Positions 1 to 64,000 of a stretch of 64,000 nt of DNA are shown here, piece by piece. Every line of letters begins with the position of its first letter. Positions within the stretch are counted from its first letter, which is position 1. A program made the translations under genes and the position numbers. Below the pieces are notes generated by a model. That model did not search any database, had not been told where the DNA came from, and saw only the letters and a list, made by a program, of their open reading frames with translations. The stretch is from Mayamaea pseudoterrestris (taxonomy: Eukaryota): positions 62,001-126,000 of the forward strand of contig BROI01000009.1 of the NCBI GenBank assembly GCA_027923505.1, in the 5' to 3' direction.

Positions 1-1072
1 CAGTTTTGCTATCGAAACTGACGATTATACCGTGGATCCATTGCTGATAGGATCTTTTGCCGCTCTGATGGAACCAGTAGCAGCGAGAAACTGCAGGTGT
101 CTTGGAGGCGAATATATTGGGCAGCAATGATCGCGATGGCGAGGGCAATGGGCGAGTCATGATGCGTCAAGCGTCAATGAGGGGAAGATTAATATTATGG
201 CTTCAAAAGGATCTTGGCAGCAGCAATGAATAAGGAAATGTATGCTTCTATGTAGACCAGAGTAATAGCAGCAGTCTAGAGAGTACTTGCAAGCATCAAT
301 GCTCGACGCTCGCGACTCTCGACTGCTCGACGCGCGATCATTCTCTCGCTCGCGATTACCGTCGTAGCGGTTTTGAGTGCGACATACGGTGAAAATTTCT
401 CACCAATGGCATTGCAGCATCATGAGGGATTAAACCAGGCATTCATTCCTTCTTATACAGCAAAGTAAATGCCCCCACCCTGGTGTCTAAAAGTCAGGAA
501 TATGGCTCTAAGTATCTATGCCATAGTGAGACTCAGCGGATTCAACAACTTGTTGAATCTGCTAGCACCACACCTCAATTGGCACTTCCAAATGCCAAAA
601 TGGTGCAATCCTGGAATACAAAGCTCATTGTGTTTATATATGATTACCATGCAAAGGCTTGTCATTTCGGGTGTGGAACCCTTCCCCCTGCCATGGGACT
701 CCGCACATTTGACCATTGGTTGAATGTGCCAGCAAGTTACCCTTTCTGGCTACAGGGACCATCAGCACAGCCTTCTGAGCCCTCCAATCCTTTTCCATTC
801 ATGTTTGTTCTCATGATGGGCCAATGCTTTGGTCAGTTACAGCTCAGCAGCCCCTACCATAATGTCACAGGTGTTCCAAGTACCGCTCCGACGATCATTT
901 TTTTCGCACGATTGAAACCTCTTCTACTTGAGGATAACAGTTGCGGCGCGCGCAGTCTTTTCCCTCCCAAGCGGAGGGACGACTTTGACTTTTGTGACCG
1001 ACCGACGGCGACCATCGTTTCGTTCCTTCCTTCGATCCTCCTACTCCGACCGTCCAATTGCTCCACCTTCAC

Positions 1073-2829
1073 ATGCCAAGGGATCAAGGGGACGACGACG
1101 ACTCGCAGCAAAAGAACAAGACCAATAATCGTAGACGAATGAATCTGCAACTAATCTTCAAGTCATGGAAGGGATCCAAGGAGTTTGGATTGGCGCAGGC
1201 GCAAGTCACTTTGATTCTAGCACTTGCGTGGCTCGGCAATAACTTTCCCAAGTCGTATCCTCGCAATGACAATCATAACATGTTCATGTTTTATGTCATG
1301 AATGCAGCGTTCGTTGTGGCCGGCTTGGTGACGCTTCATCATGATGCGCAAGGGTCGTCGCGAGGAGTGCAGCTGCTGAGCCGACCGCAAACGGAGGAGT
1401 GGAAGGGATGGATGCAGTGGGCCTTTATCATGGTGAGTCGATTTGTGATGTGACGCATTTCCGTGTGGCATGCGATTCAGGCCTTGACAAGTGTCATCGC
1501 TTACTGCTTTGGCGCGCCTCTCACCTTTCGTCTCCATCGTTTCATCTCATTTGCTATATATATTTATCCAGTACCACTACTACAGAGCCTACAGCGTCTA
1601 CAATGAAATCAGAGTCTTTGTATCAGCCTACGTTTGGATGACGGGCTTTGGAAACTTTTTATAGTACGTGCGATAGTGGAATGGTGTTCTGTCGAATGGA
1701 ACGAACGATGGACCCTCATTTTTTCGACGACGGCCGACCAATCGGATTTGACCATTGTCTTGATTCTCAACGATCCCTATTCCTCTACCTTTTTAGTTTC
1801 GACAAGAAGCAAGACTTTACCTTTGAGCGAGCCGTCAGCATGTGGCTGCGCATCAACTACTTTCCACTGCTGCTCAGTTTCTTTCTGGGCGTCAAGCTGG
1901 AGCTATACTATGTTGTTCCGCTCCATACGGCTGGATTCTTCATCACCATGATTACCTGCTATTTGGCAAAAAAGCTGGAAACAATCAAACCAACATGGAG
2001 TCACGACTATCGAACCATCATTGCCATTGCCGCTTGCGGAGTGGCGCACGTTGTCTTTTACGAAACGTCGGCTGTCAATTTTCTAAAAGTCTTTTCCGAC
2101 GAATACTTTTTCCGCTTCCAGTCGGACAAGTATTCGGCCTTTGTCGGTATCATGTCCGGCTTCTTTTGGGACAAGTTCAAAACCTACATGAAGTGGGCCT
2201 TTAACGACGATCACGATCACGAGGCGGATCCGGCGCTGCACCAAAAGATTACGGCGTCGCGATGGGCGCAGCGAGTCGGCGGCGTGGGATTAATGGCGGC
2301 TTGGTACTTGCTGTTTGGGCATATACAGGACAAGTATACCTACAATCCAATTCATCCGTTTGTATTTTGGATGCCCATTGCGGGCTGGTTAATGGTCCGC
2401 AACTCGAGCAAGTGGTTGACGGAGGTGCATTGCGGCGTGATGGAGTTTTTCGGTCGCATTACGCTTGAAACATATGTGTTGCAGTTTCATTTATTCATGT
2501 GTCGGGATGTTCAGCACATTCCAATTGTTATTCCTGGGTCTGGACCGGATGGACCGTTGTTTTTGAGGACGCTCAACATGCTCTTTTGCGGATGCATCTT
2601 TGTTGGAACAGCGTGGTGGGCGCGACGAGTGACGGTTTCGACGCAAACGACAGTCACGGAATTGGTTGGACTGCTCATGAATGGAGGTCCAATAGGGGCG
2701 TCGTCGACGAATGGCGACGACCATGACGAAGGCGTCGCGCTTACCAAGCCGACTAGCCCTGGTGCGGCGTCACTCAACCATGAGGCGCCGATAGTCGACA
2801 GCAGCGGCAAGAAGATGCAGGAAGTTTGA
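1073..2829 (+). CDS. CAS1/CASD1/RWA-family multi-pass polysaccharide O-acetyltransferase (Cas1_AcylT domain); 3 exons ~1073-1432, 1572-1663, 1797-2829
   Basis: Spliced translation gives the family motifs [38 protein letters not shown] and [19 protein letters not shown] introns at 1433-1571 and 1664-1796 restore the frame. The start could instead be the ATG at 1139. Unrelated to CRISPR cas1. Confidence 0.9.
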
Positions 2830-4502
2830 TTCGTTAATAAAGAGATTGTTGCATTATTTGTATAGCAATTGGTATAACAAGTATTAGCCGCCGTTCCGGT
2901 CGCGGGTCGGATAGTTTGGATATCATAGAAGCTCCACACTACCGGTGGACAAGTCACGCTATGTAAAACTTTCATGCAAGCAAACGACGTCAACTGGCTC
3001 GAGTACATCCAGCCTCTTTCTCGGCGCGCCGATAGTCATTTCCACCCGTGCCGCTACATTTGACCCAAAGGCCTATACACGTTTGCGCTTTTCTGTCACC
3101 CGCAGCAGGCGCGGCAAAAGAGGCAGCACGTCAAACTCATACTTCCGGAGAAGCGATAAACAAGTGAAAAAGTCGTGACCGACTCTGCCTCCAGCCCGCT
3201 TGGTGATCAACTCTCCATCTTGAGTCGCAGCAATCCTTTTGATTCGCTGCAGCAGAGTCTGTCACTCTCAACCACTTTGGATCGCAGCCGTAGGAAACGA
3301 CTAGCACTGACAATTCAATTGAGCACCTTGTTTCCACTACCGGTAAAACATCAGAAAACAATAGTGCCCTCTAAACGTCGTGCCAGGTGACAGAATGAGC
3401 ATTCGTAGTGTGGCAGTGTGACCTTTAATGTTCGTCGCAAGGTCCACGTCAAGCGCCCGTTGTCGAGCCGCCTGCACACGTACACTTCCACCACCAGCCA
3501 GCGCCGAGCAAAGCTGAACGAGTCTCATCATCCGATAATCTTCGTCAGTTTCAATAGATGCATGTTGTAACTGTTAGAATTTAGCTTGGCAATAAACTAC
3601 CAAAATGCTTGCATCGGGAAGCCGATAAAGGCGAACACCAAAGCCTTCTTTCCAAAGAGCAGGCTTGACGCTCGGCTGCAAGCCCCCCTATTGAAACGTA
3701 ACAAAAACCAAGTGCCATCTCGACAGACAGACTTTTCATTGCACTTGCATTGTCCATATTCATGCATTAATTTGTTGAGTCGCGCGTTCGACATGGACTC
3801 GCAAGCAATTGCTTTGGCGCAATTTGATGCATCTTGCAAACTCGATAATCGAACTTGTATTGAAGAACGATGATTTTAGTAAACGCTTTGGCATGGCAGC
3901 GTGCGTCAAGCAGGGGCACCGCAAATTTGAATGGCCGACCGATTCGGGCACTAAAACCTCTGACCCAGGCACTCCTTGAGCGTCTCGACCAAATGTTGCC
4001 TTGCTGATTATAATTGTGAATGACGTTCCCGAATTCCCCTCTCTCGGCACGAGCTTGTCAGTTACGTTCGATCAAAAGGTGAAGATGCAGAGGATTCTTC
4101 GAAGCCAAAAAAACATTGCTGTCATTCGGCCAAAAAAGCTCAGTAGAAACTTGGTCCAGACTCGAAAATGGGCGAGAGCGAGATAGCGTTCGATTCCAAA
4201 TCTTCATCGCCATTTACGTATTCAATGGTTCCAACCTAGATGCTACACATCGAGTCGTCTCCAGGAGGTGCTGCCTGCTAGTGGTTCCCTTGAGCAGCAA
4301 ATCTCGCCAGCAGATGACGCTCATTGGGCGCCTGCACAGATGAAGATGGTGCTTGCGCGTAAGGGGCGATCGACGACAATGTTACATCGACATGAATGAA
4401 TGAGATGTGTAGCAGGACGATTGGTGGCACAGTTGTTGCAATGAGCGAAGGTTTCTTGCGCAGTCAGCCATCAAGTACCCAAGACACGCCACCTCACGGA
4501 GC

Positions 4503-4575
4503 GGTCTTATAGTGTAGTTGGTTATCACAGCGGGTTCTGATTCCGCTAACCCGAGTTCGAATCTCGGTAAGACCT
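4503..4575 (+). tRNA. tRNA-Gln (anticodon CTG)
   Basis: GGTCTTA/TAAGACC acceptor stem, D-arm, anticodon arm GCGGG-TT-CTG-AT-TCCGC, T-arm CCGAG-TTCGAAT-CTCGG, followed by a T-run (Pol III terminator-like). Confidence 0.95.
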
Positions 4576-4984
4576 TTTTGTTGGTTCCGGAAAGACTTTG
4601 TTGTTGCAATTGTATCTTTACACTTCTAGTCATACATACATATTCGATTATGCTCGTGGTCAAAATTCATTCCTCTTCGTTGCCATCCAGACTATGTTTT
4701 TGGCAACAGAACAATAGCTGATGATGCGCTCCGTCAAGCTGTCCCTCCGGTTTTGCGTTTCGATCGATTTCCGGTTCGACCACATCACCATGGCGGAAAC
4801 ATTCGTTGACGCGATAAAACCGGAGAAGACGGCCGAATCGCCACAAAACCTCGATTCAGTACGACCGACTCGCAATGCAGTGATTGCAGGTAGCAAATAG
4901 CTCGATACATCGACTGCAACTACTGAAGGGAAAAGCGAAACGCGTCAGAGTCTCTTTCTGGTTTCCGATTCATAATTCGTCAGC

Positions 4985-6619
4985 ATGCTTTTGATTCCTT
5001 CCTTTGACGGCTTGAACATTGCTTCGGCACGCATCCCTCCGCCCAGCGAGCGACCCAAGGGTTCCACGGTAAAAAGTACGTTTGGGCAGCAGGTTCTTTG
5101 GCTTGAATACAATGATGAAACGAACGGTAAAGCATCTGGGGATGAAAATGGAACGAGTCACTGCAACAGCAGCGGTCGGCATATAGAAACGGAGGTTTTG
5201 GAACCCTATCGATTGCAGGGAGACGAGCCGATTGACAATATTTTGAGACTACTAGACGAGGAAGACAATCGACTCAAGGCAGGCGACGATTTACTCGATC
5301 GAATCGACGAAACAGTCAGACTAGTGGAAAACATGAACCATGACGAATCAACCAGCAGCAAAAACAAACTGTCGCCATCTCAAGTCGCGATGCTACATTT
5401 CCACAAAACATACTCCAAGCTACCATCCTGGGTCGATTTGACGCAACTGCAGCTTGGTCAGCAAGTCTTTTGCGCCTACGCTGGACCAATGGCGCTCTCA
5501 CTCTACTATCGCAGCCTGGTGCCTGGCTTTTCGCTGCCGCGCATTGCTTCCGTCTTGGAGGCGACGCGCTACCTGGCACCGCCGTCGACGCCAAACCAAG
5601 TCATGGCGCGCTTGACCGACACGGGCGCCATGCTGGCCATTTGCGCAAGCAATAGTGTTGACACGCTGCTTGCCAATGGCGAAGGCTGGAAAACGACGCT
5701 GCGCGTCCGCGTGCTGCACGCCAAGGTGCGCAAGTCACTCTTGGCGAACCAAAAGTGGAACGTTGCAAACCTTGGCGTTCCCATTAACCAGGAGGATACC
5801 GCGGCCACGCTACTGGCCTTTTCCATGAACGCCATGCTTGGCATTGAAATGATACTGGGGTTTCCGTTGCCACGCAAGGAGCAACTTGCCTACTTGGCGT
5901 ATTGGCGATATTTGGGATGGTTGCTGGGCGTGTCGACGCAGGAAGATGAGGTTGTAAATACTAGCAACACCGATGGCAATGGTGCAGACCTCCGTCCACT
6001 TGATCCATGTGGACCTGGTTGGATTTCAAACATGCCGGATCCAATGGAGCATGCCAAGGCCGTTTTTGCTTCCATTGTCTTTCACCTCATGCATCCCAAC
6101 GAAAAGTCGGTCAAGATTGCTCACCACCTACTTGGCGTTGGATACGGACGGAAGCGAAGCAGCACTGACAAGAATGCTGCGTCCGACACGACGACAATGA
6201 CGCATAACAACTGGTTCTACTATCGCGCCATGCAGTGTCGACGATTCATCGGCAATCCATTGGCCGATGCATTGGAGCTACCCAAACATCATCCGCAGTG
6301 GTGGACAAACATTTGGCTATACATGATTGGTTATCTATATTTAGTGCTCATGCGGTTGTACATACTGGCTTGTTTGCCATACTCGCCGTTGCGCCACATG
6401 CTTGTCAAGCTTCACAAGCGGCAGCTGCACCGATTCATCGACAGCTATTGGAAGGAAGACCATTCCAAGCGCATGGGCACGGATCCCAACAGAAAAAAGG
6501 ATGTTCCGAATGGTGGCAAGTCGCAGCTGCTTAAGGCGGAACCAACGTCAAAACCAGTTTCCATGTGCCCATTCGCCATGGTATCGCCACCGAACTTGGA
6601 GGACGACAAGAAGAAGTAG
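4985..6619 (+). CDS. MpaB/rubber oxygenase (Lcp-like, DUF2236) heme oxygenase-family protein, 544 aa
   Basis: Uninterrupted ORF with PSWVD..QL..GQ, RLTDT, RVRVLHAKVR (His heme-ligand-like motif), GVPINQED..ATLLAFS and WRYLGWLLGV, typical of this family. Confidence 0.8.
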   Translation: MLLIPSFDGLNIASARIPPPSERPKGSTVKSTFGQQVLWLEYNDETNGKASGDENGTSHCNSSGRHIETEVLEPYRLQGDEPIDNILRLLDEEDNRLKAGDDLLDRIDETVRLVENMNHDESTSSKNKLSPSQVAMLHFHKTYSKLPSWVDLTQLQLGQQVFCAYAGPMALSLYYRSLVPGFSLPRIASVLEATRYLAPPSTPNQVMARLTDTGAMLAICASNSVDTLLANGEGWKTTLRVRVLHAKVRKSLLANQKWNVANLGVPINQEDTAATLLAFSMNAMLGIEMILGFPLPRKEQLAYLAYWRYLGWLLGVSTQEDEVVNTSNTDGNGADLRPLDPCGPGWISNMPDPMEHAKAVFASIVFHLMHPNEKSVKIAHHLLGVGYGRKRSSTDKNAASDTTTMTHNNWFYYRAMQCRRFIGNPLADALELPKHHPQWWTNIWLYMIGYLYLVLMRLYILACLPYSPLRHMLVKLHKRQLHRFIDSYWKEDHSKRMGTDPNRKKDVPNGGKSQLLKAEPTSKPVSMCPFAMVSPPNLEDDKKK

Positions 6620-7739
6620 TGCGGAAGCACAATTGTTTATATGCGAGCTTGCATTCGTGCGAATGTAGACTAGTAAATGTCTACTCTTACTTTGGATGTC
6701 TGTCTTCATACCCCTCGCCAGCAACTGTTTCGATACGTCGGACTACATGCTCCCTCCTGGCAGGCTAATATTGCACTGTTAGCAAACTTGTAAAGTCCCG
6801 ACTAGTCACTTTCCAGCTTCGTTTTGGATTTCAACGTTTGCAAGCGTTGAAATGGGCCCTTCTCCTGGAGAGGACGACGTGCAATGCCACCCTTGCGCTG
6901 GCGCTCAGTGCCTTTTTTCGCCGCAACGCTGTCAGTCGCAGTTAAAGCCGACGATTGTCCAAGACGACAAGCTCGCGTCATTTTCTCGAGAATTCAAGGT
7001 GTCCGTCGCCCATTGCAATGCTCGACAATGTAATGATGGTTGATGATGCTTTTACATTCGTACTTTGTACCCTCTAGTGCTCTCGCGGGAAATTTATTCT
7101 AGCTCGCCCAAACCTTCTCGGGCATCCTTGGTGATGACTGTATCGGAGAATTAGCAAACCGGGGCGTCGACGAGCTGGTGTCGATTGTGTAAATCAAATG
7201 ATCGAAGTTGCAAAATGTCAAGGCGACGTTTCGACGCCAGTTTCCAGTGGCAGAGGCGCGTTCGCACGACTGAGTAGCAGTCATAATGACTTATGCCTCC
7301 GTTTCAATCCTATTGCCCCTCACGTTTAAGAGTAGCTTCTGTGACTAAATGACGATGATCTGACAGCTACACGTCATTTGCGTCCGAAAGACACTTCGAG
7401 GGCAATAATTTCAACGCTCTTATTATAGACATCGGGCAGTCATTTATTTTCCGACGAGTATTGCCTGTAGCCACGTGCAGTGTCACAAATGTTTCCAGTC
7501 GTCTATCTGGCTATGTAAACGCTGTCGTGCGTGGTGGTGAAGAATATCAATGCTTTTTCGCTCATATGAACCAGTTCGTAGCAGTTTCGCCGCAAAAGAC
7601 GCTTTTACTATAGCCTCTATCGTTGCAACTGATTCCTTTGCTGATTCGCGTGATTCGGAGCAATTCGTTTCGGCTACATCGATGACAAGTCGCCTCACAA
7701 CTTCTTTCACGACTTCCCAAACTTTCAGCAGGCAGCAAG

Positions 7740-8093
7740 ATGATTCTTGGAATGATTATTACCATCCCTCACGTGGAGCCGAGCAATGTGACATCCTCAG
7801 CGCCTCGACGTCGGCGACGTCAACGCCAGCAGCAGGAGGTGCTTCCCGGATCCGTTTCCAGCTGCAGCATGTCGTCCATTCGGGATGCCAGTCCTCGACT
7901 ACCTCGACGAACCGTCGACCTGGACGTTTCACCCACCATGCCCATTCGAAGAAGCTACTCCTATGATGAACCAAGAACCTCTAGAAGAACCAACCAGTCC
8001 AAGACAATGGAATGCAGCTCGAGCAGCTGCGATGTCGTCGTATTGGATCAGCGACGCATGAGTCTAGCCAGTGTTGCCGCAAGGACGGCTTGA
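7740..8093 (+). CDS. Small low-complexity hypothetical protein with repeated SPxxPxR motifs
   Basis: 117-aa ORF with DASPRLPRR and DVSPTMPIRR and a C-terminal 'AARTA', a style I recognise from diatom hypothetical proteins. No domain recognised. Confidence 0.5.
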   Translation: MILGMIITIPHVEPSNVTSSAPRRRRRQRQQQEVLPGSVSSCSMSSIRDASPRLPRRTVDLDVSPTMPIRRSYSYDEPRTSRRTNQSKTMECSSSSCDVVVLDQRRMSLASVAARTA

Positions 8094-8671
8094 TTTGAGC
8101 AGTTGGTACAATTTTGAAGCGAAAATGCAATTTTGATAGAGTACATGTAACTCGAACATACTATAGACGTCTGTCATTATACTCAAGCAATATGCACCCG
8201 TACGCTTGCACTTTATCGTAGATGCTTCCTGGGTTTTCGTCGCATTCATGTCGATTCAGCTTCGCTAATAGTTTGCCAACACCTTGCCATCAAACTACAG
8301 TACACGAGGACGAAACGCGAACAACTAGTAGCCGTCAACTCGCACTCAGGAAGACCAATCGCATTCTTTCAGTCGCAGGAAACGACTAATTAAATTTGCA
8401 GACAATTCAGACTGCAGAGAAGGATGTGGTTAGTCGAACGCTTGATCGCAATCATCATGGTTGCGCAAACAGCAGCAACAGGAACCATATAGTCAATCGC
8501 GCCATAGCTACGGTTGGGTGGTTGCGTTGCGACATGCTGTCGCACCTTCAAAATGGCGAGGCAAAATCCACCATGACACAAACTCGCATGGAATGGCCAT
8601 GACGCGCAACGTTCGACTTGTGCATCTTGAGTAGCATCACAATGATACGAATCTTCTCTCGTTAGTTTTCG

Positions 8672-10495
8672 ATGATTAATCTGCCGCGAAAGCAACGTTT
8701 GCTTTCCTCGCGTCGTGCTGCTGCGATCAACCATCGAAATGCAACTGCATCAAGCGACAAGAGACGAACCGCTTGTCGCGATGCCGTACTGCTAACTGGA
8801 GCATTCATGATGCTTTTATTGAGTGTACGAGGAGATTCTACTAGGATGGCGATCATTTCAATGTTTGGCGGCGACGGCGGCAGCACGGCAAAATCTGCAA
8901 GCTACACTAAACGGAACATGCAAGACTCTCATAGAATTCATCAGACGCAGCAGCTCCATCACTATCTGTCAGCCATGGACTACCAGAGTCCATTAGAACA
9001 GTATCCATCGCTTGCAGGCGAAGATATTCCATTGCCTCCGCCGCTCCAAGCCATGCAAACCTATATGCAGCAGCACAATCGTCACGTTGTCTTGACTGAA
9101 CTAGACGAGCTTGAGCATGGAAAACACAATCATCACACTCGCCTCTATACCATTGCCTACATGAGCTGCCCCCACTCGGCTGGAAACTGGCTGCACTACT
9201 TTACGTCGACTGTCAATTGGGCCATGCTCATGAATCGCACCTTGTTGTTTAAATACATGGACCGTCACGAATGCAAAAACATTCGCAGCAGCATGGAGTG
9301 GAAGTTTGAGTCGAGTCGATGTGAAACACCGTCAATCAATACTGAACAAGACTGTTTTTCGCATATACTGACACGAGCCAGTTGGTTGCCATTATATGAC
9401 GACGTGGCGAGTCGTCTCAGTTGGACGGAGCAAACCTTGCATCGCATTCCTCGACTTGCCACCACGGACAATGTCGAGAAGCAGCGCGGCTACAGCAATG
9501 GGCAGTCACCACCACCAGCACTCGACAATTATTCGCACTATTCGCAGTTTCCACTCGTTGCCATGTATCCGTGGCTCAAGCGGCTGTCGCATTTGCATGA
9601 CCAAATAAACGCGCGCCTGCAGCAGTTGCAACAAAACGAGACGCGCCACTATCTGACGCAGCAACTGTACGCGTGGGGCGTTCCGTTTTTCAACGGCATG
9701 GTGCTGCGCAGCTGCTACGACTTTGCGCCAACAGTCAAGCGGGTTGTGCGAGCGACGCTGGTCAAGCATGACTTGCTGCGATACGATAGTGAGGCGAGTC
9801 ACGGCTCGCTTACTGACAGTACGTTTTCCATTGTGTTGCATTCACGACATGTCGACCACAATAATGCTGGCTGCTTGGTGGAGCGCGAGCAGGCGTGTTT
9901 GGAAGCCATGTTGCTGCAGCAGCGGTCGAGGATGCACGTGTCGACAGCAACAGTCCCTTGCTCCGTTACGATTTTGTCGGATCGTCTTTGCACCATTAAT
10001 AATCTTAAAGTTTGGCTCAAGCACGGTCGAGGTAGTGGCAGTCCGACATGTCGAGTCATTGTCGCGGAACATGAAGGTTCAGCCTTGGTCAGCAACACTT
10101 CGTCGAAACACTCGAAAGCGTTCTATGACTCAATATTATCAGAGCACGGTCCATTCTCCGACGCTGACTTTTTTGTGGACTTGCTGCTCGCAAGTCTCAC
10201 CGCCCGGCATGGCATGATTGGTGAGCTGGAACCTCGGGATGGCAATCGATGGAGAACGTCGTCTGAGCTCGTGGAAGATTTGGTGGCCTACTCGCGCATG
10301 ATGGAGTACTGGCAAGCGAAACATGGAATGTCCAGTGAACATGGTTCGGCAGACGACTTTAATTTTCGCATGGATCCATTTCTGGAGTGTACATTGGCGG
10401 ACGCAAATCTTTGGAAGCGATCGTCTGAAACTGATTCGTCATCCGGCGATCGGTCAGCAACCTCATCTGGACCTCTCAAGGTTGCAATACTGTAA
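8672..10495 (+). CDS. Putative type II membrane glycosyltransferase (fucosyltransferase-like), 607 aa
   Basis: Long ORF with an N-terminal hydrophobic anchor (AVLLTGAFMMLLLSV), CPxxAGNxLH...NRTLL, and a later IVLHSRH resembling the HxR GDP-fucose-binding motif. The CDS is likely; the function is tentative. Confidence 0.55.
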   Translation: MINLPRKQRLLSSRRAAAINHRNATASSDKRRTACRDAVLLTGAFMMLLLSVRGDSTRMAIISMFGGDGGSTAKSASYTKRNMQDSHRIHQTQQLHHYLSAMDYQSPLEQYPSLAGEDIPLPPPLQAMQTYMQQHNRHVVLTELDELEHGKHNHHTRLYTIAYMSCPHSAGNWLHYFTSTVNWAMLMNRTLLFKYMDRHECKNIRSSMEWKFESSRCETPSINTEQDCFSHILTRASWLPLYDDVASRLSWTEQTLHRIPRLATTDNVEKQRGYSNGQSPPPALDNYSHYSQFPLVAMYPWLKRLSHLHDQINARLQQLQQNETRHYLTQQLYAWGVPFFNGMVLRSCYDFAPTVKRVVRATLVKHDLLRYDSEASHGSLTDSTFSIVLHSRHVDHNNAGCLVEREQACLEAMLLQQRSRMHVSTATVPCSVTILSDRLCTINNLKVWLKHGRGSGSPTCRVIVAEHEGSALVSNTSSKHSKAFYDSILSEHGPFSDADFFVDLLLASLTARHGMIGELEPRDGNRWRTSSELVEDLVAYSRMMEYWQAKHGMSSEHGSADDFNFRMDPFLECTLADANLWKRSSETDSSSGDRSATSSGPLKVAIL

Positions 10496-10942
10496 GTAGT
10501 CACCATGCTGCCGGCGACAAGCTCGACAATGTGTCGCTTTTTACGTCATTTTTAGAGTCCAATCATCAACTCATTCACTTTCGTGCTTATTCACTGACTT
10601 TGACGCAGCCCTCAAGCATATCTGGGGAAGACATAGCTGTCCACTTGGCGGGCTTTCTCGCTCTTTCATTCGACCGATCCGAACCAGTGGTGAACCTTTA
10701 TTTACGTCAACCTACAAAATGGATTGCCACCTCCTCTGAGCCTTCCTACTACCGTAGACGGCTGTCCACCATTTCGACTGCAATCGTCAAGCGCTACAAA
10801 TACTGTAGTACTATTAATGGCGATTGATTGATAACATAAACAGAACGCTAACCGATTACCTCCTTTAAACAAACCACTCATACCTCCTTACCAAACACTT
10901 ATGCACTATCCTGCTATAGTCTATCGTCGTCACTAATCTCGT

Positions 10943-14348
<3,406 letters not shown>

Positions 14349-15303
14349 GCTGATGCTTGCTGCTGGAGGTGAAACAGGAATTACTTGCTTGCTGCTGACG
14401 GCTTGCTCTTGATAGACTTGCTTGCGGCTTGCTAGTCTATATACGCTTGCTACTTTTCGTATACCTTGACTTGTTTCAAGAAGCAAAACAATGAAGGGAG
14501 CAAAAGGATCGTCCGCTGCGGCAATGAGCTTGCCGCTGCTTCGTGCTCGCCGGAGGGAAGCGCGAGGAAGGATTGGCGGCCGAGAGCGTTCGAGGTCTAC
14601 ATGGACGAACGTGAGTACACTTGGAAAGCATAGTGAATCTTCAAGCACTTGGGATGAAACCGTGACTACACTCTAGTGAAGTGTGAATTTTCCCGTTTGC
14701 GATGAGTGACGGTAGAATGACGCTGACGGGCGGTTACCTCGCATCGCGGAGCATGGCGCGTGACGTTGCCGAACGGTTAGCTATCTTGGAACATGCACTA
14801 CGCGTCGTCGTCAACAAATCTCGCCAATGCGGTTACTTGCCGTAACGACTGCATACAGGCTTAACGAATCGCTAATTGATGGCAATTTGTCGCGATGAGT
14901 CGGCGTCAAACAGCTTCATCAGCGTGGTCGAAACGCGCGACGAGCAATTGCCTTGTAACCATGGACAACCCCAACTGCGGGCATTTGGATGCGTTTGAGC
15001 TTTCGCACGGGTCGTTGGCAGCGCGAACACGTCCACCTTCTTGCGCGGGTAAACATGATCCCGGGTGGTCCTTTCGCTAATGCAAGAGGCTGTACGGTAC
15101 CTCTACTTCAATACTTGCCCAGACTATTGCTAGGGATTACTGTACGTTATGGGTACTTTGCAAGCTTCCCAAATATTGCTCGCGAGTACAATACGGCTCT
15201 CGAGTCTCTACAGAGTGACTTAAAATATGGTATATGAGGCAAATTATCGGTGCCTTTGGTTGTCAACGGTTTTGTCGCGCAATGAGAATGTCTGCTGTCA
15301 TGG

Positions 15304-15780
15304 CGGCTAACAGTTCTTTGCCGGCTAACAGTTCTTTGCCTGTTTTGTATCTAAGGAGAAATGCACTGCAACACTTTGCGGCTCAAAACTCAAATTCAAA
15401 TCCAATAGCTCCAAACTGTAGCTCCATGGGCTCCAAAGTTGCAGCAAGTGAATCCCGACCCGGGGCGAGTTTGCCGGGGCCAGTTTGGAGCAGTGGGTCC
15501 CAACTCGGTGCCAGCCAGTATATACTTGTATCCACTACTCTTTCGACCTCGGAACCAGTAGCTCCAAACTTGGAGACAGTAGCTCGAGACGGAGGCAATA
15601 ACGCCAAACTGTAGCTCCAAATCTGCAGCTACTGGCTCCAAAGTAGGACCCAGTTTCAAACCAAAGCCAATGGCTTTAACCTCGGAGCCAGCAGCTCTGA
15701 GTTTGGACACGGTACATAGCCAAATTGGAGCCGGTACATAGCTTAATCCTGGCGCCTTGGCTATGCCACTGCACCTATAG
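15304..15780. repeat. Degenerate internally repetitive non-coding element
   Basis: An 18-bp tandem duplication (cggctaacagttctttgc x2), repeated gctccaaa/ccaaactgtagctcca motifs with inverted ttggagc copies, ctcggaRccagYagctc x2 and ggtacatagc x2. Confidence 0.5.
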
Positions 15781-16129
15781 CTGAACCGGAATGCTACTAC
15801 TCGTACCGTAACGTATTAGCGCTCGGAGTGGCGACAAACCAGTGTCGGTCATCGGAGTCGCGTGGCATGATACTCCGCGAGCATAGCCCCCGTCACAATG
15901 CGAAGGCCAAAGAACATGAATGATGGATTCTCATTAAGGACCGGCGAAATTTGAACACTCAAGCCCATAGTTACATTCGCTGGTTCGGGGCATCGGACAA
16001 ACCACCTGCAAATTGACAATGCGATCCTACCTCGAGACACAGCTTCCGTTTTCGTCACAAGATCAGAAAAGAGGCAGTTTGCACTGCATCTTGACAGCTT
16101 TTTACTTTCTCCATTGCAAGATCAACAAC

Positions 16130-17707
16130 ATGACGACTATGACCACTAGCGGCAGCAGCATGAAGCGAGACTCGACGCGCGTCGTTGTTCCTCTGTACGA
16201 GCCGCCCAAGCCATCGCTCGCCGGCAGCCTCGTCAAGACCATTGTCAGCACCGTCACGGAAACGGCCGGATTGGTGAACCATGCTATACTTAGACATGAT
16301 CACACTGAACGCATCGAAGACGACGATTACCAGCATCAACGCGGAAATGGTAAACACTACATGCAGCAGCAGCAGCAGCAGAAATCTGCGTCGCATGCAG
16401 AACGCATGGATGATCCTCGATGGAGCGGCAAGTTGAATGACATGATGATGAGCCGACAAAGCTTGTCGTCGTCGCAAAAGAATCTGCTCAAGAGTTTTGG
16501 AAATAGCAATGGGATCAAGTCGCAACAGCAAGTCCAGCGCATGAGCTTGACGCCGCCACGAGCCGTCCAGAGCGGCGGACGCAGCGACAAGCTTCGGTCC
16601 ATCATGACAACGTCACCGACTGGTATTAGCAGCAGCAATAACCGCAACAATCAGGAGCTCTCCCAGTCTTGTCACTCCAAGATTGACGTATCAAAGAAAT
16701 CAGTAACGACGACTCGAAAATCCCTGTTGGTGGCACTTAAGCCGTCGGCGCGGGACGAGACGGATCACAGCGAAACGTCATCGACCGAGAATCACCCGAC
16801 GCGCATCGTTGCAACGACGCTTCGATCAACGAGTACTCAACATGAGGCTCCCCAAATGGTTCGTCCAAGGTCCATCAAAACGAGTGTGAAAAAATCAAGC
16901 GAGGAAACAACGACAACAGAAAAGTCGACACGACAAAAGCGCCACAGCGAGCGAAAGAAAGAGTCGCCAACAACATTATCTTTGCCGCCACGAAACTTGA
17001 CTCCTCCGCCGCGGCGGGCAAGGTCACGCAGTCGGGCTCGCCAAACGTCCAATACGGAGCGGACTGGGGTAACTGAAGGAGCGAGTCATATTAGTCGTTG
17101 TCGGTCTCGTCGAGCGAGAAGGAGCGAGGCGCCTACCGGTGGTCGTCGAATGACCAAGGAAGCAACGGAACAAGCTGAATTGTCCACCAAGTCGTCGCGT
17201 CAGTCCGCAGCTGCTCCATCAAGCTCCACTAGTCGTTCATCTGCACGCAAGGAAGCCACATCGGATTTAACCAAGTCATTGCTACAGCGAGTCGGCCGAC
17301 GCAGCACGCGCCACGGCGACGAGGAGCACCGCCGCACGTCAAGCGTTCCAAAGGCCAAGGCTGCCTGTCATCCAACCTTGACGAAATCAACAAAGCACAA
17401 GCTTGACGCTGTCAACCAGAAGTGGTCGCTCGAAAATATGTTTGCCGACTTGTCGGATTTTGCCTTTGCGCCAACGTCGACAAGTGCAGCAGCGGACGAA
17501 TTGTCGCGTAACGACGCACCAGCCATTGACTATGGCTACAGCAATGACGAACTTTGCCATAAACATAACAGCAACGACAAGCAAACAGGATACCATCGTC
17601 GACGCAGTGTTTCCATGGGAGCAATGGACCAACCATTGCGCCGGTCAAGCATCAAAATGGAAAGTGTCAAGTCGATTCTTCGCGCTCCAAAGAATCGATC
17701 AAAGTAG
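16130..17707 (+). CDS. Ser/Thr/Arg-rich, probably disordered hypothetical protein
   Basis: ORF over 500 aa with polyQ and S/T/R-rich tracts. Likely start at ATG 16130. No domain recognised. Confidence 0.7.
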   Translation: MTTMTTSGSSMKRDSTRVVVPLYEPPKPSLAGSLVKTIVSTVTETAGLVNHAILRHDHTERIEDDDYQHQRGNGKHYMQQQQQQKSASHAERMDDPRWSGKLNDMMMSRQSLSSSQKNLLKSFGNSNGIKSQQQVQRMSLTPPRAVQSGGRSDKLRSIMTTSPTGISSSNNRNNQELSQSCHSKIDVSKKSVTTTRKSLLVALKPSARDETDHSETSSTENHPTRIVATTLRSTSTQHEAPQMVRPRSIKTSVKKSSEETTTTEKSTRQKRHSERKKESPTTLSLPPRNLTPPPRRARSRSRARQTSNTERTGVTEGASHISRCRSRRARRSEAPTGGRRMTKEATEQAELSTKSSRQSAAAPSSSTSRSSARKEATSDLTKSLLQRVGRRSTRHGDEEHRRTSSVPKAKAACHPTLTKSTKHKLDAVNQKWSLENMFADLSDFAFAPTSTSAAADELSRNDAPAIDYGYSNDELCHKHNSNDKQTGYHRRRSVSMGAMDQPLRRSSIKMESVKSILRAPKNRSK

Positions 17708-17990
17708 AAAATTTATATAGAATGTATGAAGAAGTTTATAGTAGCAGGGTTTACCATCAACGCGTACCGTAGTTTATTGGCGAGTCGGCATTGGAGCAAT
17801 GCTGGCATTCATATGCCCTGAGCTTGATGCCGTGTACTTATTTGTTGGTGTCATTAGGTTTTGGAAAGCTGTAATAGGCGCAAGAAACACGTAGGTTTAC
17901 GTCATTTACTGTCGTTGAGTACGACGTACCGTGGATGCCATGCATACCAGGCAAACAATGATCCTTGAACTGCAGGATTGAGTTGAGTTG

Positions 17991-18019
17991 GCATGCATGC
18001 ATGCATGCATGCATGCATG
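17991..18019. repeat. (GCAT)n microsatellite, ~7 units, self-complementary
   Basis: gcatgcatgcatgcatgcatgcatgcatg read directly. Confidence 0.9.
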
Positions 18020-18356
18020 ACCAGGCTAATGTTGCTTGGCCAAAACCCGACAAGGGTTGAGCTGCCATGTCAGAAGCATGACCTGTAAAGTCCGCGTGGT
18101 CGCATGCGCGACAGCTAGGAAGTTCATATACACAATGCATATAGCTACTGTGCAGCAACAAATAAGCCATTTGCATTGGGCAATTCATCTCGAAATTATA
18201 GCGTTATCATTTACAGTTTGTCCCAAAGAGCCATGACTTTATAATGCGAAGAGCGCAGGCAGCGTTTTGCGTTGGCGTGGTGCATCAATATGTAATCATT
18301 CTCCAGCATTTTCCATCCAAACACTCTAATATTCAGCGCACTCACAGTCAGCAAAT

Positions 18357-18776
18357 CTACTTTTCCCAGAATCGAAAGCCAAAGTAAAAGACGGTTGCCA
18401 CGAATGGCGCAACGAAGCCTCCTCCCCAGAATAAAATGTTAAAGTTTCGCTTCTTGGCGGCAACTTCCTCCGGCGTTGGAACGTATCGCTCCTTCAAACT
18501 CACGAGTTGCGACGACGAAGACGAAAATGTTGCAGCGGCAGAAGATGAGGAAGAAGATTTCGCCAGGAATTGATCAATTCCTTGTTCCATTGGATTGATC
18601 GCTGCAATTGATTGCTGCTGATAATTGACGGCAGAAGAGTAGTCCAAGCTGACGGCTGGAGGCACGTTCATTCGAATGGCAGTGGTTGATCGTCGCTGCA
18701 GTGGCTGCACAATGAATCCAAGTGTCGACGCAAGTGACAATGCAAGTAAAAGAGCAGTAGTAGCAGTGGACTTCAT
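18357..18776 (-). CDS. Small putative plastid-targeted single-TM protein, 139 aa
   Basis: Signal peptide MKSTATTALLLALSLASTLG followed by F (ASAFAP-like cleavage), a Ser-rich linker, and a C-terminal hydrophobic segment NILFWGGGFVAPFVATVFYFGFRFWEK. Confidence 0.8.
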   Translation of the reverse strand: MKSTATTALLLALSLASTLGFIVQPLQRRSTTAIRMNVPPAVSLDYSSAVNYQQQSIAAINPMEQGIDQFLAKSSSSSSAAATFSSSSSQLVSLKERYVPTPEEVAAKKRNFNILFWGGGFVAPFVATVFYFGFRFWEK

Positions 18777-19254
18777 GATGGTAGCGATATGTAAATGTTA
18801 CAAGTCAGTAGGGAATGTCGTGATCGTTGGCTTGTTGTGCAGGTTGATGGCAAAGGATTTGCTTCTTCGTCGGCTGACGCCATTTAAGTACCGGAACGAC
18901 TATTTGTGTAGTTAGGGTTCACGTTACGGCCTTCGAAGCTTTGAAAACGTGACCGCAGTCGACTTTGCAATGACTCGTCGTCACAAAACGCCGACGCGAA
19001 CAAGCTACGAGTAAGTGCCATCTTCGCGTGAGCTTGCTTCGTGTTGCTAGCTTGCGTTGCATGTTGGCAGCTACTGTTCGCCAATCTGAGCACTGGTGGC
19101 TGACGCGATGGTAAGAAAACGATTGCTTACAGAGAGGGAGTTAGCTAGGAGTACGAGATGACTTGATGTAGACAAAGATGTATTTTAAAAAACAGTGAAT
19201 ATTAATATAGCAATTGTTGAGTAGCTAGCTATCCCATAGCGCATAATGTAGTCT

Positions 19255-19614
19255 TTATACCTTGCCAAACAAGGATAGGACGGGAGCTGCCGCGTATCGT
19301 CGCGGCATGATTGGTGCCGCATCCACAAGTGCCGTGACAAAGACGGCTTGGAGCATCTCGGAAGTGAATTCGCAGCTGCAGCACCGAACGGGGAGCTTGA
19401 GCGCTGTATCGACCGGTTGTTCCTGTCGTGTTGGCGATAATGGTCGTTGGTCCTGCTTGGTTTCGGTCTGTTCCCATCGATTGTTGTTGCTATCCGATGA
19501 CTTGCTGGCAGGCCGGGGCCGCTTGGATTTCAGTCCGTTTTTTCGTCGCCGAGTTAACGTTGGGCGACTGACTGGTGCAACAGGAGACCGAGCATTGTCG
19601 AATACAACCTCCAT
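19255..19614 (-). CDS. Small hypothetical protein with VxDNA / RW / PxxPxR motifs
   Basis: MEVVFDNARSP...NRWE...PLSPTRQ...LKLPVR...APIMPRR; a motif style I recognise from diatom hypothetical proteins. Confidence 0.6.
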   Translation of the reverse strand: MEVVFDNARSPVAPVSRPTLTRRRKNGLKSKRPRPASKSSDSNNNRWEQTETKQDQRPLSPTRQEQPVDTALKLPVRCCSCEFTSEMLQAVFVTALVDAAPIMPRRYAAAPVLSLFGKV

Positions 19615-20421
19615 GGAGCCAATGGAGAGGAGTTGTAGGTAGGTTAGTAGAGGCATGACTGTGTCGTTTAATTTTTGAGCGAAATTGTGAGACGAGGGAT
19701 TCGAATGCTCTCGGATGTGCCTGCGGAGGACGCTCGACTCGACGGGGGCACTGTTCGGAGCGTTCGGATCGTCTCGGAGATACTTGACTGATATTTATTA
19801 TTTAATCCACCATCATGAGAATGACCGAAGGCGTATTGCCACGCAAGATCATCGAGGCAATTATGATGTCATGGTATCTTGGAATGACCTCCGTTGAACC
19901 CTGTTCGACGACCGAAAGAAGTTCCGTCAGCCTTGTTGCGTGCGCACGAAATGGTTGTTTTTCTAAAATGACAGGTGAGCTGGGTCGGTGGAATGATTCG
20001 TCGGCACAACTCAGTCGGTCGGAGTACAGTCATTGACCTGTGGCCAGGAAGGCTTGAAGCATGCTGACGGCCAATCCGAGGCCGACTCACTCAGCCCATT
20101 CATCCAGGATTCTTCGGTGGGTCGCTTCAAGTTGACGTCGTGGAGAGAAAGTGTTCAAGTCTTGCTGACTCGGCTGCAAGACATACGTACGATAGCTAAT
20201 TTTAAAGCATAATCGCCGCTGTAACCACGCAAGCTCTTTACACGACCGGCTGGCGTGAGTCATCCGAACATTCAAAGTCATTCTATCATTTGAACGACTC
20301 ATAAAAGGAAGGGCATAATTACAATGCGATGCGTTCCACTTGGACGTTCGATTGCTGTCGAAGAAGGAAAACTCTGCCGAGGTCAAGCACTTCTAACTCA
20401 CTTGTCGTCGCTACAGTAAGC

Positions 20422-21042
20422 ATGAGCGATTCGAGCACCAGTCGATCCAGTAGAGGACCCGAGGATTCGGAAGTCTTGACAGTGGCAACCACCAAAAGCG
20501 GAGCAGTAGCATCAACACCAGTAGTTCAACATCAGCATCATCCTGCTCATAATCAGCATGCAGCAGCAACGACACCCTCCTTGACATCACCAGCGGGAGC
20601 CAAGCGACAAAGCAAACTCAAGGGCATGTTGACTCGAGGCATTCACGGAACTGGTGGCGCCCATGGTGTCAATCAGTCACATGCAGCCGCCGCCTCGGAA
20701 CTAAACGCTGGTAGCACGCACACGCACAACAATCACACTGCTGTCGTGCCAAACATGTTGCTTCGACCGAGAATGGAAAAGAACCAGGAATCGACGCGAC
20801 TGCAGCAGGATCGCTTGGCCATCATGAAAAAGATTGAAGCAACGACTAGTCGAGCGGCGCGCGACATGGACAAAATTCGAAAGGAGTCGCTACTGAAAGA
20901 AAACAAGGTGCGAGCTGAAATTGAGCAGCTCACCAAGGACTTGAGTCTCATTGGAGCGGATGACGCCAAAAAGATCAAGTCGATTCAGGAACGAGAGGCG
21001 AATGAATTGGAAAAGCTTGTGCAGGAGTTGAAGCGGCTGTAA
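20422..21042 (+). CDS. Hypothetical protein, disordered N-terminus and C-terminal coiled coil
   Basis: ORF with an S/T/H-rich N-terminus and an E/K/R/L heptad-like C-terminus. Confidence 0.7.
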   Translation: MSDSSTSRSSRGPEDSEVLTVATTKSGAVASTPVVQHQHHPAHNQHAAATTPSLTSPAGAKRQSKLKGMLTRGIHGTGGAHGVNQSHAAAASELNAGSTHTHNNHTAVVPNMLLRPRMEKNQESTRLQQDRLAIMKKIEATTSRAARDMDKIRKESLLKENKVRAEIEQLTKDLSLIGADDAKKIKSIQEREANELEKLVQELKRL

Positions 21043-21156
21043 TGGGAGCTTGGAGCTTGGTGTAGTTTGTGTTTTGTGTTGCATGGGGAATGCGTGTTTG
21101 AGTTGTATTAGTTTATAGTAGTGACATATATGTTTATTCTCTAGTTTCGCGAAATG

Positions 21157-21777
21157 CTATCTTGAGCTATAACTCGTTGTTGGAAGACTTGATCTCTCCT
21201 CCAGGAAGCGGCGCTTGACTTTCAAATAAACCAAGGAAAAGGGACCATACAATGTTCCGTAGTAGATTGGCATGTTCAAAAGCTCCAACCGCAAATGCAG
21301 AAACTGAAACAAGTTAATGACGATCAAGAATCCAAAGGAAATAAAAATAGCGAGCAGTGGATACACCGGAAGATTTTGACAAAAGGCGACTAGCAAGGCT
21401 TGCAGAAACGATTTAATTTCCAACTTGCTTTGGATTCGTCGGCAGTCGAAATACAAGGCAATGGTGTATGCCAGAATGACTAGCAGAATCTTTGGAACAT
21501 GCAAAAAGCCTTGCAGCACTTCAGTTACAACATGGGCGGCTCCAGAGACGCGTTCGAAAAGGTTAATAGTGAGGACTACGGCACCTCCGACGAGAACATG
21601 CGGCCGGCCGAGCAAGCGTGATGGTTGCTGGTTTGGAAATGAATTTGCTGTCAGCAAATGATATTCAGTCGCAACATACGTGATGAACAAGGCATTTAGG
21701 ATCTCTGAAATCATTCTAGAAGTCACATTGGTCATTGGTCCATGCGCCATGGCGGCAACAACCATACGTTTCTCCAT
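21157..21777 (-). CDS. Hypothetical multi-pass membrane protein
   Basis: 206-aa ORF with several hydrophobic segments, ending convergently with the previous gene. Start uncertain. Confidence 0.65.
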   Translation of the reverse strand: MEKRMVVAAMAHGPMTNVTSRMISEILNALFITYVATEYHLLTANSFPNQQPSRLLGRPHVLVGGAVVLTINLFERVSGAAHVVTEVLQGFLHVPKILLVILAYTIALYFDCRRIQSKLEIKSFLQALLVAFCQNLPVYPLLAIFISFGFLIVINLFQFLHLRLELLNMPIYYGTLYGPFSLVYLKVKRRFLEERSSLPTTSYSSR

Positions 21778-22026
21778 GGTCGATGGTCGATCCTTTCAAT
21801 AACATTATGTTGAAGTCGATGTCCTCCACATTATTGCCCCGAACCCAAAGCGAACATGAAAACTGCAAGGCAATGTTCGGGAGAATGGCGTTCACCCTCG
21901 CGAAAACCGTGACTTTGCGGAGCGATCTTCTCCAACTTTTGATCTTGCTTGACGATTCTCCCGCCGGCCAACTCTCACAATTTCCTTGACCCGAGTGTTT
22001 CAAGCGTTTGCAAAAAGCGAAAGATA

Positions 22027-24823
22027 ATGGGTTGCATCAGTGCAATCGCCGCCTTTATCGCCTGCATCCTGCAGTGGCCTTCGAGGCGCATTCTCGTGCT
22101 CTTGGGCATGGGAAGCTACTTGTTCTGGATTGCCGTTGTTCATCACCAAGCGTCGACGTGGATGAGGGCGGATATTTTGGCCGTCGCAGAGTTCATTGCG
22201 CCGTTCGAAATGCTAAATGGACCAAAGGCTGCGTGGATCTCCTTTGCGAATCATGAAGCAAGAAGGCGTGACGTGCATCAAGACATTGAGCCAACTATTC
22301 CCGTCGCTTCAGAAAGGACCTTCAACGAAAGTAACATTATCGAATTTGAAACCCGCAACGAGCAAGAAGATGGTGATGAATTTCAATATGTTACTACGAT
22401 CGCGAACGAAACGTTGGTTGAAACCTACAATACTAACCTAACCGACACCACACCGGAGACGGTCGTCGCCATGCGGCTCGCCGCGAATGATGTTACAGCA
22501 AGTTCCAACTTGATATTGGCCAGCCAGAGCGTTGAGCCACAGGGTCAGTTTTCTCTCGCTTTTTCTGATACCCCCGAATGCAGTCCCTTGCGAGTCGACG
22601 AGCTTGCCTTCACTTTGGTCACTCAGTGTGACGACGAACGAGTTGAAATGGTGGCGCAGCATTGCTTGAGGTGGACTGGCCCACTGTCCGTTGCCGTTTA
22701 CTCTTCGCGCTCTGCCGAGGAGATCAAGAATGATATTGTCGCTCTCGGTTGCATCAGAGACCAGCTCCACGTTGCGACGCTCAACCCACTTGATTCCGTC
22801 TCCAACGATTATCCGGTCAACCATCTTCGTAATCTAGCGCTCGGTCTAGTGGAAACCTCTCACCTTGTCTACATGGACATTGACTTCTTACCAAGCAGTG
22901 ATTTGGAGTCAACACTGGAGTCAGATAACATTCAAAAAGCTTTGATTGAGGACCATAAGCACGCGCTTGTCATTCCCGCGTTCGAGTATAAACCCGCCTG
23001 TCAAAATTGCAGCACGCAAGAGGAGCTCCTTGGTCGCATGCCGCGCACGAGAGACGAGTTGATGCGTCTTCACGACGAAGGAGAAGCGTCCATGTTTCAT
23101 GAGTACTGGCCCGTCGCTCACGATTCTACCGACTATGCCATGTGGAAGCATCAGGCGCACGGGAGCCTGTTGGAAATATCGTGCATCAGATCAAACCACT
23201 ACGAGCCATACTTGATTATTCGCAAGTGCGCCGAGATGCCTCCTTTCCAAGAAGCCTTCAAAAATTACGGATACAATAAGGCGAGTTTTACCATGCAGTT
23301 GCAGGCCATGCAGTATAGATTGAGTCAAGTCGGTGGTATCTTCTGCACACATTTTCCACATGCGGTTTCTAAGGCACGGCAACTTTTTGACCAAGACAAG
23401 TCGAAGAAAACGGGTCCCCGCCTAGAAATTGCTGAACTGGTCAAGAACTATACGCGGTGGTTAGACCAGACTTATGGACATAACAAGCCAAGCGTACCAA
23501 ACTGTAAGGACATTGACAATGGTGGGTCAAACCAAGGGTTGTCGTTTGAAGTTAAAAATGCAGCGGCACCTGTAGATGATCATCAAGACAGCACACCTTT
23601 CCTGCAGGACTCGCCGGCGCTTGGTGTTTGTAACGATATCACGCCGGAAGAAGTAAGCTACTCACTAGCCACCCAGTGTAGCGACGACCGCCTCTGGATC
23701 ATGGAGCATCACTGTCGGCGCTGGGGCACGAACAACGCCATGCATGCCATGTCTCTTGTAGTTTATACAAATGATACACTATCCGATACGAAACAAAAGC
23801 TGATGAACCTTGGTTGTCCGGTGGACAATGGAATGACTGTGCAGGTTTTTCCGCAGGTTTATGAAGACAAGGACTACCCAGTCAACGACTTTCGCAATCG
23901 AGCACTTGAGGCGGTCAATACGACTCATGCCGTCTTTCTTGATGTAGATTTTTGGATCTCGAGCAACTTATATTCGACTTTAAACGAGCCGCCAATCAGG
24001 AATAGATTGTCCGAGTCGGTACAGAACGCCATGGTGGTTCCAGCGTTTCAACTCTTGTCGCAGTGCAAGGAAAAGTATCTGGACTGTCCAGACAAACACA
24101 TTCCGATGATGCCAGATGTCAACGATGATGCAATGCAAGCCAACATAGATAGTGGCGAGATTACAGTCTTTAACGTCATTCATAACCGCGACGGGCATGG
24201 AAGCACGCGATATGATTTGTGGGCCACGCAACAGGCCGACCAATTGCTAGAGATCGACTGCGTCAAGTCCAACCGCTATGAGCCATATCTTGTAGTTCGA
24301 GTGTGTAATGAGTTGCCTCCCTTGCAGGTAAGAAAATTCGGCTGTACCGAGAAAGATGTATCGTGAAACCGTGTTTCAGAAGCCCCTTGCAAAAATCGGC
24401 CAAACACCGTCGATCATGCGTTTCTCACCGCAATTTATTGCTCTGATCTGGTAAACACAGCCTGTATGGAAAGGCTTTGGAAAAAATAAGATCTCGTGGA
24501 TACTTCACTTGCGCCGCCTTGGGTGGCGGTTTTTTCAAATGGGTCAAGGATTCGTCATCCATTACCCACACAAGGATTCCAAGGCCAAGCGCGCCTGGAA
24601 AGGCGGAAGCATTCGCGGATTCAAGCCATCTGACAATGCTACGATCTTTGAAGACTCCATGAGAAGTCAGAATGACCAATTGTTTGTAGAATTTCGTCAA
24701 TGGTTAGCCGAGTCCGTCCCGAACCGCACCAAGATTCACAAGTGCACCGATGACGGCGTCTCCCAGGATGATGACGCTGCCTTGTGGGTAACTCGCGACG
24801 AGGACAAGCCAGTCGCCTTCTAA
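22027..24823 (+). CDS. Glycosyltransferase with two tandem GT49 (LARGE/B4GAT1-like) domains; 2 exons 22027-24327, 24461-24823
   Basis: N-terminal TM anchor. The set TQC..R, W.GP.S, YPVNxxRN, DxDF, YEPY and GYNK/GKNK occurs twice (the second W.GP.S copy is degenerate). A GTAAGA..CAG intron at 24328-24460 restores the second domain (PPLQ|PVWKGFGKNKISW). Confidence 0.85.
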
Positions 24824-25210
24824 TTAAGCTGACTATCAAATACTTAGTTGATAGTTGGGTTGATAACGCATGTTAAACTTTCCAATCTTGTTTCATCGTA
24901 CGGTGTGCGTTTCGCCAGGTCGTGGCACTGTGTGACCTCCTCGGAGAGTTAACATATTCTCACAATAGATAAGTAGATGCTCGTGATAACTTGCTCCGAT
25001 GAGAGCATGTCAGTAGCGATGGATTCCTTGCAAAACAAAACAACCACGTCATCGCCGTCGGACTGTGCAATTAGATTAAAAGAGTCGCATAGCTGCTTGC
25101 CCAAAAATATATAATGAAGGCGCACGGCAGATGTACTAGAGTTCGAAGCCAATGGCCAATGCAAATCAACTCGTCACTAATAACTGTTCGGAAGGACAAT
25201 TGTCTCAAGC

Positions 25211-26968
25211 TCAAAGCATGTTACTCTTTCCGCAATCATCCAGCGCTTGACGAAACTCTTGATACTCCCAACTCGCGCTTTCGTCACCGCCATCGGAACC
25301 AACCCATGGTTCCCTCGGCTCGACACGTAAAAAGACATCTTTACTCATGGTTAGATATAGCTCCGTATCCAGTGCCGCCTTGGAGTCTTGCACATCGGCC
25401 TTGATTTGCGCAATCAAATCGGGAAACGATGCAAACTTGATTTCCGGCCGCAAATAGGCAAGCAGTTGCAGCCGCATGGGTGCGCCGTAAAAGTCATCCA
25501 GCCCATCTTCGTCGCCTTGTTCCAGCATCAGGTGAGCCTCAACAATCTTTTCCAAATTCTCCTGGCCGGCAAAGGTTGGCGAGTATCCAATGTTGACCAC
25601 GGCCTTTTGTGGAACGTTGCGGCCGCGTTGGTTGATACTACCATCGCCACTTGCATCTCCACCGCCGTTTTCAATCACGGCCCATCCAAAGTATACTCCC
25701 GTATCCAAATCTTGTATCGCCTGACGAAAGAGCGAACTGGGTAGATTGGCCGTCGGAAAGCCCAGCTTCTTGCCGCCGCGACCATAGCCAGTGTCCACGG
25801 TTCCTCGCAAGCGAATGACTTGAGCGAGTGCGCGGTAGCGAACCTTGCGTGCCGATGCAAAGTACAAGGTATGTCCGTGATCATTGGTGCTGCTGCCGCA
25901 CGCAGGTGACTCGTTTAAGTACTCGTCAATCTCCAGCGGCAAATTCAATATCACGTTTTGAAATTCGAGCCGTGAATCTGGCAGCAAGTGCGGCACCGTC
26001 TCGGGCGATTCTTCGTGCAGCTTGGCGACAAAGCTGGCTCCCAATGGATGCGAAATAATCAACGTTCCGCCCAGCTTGAGTAGATTGTTGGCAACATGCT
26101 TTAAAACGGCTCGTGGTTCCATGAAATTGCCAAAGCACGCGTTCATGACAACGGCGTCGTACTTGCTGGATTCATCCGTTTCGTCATTCATGTACTGTAA
26201 AATGTCGCTCACAACAAAATCAATCTTGGCGTTGCTCAGTGACTCATTGTCGTGACGTCGTTCGCGTGCCTTTGTAATCATGTTTGGACTCAGGTCAAGG
26301 CCAGTAATGTGCAAGGGTCGACTCGATCGAGCCGCACCGGCTGCTTCCAGAAAGTAGGAGTGCAAGACACCAGTGCCGCACGCCACGTCAAGTATTCGTA
26401 TCGGCTGCTGCTCTTCTTGTTGTTGCGATTCTTGGTTACCATGACGAACTTGCTGGTCGATGATGCGAGTGCAAATCTGGCGCAACGCCGGTTCAACCTC
26501 GGGCGGAACGGCCTCGTCGGAGGCAAAGTAGGAGGCAAACTCGTCAAAGACGCTTCTCTGGTGATTCAAGAATTTTGATTTTTCTGTATTTGAAGCGTTT
26601 GCACTATTAGTTTCTTCGTCATTTTCGATAGAGCCTTCATTTTTTGTCGCTTCTGCTAATTGCTGCCTTCGCGAGAGTTGCTGCTGCCGAACAGCAAATT
26701 CATCGGCGTCGAAAGTACCAGAGGTCATGCGTCGCGACGTCATGCGTCCATGTACAAATGTTTGATGTGAACTGAGTCGTCTCATCGTCGTTCTCGCTAA
26801 ATCAATGCGAGATTTGCTCGCATGAAAGACGGACGACGAAGAAAAAATGCCGACGAATTTGCTCCTCTTCACGTCAGCCGTCAGTTGAAAGGCCAACGAT
26901 TTTTGTAGCATCAGAATGTTCAGCAGTAACATAAGTATCTGTTGAGACTTGCTGCAACAGAAAGCCAT
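25211..26968 (-). CDS. Class I SAM methyltransferase domain fused to riboflavin kinase, with a probable plastid-targeting leader
   Basis: Methyltransferase motifs ILDVACGTG, TGLDLSPNMI and YDAVV. Flavokinase motifs GRGGKKLGFPTAN, GVYFGWA, NIGYSPTF, EAHL and LRPEIKF. Hydrophobic leader ending SLA-F. Confidence 0.85.
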   Translation of the reverse strand: MAFCCSKSQQILMLLLNILMLQKSLAFQLTADVKRSKFVGIFSSSSVFHASKSRIDLARTTMRRLSSHQTFVHGRMTSRRMTSGTFDADEFAVRQQQLSRRQQLAEATKNEGSIENDEETNSANASNTEKSKFLNHQRSVFDEFASYFASDEAVPPEVEPALRQICTRIIDQQVRHGNQESQQQEEQQPIRILDVACGTGVLHSYFLEAAGAARSSRPLHITGLDLSPNMITKARERRHDNESLSNAKIDFVVSDILQYMNDETDESSKYDAVVMNACFGNFMEPRAVLKHVANNLLKLGGTLIISHPLGASFVAKLHEESPETVPHLLPDSRLEFQNVILNLPLEIDEYLNESPACGSSTNDHGHTLYFASARKVRYRALAQVIRLRGTVDTGYGRGGKKLGFPTANLPSSLFRQAIQDLDTGVYFGWAVIENGGGDASGDGSINQRGRNVPQKAVVNIGYSPTFAGQENLEKIVEAHLMLEQGDEDGLDDFYGAPMRLQLLAYLRPEIKFASFPDLIAQIKADVQDSKAALDTELYLTMSKDVFLRVEPREPWVGSDGGDESASWEYQEFRQALDDCGKSNML

Positions 26969-28285
26969 GGTATGGTTGGCGGTAGGATAAGGAAGTGATA
27001 GTTGTGATGGGTGGATCGGATCATCGTCATCGCCCGTCGCACGCAGTGTCGCATTCATTGCCGCTACGACGCGTAGCTATGTTTCCGCCACTTTCTTCGT
27101 CAGTACTACTGCATGGCAAAACAAAATGAAACAGAAAAACACATTGGTCATGCACGCATTGGACACGCTTAAAGCACCAAGTCCGCTTCGACATCGAAGC
27201 AACGGAACGATTTTGTCGGCCGTACCTCAGTTTGGTTGTGAGCCTTGGCCGCTGCAAAAAGCTCAAGGTGAGCCACGGGTCACGAGCCGACAATGAGTGT
27301 AGCTTTCGCGGCCTATTAGTGTAGCAGCAAGAAGAAGTTGCTCACAGAGCTTTTCTAGGGTTGTGTGCGTCCCAATGCAGAACAATGTGCGGATTTGTGG
27401 CGGCTCCTTGTCGGCTTTCCCGTGGCTGATTGTAAGGGACCATGAAACATCGTTCTCCAATTATACTACAGCGCCTCCTAGCTAATTACACCCAAGTGAC
27501 TCTACTAGCGCTGCTGCGTGTATTTTCCTTTTGATTTCGTCTTTGTTTCATCACTCGCCAAGTTGGACTTCATCACTCCCACTGAGATTGCCTCTCCGAC
27601 ATTTCCCCCGGTTTTACTGTAAACTCGAATTACCAACCTTTAAATAAAAGAACGTTCAATCATTGCTGGGTGCGGCGTTTCATCGTCACCCACATCTCCT
27701 ATCCAATTTCGACCTTGGTTTGCCGCGCCCACCCAACAACTTTTTTGCAATGTGGTTAAATCGCAACGAGCCATATTGCTGATTCTTTTGTCGGAATAGT
27801 TAGTTGATACTATCACACCAACTAATGTATAGGCTCCTGTATAAAGTGTTGTTACTGTCGTGACAGTGTCCTTTTATGTTGGTATTTTGATGGCATCCGG
27901 TCAGCGATCGTCCCCTGGGATAGTAGCTAAAGGGCGCGAAAACGCCCGCGAGACGCAACGAATTGAAAGTCAGTGGCGAGAGCTGGCTAGTGACATGGAA
28001 GCCATAATGCTCTACCGCGCCATCTTTCTTGTCTGTGCGGCTAGTTTCCAATCTCTGCACGGCAGGCTGCATTCGGTTACGTTGTAAGTCGGGCCATCGC
28101 GCCATTCCGGTAGCTAGAATTGAACCGCTGCGACGTGTTCTGACCGTCGCTCGTGTCGCAACGTGGAGAACCAATGTGCGTCGAGAGAGCACTCATCACC
28201 ATGATGGATCGAGAGTGAGAGATCCATCACTCACTGTCACCTCTACACCTTCCCGTCTCTATGCTCGACGACTGCATAAATACTA

Positions 28286-31200
28286 ATGAAAATGAGGCTT
28301 ATAGCACAAAATCGAATGACGAGATTGACAGCGAGAAATGGGGCAGTTCGCCAAAATGCTGCTCGAACGCTTCTGATTTTGATGGCATGCTGCTGCTTGG
28401 ATTCATGCTTATTGTTCGTCAATGCGTCGACAAGCGACCATGCATCAATATACAATGGAATCATTCCTCCGCCTCCGCCGCGAAGAAAGGAACCGAGACG
28501 GTTAGATGCAGACGAAGCGTCGTCGTTTGGTCCAAGCCAAGTCAGGGATGCAGCTGCCATTGATGGATCATCCAATAAGGTGATGGAATCGTCCTTTGAA
28601 CGACAACAAGGATTACATCAACGGCCTCCTCCGCCGCCATCAAGACTGGATGTATCGCGAGTAGAGAATGAAGAACTGCACGCGAGCGCAGCAACGACGC
28701 CGTCAATCGAGCAGCAAACAGCAGCGGTTCAAAGACAATACGTCATGTCGAGTGAAGACGAACAACAGCAGCAGCAGCAGCAAGCAATCAAGCCTTTGCA
28801 CAGAGTGCAACCTCCTCCGCCGCCGCCAAGGCCTCGTTCAAGCAATGATCCGCTTGACGCAGCGACAACCAGTCTACCATTGACGCAAGTGGAGGGATGC
28901 ACGGATGACGGCGGCGCAGCGTCGCAGAATGCGGTGTCAAATGGCAAGGCTGATGAACCAGTAGACTTGCAGTCGTTTTCGCCTCCTCCCTTGCCTCGGT
29001 TGACGCAGCAACAGCAGCAGCAGCTAGATGAGCCCAATGGCGGCAATGGGAGTGATAATTTACAGCCGATTGTGTCAGCAGTAGTAGCAGCGGCATCGTC
29101 GTCGTCAATTCTGCGACAATCCACTAATCCGAGCAGTCCGACGGAGCAGCAATCTACAAAAAATGTGTTACTTGACAATCCACGGCTCCAGTCGACTCCC
29201 CCGCTGCCGCCGTATAAACCGCAAGCGTTGGAGGCCTTGCCGGAGGGTCAACCTGATGGTGAACGAGCGGAAACGGCGAGCAAACGTCATGACGCAGACA
29301 CAAGATTGAAATGGAGCATCACGGCGAATGAGCAATCAGTTACAGCTGAGTATGTAAATGCAGCTTTAGCTCAAGTGTTGCCTCCTGCGCCGCAGCAAGA
29401 AAATGACGAATCGAATGGCGACAAGAAAGACAAGTTTGAAGCCACGCGACAATCAACCGATGCAAGCGATACGAAACAATCTACATTGGATTCAGTACTT
29501 GACCATCAACAAGCACAGTCGACTCATCCGTTTGAAAATCAAGTGGAGACTGTGCCATTCGAATGCTTGAAAGCTGGGACGGAGCATTCTTTATTTGATG
29601 GAGCTGCTCCACCATACCAAAGGAGAGCTGCTTCTCAAGCGCAACCATTACCGCCGGGTAATCATTCTCCTCAAGTGGTACACGAAAGTTTTTCCGATCA
29701 GCTGGGTTCGGAGCGATTGCTGGATGCGACAAGGCAGTCAAGTGCCTACGATCAAGGTCCAGGTGAACCGATGGTGGAATTTGAGCAAATAATAGTGCAT
29801 CCGAGTCGTCCAGCTACTCTGTTAAATGCGCAGAGTGATGATAAGCAATGGCTGGACGGATCGAAACGAGCGCAAGAGCAAGGCTTGTCATCCGAACTGC
29901 CACATTCAACCCAGTCGACGGCTACTCGCAGCAGAAATGATAATTTCGGCGACGAACAGCCATGGCCGACGCAGCAACAACCGACGCAATCATTAAACAC
30001 GCTAGCAAACGACGAACGAGGAATGCAACCACGGCAAACAGTGCCTCTGTCGCGTCCAGCTGGACCATTGGTTCAACGTCAACTCCAACGCCGACCATTG
30101 CAGCAATCAACATTCAAGCCGTCATCGACATCGCAACCTGTTTGGGAGCGCCTCTGGAAAAAGGTGGAAACGGGCTTGGATACCTTGGCTGATCTGGAGG
30201 ATGGCTTGCAGTCTCGTGCGCAAAAGCTGTACTCGACGACTGTTTCGACTGTACGAAAAGGCGGAAAGGAACGGAATAGCGTAACGCGCCAAGTACAAGA
30301 GTCGTTGGTGTTTGAGATTGCAGCCATACAAGGAAACCGTTATCAGCAGGCAAGCATTTTATCTCGGAGTACCGCTGAAATTGACATGAGCAAATTATCG
30401 ACAGCTGATCATTCCGGTGCAGTGACTGGACAGACACGGAGACTGATGCTAGCGAATGGAGGGTCTTCGGCGCCACCTGATGCTGCTTTTAGTCAGCAGC
30501 AAAATCCTCCCGTGCAAGGACCGCCACCTCATGCGCAAACGCAACATCAGCAGTACCCTCCTCCCGTCATGGAACGACGCCATCAATTGCCGGTGCAGAA
30601 TCGAGTGGCACCTCTGCCACAATCAGTGAGGACATCACCATTCGTAGCGGCTAGAAATAATGCACAGCAGCAGGAACAACGACAGTCTTCAGCGACTTTC
30701 CAATCTCCTAGACTTCCGCGCGAGCAACAAAACGCGCCGTCTAGTCCAGGAAACGAGGACAATATCGTAAAGGTGGATCAGACGTCGTCCAGCAATAAAT
30801 TCTCATTTGACGACGATGACACATCCCGCTTTAATTTTTCGCGCTTGACGAAAATGATGCCTTCCATTCCTCGACTTCGGTTTCCACGGCTTTTTAATCG
30901 TGGTGGATCCTTTCGTCGCGACGATGCATTAGCAGCCTTGGACCTTTGGAATGCGGCAGATGACGATCAACCGAAAGGTTTCATGTCAAAAATGTTTGGT
31001 TGGGCGAGCGGTAGTAGACCAAAAATCAACTCATTATCCATTGTTGTCAAACCTCAAAAGTCTGACAAAGACGAAGCTAATGTTGCGATGCCACAACTTC
31101 TCAAGGATTTGATGCAGCGCTGTGGGAATGGGAAAAGCACTACCCTTCTGTCCAAGGATGATAAGCGTAGAGGTGGGACGATTGGGCGGATGCTGGCGGC

Positions 31201-33325
31201 TCTTGACTTGCTGGTCCTCTGTGGAATTATGGTTGCTGTGCGAGAGACACGGCCGGGAAATTTTGCCCTGCCTTTTTCATGGAGCGAGCTTGTTTTCGAA
31301 GCTGTGCCTGCCTTGTTTAACATGATCGTTGCATCTATGAACGGCTGGTTGCCTTTTGCACTTGCTGTTATTTACCTCGCAACCAAAACGAGCGAGCTTA
31401 TTCAAGCAGGCTATGTCAATCTTCTGTGTGACGACGTTTCCACATCCATTGTGAATGAGGCACGTACCGGATCGCTCTTTCTGCGGCTGTACATGGGCAC
31501 GCCAGTTGATCAGCAAATGACGACAAATATGCAGCATGCAGCTACGTTACAAGTACGAGAAAAAGTTCTTGTCTCGCGTCTCCGTTCCTTTGTGTTTTCG
31601 CTTCTCGCAACACTGGTTGCCATGACCGTCGCCATTCGTCAGTCGCTCGCCAAGGTCGCTTTTTATTCATTCACTTCGATTCTGAGTATAGAAGAGCTTC
31701 ACTTGTGGCCAGTGCTTGCGCATACCTTTTTTGTGAACGCCAGAGATACCTTGTACAAGTACACCACAACAAGCTTTTCAATGCTAATGCAATCGGTTAA
31801 GCGGATGATGGATGATCCTGTGATTGTTGCTTACAAGTTTGCGGTGTTTGGAGTGCTTATTGCGGCTGCGTACGTGCCGAGAATTGAGAAACGCAGAAAT
31901 CTCTCCCCCGCGTCAAGTAGCGACAATGAAGAAGTTGAGGCGGCTCATATGCATTCCAGGCTCACTGAAAGTTTGGAGGATCTTGGTAGCTCCAGCGGTA
32001 CGCGACTTTGTGCACTCAGCGAAATGTCTGCGATTGAAGCAGGACTCGAGCGGTGGCGATTGATGTTACCACAAGACAACGAGTCTGCTCATGGTTTATC
32101 CAGTGCTTCCTTCATTCGAATCATTTTCTACAATATTCTTGCTGGACTGCTTCTTTTTGCGCCTGTCATTGCATTTGCATTTGGAGGGATTGCTCCGTTG
32201 GGGTCCACCGACGCTACACGGATTCGCTGGGACTCGTTACTTGACGTTTCAATTATTCTGCTGTACACTCATCAACTGCTGACTAAAGCCTTGTCATCAG
32301 CAGTCGTCGCCAAAGAAGCCGAAGCCTATATCGCCACATTCATTGCAAAAATTAGGAATGCAGTTCAATCTAGAAACCACGAAAAGGAATCACAGCGTAA
32401 TTTAGAGCTACAGGCAGCAATCAACCCATTAGCAGGTTTAACCGTAAAAGATCTTTGGGCCGCGCATGCAACCAGAAGAGCTTGGGCTGTGCGAGGCATT
32501 AGCTTAGACGTTCAAAATTCCGAGATCGTTGTGTTGTTTGGCGAAGGAGGTTCCGGAAAGACTCGACTGCTGACAACATTGGCTGAAGCGATGGTTGATC
32601 CACCGCGCGAGGCGTTATCAGCAACTCGGGTCAGAGGAACGACAATTGTGTGTGGCGTAGAGACAAGTAAATGGGACAAGCGTCTACTTCGCCGGCGGTT
32701 AGGCTTGCTATTGAACGATGTTCAAACCTTGTCTGCGGTATCCAAAGCTTTCAGCGGAATGTCCATTGAAGAAATATTGGAACCTACCAGTTTGAAAAGA
32801 AGTCCTGAAGCAGCTCGCAACGCGATGATACTTGGACTCAAAGTTACTGGCTTGTACGCATCGTTGATACCCCGTCTTCCATCAAAACTATCAACGATTA
32901 TTACTGCGGTTGAAGAGGATCTACGACCATCTTCACTGCGTCCACGGTCGGTGCTGCTTTCGCCAGTCGAGTGGTCGAAGCTACTGCTGGCAAGAGTACT
33001 TGCACAAGCGATATATGACAATGATAACTCTGCCAGCAGCGGCGACAGCATAGATAAATGCCTGATTGGATCTATTCTGCTCCTCGACGACGCCACAGCT
33101 CATTTTTCGGAGGTTGACGAAGCTCGTTTGCTTCAAGAGTTGCGTCGAACTGGTGCTGCGATTGTCATTGCCTCCAATCGATGGGCTACAGGACGGTTCG
33201 TCGATCGAATTGTTGTGTTAAAGGATGGCGCTGCAATGGAATCTGGAACACACAACCAACTACTTGCTCGTGGACCCCAATATTCGCTCTATGCAGCTCA
33301 GTGGAACGCGATGGCTACATCATAG
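28286..33325 (+). CDS. Large membrane protein with P/Q-rich N-terminus and a C-terminal degenerate ABC ATPase domain, 1679 aa
   Basis: Signal-like N-terminus, several TM segments, Walker A GEGGSGKT, Walker B ILLLDD, and the ABCB/C-like tail DRIVVLKDG...ESGTHNQLL...LYA. Confidence 0.8.
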   Translation: MKMRLIAQNRMTRLTARNGAVRQNAARTLLILMACCCLDSCLLFVNASTSDHASIYNGIIPPPPPRRKEPRRLDADEASSFGPSQVRDAAAIDGSSNKVMESSFERQQGLHQRPPPPPSRLDVSRVENEELHASAATTPSIEQQTAAVQRQYVMSSEDEQQQQQQQAIKPLHRVQPPPPPPRPRSSNDPLDAATTSLPLTQVEGCTDDGGAASQNAVSNGKADEPVDLQSFSPPPLPRLTQQQQQQLDEPNGGNGSDNLQPIVSAVVAAASSSSILRQSTNPSSPTEQQSTKNVLLDNPRLQSTPPLPPYKPQALEALPEGQPDGERAETASKRHDADTRLKWSITANEQSVTAEYVNAALAQVLPPAPQQENDESNGDKKDKFEATRQSTDASDTKQSTLDSVLDHQQAQSTHPFENQVETVPFECLKAGTEHSLFDGAAPPYQRRAASQAQPLPPGNHSPQVVHESFSDQLGSERLLDATRQSSAYDQGPGEPMVEFEQIIVHPSRPATLLNAQSDDKQWLDGSKRAQEQGLSSELPHSTQSTATRSRNDNFGDEQPWPTQQQPTQSLNTLANDERGMQPRQTVPLSRPAGPLVQRQLQRRPLQQSTFKPSSTSQPVWERLWKKVETGLDTLADLEDGLQSRAQKLYSTTVSTVRKGGKERNSVTRQVQESLVFEIAAIQGNRYQQASILSRSTAEIDMSKLSTADHSGAVTGQTRRLMLANGGSSAPPDAAFSQQQNPPVQGPPPHAQTQHQQYPPPVMERRHQLPVQNRVAPLPQSVRTSPFVAARNNAQQQEQRQSSATFQSPRLPREQQNAPSSPGNEDNIVKVDQTSSSNKFSFDDDDTSRFNFSRLTKMMPSIPRLRFPRLFNRGGSFRRDDALAALDLWNAADDDQPKGFMSKMFGWASGSRPKINSLSIVVKPQKSDKDEANVAMPQLLKDLMQRCGNGKSTTLLSKDDKRRGGTIGRMLAALDLLVLCGIMVAVRETRPGNFALPFSWSELVFEAVPALFNMIVASMNGWLPFALAVIYLATKTSELIQAGYVNLLCDDVSTSIVNEARTGSLFLRLYMGTPVDQQMTTNMQHAATLQVREKVLVSRLRSFVFSLLATLVAMTVAIRQSLAKVAFYSFTSILSIEELHLWPVLAHTFFVNARDTLYKYTTTSFSMLMQSVKRMMDDPVIVAYKFAVFGVLIAAAYVPRIEKRRNLSPASSSDNEEVEAAHMHSRLTESLEDLGSSSGTRLCALSEMSAIEAGLERWRLMLPQDNESAHGLSSASFIRIIFYNILAGLLLFAPVIAFAFGGIAPLGSTDATRIRWDSLLDVSIILLYTHQLLTKALSSAVVAKEAEAYIATFIAKIRNAVQSRNHEKESQRNLELQAAINPLAGLTVKDLWAAHATRRAWAVRGISLDVQNSEIVVLFGEGGSGKTRLLTTLAEAMVDPPREALSATRVRGTTIVCGVETSKWDKRLLRRRLGLLLNDVQTLSAVSKAFSGMSIEEILEPTSLKRSPEAARNAMILGLKVTGLYASLIPRLPSKLSTIITAVEEDLRPSSLRPRSVLLSPVEWSKLLLARVLAQAIYDNDNSASSGDSIDKCLIGSILLLDDATAHFSEVDEARLLQELRRTGAAIVIASNRWATGRFVDRIVVLKDGAAMESGTHNQLLARGPQYSLYAAQWNAMATS

Positions 33326-33367
33326 TTCAGTGTTTTACGTAAGTTACATTAATATTTCAACCACTTC

Positions 33368-35653
33368 TTAATCTACAAAAACGAATCTGGCTCCGATTGC
33401 AAGATGATCACTAGGCCAGATATCCGATGGAAGTAAATGTCCTTGTGGAATACTATTCGAGTTGAGTTCGGCAAAGCTTGTTGGAATCGAAAGCTTCTCG
33501 ACCACTGTGAGTGACGCGTTATAGAAAATATAGTCAAGGACGTTAACAAAGGTGTCTGTCACATTTGTAAAGGGTATGCTCTCCGTCAAACCATTTTTAC
33601 TGCTCTTGTCGTGCTGCGAATAGGCACTGGTTAATTGGATGGGGCATGCCAATCGTTCATCTTTTAGCCAGTCTACAACCATTAGCTGTTGCTCGAGGAC
33701 TTCACTAGCCGGTCGACTCGCATCCCAACCTTGAACTCGCTCGGCTTTTACATTTACAAAGTCAAACATTCCCAAGTCATCCGCGCATGGCACTCCGGCG
33801 CGAAGACAAAGCTGAAACATGTTCGACGCGGCACTCTTGACTCTTGACGCCGAACTGGTCGGTTGATCACACCACCAGTAGCCTTGCCGACAACCGTCGC
33901 ATTCGTACACCTCCATGTGGTCATCCACCAGATTGGACGGCGCGTCGTAGGAATCCAGTATTCGCTTCTTTTCACTCGCGTCGTGAACCTCGACAATGGA
34001 TTCATTGCAAACCACGCAGCGCGACAAGAACTTGGTTGGCTCGAGCATTACTCCATGTGTCAGCAGCAAGTGCACCAGTGCCACTTCCAAATTGTTCAAT
34101 AGCTTCGGGCTGAGACAGTACGCACCCGGCGGACAGTCACGGCGCGACAGCATGCGCCGCGAAGTTGTCACCAGCGTCCGTCGCTCCTCCTTGCATCGAT
34201 CGAAAATGCTGTATACGGCTTGCTGCGTCCGCAAACGTTCCTCAACGTCCGTCTCCAGCGCAGCATCCTGTCCAAGTATGCGGAGCCAGCGACAAAGTTT
34301 GTTTAGCGTGTTGTCGAGGCAGTATCTGACAGTAACTTGCCTTCTTTGCGGATTGTCTGGACTGTCGTCGTCGTAAATGGATAATTCTCGCGTCAAGCGT
34401 TCGGTCAGTGCATCAACATTTTGTTGTTGCTGCTTGGACGAGTCACTGCCTCCTCCGTCTTCATCGTCGGCACCACGTTCGTCGTACGAGTTTCTGTCAC
34501 AAGCATGACTCAATGCCGCCTCTCCAACTGGCACTTGGTGGTACCAGGGCGCCACCAGCTTGGCGTTGATGACTCCCTTCGTCAAGTACGAGTGGGCGGC
34601 TCCGTGCGGCCGCGAGTTGAAATCGCCACAAAATATAAACGACTCGTCAAGTGAATTCAAAAATGCTTTCGCGCGCACCAACACGTAGTGCGCCTGACAC
34701 AATTTAACGTATTCGTAGCCGGGATGCCAATACAGGTGCGCCGTGGCAATGACAACGGTTCGAAGTGGGTTTCGCTTGGAGCGTATTCGGACGAGCAAGG
34801 CCACGTTGCGACGCAACAAGGTTTGCTGCAGTCCCTCGAGTTGATTGCTGTTGTTATGGTTATTGTTGCTGCTTTGGCCGTTACTTTTGTTCGTTGCTGA
34901 CGGTGATGTACCATCATTTGCACTGTCGTTCATTCTCGTCGCAGTATTCCGCACTCCCAGCGTCGCCAAGTCATCCAATCGAACCAGCTCATGCGTGACA
35001 ATCTCCCACTCCTTTTGATAGACAAAGCAGGTGCATGCGTCGGCTCGTCCACCCGCGCCGCCTCCCTTGGTGCGCGGCGTTTCAATACCAATGTAGTCGT
35101 GTCGCTCCAAATATTGTGCCACGTCGGACAAGTCCACCTCCTGCAAGCAAATGACGTGAGCTGCTGCTGCAGAATTATTTATGTCAGTAATGCTGTCGCT
35201 TGTCTTTGATTCATCGTTTCGTATTACAAACTTTTGCAACGTTTTGAACAAGAGTTTGCGCCGCCTTTTTGGATCAAAGACTTGGCTGCGATATTCGCGC
35301 GGAAGGTTGGATTGACTCTTTGGGGTGCAGTAGGATTCGGCCAGCATGTTCCAGCTAACGACGGAGAGTGAATCACGTCTTGATTTCGTTTTCTCGTTGG
35401 CATTGACGGAAACTGTAATCCATTCGTTGACTTCATTGAGTGCATCGTTTGCTGCGGCAGCAGCCGCCATTGTTTCGTCATCATTCGCTGCCGCAGCGTC
35501 ATCATCTTTCAAAGCTTCTCTAACAACTGGAACGAATATTAGACGATCAACCCATGTCATGAATGGATCTTTTGAAGATGATGCTTGGGCAGACGTCGCT
35601 TTGGCTGATTTCTTCGTTCGTTGCTTTTGCTTTTTCGTTCCAAAATTTGGCAT
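33368..35653 (-). CDS. CCR4/nocturnin/PDE12-like EEP nuclease-phosphatase with an inserted Mut7-C domain
   Basis: EEP motifs SWNMLA, CLQEVD, HLYWHP, GDFNS, LDYIFY and PSDH. Internal Mut7-C-like block LDNTLNKLCRWLRILGQDA...RTLVT...SRCVVCN...CDGCRQGYW. Confidence 0.85.
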   Translation of the reverse strand: MPNFGTKKQKQRTKKSAKATSAQASSSKDPFMTWVDRLIFVPVVREALKDDDAAAANDDETMAAAAAANDALNEVNEWITVSVNANEKTKSRRDSLSVVSWNMLAESYCTPKSQSNLPREYRSQVFDPKRRRKLLFKTLQKFVIRNDESKTSDSITDINNSAAAAHVICLQEVDLSDVAQYLERHDYIGIETPRTKGGGAGGRADACTCFVYQKEWEIVTHELVRLDDLATLGVRNTATRMNDSANDGTSPSATNKSNGQSSNNNHNNSNQLEGLQQTLLRRNVALLVRIRSKRNPLRTVVIATAHLYWHPGYEYVKLCQAHYVLVRAKAFLNSLDESFIFCGDFNSRPHGAAHSYLTKGVINAKLVAPWYHQVPVGEAALSHACDRNSYDERGADDEDGGGSDSSKQQQQNVDALTERLTRELSIYDDDSPDNPQRRQVTVRYCLDNTLNKLCRWLRILGQDAALETDVEERLRTQQAVYSIFDRCKEERRTLVTTSRRMLSRRDCPPGAYCLSPKLLNNLEVALVHLLLTHGVMLEPTKFLSRCVVCNESIVEVHDASEKKRILDSYDAPSNLVDDHMEVYECDGCRQGYWWCDQPTSSASRVKSAASNMFQLCLRAGVPCADDLGMFDFVNVKAERVQGWDASRPASEVLEQQLMVVDWLKDERLACPIQLTSAYSQHDKSSKNGLTESIPFTNVTDTFVNVLDYIFYNASLTVVEKLSIPTSFAELNSNSIPQGHLLPSDIWPSDHLAIGARFVFVD

Positions 35654-36611
35654 GCTGCAGCTGCAGCGGCGGTTGATTACCTTTGTAATGGACAAACGCG
35701 AATATTATCTTATTCTATGGTAAGAGGCTTCACTCTACGGTATCAATTTCGGATCTGCTGTGATTTGTCGCTCGATGCAAGCAGCTCGCTGGACGGCGTT
35801 GTCGTCATGGCGAAGAAGCATCGGATGGACGCGTTTCGTCATTCCCGGTACGACAATTGCCTTGCGCGGTGCCTGGCGAAGGTCTATTGTCGCGGAGCAG
35901 GTACTGTATTCTTCCGACGAAAGAGTGCACGATCAACATTGATGCAGTAGTTACATTAGGTAGCCAACAACCACGACAGCTACCGGGAGGTATAGATCAA
36001 AATGGATGCTAATTGATCGCGGCGGATGGTGGATACTTTCACATCATGTTGTCAGCTGGTTTGCACGTGGAGCGCGAGCTGGGCATTGCGGTGTTAACGA
36101 CGAAGCAGTCAAAACTGTATTACATAATACTCGCATCCTAGCAGAGAGCATATCAATACTAGAACATGCCAATGGAGAACTGCTTTGAGCAGCACCACAC
36201 AAGGTGGTTGATGCGGCGCAATGTCACGACGAAAGAGCGAGGAGGCACCTTGGGAATTTGCTTGCAGAACGCACAAACATGCAGAATAACGACGTCAACG
36301 AGTGTAAACCAGTACCGGTACCGTCGCTGGATGCTGACGGGCCGCTTGGAGAAGAGCAATGCATTCAGAATTTGCGTCAGAATTTGCGTCAGTGGATGGT
36401 GCACTTTCATGCGATGGTGTCACGGAATGTTCTGATGACGTACTCTCTGGCGCACTTTATGTCGCCATTTCATGCGAACGCCTCTATGGAGTATCTTCCG
36501 TGGCGGTCGCAGCCGAGTACTGGAACATTGCGGTTTTCACACGACCGGCGTATTTCATTTCACACGGTCGACTTGAAGCGTCCTCATTGCCGAGCGATCG
36601 AACAATCCACC

Positions 36612-37581
36612 ATGACCATTTCTCATCCCAGCCTTTCGGAGACTGCAGGCGGGGAACTCTTCTCCAACCTCTCTTCACCAGCGCTGACATTTGAGCATAT
36701 TGCGGCCTCCGATATTGTGGAAGACAGTCGCAGCAGCCATGTCACTTACGGCAACAACAAGATGGCCTTTGTCTTTTCGGCAACTTCCTACCAATGGCGC
36801 GACGAATACTTTGACAATCAACCTGGTATACTTGCAGTTATGGACCATAACGAAAATTTACTCATGGCGCACCACAAGGGCGCCATTTGTCTGGCAATCA
36901 TATGGATCGGCATGACGGTTCCATTCGTTTTGTCACTCATCATTTGGAATGGACTCGTGTACTGTCTTTTCATGCTTGGAATAGCATTCTTTGGTTTTTT
37001 GATGTGTGGACGAACAGCCTACTACAATCGGGGTAATTTTCCGTCGCATACAGCATTGACATCCGAGGGAATCAAGTTTGTAGATGGCTCCAAGTTCAAC
37101 CACGGAGCAGGTGCGTCCTAGTTGATGCGTATATTCTGGAGTATGAAAATTGAGGTACATGCTGGCTAACACATTTTACACATACCCATTATCATTAGTC
37201 TATATGTTTCCCTTCCAGGACATTGTGAGCATGGCTCGCGTGAAGGACAGCCCGGCCCTTTGCCAATTGGTGCTGGCAAACCCCGTATCATCCTATCTTC
37301 AGGAACCACCATTGGGGCGAACGCAACAATCCAACACAAATAAAATTCAAATCGAGTTTCTCGAAAATGTCACAATGCTCATTATGATTGCCATGGCTCT
37401 CAAAACAGCTTCGTCCAGTGCTCCGACTCTCGCTGTGCCATTGGGCGGTAATATGAGCCAGGTTGCAGCGACTGTAGTTTCCACAAGAAACGGGCCAGTG
37501 ATTGGTAACATTCAGATGCAATTGAACCAATGGGTTGAAAGCTTGCGCTCACATTATTTGTCAGCGGATACGGTTGCGTAG
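36612..37581 (+). CDS. Hypothetical two-TM membrane protein; 2 exons 36612-37110, 37199-37581
   Basis: A GTGCGT..TTAG intron at 37111-37198 joins two ORFs in frame (GA|VYMFPF). Two adjacent hydrophobic helices. Start uncertain, as the ORF is open upstream to 36204. Confidence 0.6.
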
Positions 37582-37739
37582 CATCACAATGCAGAAAAAT
37601 AAGTAAAATGTTGCTTGGAATGTAAAAAATTCCATCACAATTTTAAGGTAGCTTATTGCACTCAACTGTGAAAACAGGCACTCTATGTATAAGACATCAC
37701 ATGGCTCTAAGGACAGGCTTTGATAAACAAGGGCTGCTG

Positions 37740-37905
37740 CCCACTGAGGCTGGCGAGAAGTTCTCACCAGTCAAATTGCCATACCCTAAGACACAAGCCA
37801 AGCCTACCATCTTGTAGCGCAGCCTGAATAATGATGTTGGCACCATTCTGGTGTATTTTGGGCACCCACAGGGTCTGCTGTAGGGACGTTTGAAGGTCAC
37901 GGCAT
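37740..37905. repeat. Single diverged satellite-B (169-bp) monomer at the left edge of the repeat domain
   Basis: Matches the 40.4-42.0 kb monomer (gccaagcctaccatcttgtagcgcagcctgaataatgatgttggcaccattctggtg...). Confidence 0.9.
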
Positions 37906-40360
37906 GGGTTTCAGCTATTCAAACACACTCAATAACCATAGCCATGGGCCAACCAGCTTCAATATGAGTCTCTGCGGTTGCTAGCCATGCAAAAAGGATG
38001 CAGGATGTGCAATCCATTCAATGGTATACCTTTAAACCCTCCAGGAAAATGACCAGGGTTGGGTTCAGCATGGGTTTCAGCTACTCAAATACAAACACAC
38101 TCAATAGCCATAGCCGTGAGCCAGCCAGCTTCAATCTGAGTCTCTGCGGTTGCTAGGCATGCATACAGGATGCAGGATGTGCAATCCATTCAAATTTTTA
38201 CCTACACTCCTCCAGGAAAATGACCGGGGCTGGGTTTGGCATGGGTCCAGCTACTACTCAAATATAAACACACTTAATAGCCATAGCCATGTGCCAGCCA
38301 TCTTCAATATGTGTCTCTGCGGTTGCTAGGCATGCAAAAAGGATGTAGGATGTGCAATCCATTCAAATTTATACCTACAAGTCCTCCAGGAAAATGACCG
38401 GGGTTGGGTTCGGCACTAGTCCAGCTACTCGAATATAAACACACTCAATAGCCATAACCATGTGCCAGCCTGTTTCAATATGAGTCTCTGCGGTTGCTAG
38501 GCATGCAAAAAGGATGTAGGATGTGCAATCCATTCAAATTTATACCTACAACTCCTCCAGGAAAATGACCGGGGTTGGGTTTGGCATGGGTCCAGCTACT
38601 CAAATATAAACACACTCAATAGCCATAGCCATGTGCCAGCCAGCTTCAATCTGAGTCTCTGCGGTTGCTAGGCATGCATAAAGGATGCAGGATGTGCAAT
38701 CCATTCAATGGTATACCTTCAAACCCTCCAGGAAAATGACCGGGGTTGGGTTCAGCAATGGTTTCAGCTACTCAAAAACAAACACACTCAATAGCCATAG
38801 CCATGAGCCAGCCAGCTTCAAAATGAGTCTCTGCAGTTGCTAGGCATGCATAAAGGATGCAGGATGTGCAATCCATTCAATTTTATACCTACAACCCCTC
38901 CAGGAAAATGACTGGGGTTGAGTTTGGCATGGGTCCAGCTACTCAAATACAAACACACTCAATAGCCATAGCCATGTGCCAGCCTGCTTCAATATGAGTC
39001 TCTGCGGTTGCTAGGCATGCATAAAGGATGCAGGATGTGCAATCCATTCAATGGTATACCTTCAAACCCTCCAGTAAAATGACCGGGGTTGGGTTCAGCA
39101 ATGGTTTCAGCTATTCAAATACAAACACACTCAATAGCCATAGCCGTGTGCCAGCCTGCTTCAATATGAATCTCTGCGGTTGCAAGGCATGGATTAAAGA
39201 TGCAGGATGTGCAATCCATTCAAATTTTTACCTACAAACCCTCCAGTAAAATGATCGGAGTTGGGTTCAGCAATGGTTTCAGCTATTCAAATACAAACAC
39301 ACTCAATAGCCATAGCCATGAACCAGCCTGTTTCAAAATGAGTCTCTGCGGTTGCTAGGCATGGATTAAAGATGCAGGATGTGCAATCCATTCAAATTTT
39401 TTCCTACAAACCCTCCAGGAAAATGACCGGGGTTGGGTGGGGTTCGGTGGTGGCCGGCAGGCACATGGGTTTCAGCTATTCAGACACACTCAATAGCCAT
39501 AGCCATCTCCCAGCCAGCTTCAATCTGAGTCTCTGCGGTTGCTAGGCATGCATAAAGGATGCAGGATGTGCAATCCATTCAATGATATACCTTCAAACCG
39601 TCCAGGAAAATGACCGGGGTTGGGTTCAGCAATGGTTTCAGCTACTCAAATACAAACACACTCAATAGCCATAGCCAAGAGCCAGCCAGCTTCAATTTGA
39701 GTCTCTGCGGTTGCTAGGCATGCAAAAAAGAATGCAGGATGTGCAATCCATTTCAATGGTATACCTACAACTCCTCCAGGAAAATGACTGGGGTTGGGTT
39801 CGGCATGGGTCCAGCTACTCAAATATAAACACACTCAATAGCCATAGCCATGTGCCAGCCTCTTTCAATATGAGTGTCTGCGGTTGCTAGGCATGGACTG
39901 AAGATGCAGGATCTGCAATCCATTCAATGGTATACCTTCAAACCCTCCATTAAAATGACCGGGGTTGGGTTCATCAATGGTTTCAGCTATTCAAATACAA
40001 ACCACTCAATAGCCATAGCCATGAGCCAGCCTGCTTCAATATGAGTCTCTGCGGTTGCTAGGCATGGATTTAAGATGCAGGATGTGCAATTCATTCAATA
40101 ATATACCTTCAAACCCTTCAGGAAAATGACTGGGGTTGGGTTCAGCAATGGTTTCAGCTACTCAAACACACTCGCAATCAATAGCCATACCGTAGCCATG
40201 GGCGATCCAGCTTCCAATATGAGACTCTGCGGTTGCTTGGCATGGATTAATATGTAGGTTGTGCAATCCATTCGAATTTTTACCTACAAACCCTCCAGGA
40301 AAATTACCGGGGATAGGTTTAGCATGGGTTTCAGCTACTCAAATACGAACACACTCAATA
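37906..40360. repeat. Satellite A (172-bp monomer), left block, ~14 copies, heterogeneous
   Basis: Tandem copies of aatagccatagccatgagccagcctgcttcaatatgagtctctgcggttgctaggcatgc.... Confidence 0.95.
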
Positions 40361-40363
40361 CCC

Positions 40364-42040
40364 CCAGTGGGCTGAGACTGGTGACAAGTTGTCACCAAAC
40401 AAATATATCTCCCTGCGAGACAAGCAACTTAGCGCAGCCTGATTAATGATGTTGGCACCATTCTGGTGTTATTTGGGCACCTACAGGGCCTGATGTAGGG
40501 GCGTTTGAATGTCACAGCATCTGTGGGATGAGACTGGTGACAAGTTGTCACCAGATACATTGCCATTCCCTGAGACACCAGCCAAGCAAATCATCTTGTA
40601 GCGCAGCCTGAATAATAATGTTGGCACAATTCTGGTGTATTTTGGGCACCTTCTGGTCTTGCTGTAGGGGCGTTTGAATGTCACAGCATCAGCGGGCTGA
40701 GACTGGTGACAAGTTGTCACCAAATACATTGCCATCCCCTGAGACACCAGCCAAGCAAATCATCTTGTCGCGCAGCCTGAATAATAATGTTGTCACCATT
40801 CTGGTGTAATTTGGGCACCTACAGGGCCTGATGTAGGGACGTTTGAATGTCACGGCATCAGTGGGCTGAGACTGGTGACAAGTTGTCACCAAATACATTG
40901 CCATCCCCTGAGACACCAGCCAAGCCTACCATCTTGTAGCCCTGCCTGAATGATGATGTTGGCACCATTTGGGTGTAATTTGGGCACCTACAGGGCCTGA
41001 TGTAGGGGCGTTTGAATGTCACGGCATCTGCGGGCTGAGACTGGTGACAAGTTGTCACCAAATACATTGCCATCCCCTGAGACACCAGCCAAGCAAATCA
41101 TCTTGTCGCGCAGCCTGAATAATGATGTTGGCACCATTCTGGTGTAATTTGGTCACCTACAGGGCCTGATGTAGGGACGTTTGAATGTCACGGCATCAGT
41201 GGGCTGAGACTGGTGACAAGTTGTCACCAAATACATTGCCATTCCCTGAGACACCAGCCAAGCAAATCATCTTGTCGTGCAGCCTGAATAATGATGTTGG
41301 CACCATTCTGGTGTATTTTTGGCACCTACAGGGCCTGATGTAGGGGCGTTTGAATGTCACGGCATCAGCGGGCTGAGACTGGTGACAAGTTGTCACCAAA
41401 TACATTGCCATCCCCTGAGACACCAGCCAAGCCTACCATCTCGTAGCGCAGCCTGAAAAATGATGTTGGCACCATTCTGGTGTTATTTGGGCACCTATGG
41501 GGCTTGCTGTAGGGGCGTTTGAATGTCACGGCATCTGCGGGCTGAGACTGGTGACAAGTTGTCACCAAATACATTGCGATCCCCTGAGACACCAGCCAAG
41601 CAAATCATCTTGTCGTGCAGCCTGAATAATGATGTTGGCACAATTCTGGTGTATTTTGGGCACCTTCAGGTCTTGCTGTAGGGGCGTTTGAATGTCACAG
41701 CATCAGCGGGCTGAGACTGGTGACAAGTTGTCACCAAATACATTGCCATCCCTGAGGCACCAGCCAAGCCTACCATCTTGTAGCGCAGCCTGAATAATGA
41801 TGTTGACACCATTGTGGTGTATTTTGAGCACCTACAGGGCTTGCTGTAGGGGTGTTTGAATGACACGGCATCTGCGGGCTGAGACTGGTGACTAGTTGTC
41901 ACCAAATACATTGCCATCCCCAGAGACACCAGCCAAGCTTACCATCTGGTAGCGCAGCCTGCATAATGATGTTGGCACCATTCTGGTGTAATTTGAACAC
42001 CTACAGGGCCTGATGTAGGGGCGTTTGAATGTCACAGCAT
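40364..42040. repeat. Satellite B (169-bp monomer), 10 tandem copies
   Basis: gagactggtgacaagttgtcacc recurs every 169 bp (e.g. ~40697, 40866, 41035, 41204, 41373). Confidence 0.95.
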
Positions 42041-45000
42041 GGGTTTCAGTTTCAGCTATTCAAACACACTCAATAACCATAACCATGTGCCAGCCAGCTT
42101 CAATATGAGTCTCTGCGGTTGCTAGGCATGCATAAAGGATGTAGGATGTGCAATCCATTCAAATTTATACCTACAACCCCTCCAGGAAAATGACCGGGGT
42201 TGGGTTCAGCATGGGTCCAGCTACTCAAATATAAACACACTCAATAGCCATAGCCATGTGCCAGCCAGCTTCAATCTGAGTCTCTGCGGTTGCTAGGCAT
42301 GCATAAAGGATGCAGGATGTGCAATCCATTCAATGGTATACCTTCAAACCCTCCAGGAAAATGACCGGGGTTGGGTTCAGCAATGGTTTCAGCTACTCAA
42401 ATACAAACACACTCAATAGCCATAGCCATGTGCCAGCCTGCTTCAATATGAGTCTCTGCGGTTGCTAGGCATGCATAAAGGATGTAGGATGTGCAATCCA
42501 TTCAAATTTATACCTACAACTCCTCCAGGAAAATGACCGGGGTTGGGTTTGGCATGGGTCCAGCTACTCAAATATAAACACACTCAATAGCCATAGCCAT
42601 GTGCCAGCCAGCTTCAATCTGAGTCTCTGCGGTTGCTAGGCATGCATAAAGGATGCAGGATGTGCAATCCATTCAATGGTATACCTTCAAACCCTCCAGT
42701 AAAATGACCGGGGTTGGGTTCAGCAATGGTTTCAGCTATTCAAATACAAACACACTCAATAGCCATAGCCATGAGCCAGCCTGCTTCAATATGAGTCTCT
42801 GCGGTTGCTAGGCATGCATAAAGGATGCAGGATGTGCAATCCATTCAATGGTATACCTACAAACCCTCCAGTAAAATGACTGGGGTTGGGTTCAGCAATG
42901 GTTTCAGCTATTCAAATACAAACACACTCAATAGCCATAGCCATGAGCCAGCCAGCTTCAATCTGAGTCTCTGCGGTTGCTAGGCATGCATAAAGGATGC
43001 AGGACGTGCAATCCATTCACATTTTTACCTACAAACCCTCCAGGAAAATGACCGGGGTCGGGTTTGGCATGGGTTTCAGCTACTCATATACAAACACACT
43101 CAATAGCCCTAGCCACGGGCCAGCCAGCTACAATATTAGTCTCTGCCGTTGCATGGCATGGTTTAAAGATGCAGCATGTGCAATCCACTCAATGGTATAC
43201 CTTTAAACCCACCAGTAAAATGACCAGGGTTGGGTTCAGCCATGGGCCAGCTACTCAAATACAAACACTCAATAACCGTAGCCATGAGCCAGCCTGCTCC
43301 AATCAGAGTCATTGCGGTTGCTAGGTATGCATAAAGGATGCAGGATGTGCAATCCAATCAATGGTATACCTTCAAACCCTCCAGTAAAATGACCGGGGTT
43401 GGGTTCAGCAATGGGTCCAGCTACTCAAATACAAACACACTCAATAGCCATAGCCATGTGCCAGCCTGCTTCAATATGAGTCTCTGCGGTTGCTAGGCAT
43501 GCATAAAGGATGCAGGATGTGCAATCCATTCAAATTTATACCTACAACCCCTCCAGGAAAATGACCGGGGTTGGGTTCGGCATGGGTCCAGCTACTCAAA
43601 TATAAACACACTCAATAGCCATAGCCATGTGCCAGCCTGCTTCAATATGAGTCTCTGCGGTTGCTAGGCATGCATAAAGGATGCAGGATGTGCAATCCAT
43701 TCAATGGTATACCTTCACACCCTCCAGTAAAATGACCGGGGTTGGGTTCAGCAATGGTTCCAGCTATTCAAATACAAACACACTCAATAGCCATAGCCAT
43801 GAGCCAGCCTGCTTCAATATGAGTCTCTGCGGTTGCTAGGCATGCATAAAGGATGCAGGATGTGCAATCCATTCAATGGTATACCTTCAAACCCTCCAGT
43901 AAAATGACCGGGGTTGGGTTCAGCAATGGTTTCAGCTATTCAAATACAAACACACTCAATAGCCATAGCCATGAGCCAGCCTGCTTCAATATGAGTCTCT
44001 GCGGTTGCTAGGCATGCATAAAGGATGCAGGATGTGCAATCCATTCAATGGTATACCTTCAAACCCTCCAGTAAAATGACCGGGGTTGGGTTCAGCAATG
44101 GTTTCAGCTATTCAAATACAAACACACTCAATAGCCATAGCCATGAGCCAGCCTGCTTCAATATGAGTCTCTGCGGTTGCTAGGCATGCATAAAGGATGC
44201 AGGATGTGCAATCCATTCAATGGTATACCTTCAAACCCTCCAGTAAAATGACCGGGGTTGGGTTCAGCAATGGTTTCAGCTACTCAAATACAAACACACT
44301 CAATAGCCATAGCCATGAGCCAGCCTGCTTCAATATGAGTCTCTGCGGTTGCTAAGCATGCATATAGGATGCAGGATGTGCAATCCATTCAAATTTATAC
44401 CTACAGACCCTCCAGGAAAATGACCAGGGTTGGGTTCAGCGATGGTTTCAGCTATTCAGATATTAACACACTCAATAGCCATAGCCATGAGCTAGCCTGA
44501 TTCAATATGAGTCTCTGCGGTTTCTAGGCATGCATAAAGGATGCAGGATGTGCAATCCATTCAATGGTATACCTTCACACCCTCCAGTAAAATGACCGGG
44601 GTTGGGTTCAGCAATGGTTTCAGCTATTCAAATACAAACACACTCAATAGCCATAGCCATGAGCCAGCCTGCTTCAATATGAGTCTCTGCGGTTGCTAGG
44701 CATGCATAAAGGATGCAGGATGTGCAATCCATTCAATGGTATACCTTCAAACCCTCCAGTAAAATGACCGGGGTTGGGTTCAGCAATGGTTTCAGCTACT
44801 CAAATACAAACACACTCAATAGCCATAGCCATGAGCCAGCCTGCTTCAATATGAGTCTCTGCGGTTGCTAGGCATGCATAAAGGATGCAGGATGTGCAAT
44901 CCATTCAATGGTATACCTTCAAACCCTCCAGTAAAATGACCGGGGTTGGGTTCAGCAATGGTTTCAGCTATTCAAATACAAACACACTCAATAGCCATAG

Positions 45001-48000
45001 CCATGAGCCAGCCTGCTTCAATATGAGTCTCTGCGGTTGCTAGGCATGCATAAAGGATGCAGGATGTGCAATCCATTCAATGGTATACCTTCACACCCTC
45101 CAGTAAAATGACCGGGGTTGGGTTTAGCAATGGGTCCAGCTACTCAAATCTAAACACACTCAATAGCCATAGCCATGAGCCAGCCTGCTTCAATATGAGT
45201 CTCTGCGGTTGCTAGGCATGCATAAAGATCCAGAATGTGCAATCCATTCAATGGTACACCATTCAAACCCTCCAGTAAAATGACCGGGGTTGGGTTCAGC
45301 AATGGTTAGTTCTTTCAAATACAAACACACTCAATAGCCATAGCCATGAGCCAGCCTGCTTCAATATGAGTCTCTGCGGTTGCTAGGCATGCAAAAAGGA
45401 TGCAGGATGTGCAATCCATTCAATGGTATACCTTCAACCCCTCCAGTAAAATGACCGGGGTTGGGTTCAGCAATGGTTTCAGCTATTCAAATACAAACAC
45501 ACTCAATAGCCATAGCCATGAGCCAGCCTGCTTCAATATGAGTCTCTGCGGTTGCTAGGCATGCATAAAGGATGCAGGATGTGCAATCCATTCAATGGTA
45601 TACCTTCAAACCCTCCAGTAAAATGACTGGGGTTGGGTTCAGCAATGGTTTCAGCTACTCAAACACAAACACACTCAATAGCCATAGCCATGAGCCAGCC
45701 TGCTTCAATATGAGTCTCTGCGGTTGCTAGGCATGCATAAAAGATGCAGGATGTGCAATCCATTCAATGGTATACCTTCAAACCCTCCAGTAAAATGACC
45801 GGGGTTGGGTTCAGCAATGGTTTCAGCTATTCAAATACAAACACACTCAATAGCCATAGCCATGAGCCAGCCTGCTTCAATATGAGTCTCTGCGGTTGCT
45901 AGGCATGCATAAAGGATGCAGGATGTGCAATCCATTCAATGGTATACCTTCATCACACCCTCCAGTAAAATGACCGCGGTTGGGTTCAGCAATGGTTCAG
46001 CTACTCAAATACAAACACACTCAATAGCCATAGCCATGAGCCAGCCTGCTTCAATATGAGTCTCTGCGGTTGCTAGGCATGCATAAAGGATGCAGGATGT
46101 GCAATCCATTCAATGGTATACCTTCAAACCCTCCAGTAAAATGACCGGGGTTGGGTTCAGCATTGGTCGTGCTACTCAAATACAAACACACTCAATAGCC
46201 ATAGCCATGAGCCAGCCTGCTTCAATATGAGTCTCTGCGGTTGCTAGGCATGCATAAAGGATGCAGGATGTGCAATCCATTCAATGGTATACCTTCAAAC
46301 CCTCCAGTAAAATGACCGGGGTTGGGTTCAGCAATGGTTTCAGCTATTCAAATACAAACACACTCAATAGCCATAGCCATGAGCCAGCCTGCTTCAATAT
46401 GAGTCTCTGCGGTTGCTAGGCATGCATATAGGATGAAGGATGTGCAATCAATAAAAATTTATACCTACAAACCCTCCAGTAAAATGACTGGGGTTGGGTT
46501 CAGCAATGGTTTCAGCTATTTAGATACAAACACACCAAAAGCCATAGCCATGAGCCAGCCTGCTTCAATATGAGTCTCTGCGGTTGCTAGGCATGCATAA
46601 AGGATGCAGGATGTGCAATCCATTCCATGGTATACCTTCAAACCCTCCAGTAAAATGACCGGGGTTGGGTTCAGCAATGGTTTCAGCTATTCAAATACAA
46701 ACACACTCAATAGCCATAGCCATGAGCCAGCCTGCTTCAATATGAGTCTCTGCGGTTGCTAGGCATGCATAAAGGATGCAGGATGTGCAATCCATTCAAT
46801 GGTATACCTTCAAACCCTCCAGTAAAATGACTGGGGTTGGGTTCAGCAATGGTTTCAGCTATTCAAATACAAACACACTCAATAGCCATAGCCATGAGCC
46901 AGCCTGCTTCAATATGAGTCTCTGCGGTTGCTAGGCATGCATAAAGGATGCAGGATGTGCAATCCATTCAAAGTTATACCTACAGACCCTCCAGGAAAAT
47001 GACTGGGGTTGGATTCAGCAATGATTACAGCTGTTCAAATACAAACACACTCAATAGCCATAGCCATGAGCCAGCCTGCTTCAATATGAGTCTCTGCGGT
47101 TGCTAGGCATGCATAAAGGATGCAGGATGTGCAATCCATTCAATGGTATACCTTCACACCCTCCAGTAAAATGACCGGGGTTGGGTTCAGCAATGGTTTA
47201 AGCTGTTTAAATACAAACACACTCAATAGCCATAGCCGTGAGCCAGCCTGCTTCAATATGAGTCTCTGCGGTTGCTAGGCATGCATTAAGGATGCAGGAT
47301 GTGCAATCCATTCAATGGTATACCTTCAAACCCTCCAGTAAAATGACCGGGGTTGGGTTCAGCAATGGTTTCAGCTATTCAAATACAAACACACTCAATA
47401 GCCATAGCCATGAGCCAGCCTGCTTCAATATGAGTCTCTGCGGTTGCTAGGCATGCATAAAGGATGCAGGATGTGCAATCCATTCAATGGTATACCTTCA
47501 AACCCTCCAGTAAAATGACCGGGGTTGGGTTCAGCAATGGTTTCAGCTATTCAAATACAAACACACTCAATAGCCATAGCCATGAGCCAGCCTGCTTCAA
47601 TATGAGTCTCTGCGGTTGCTAGGCATGCATAAAGGATGCAGGATGTGCAATCCATTCAATGGTATACCTTCAAACCCTCCAGTAAAATGACCGGGGTTGG
47701 GTTCAGCAATGGTTTCAGCTGCTTAAATACAAACACACTCAACAGCCATAGCCATGCGCCAGCCTGCTTCAATATGAGTCTCTGCGGTTGCTAGGCATGC
47801 ATAAATGATGCAGGATGTGCAATCCATTCAATGGTATACCTTCACACCCTCCAGTAAAATGACCGGGGTTGGGTTCAGCAATGGTTTCAGCTATTCAAAT
47901 ACAAACACACTCAATAGCCATAGCCATGAGCCAGCCTGCTTCAATATGAGTCTCTGCGGTTGCTAGGCATGCATAAAGGATGCAGGATGTGCAATCCATT

Positions 48001-51000
48001 CAATGGTATACCTTCAAACCCTCCAGTAAAATGACCGGGGTTGGGTTCAGCAATGGTTTCAGCTATTCAAATACAAACACACTCAATAGCCATAGCCATG
48101 AGCCAGCCTGCTTCAATATGAGTCTCTGCGGTTGCTAGGCATGCATAAAGGATGCAGGATGTGCAATCCATTCAATGGTATACCTTCAAACCCTCCAGTA
48201 AAATGACCGGGGTTGGGTTCAGCAATGGTTTCAGCTACTCCAATACAAACACACTCAATAGCCATAGCCATGAGCCAGCCTGCTTCAATATGAGTCTCTG
48301 CGGTTGCTAGGCATGCATAAAGGATGCAGGATGTGCAATCCATTCAATGGTATACCTTCAAACCCTCCAGTAAAATGACCGGGGTTGGGTTCAGCAATGG
48401 TTTCAGCTATTCAAATACAAACACACTCAATAGCCATAGCCATGAGCCAGCCTGCTTCAATATGAGTCTCTGCGGTTGCTAGGCATGCATAAAGGATGCA
48501 GGATGTGCAATCCATTCAATGGTATACCTTCACACCCTCCAGTAAAATGACCGGGGTTGGGTTCAGCAATGGTTTCAGCTATTCAAATACAAACACACTC
48601 AATAGCCATAGCCATGAGCCAGCCTGCTTCAATATGAGTCTCTGCGGTTGCTAGGCATGCATAAAGGATGCAGGATGTGCAATCCATTCAATGGTATACC
48701 TTCAAACCCTCCAGTAAAATGACCGGGGTTGGGTTCAGCAATGGTTTCAGTTATTCAAATACAAACACACTCAATAGCCATAGCCATGAGCCAGCCTGCT
48801 TCAATATGAGTCTCTGCGGTTGCTAGGCATGCATAAAGGATGCAGGATGTGCAATCCATTCAATGGTATACCTTCAAACCCTCCAGTAAAATGACCGGGG
48901 TTTGGTTCAGCAATGGTTGAGCTGTTCAAATACAAACACACTCAATAGCCCTAGCCATGAGGCAGCCTGCTTCAATATGAGTCTCTGCGGTTGCTAGGCA
49001 TGCATAAAGGATGCAGGATGTGCAATCCATTCAATGGTATACCTTCACACCCTCCAGTAAAATGACCGGGGTTGGGTTCAGCAATGGTTTCAGCTATTCA
49101 AATACAAACACACTCAATAGCCATAGCCATGAGCCAGCCTGCTTCAATATGAGTCTCTGCGGTTGCTAGGCATGCATAAAGGATGCAGGATGTGCAATCC
49201 ATTCAATGGTATACCTTCAAACCCTCCAGTAAAATGACCGGGGTTGGGTTCAGCAATGGTTTCAGCTATTCAAATACAAACACACTCAATAGCCATAGCC
49301 ATGAGCCAGCCTGCTTCAATATGAGTCTCTGCGGTTGCTAGGCATGGATTAAAGATGCAGGATGTGCAATTTATTCAAATTTTTACCTACAACCCCTCCA
49401 GTAAAAAGACCGGGGTTGGGTTCAGCAATGGGTCCAGTTATTCAGATACAAACACACTCAATAGCCATAGCCATGAGCCAGCCTGCTTCAATATGAGTCT
49501 CTGCGGTTGCTAGGCATGCATAAAGGATGCAGGATGTGCAATCCATTCAATGGTATACCTTCACACCCTCCAGTAAAATGACCGGGGTTGGGTTCAGCAA
49601 TGGTTTCAGCTATTCAAATACAAACACACTCAATAGCCATAGCCATGAGCCAGCCTGCTTCAATATGAGTCTCTGCGGTTGCTAGGCATGCATAAAGGAT
49701 GCAGGATGTGCAATCCATTCAATGGTATACCTTCACACCCTCCAGTAAAATGATCGGGGTTGGGTTCAGCAATGGGTCCAGCTACTCAAATATAAACACA
49801 CTCAATAGCCATAGCCATGAGCCAGCCTGCTTCAATATGAGTCTCTGCGGTTGCTAGGCATGCATAAAGGATGCAGGATGTGCAATCCATTCAATGGTAT
49901 ACCTTCAAACCCTCCAGGAAAATGACCGGGGTTGGTTTTGGCGTGGGTCCAGCTACTCCAATACAAACACACTCAGTAGCCATAGCCATGAGCCAGCCTG
50001 CTTCAATATGAGTCTCTGCGGTTGCTAGGCATGCATAAAGGATGCAGGATGTGCAATCCATTCAATGGTATACCTTCACACCCTCCAGTAAAATGACTGG
50101 GGTTGGGTTCAGCAATGGTTTCAGCTATTCAAATACAAACACACTCAATAGCCATAGCCATGAGCCAGCCTGCTTCAATATGAGTCTCTGCGGTTGCTAG
50201 GCATGCATAAAGGATGCAGGATGTGCAATCCATTCAATGGTATACCTTCACACCCTCCAGTAAAATGACCGGGGTTGGGTTCAGCAATGGTTTCAGCTAT
50301 TCAAATACAAACACACTCAATAGCCATAGCCATGAGCCAGCCTGCTTCAATATGAGTCTCTGCGGTTGCTAGGCATGCATAAAGGATGCAGGATGTGCAA
50401 TCCATTCAATGGTATACCTTCACACCCTCCAGTAAAATGACCGGGGTTGGGTTCAGCAATGGTTTCAGCTACTCAAATACAAACACACTCAATAGCCATA
50501 GCCATGAGCCAGCCTGCTTCAATATGAGTCTCTGCGGTTGCTAGGCATGCATAAAGGATGCAGGATGTGCAATCCATTCAATGGTATACCTTCACACCCT
50601 CCAGTAAAATGACCGGGGTTGGGTTCAGCAATGGTTTCAGCTACTCCAATCTAAACACACTCAATAGCCCTAGCCATGAGCCAGCCTGCTTCAATATGAG
50701 TCTCTGCGGTTGCTAGGCATGCATAAAGGATGCAGGATGTGCAATCCATTCAATGGTATACCTTCAAACCCTCCAGTAAAATGACTGGGGTTGGGTTCAG
50801 CAATGGTTACAACATCAGCTATTCAAATACAACAATAGCCATAGCCATGAGCCAGCCTGCTTCAATATGAGTCTCTGCGGTTGCTAGGCATGCATAAAGG
50901 ATGCAGGATGTGCAATCCATTCAATGGTATACCTTCACACCCTCCAGTAAAATGACCGGGGTTGGGTTCAGCAATGGTTTCAGCTACTCAAATACAAACA

Positions 51001-54000
51001 CACTCAATAGCCATAGCCATGAGCCAGCCTGCTTCAATATGAGTCTCTGCGGTTGCTAGGCATGCATAAACGATGCAGGATGTGCAATCCATTCAATGGT
51101 ATACCTTCAAACCCTCCAGTAAAATGACTGGGGTTGGGTTCAGCCATGGGTCCAGCAACTCAAATAGAAACACACTCAATAACCATAGCCATAAGCCAGC
51201 CTGCTTCAATATGAGTCTCTGCGGTTGCTAGGCATGCATAAAGGATGCAGGATAAGCAATCCATTCCATGGTATACCTTCAAACCCTCCAGTAAAATGAC
51301 CGGGGTTGGGTTTGCCATGGTTCCAGCTACTCAAATACAAACACACTCAATAGCCATAGCCATGAGCCAGCCTGCTTCAATATGAGTCTCTGCGGTTGCT
51401 AGGCATGCATAAAGGATGCAGGTTGTACAATCCATTCAATGGTATACCTTCAAACCCTCCAGTTAAACGACCGGGGTTGGGTTCAGCCATGGTTTCGGCT
51501 ATTCAAATACAAACACACTCAATAGCCATAGCCATGAGCCAGCCTGCTTCAATATGAGTCTCTGCGGTTGCTAGGCATGCATAAAGGATGCAGGATGTGC
51601 AATCCTTTCAATGGTATACCTTCAAACCCTCCAGTAAAATGACTGGGAATGGGTTCAGCAATGGTTTCAGCTACTCAAACACAAACACACTCAAAGCCAT
51701 AGCCATGAGCCAGCCTGTTTCAATATGAGTCTCTGCGATTGCTAGGCATGCATAAAGGATGCAGGATGTGCAATTCATTGTTTGGTATACCTTCAAACCC
51801 TCCAGGAAAATAAACGGGGTTAGTTTCAGCATGGGTATCAGCTACTCAAATACAAACACTTAATAGTCCTAGCCACGGGCCAGCCTGCCTTCAAATATGA
51901 AGTCTCGCGGTTGCTAGGCATGCATAAAGGAGCAGGATGTGCAATCCATTACAATACCTTCACACCCTCCAGTAAAATGACCAGCTGGGTGGGTTCAGCA
52001 ATGGGTTTCGCATCAAATACAAACACACTCAATAGCCATAGCCATGTGCCAGCCAGCTTCAATCTGAGTCTCTGCGGTTGCTAGGCATGCATAAAGGATG
52101 CAGGATGTGCAATCCATTCAATAGTGTACCTAAAACTCCTCCAGTAAAATGACCGGGGTTGGGTTCGTCAATGGTTTCATCTATTCAAATACAAACACAC
52201 TCAATAGCCATAGCCATGTGCCAGCAAGCTTCAATCTGAGTCTCTGCAGTTGCTAGGCATGCATAAAGGATGCAGGATGTGCAATCCATTCAAAGGAATT
52301 CCTTCAAACCCTCCAGTAAAATGACCGGGGTTGGGTTCATCAATGGTTTCATCTATTCAAATACAAACACACTCAATAGCCATAGCCATGAGCCAGCCAG
52401 CTTCAATATGAGTCTCTGCGGTTGCTAGGCATGCATAAAGGATGCAGGATGTGCAATCCATTCAATGGTATACCTACAACTCCTCCAGGAAAATGACCGG
52501 GGTTGGGTTCGGCATGGGTCCAGCTACTCAAATACAAACACACTCAATAGCCATAGCCATGTGCCAGCCAGCTTCAATCTGAGTCTCTGCGGTTGCTAGG
52601 CATGCATAAAGGATGCAGGATGTGCAATCCATTCAATGGTATACCTTCAAACCCTCCAGTAAAATGACCGGGGTTGGGTTCATAAATGGTTTCAGCTACT
52701 CAAATACAAACACACTCAATAGCCATAGCCATGTGCCAGCCATCTTCAATCTGAGTCTCTGCGGTTGCTAGGCATGCATAAAGGATGCAGGATGTGCAAT
52801 CCATTCAATGGTATACCTACAACTCCTCCAGGAAAATGACTGGGGTTGGGTTCAGCAATGCAAACACACTCAAAGCCATAGCCATGAGCCAGCCTGTTTC
52901 AATATGAGTCTCTGCGATTGCTAGGCATGCATAAAGGATGCAGGATGTGCAATTCATTGTTTGGTATACCTTCAAACCCTCCAGGAAAATAAACGGGGTT
53001 AGTTTCAGCATGGGTATCAGCTACTCAAATACAAACACTTAATAGTCCTAGCCACGGGCCAGCCTGCCTTCAAATATGAAGTCTCGCGGTTGCTAGGCAT
53101 GCATAAAGGAGCAGGATGTGCAATCCATTACAATACCTTCACACCCTCCAGTAAAATGACCAGCTGGGTGGGTTCAGCAATGGGTTTCGCATCAAATACA
53201 AACACACTCAATAGCCATAGCCATGTGCCAGCCAGCTTCAATCTGAGTCTCTGCGGTTGCTAGGCATGCATAAAGGATGCAGGATGTGCAATCCATTCAA
53301 TAGTGTACCTAAAACTCCTCCAGTAAAATGACCGGGGTTGGGTTCGTCAATGGTTTCATCTATTCAAATACAAACACACTCAATAGCCATAGCCATGTGC
53401 CAGCAAGCTTCAATCTGAGTCTCTGCAGTTGCTAGGCATGCATAAAGGATGCAGGATGTGCAATCCATTCAAAGGAATTCCTTCAAACCCTCCAGTAAAA
53501 TGACCGGGGTTGGGTTCATCAATGGTTTCATCTATTCAAATACAAACACACTCAATAGCCATAGCCATGAGCCAGCCAGCTTCAATATGAGTCTCTGCGG
53601 TTGCTAGGCATGCATAAAGGATGCAGGATGTGCAATCCATTCAATGGTATACCTACAACTCCTCCAGGAAAATGACCGGGGTTGGGTTCGGCATGGGTCC
53701 AGCTACTCAAATACAAACACACTCAATAGCCATAGCCATGTGCCAGCCAGCTTCAATCTGAGTCTCTGCGGTTGCTAGGCATGCATAAAGGATGCAGGAT
53801 GTGCAATCCATTCAATGGTATACCTTCAAACCCTCCAGTAAAATGACCGGGGTTGGGTTCATAAATGGTTTCAGCTACTCAAATACAAACACACTCAATA
53901 GCCATAGCCATGTGCCAGCCATCTTCAATCTGAGTCTCTGCGGTTGCTAGGCATGCATAAAGGATGCAGGATGTGCAATCCATTCAATGGTATACCTACA

Positions 54001-57000
54001 ACTCCTCCAGGAAAATGACTGGGGTTGGGTTCAGCAATCAAACACACTCAATAGCCATAGCCATGTGCCATCCAACTTCGATCTGAGTCTCTGCGGTTGC
54101 TAGGCATGCATAAAGAATGCAGGATGTGCAATCCATTCAATGGTATACCTACAATTCCTCCAGGAAAATGACCGGGGTTGGGTTCAGCATGGGTCCAGCT
54201 ACTCAAATATAAACACACTCAATAGCCATAGCCATGTGCCAGCCATCTTCAATCTGAGTCTCTGCGGTTGCTAGGCATGCATAAAGGATGCAGGATGTGC
54301 ATTCCATTCAATGGTATACCTTCAAACCCTCCAGGTAAATGACTGGGGTTGGGTTCAGCAATGGTTTCAGCTACTCAAATACAACCACACTCAATAGCCA
54401 TAGCCATGAGCCAGCCTGCTTCAATCTGAGTGTCTGCGGTTGCTAGGCATGCATAATGGATGCAAGGCATTCGCCATAATGGACCGGCTGGGTTCAGCAA
54501 TGGTTCCAGCTACTTCAAATACAAACACACTCAATAGCCATATCCAATAGCCAGCCAGCTTCAATTTGAGTCTCTGCGGTTGCTAGGCATGTATTAAGGA
54601 TGTAGGATGTGCAATCCATTCTAATTTATACCTATAACTCCTTCAGGAAAATGACCGGGGTTGGGTTCGGCATGGTTTCAGCTACTCAGATACAAACACA
54701 CTCAATAGCCGTAGCCATGTGCCAGCCTCCTTCAATCTGAGTCTCTGCGGTTGCTAGGCATGCATAAAGAACGTAGGATGAGCAATTGATTCAAATTTAT
54801 ACCTACAACCCCTCCAGGAAAATGACCGGGGTTGGGTTCAGCATGGGTCCAACTACTCTAATATAAACACACTCAATAGCCATAGCCATGTGCCAGCCAG
54901 CTTCAATCAGAGTCTCTGCGGTTGCTAGGCATGCATAAAGGATGTAGGATGTGCATTCCATTCAATGGTATACCTTCAAACCCTGCAGTAAAATGACCGG
55001 GGTTGCGTTCAAAAATGGTTTCAGCTACTCAAATACAAACACACTCAATAGCCATAGCCATGAGCCAGCCTGCTTCAATATGAGTCTCTGCGGTTGCTAG
55101 GCATGCATAAAGGATGCAGGATGTGCAATCCATTCAATGGTATACCTTCAAACCCTCCAGGAAAATGACTGGGGTTGGGTTCAGCAATGGTTTCAGCTAC
55201 TCAAATACAACCACACTCAATAGCCATAGCCATGAGCCAGCCTGCTTCAATCTGAGTGTCTGCGGTTGCTAGGCATGCATAAAGGATGCAGGATGTGCAA
55301 TCCATTCAATGGTATACCTTCAAACCCTCCAGTAAAATGACTGGGTTTGCGTTTAGCAACTGTTTCAGCTCTTCAAATACAAACACACTCAATAGCCATA
55401 GCCATGTGCCAGCCAGCTTCAATCAGAGTCTCTGCGGTTGCTAGGCATGCATAAAGGATGCAGGATGTGCATTCCATTCAATGGTATACCTTCAAACCCT
55501 GCAGTAAAATGACCAGGGTTGCGTTCAGCAATGGTTTCAGCTACTCAAATACAAACACACTCAATAGCCATAGCCATGAGCCAGCCTGCTTCAATATGAG
55601 TCTCTGCGGTTGCTAGGCATGGATTAATGATGCAGGATGTGCAATCCATTCAATAATATACCTCAAGCTCCGCTAGGTAAAAGGATGAGTGCATTCCATT
55701 CAATGGTATACCTTCAAACCCTGCAGTAAAATGACCGGGGTTGCCATCATAAATGGTTTCAGCTACTCAAATACAAACACACTCAATAGCCATAGCCATG
55801 AGCCCGATCGGTTGCTAGGCATATACAGGAATGGATGTGCAATCCATTCAATAATATACCTTCAAACCCTCCAGTAAAATGACCGGGGTTGGGTTCAGCA
55901 ATGGGTCCAGCTATTCAGATACAAACACACTCAATAGCCATAGCCATGTGCCAGCCATCTTCAATCTGAGTCTCTGCGGTTGCTAGGCATGCATAAAGGA
56001 TGCAGGATGTGCAATCCATTCAAATTTATACCTACAACTCCTCCAGGAAAATGACCGGGGTTGGGTTCGGCATGGGTCCAGCTACTCAAATATAAACACA
56101 CTCAATAGCCATAGCCATGTGCCAGCCAGCTTCAATCTGAGTCTCTGCGGTTGCTAGGCATGCATAAAGGATGCAGGATGTGCAATCCATTCAATGGTAT
56201 ACCTTCAAACCCTCCAGTAAAATGACCGGGGTTGGGTTCAGCAATGGGTCCAGCTATTCAGATACAAACACACTCAATAGCCATAGCCATGTGCCAGCCA
56301 TCTTCAATCTGAGTCTCTGCGGTTGCTAGGCATGCATAAAGGATGCAGGATGTGCAATCCATTCAAATTTATACCTACAACTCCTCCAGGAAAATGACCG
56401 GGGTTGGGTTCGGCATGGGTCCAGCTACTCAAATATAAACACACTCAATAGCCATAGCCATGTGCCAGCCAGCTTCAATCTGAGTCTCTGCGGTTGCTAG
56501 GCATGCATAAAGGATGCAGGATGTGCAATCCATTCAATGGTATACCTACAACTCCTCCAGGAAAATGACCGGGGTTGGGTTCGGCATGGGTCCAGCTACT
56601 CAAATATAAACACACTCAATAGCCATATCCATGTGCCAGCCAGCTTCAATCTGAGTCTCTGCAGTTGCTAGGCATGCATAAAGGATGCAGGATGTGCATT
56701 CCATTCAATGGTGTACCTACAACTCCTCCAGTAAAATGACCGGGGTTGGGTTCAGCAATGGTTTCAGCTAGTCAAATACAAACACACTCAATAGCCATAG
56801 CCATGAGCCAGCCTGCTTCAATATGAATCTCTGCGGTTGCTAGGCATGGACTAATGATGCAGGGAATGGTATACTTCAATCCAGTATTCAGAATGGTTTT
56901 TCATACAAACCACTCCAGGAAAGCCATGACCAGGGTTAGTTTCCAGAAAAGGCAGGATCCCTCAATCACAAACTCAGCACGATCAGCTACACACTCAATA

Positions 57001-59490
57001 GCCCTAGCCACGGGCCAGCCAGCTACAATAATAGTCTCTTTGGTTGCTTGGCATGTTAAAAGATGCAGGATGTGCAATCCACTCAATGGCATACCTTCAC
57101 ACCCTCCAGTAATATGACTGGGCTTGGGTGGGGTTTGGTGGTGGCTGGCAGGCACATGGGTTTCAGCTATTCAAACACACTCAATAGCCATAGCCATGTT
57201 CCAGCCAGCTTCAATCTGAGTCTCTGCGGTTGCTAGGCATGCATAAAGGATGCAGGATGTGCAATCCATTCAAATTTTAACCTTTATCTCTTCCAGGAAA
57301 ATGACCGGGGTTGGGTTCAGCAATGGTTTCAGCTATTCAAATACAAACACACTCAATAATCTGAGTCTCTGCGGTTGCTAGGCATGCATAAAGGATGCAG
57401 GATGTGCATTCCATTCAATGGTATACCTTCAAACCCTCCAGTAAAATGACTGGGGTTGGGTTCAGCAATGGTTTCAGCTACTCAGATACAAACACACTCA
57501 ATAGCCATAGCCATGAGCCAGCCTGCTTCAATCTGAGTTTCTGCGGTTGCTAGGCATGGATTAATGATGCAGGATGTGCAATCTATTCAATAATATACCT
57601 TCAAACCCTCCAGTAAAATGACCGGGGTTGGGTTCAGCAATGGGTCCAGCTATTCAAATACAAACACACTCAATAGCCATAGCCATGTGCCAGCCTGCGT
57701 CAATCTGAGTCTCTGCGGTTGCTAGGCATGCATAAAGGATGCAGGATGTGCAATCCATTCAAATTTTTACCTATAACTCTTCCAGGAAAATGACCGGGGT
57801 TGGGTTCGGCATGAATCCAGCTACTCAAATAATAACACACTCAATAGCCATAGCCATCTGCCAGCCAGCTTCAATATAAGTGTCTGCAGTTGCTAGGCAT
57901 GCATAAAGGATGTAGGATGTGCAATCCATTCAAATTTATACCTACAAGGCCTCCAGGAAAATGACCGGGGTTGGGTTTGGCTTGGGTCCAGCTACTCAAA
58001 TATAAACACACTCAATAGCCATAGCCATGTGCCAGCCAGCCTCAATCTGAGTCTCTGCGGTTGCTATGCATGGACTAATGATGCAGGATATGCAATCCAT
58101 TTAATGGTATACCTTCAAACCCTCCAGTAAAATGACCGGGGTTGGGTTCAGCAATGGTTTCAGCTATTCAAATACAAACACACTCAATAACTATAGCCAT
58201 GAACCAGCCTGTTTCAAAATGAGTCTCTGCGGTTGCTAGGCATGGGATGAGGTGCTATTCAAATTTTTCCTACAAACCCTCCACGAAAATGTTGGTGGTG
58301 GCTGGCAGGCACATGGGTTTCAGCTATTCAAACACACTCAATAGCCATAGCCATGTTCCAGCCAGCTTCAATCTGAGTCTCTGCGGTTGCTAGGCATGCA
58401 TAAAGGATGCAGGATGTGCAATCCATTCAAATTTTAACCTTTATCTCTTCCAGGAAAATGACCGGGGTTGGGTTCAGCAATGGTTTCAGCTATTCAAATA
58501 CAAACACACTCAATAATCTGAGTCTCTGCGGTTGCTAGGCATGCATAAAGGATGCAGGATGTGCATTCCATTCAATGGTATACCTTCAAACCCTCCAGTA
58601 AAATGACTGGGGTTGGGTTCAGCAATGGTTTCAGCTACTCAGATACAAACACACTCAATAGCCATAGCCATGAGCCAGCCTGCTTCAATCTGAGTTTCTG
58701 CGGTTGCTAGGCATGGATTAATGATGCAGGATGTGCAATCTATTCAATAATATACCTTCAAACCCTCCAGTAAAATGACCGGGGTTGGGTTCAGCAATGG
58801 GTCCAGCTATTCAAATACAAACACACTCAATAGCCATAGCCATGTGCCAGCCTGCGTCAATCTGAGTCTCTGCGGTTGCTAGGCATGCATAAAGGATGCA
58901 GGATGTGCAATCCATTCAAATTTTTACCTATAACTCTTCCAGGAAAATGACCGGGGTTGGGTTCGGCATGAATCCAGCTACTCAAATAATAACACACTCA
59001 ATAGCCATAGCCATCTGCCAGCCAGCTTCAATATAAGTGTCTGCAGTTGCTAGGCATGCATAAAGGATGTAGGATGTGCAATCCATTCAAATTTATACCT
59101 ACAAGGCCTCCAGGAAAATGACCGGGGTTGGGTTTGGCTTGGGTCCAGCTACTCAAATATAAACACACTCAATAGCCATAGCCATGTGCCAGCCAGCCTC
59201 AATCTGAGTCTCTGCGGTTGCTATGCATGGACTAATGATGCAGGATATGCAATCCATTTAATGGTATACCTTCAAACCCTCCAGTAAAATGACCGGGGTT
59301 GGGTTCAGCAATGGTTTCAGCTATTCAAATACAAACACACTCAATAACTATAGCCATGAACCAGCCTGTTTCAAAATGAGTCTCTGCGGTTGCTAGGCAT
59401 GGAATGAGGTGCTATTCAAATTTTTCCTACAAACCCTCCACGAAAATGCCCCGGTTCGCTCCCATTTCAGTGGTTTCTCAGATTCAAAAC
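42041..59490. repeat. Satellite A (172-bp monomer), main array, ~100 copies
   Basis: Period measured directly (atgcagga at 43681, 43853, 44025). Near-identical copies in the centre, more diverged copies at the edges. Confidence 0.97.
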
Positions 59491-59719
59491 ACTCAATAGC
59501 AGCGACACTGGGCCTGGGGGCTGGCAAGACTGTTAACACCAATGCTCTCAATAGCAGCTGCCTGGGTGATGACAGCAATCCGGTATGTCGGCTAGGACAA
59601 AGGACTGGCTGGTGGTCATTCCGGTGCAGGGGAAGCCGCGACAATTGAACACCAAGAAGATGCACCTAGAGACTTTACCTGATACGTGGGGAAATGTTGC
59701 ACGTAGAAAAGGTCGTTCG

Positions 59720-62700
59720 CCGCCCCCAAAACCCAATGAGTCGGCCAAACATCCAACTGCGAAGGGCAGAGTCTCAAATGGTGCCAAAGGACTGCCGGCG
59801 ACACCATGGTACGGCCCACGGCGGGATGGCCAAACCACAAGTTGCCGATTCTCCCAAACCATGCCCTGGCCACCCAAATACCCAATGAGTCAGGCGAAAA
59901 ATGTCCAGGGTATGCCATTGACAGGTGCAGAGTCTCAAATGGTGCAAAAGGACTGCCTGAGGCGACACCATGGGTAGGCCTCCACGGTGGGTATGGCCAA
60001 CACACAAGTTGCCGATTCTTCCTGTCAAACGCCCCATGCCCTGGCCACCCAAATACCCAATGAGTCAGGCCAAACATGTCCAGGGTATGCCATTGACAGG
60101 TGCAGAGTCTCAATGGTGCAAAAAGGACTGCCTGGAGGCTGACACCATGGGTACGGCCTCCACGGGGGGTATGGCCAACACCACAAGTTGTCGATTCTGA
60201 CCTGTCAAACGCCCCATGCCCTGGCCACCCAAATACCCAATGAGTCAGGCAAAACATGTCCAGGGTATGCCATTGACAGGTGCATAGTCTCAAATGGTGC
60301 AAAAAGGACTGCCTGGAGGCTGACACCATGGGTACGGCCTCCACGGTGGGTATGGCCAACACCACAAGTTGCAGATTCTGCCCTGTCAAACGCCCCATGC
60401 CCTGGCCACCCAAATACCCAATGAGTCAGGCAAAACATGTCCAGGGTATGCCATTGACAGGTGCAGAGTCTCAAATGGTGCAAAAAGGACTGCCTGAGGC
60501 TGACAACTGGGTACGGCCTCCACTGTGGGTAGGGCCAACACCACAAGTTGCGATTCTCCCTGTCAAACGCCCATGCCCTGGCCACCCAAATACCCAATGA
60601 GTCAGGCAAAACATGTCCAGGGTATGCCATTGACAGGTGCAGAGTCTCAAATGGTGCAAAAAGGACTGCCTGGAGGCTGACACCATGGGTACGGCCTCCA
60701 CGGTGGGTAGGGCCAACACCACACGTTCCCTACTCTACCCTGTCAAACGCCCCATGCCCTGGCCACCCAAATACCCAATGAGTCAGGCCAAACATGTCCA
60801 GGGTATGCCATTGACAGGTGCAGAGTCTCAAATGGTGCAAAAAGCAATCTCTGGATGTGGAGGCTGACACCATGGGTACAGCCTCTACTGTGGGTATGGC
60901 CAACACCACAAGTTGCAGATTCCCATGCCCTGGCCACCCAAATACCCAATGAGTCAGGCAAAACATGTCCAGGGTATGCCATTGACAGGTGCAGAGTCTC
61001 AAATGGTGCAAAAAGGACTGCCTGGAGGCTGACAACATGGGTTCGGCCTCCACTGTGGGTATGGCCAACACCACAAGTTGCGATTCCTCAAACGCCCCTG
61101 CCTGGCCACCCAAATACCAAATGAGTCAGGCAAAACATGTCCAGGGTTTGCCATTGACAGGTGCAGAGTCTCAAATGGTGCAAAAGGACTGCTGAGGTGA
61201 CAACATGGGTACGGCCTCCACGGTGGGTATGGCCAACACCACAAGTTGCAGATTCTCCCTGTCAAACGCCCCATGCCCTGGCCACCCAAATACCCAATGA
61301 GTCAGGCAAAACATGTCCAGGGTATGCCATTGACAGGTGCAGAGTCTCAAATGGTGCAAAAGGACTGCCTGAGGCTGACAACATGGGTACGGCTCCACTG
61401 TGGGTATGGCCAACACCACAAGTTGCAGATTCTTCCCTGTCAAACCCCCATGCCCTGGCCACCCAAATACCCAATGAGTCAGGCAAAACATGTCCAGGGT
61501 ATGCCATTGACAGGTGCAGAGTCTCAAATGGTGCAAAAAGGACTGCTGAAAGGCTGACACCATGGGTATGGCCTCCACTGTGGGTATGGCCAACACCACA
61601 AGTTGCAGATTCTTCCCTGTCAAACGCCCCATGCCCTGGCCACCCAAATACCCAATGAGTCAGGCAAAACATGTCCAGGGGATGCCATTGACAGGTGCAG
61701 AGTCTCAAATGGTGCAAAAAGGACTGCCTGAGGTGACAACTGGGTACGGCCTCCACTGTGGGTATGGCCAACTCCACAAGTTGCAGATTCTTCCCTGTCA
61801 AACGCCTCATGCCCTGGCCACCCAAATACCCAATGAGTCAGGCAAAACATGTCCAGGGTATGCCATTGACAGGTGCAGAGTCTCAAATGGTGCAAAACGG
61901 ACTGCCTTGAGGCTGACACCATGGGTACGGCCTCCACTGTGGGTATGGCCAACACCACAAGTTGCAGATTCTCCCTGTCAAACGCCCCATGCCCTGGCCA
62001 CCCAAATACCCAATGAGTCAGGCAAAACATGTCCAGGGTATGCCATTGACAGGTGCAGAGTCTCAAATGGTGCAAAAAGGACTGCCTGGAGGCTGACAAC
62101 ATGGGTACGGCCTCCACTGTGGGTATGGCCAACACCACAAGTTGCAGATTCCTTCCTGTCAAACGCCCCATGCCCTGGCCACCCAAATACCCAATGAGTC
62201 AGGCAAAACATGTCCAGGGTATGCCATTGACAGGTGCATAGTCTCAAATGGTGCAAAAAGGACTGCCTGGAGGCTGACAACATGGGTACGGCCTCCACTG
62301 TGGGTATGGCCAACACCACAAGTTGCAGATTCTTCCCTGTCAAACGCCCCTGCCCTGGCCACCCAAATACCCAATGAGTCAGGCAAAACATGTCCAGGGT
62401 AGGCCATTGACAGGTGCAGAGTCTCAAATGGTGCAAAAGGACTGCCTGAGGCTGACACCATGGGTAGGGCCCCCCCGTTGGGTTGGCCAACACCACAAGT
62501 TGCAGATTCTTCCCTGTCAAACGCCCCATGCCCTGGCCACCCAAATACCCAATGAGTCAGGCAAAACATGTCCAGGGTATGCCATTGACAGGTGCACACC
62601 ATGGGTACGGCCTCCACTGTGGGTATGGCCAACACCACAAGTTGCAGATTCTTCCCTGTCAAACGCCCCATGCCCTGGCCACCCAAATACCCAATGAGTC

Positions 62701-64000
62701 AGGCAAAACATGTCCAGGGTATGCCATTGACAGGTGCAGAGTCTCAAATGGTGCAAAAAGGACTGCCTGGAGGTGGAGGCTGACACCATGGGTACGGCCT
62801 CCACTGTGGGTATGGCCAACACCACAAGTTGCAGATTCTTCCCTGTCAAACGCCCCATGCCTGGCCACCCAAATACCCAATGAGTCAGGCAAAACATGTC
62901 CAGGGTATGCCATTGACAGGTGCATAGTCTCAAATGGTGCAAAAAGGACTGCCTGGAGGCTGACATCATGGGTACGGCCTCCACTGTGTGTAGGGCCAAC
63001 ACCACAACTGGCATACTTCCCTGTCAAACGCCCCATGCCCTGGCCACCCAAATACCCAATGAGTCAGGCAAAACATGTCCAGGGTATGCCATTGACAGGT
63101 GCAGAGTCTCAAATGGTGCAAAAAGGACTGCCTGGAGGCTGACACCATGGGTACGGCCTCCACTGTGGGTATGCCAACACCACAAGTTGCAGATTCATCC
63201 CCGTCAAACGCCCCATGCCCTGGCCACCCAAATACCCAATGAGTCAGGCAAAACATGTCCAGGGTATGCCATTGACAGGTGCAGAGTCTCAAATGGTGCA
63301 AAAAGGACTGCCTGGAGGCTGACACCATGGGTATGGTCTACTGTGGGTATGGCCAACACCACAAGTTGCAGATTCTTCCCTGTCAAACGCCCCATGCCCT
63401 GGCCACCCAAATACCCAATGAGTCAGGAAAAACATGTCCAGGGTAGGCCATTGACAGGTGCAGAGTCTCAAATGGTGCAAAAAGGACTGCCTGGAGGCTG
63501 ACAACATGGGTACGGCCTCCACTGTGGGTATGGCCAACACACAAGTTGCAGATTCTTCCCTGTCAAACGCCCCATGCCCTGGCCACCCAAATACCCAATG
63601 AGTCAGGCAAAACATGTCCAGGGGAGGCCATTGACAGGTGCAGAGTCTCAAATGGTGCAAAAAGGACTGCCTGAGGCTGAAAACATGGGTACGGCCTCCA
63701 CTGTGGGTTGGCCAACACCACAAGGTTGCAATCTCCTGTCAAACGCCCCATGCCCTGGCCACCCAAATACCCAATGAGTCAGGCAAAACATGTCCAGGGG
63801 ATGCCATTGACAGGTGCAGAGTCTCAAATGGTGCAAAAAGGACTGCTGAAAGGCTGACACCATGGGTATGGCCTCCACTGTGGGTATGGCCAACACCACA
63901 AGTTGCAGATTCTTCCCTGTCAAACGCCCCATGCCCTGGCCACCCAAATACCCAATGAGTCAGGCAAAACATGTCCAGGGTAGGCCATTGACAGGTGCAT
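59720..64000. repeat. Satellite C (~180-bp monomer), ~24 copies, continues beyond the window
   Basis: tgagtcaggc at 60061 and 60241; tgccattgac at 61861 and 62041. Monomer tgagtcaggcaaaacatgtccagggtatgccattgacaggtgcagagtctc.... Confidence 0.97.

Follow-up and report, generated by a model that had tools for sequence, protein, structure and literature searches.

What is understood of diatom chromosomes comes from two models with small genomes, in which centromeres are short, AT-rich, and repeat-free; episomes are designed on that basis. Satellite monomers at centromeres elsewhere include the primate alpha satellite, of about 171 bp, and Arabidopsis CEN178/180, of ~178 bp. In Phaeodactylum tricornutum, centromeres are short, low in GC, and repeat-free, and about 500 bp of low-GC DNA is required to maintain them (10.1101/096016). 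The centromeres reported to date from other stramenopiles are transposon-rich and not satellite-based (PMC11541908 and PMC7082073). Diatoms also methylate repeats: In Phaeodactylum, methylation is depleted and young transposons become de-repressed when DNMT5a is lost (PMC9998398).

Here we describe a tandem-repeat block of at least 26 kb in a diatom window (the whole 64-kb stretch of DNA that was analyzed). Judging by its sequence, the block is likely a layered stack of three unrelated satellite-DNA families in a nuclear chromosome, lying beside ordinary genes, packed as methylated heterochromatin, and growing by unequal exchange. The first-pass annotation of this DNA knew of no such architecture in diatoms, and in agreement with it we found no description of such arrays in the diatom literature searched.

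Organization of the block

The block spans 37730 to the window end (64000), 26,271 bases, and its last array is cut by that end. Profile mapping resolves the following order, with the units of all arrays arranged head-to-tail on the + strand: about one unit of satellite B, 14 of A, about 10.5 of B, 103 of A, a 222-bp linker, and at least 24 of C.

37730..37908, + strand: satellite B, ~1.06 units (profile positions 85-169 followed by 1-94), forming the left edge
37900..37941, + strand: first copy of the B-to-A junction, with B broken at about position 94-96 and followed by the tail of A
37941..40363, + strand: left block of satellite A, diverged, with 14 units of ~172 bp and a mean pairwise identity of 0.879
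40364..42043, + strand: satellite B, ~10.5 units of 169 bp, with a 17-base near-perfect palindrome in each unit
42035..42083, + strand: second copy of the B-to-A junction
42083..59500, + strand: main array of satellite A, 103 units, counting truncated units (111-153 bp) and three long ones (185-205 bp)
59501..59722, no strand: non-repeat linker, 222 bp, GC 54.5%
59723..64000, + strand: satellite C, at least 24 units of 180-181 bp, continuing past the window end

Tandem Repeats Finder reports A at 37920-54464 (period 172, 96.5 copies, 86% matches), more degenerate onward to 59401; B at 40430-42040 (period 169, 9.5 copies, 91% matches); and C in two stretches, 59766-62596 (period 181, 16 copies, 92% matches) and 62596-63999 (period 180, 7.8 copies, 94% matches). 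The profile-mapped order matches the one given at first pass (B1-A14-B10-A~100-linker-C24+), and the block itself stands; its start, placed there at 37740, moves to 37730 by profile mapping.

The A profile gave 119 matches, all on the + strand, with 112 full length and 117 units above 90 bits. Matches to the C profile numbered 25, likewise all on the + strand (22 full length). For B, 14 of the 15 matches lie on the + strand and about 11.5 units fall in the block; the single minus-strand match is the internal palindrome of B, and a 12-bit match in the flank (387-449) is probably fortuitous. A 26-base word of A occurs 67 times, versus 0 in 100 shuffles, and a chance origin of the A repeats is thereby excluded. 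Consecutive units are separated by 0-15 bp, and the largest gap in the profile mapping besides the 222-bp linker is 39 bp, which leaves no room for a transposon remnant.

The three monomers, at 169, 172, and 180-181 bp, are as distinct as first noted, when their range was given as 169-180 bp. Best local alignments between consensus dimers scored 15-22, against shuffle maxima of 22-27 (100 shuffles, both strands), and the linker did not align to A, B, or C above shuffles. With these scores inside the shuffle range, both a common origin of the three families and descent of the linker from any of them were rejected. GC content of the block is 46-54%. In each C unit, about 85 bases form an almost invariant core and the remainder is variable; unit lengths run from 141 to 187 bp, and indels are numerous.

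The core of C also contains an imperfect dyad. Single-strand folding of A, B, and C dimers was not in excess of shuffles (z of +2.0, -1.26, and -1.48), and an excess of dyads or non-B DNA was rejected on this ground despite the B palindrome and the C dyad.

Monomer lengths equal about one nucleosome repeat, and 10-bp WW periodicity was not above shuffles in the three monomers (fractions 0.41, 0.60, and 0.23). The lengths would fit one nucleosome plus linker, length being the one feature that would argue for nucleosome phasing.

The left flank is gene-dense diatom DNA: 9 of its 14 ORFs carry Pfam domains, the named relatives of a riboflavin-kinase fusion protein are all diatoms (38-55% identity), and genes come to within 600 bp of the block, at the end of 37.7 kb of gene-bearing sequence. 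Inside the block, none of the 12 longest stop-to-stop frames reaches the Pfam cut-off. This result, together with the gaps of <=39 bp outside the linker, bears out the earlier description of the block as gene-free and transposase-free. Two sampled stretches gave 0 Rfam matches at E<=1, the block as a whole gave none at gathering score, and a tRNA, 5S, or other RNA origin was set aside accordingly.

Open frames in C, of up to 269 codons and on both strands, raise the question of whether an array with a 180-bp unit (60 codons) encodes a repetitive protein, and a minus frame gives a sub-threshold Pfam match to Mpo1-like (22.6 bits versus a cut-off of 24). Repetition of a stop-free unit is, however, expected to leave frames open in several phases of both strands, and the scatter of unit lengths (141 to 187 bp), with its indels, means that no frame is kept across the array. 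The Mpo1-like score is a sum of repeated weak matches, at 13-14 bits in shorter frames and with no single passing stretch. A protein search of the same frame placed 0 of 335 candidates at E<=0.001. A coding C array is therefore extremely improbable, and a coding repeat or an Mpo1-like origin was rejected on the Pfam cut-off and the absence of relatives among those 335 candidates.

Satellite stacks beside genes are common at chromosome ends. The C array continues past the window end, and a subtelomeric domain would resemble the 98-bp satellite of Ectocarpus, which lies next to nearly all resolved telomeres (PMC11541908). Such a position is nonetheless very unlikely here: The 64-kb window holds 0 telomere repeat arrays with <=2 mismatches allowed, the telomere hexamer occurs once in the 26,271-base block, and the left side of the block is occupied by 37.7 kb of genes. 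The absence of telomere arrays from the window and the single hexamer in the block also make it unlikely that the arrays are only subtelomeric, an outcome that the first-pass annotation had allowed for.

Turnover of the arrays and abundance beyond this locus

Within the main A array, identity is distributed unevenly and three stretches stand out.

43600..51000, + strand: homogenized A core, most units 0.96-1.00 identical to the consensus and a few 0.90-0.95
51682..54038, + strand: exact tandem duplication of seven units, 51682-52859 being identical to 52861-54038 (1178 bases, period 1179)
57135..59402, + strand: exact tandem duplication of seven units, 57135-58245 being identical to 58292-59402 (1111 bases, period 1157)

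Identity of A units to the consensus is mostly 0.96-1.00 in the core and 0.56-0.97 at the edges; averaged over pairs of units, identity is 0.965 for the core (A25-A66), 0.879 for the left side, and 0.872 for the right. The second copy of the 57135..59402 duplication stops close to where the A array ends on the right. An array-wide higher-order repeat was not found in A over lags 1-15: Identity is 0.911-0.918 at 14 of the 15 lags, and the value of 0.927 at lag 7 is caused by the two local exact duplications. The two copies of the B-to-A junction agree in 133 of 152 aligned columns, with one 6-base indel, and this junction is all that the left A block and the start of the main A array have in common. 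Colinear paralogy between these two was rejected, no offset being outstanding (mean identity 0.874-0.905 at offsets 10-19). Unequal exchange and gene conversion would grow and homogenize the arrays, and could thus account for the near-identity of core units in A, the divergence of the edges, the two seven-unit duplications, and the doubled B-to-A junction.

To place the families beyond this locus, contigs of runs from two independent studies (X1 and X2) were matched to a 3.7-kb A-linker-C stretch, outside which B lies. In X1, 103,736 of 555,133 contig records match, with summed word depth of about 1.1e5 over A bins, 2.8e6 over C bins, and 156-3292 in linker bins. The corresponding figures for X2 are 13,111 of 182,933 records and depths of about 6.8e3 (A) and 2.8e5 (C). 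Summed depth, which is not copy number, is 1e2-1e4 times higher for A and C than for linker bins, and both families occur in tens of thousands of variant contigs in both runs. A and C are thus high-copy families found elsewhere in the genome, not at one locus, which weakens the earlier concern that the arrays might be confined to a single one.

Contigs with private variants have depths of 82-237 in X1 and 16-38 in X2. If these equal single-copy depth, they hint, to an order of magnitude, at 1e2-1e3 units of A and ~1e4 units of C genome-wide; the satellites are probably megabase-scale in the genome. Exact scans of metagenome contigs returned 0 loci for the 25-base invariant word of C and 0 for the 26-base word of A. 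Two further runs from the study of X1 that carry other organism labels, X6 and X7, contain, at trace depth, near-identical contigs of both A and C (465 of 812,177 and 282 of 174,311 records). For these matches, carry-over between libraries and real sharing are both possible; some loose ends of the contigs are presumably library adapters.

The two exact kb-scale tandem duplicates are of a kind that assemblers can create, and among the contigs listed none spans the A-linker-C stretch. Linker bins are covered in X1; the three linker bins lack depth in X2, as do three bins in X6, and absence of cover is no evidence. The A-linker-C join is backed by X1 only, and X1 may be the assembly's own sample. 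An assembly artefact in the arrays, or in their lengths and order, is nevertheless highly improbable. Of the sampled words of 34000-43999 (flank, B, and A), X1 contains 0.74 and X2, from a different study, 0.64; A and C appear in both runs as tens of thousands of variant contigs; the linker has its cover in X1; and a unit-to-unit divergence of 3-18% gives many assembler anchors outside the core. The artefact raised at first pass accordingly loses weight, A and C being present in contigs of two studies. Assembly quality is a practical concern in its own right, in that variant contigs collapse on these repeats in their tens of thousands.

Together, these observations identify the arrays as satellite DNA: They run head-to-tail, reach high copy beyond one locus (A and C), and are noncoding and without an RNA gene.

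CpG depletion in the three monomers

CpG observed/expected ratios are 0.24 in A, 0.34 in B, and 0.20 in C, versus 1.11 in the 37.7-kb flank, and TpG and CpA are raised in all three monomers. Since each array is in effect one monomer amplified, the sample behind the CpG statistic is three independent sequences and not 26 kb; across the three, 7 CpG are observed versus 35.6 expected, an about five-fold depletion (Poisson P about 6e-9). The linker keeps its CpG (observed/expected 0.68; 6-11 CpG per 200 bp, like the flank), and the leftmost C units retain more CpG. Surviving CpG sites are polymorphic for TG/CA, as in A column 114, where 117 units comprise 86 CG, 20 TG, and 7 CA among their states. 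Variant alleles of A are not transition-rich overall (100 transitions versus 155 transversions), so the only places where ongoing deamination shows are the CpG sites.

Methylated heterochromatin would leave a deficit of CpG and a surplus of TpG and CpA compared with neighboring DNA, and the presence of this signature beside an undepleted flank looks like the footprint of long-term cytosine methylation. The block would long have been packed as cytosine-methylated, silent chromatin, in which methyl-CpG deamination may have cost all three monomers about four fifths of their CpGs. The heterochromatin block proposed at first pass therefore gains from the CpG depletion and from the genome-wide abundance of A and C; the nucleosome phasing proposed with it does not, there being no WW periodicity.

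The centromere question and comparison with known systems

Nested within the heterochromatin reading is a more tentative proposal, which we regard as possible but unlikely: that the block or one of its layers, most plausibly the A core or the abundant C array, is a CENH3-bound centromere. If it were centromeric, the A core or the C family might form the kinetochore platform and the other layers pericentromeric heterochromatin, an arrangement to which we attach a similarly low likelihood.

Several properties favor a centromere. Monomers of 169-181 bp are of the same size class as alpha satellite in primates and CEN180 in Arabidopsis, and the block is gene-free, multilayered, and of one orientation inside a contig of about 1.09 Mb. 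Its core is homogenized with diverged flanks; such a core with diverged edges is, however, expected of any satellite array and does not discriminate. A and C are highly abundant genome-wide, which fits the rule of thumb, reportedly from Melters et al. in 2013, that centromeres are often the site of the most abundant satellite.

Other properties argue against it. Higher-order repeats, typical of primate centromeres though not universal, are absent array-wide from A, and with 10-bp WW periodicity also absent, phasing gains nothing beyond monomer length. The transposon-rich centromeres of other stramenopiles introduced above offer no satellite-based precedent. ChIP and episome assays have placed diatom centromeres in low-GC DNA without repeats (10.1101/096016), and the predicted centromeres of Fistulifera are 1.4-2 kb long, 36-42% GC, and without highly repeated elements (10.1101/2021.11.10.468027). 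Against these, the block has 46-54% GC, and the lowest 500-bp window in the 64 kb has 41%.

The Phaeodactylum-type criterion (10.1101/096016) is at least about 500 bp of low-GC DNA, with 100-bp windows of <=32% GC clustered in 3 kb. No part of the 64 kb has this composition (minimum 500-bp GC 0.412). Windows of <=32% GC form three small patches only, the largest 165 bp and none inside the block; one AT-rich patch lies just outside it.

37574..37699, no strand: AT-rich patch left of the block, 33% GC, 126 bp, too short for the diatom low-GC criterion

A low-GC centromere candidate elsewhere in the 64 kb was likewise rejected, none passing the criterion. Nor does the block lack repeats, as the Phaeodactylum type does: It is purely tandem repeat except for the linker.

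Should the centromere proposal hold, diatom centromeres would not be uniformly short, low-GC, and repeat-free, and satellite regional centromeres would have arisen or been kept in the lineage. For the low-GC rule itself, A, B, and C give a concrete case on which to judge its generality.

Among stramenopiles, the block resembles the centromeres of Ectocarpus and Phytophthora sojae (PMC11541908 and PMC7082073) in being a gene-poor repeat domain of tens of kilobases. The ECR retrotransposon candidates of Ectocarpus and the Copia-like-rich candidates of P. sojae are transposon-built, whereas the block is without transposon remnants, and tandem repeats account for only 3.5% in Ectocarpus (PMC11541908). 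The 98-bp Ectocarpus satellite is described there with telomere motifs and at chromosome ends; the block has one telomere hexamer. With the centromeres of Phaeodactylum tricornutum and Fistulifera solaris it shares the lineage and a gene-free interval inside a chromosome, and it differs from them in being at least 26 kb long, repetitive, and 46-54% GC.

Alpha satellite and CEN178/180 centromeres offer closer structural parallels: the monomer length class, one orientation over tens of kilobases, a homogeneous core with older diverged flanks, and neighboring layers of other satellites. Different here are the lack of an array-wide higher-order repeat, a composition that is not AT-rich (46-54% GC), and the absence of transposon insertions.

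The satellite heterochromatin of plants and animals provides the remaining comparison. Here, the host diatom has a compact, gene-dense genome, with genes within 600 bp of the block, and methylation and heterochromatin marks are read from sequence decay. The likenesses are extensive: nucleosome-sized head-to-tail units, several unrelated families stacked together, a homogenized core with diverged edges, internal segmental duplications, CpG decay, and high copy number. On the reading of the block as methylated satellite heterochromatin, classical satellite heterochromatin would exist in the diatom lineage, in a genome that holds abundant, nucleosome-sized, gene-free layered satellites.

Layout and non-coding character of the satellite block

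Three tandem periods were identified by Tandem Repeats Finder over the window's final 26 kb, corresponding to three satellite families designated A, B, and C.

Tandem Repeats Finder arrays
37920-54464, degenerate onward to 59401: A array, period 172 bp, 96.5 copies
40430-42040: B array, period 169 bp, 9.5 copies
59766-63999: C array, period 180-181 bp

One profile per family was built from the window sequence and then mapped back onto it. The A profile gave 119 matches (112 full length) and the C profile 25 (22 full length), all on the + strand; 14 of the 15 B matches are likewise on +, the single minus match being B's own 17-base palindrome. A 12-bit B match in the flank, the 37.7 kb to the left, looks like chance.

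Order of units from profile mapping
37730-37908, +: B, about 1.06 units
37941-40363, +: A, 14 units
40364-42043, +: B, about 10.5 units
42083-59500, +: A, 103 units
59501-59722: linker, 222 bp
59723 to window end, +: C

This mapping reproduces the order B1-A14-B10-A~100-linker-C24+ given in the first-pass annotation, over a block of 26,271 bases up to the window end, which cuts it. The monomers are distinct, as that annotation had also held: Consensus dimers of A, B, and C gave no mutual alignment above 100 shuffles on either strand, and no alignment of the linker to A, B, or C was found.

The description of the block as free of genes and transposase remnants likewise stands. Gaps between mapped units are at most 39 bp outside the linker, leaving no space for a hidden transposon remnant, and 0 of 12 frames inside the block reach the Pfam cut-off. 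Long open frames of C are present on both strands because a 60-codon unit having few stops is repeated; C unit lengths vary from 141 to 187 bp with many indels, so that every frame is broken. The top Pfam match, Mpo1-like, in the C minus frame 59616-60425 (22.6 bits summed, below the cut-off of 24), reappears in every C unit, at 13-14 bits in shorter frames. We take it as chance, since a protein search with one such frame (C minus, 61978-62556; Mpo1-like at 13.4 bits) found 0 among 335 candidates. Rfam gave no match in the block at gathering score and none at E<=1 in two sampled stretches.

CpG depletion and array turnover

The satellites are strongly depleted in CpG, with elevated TpG and CpA.

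CpG observed/expected ratios
Flank overall: 1.11
Six full 6-kb flank parts: 1.08-1.15
Last 1.7 kb of flank: 0.95
A: 0.24
B: 0.34
C: 0.20

Because each array is one amplified monomer, depletion was evaluated with each of the three monomers counted once: Together they contain 7 CpG, where the flank rate predicts 35.6 (Poisson P about 6e-9). Columns that still hold CpG also vary to TG or CA, including all four in B; A column 114 reads 86 CG, 20 TG, and 7 CA of 117, and A column 126 reads 13 CG, 9 TG, and 88 CA. The leftmost C units are CpG-richer (5, 3, 4, 3, 3, 4) than most later units, which mostly hold 1-3. The variant spectrum among units, taken whole, is not transition-rich. The CpG decay is probably a trace of long-term cytosine methylation; diatoms are described in PMC9998398 as methylating repeats via DNMT5a. 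The linker (59501-59722) has a flank-like CpG density inside the otherwise CpG-poor block and is a candidate low-copy element or unmethylated island.

A units from about 43.6 to 51 kb mostly match their consensus at 0.96-1.00, with lower values at the left (0.82-0.97) and right (0.56-0.98) edges; averaged over pairs of units, identity reaches 0.965 in this core, compared with 0.879 among the left units and 0.872 among the right ones. No array-wide higher-order repeat was found in A: Identity by lag is 0.911-0.918, with a small rise at lag 7 only, which traces to two seven-unit segments duplicated exactly in tandem (51682-52859 = 52861-54038 and 57135-58245 = 58292-59402). The B-to-A junction is present in two copies of identical monomer phase, near 37908 and near 42043, with 133/152 columns identical and one 6-base indel, and the A units beyond the two junctions show no colinearity. 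We read this as a junction that was probably duplicated long ago, with array turnover afterwards. In each C unit, about 85 bases form a nearly invariant core and the remainder is variable. Many contig records of X1 and X2, coded sequencing runs from different studies, join the C core at one fixed phase to other sequence, unlike that of the window, on both sides; loose ends of C-core contigs lie at 60031, 60211, and 61268 ("before") and 60278 ("behind") across X1, X2, X6, and X7, the last two also coded runs. These contigs suggest that a sister satellite family elsewhere shares about 67 bases of the C core. The array features are what unequal exchange and conversion usually leave in satellite DNA, and by themselves they do not reveal the array's function.

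Abundance across sequencing runs

Eight coded runs from two studies share words with 34000-43999; the fraction of its sampled words found was 0.74 in X1 and 0.64 in X2, from the other study. Contig records were then mapped to 57853-61560, comprising 10 A units, the linker, and 11 C units.

Contig evidence over 57853-61560
Matching contig records: X1 103,736/555,133; X2 13,111/182,933
Mean summed word depth, 13 A bins: X1 about 1.1e5; X2 about 6.8e3
Mean summed word depth, 14 C bins: X1 about 2.8e6; X2 about 2.8e5
Summed depth, linker bins: X1 1673, 3292, 156; X2 0
Private-variant contig depth: X1 82-237; X2 16-38

Summed word depth is not a copy number; two X1 linker bins are roughly 10-20 times deeper than the third. 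As an order of magnitude only, A numbers 1e2-1e3 units and C 1e4 units (about 2 Mb or more), taking private-variant contigs as single-copy depth and counting multi-fitting contigs at each place. A and C are thus genome-wide families, C being far more abundant. The concern that A and C might be confined to a single locus or be an artefact of one assembly is answered by their abundance in contigs of two studies.

A 354-letter X1 contig at depth 203 connects A to C in opposite orientation (58377 / 60385), which places an inverted A/C junction at another site of that genome or on its second haplotype. X6 and X7, which carry other organism labels within X1's study, contain near-identical A and C contigs at trace depth. 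Either library carry-over or satellites common to these organisms could account for them; in some, the loose ends resemble what we take to be library adapters.

Chromosomal setting and the centromere question

The left 37.7 kb is gene-dense: Pfam domains occur in 9 of 14 long ORFs, including a P-type ATPase, a glycosyltransferase, a riboflavin kinase fusion, and Mut7-C, alongside one tRNA. For the riboflavin-kinase fusion protein, 264 relatives pass E<=0.001, and all names among the matches listed are diatoms (Seminavis, Chaetoceros, Thalassiosira, Fistulifera, Amphora, Cylindrotheca, and Entomoneis), so the genome was correctly called diatom-like; identities of only 38-55% imply that a close sequenced relative is absent. 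The entry for this protein itself is placed on a contig of 1,088,187 bases, telomere repeats are absent from the window, and the block looks interstitial, not terminal.

Several flank features are recorded here. ORF 25211-27058 (-) fuses a class-I methyltransferase domain to the riboflavin kinase domain, a layout precomputed for most of the best 120 of the 264 relatives. ORF 28286-33325 (+; 1679 aa) has as its sole Pfam match a weak ABC_tran near the C-terminus (27.2 bits), the greater part of its length being unassigned. Two long ORFs then precede the block: 33368-35695 (-; 775 aa) combines endonuclease/exonuclease/phosphatase and Mut7-C RNase domains, and 36204-37121 (305 aa) has no Pfam match. 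A 126-bp AT-rich patch at 37574-37699 (33% GC) adjoins the block's left edge and is far below the length of the diatom low-GC centromere criterion.

Satellite heterochromatin is a long-established class of DNA. Full-text searches of a literature library with few subscription journals found no paper on diatom satellite arrays. We regard the block as a real, well-built satellite example, of a known kind in a lineage from which it is not known to have been described. Its interest is moderate by itself and would be high only if CENH3 sits on it.

The first-pass annotation had offered the block as a satellite centromere or nucleosome-phased heterochromatin. Monomers of nucleosome size, an interior location free of genes, homogenisation of the core, layered families, and abundant satellites all fit a candidate centromere, a reading that we consider unlikely. 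In the satellites, 10-bp WW periodicity does not exceed shuffles, and no excess of foldable dyads was found. Other stramenopile centromere candidates are presented in PMC11541908 and PMC7082073 as transposon-built, and the predicted Fistulifera centromeres in 10.1101/2021.11.10.468027 are short (1.4-2 kb), of lower GC (36-42%), and described as lacking highly repeated elements. Unlike Phaeodactylum-type centromeres, which 10.1101/096016 maps by CENP-A ChIP and episome assays to low-GC regions described as repeat-free, with about 500 bp of low-GC DNA sufficient, the block is a tandem repeat of 46-54% GC, and across all 64 kb the GC minimum over 500 bp is 41%.
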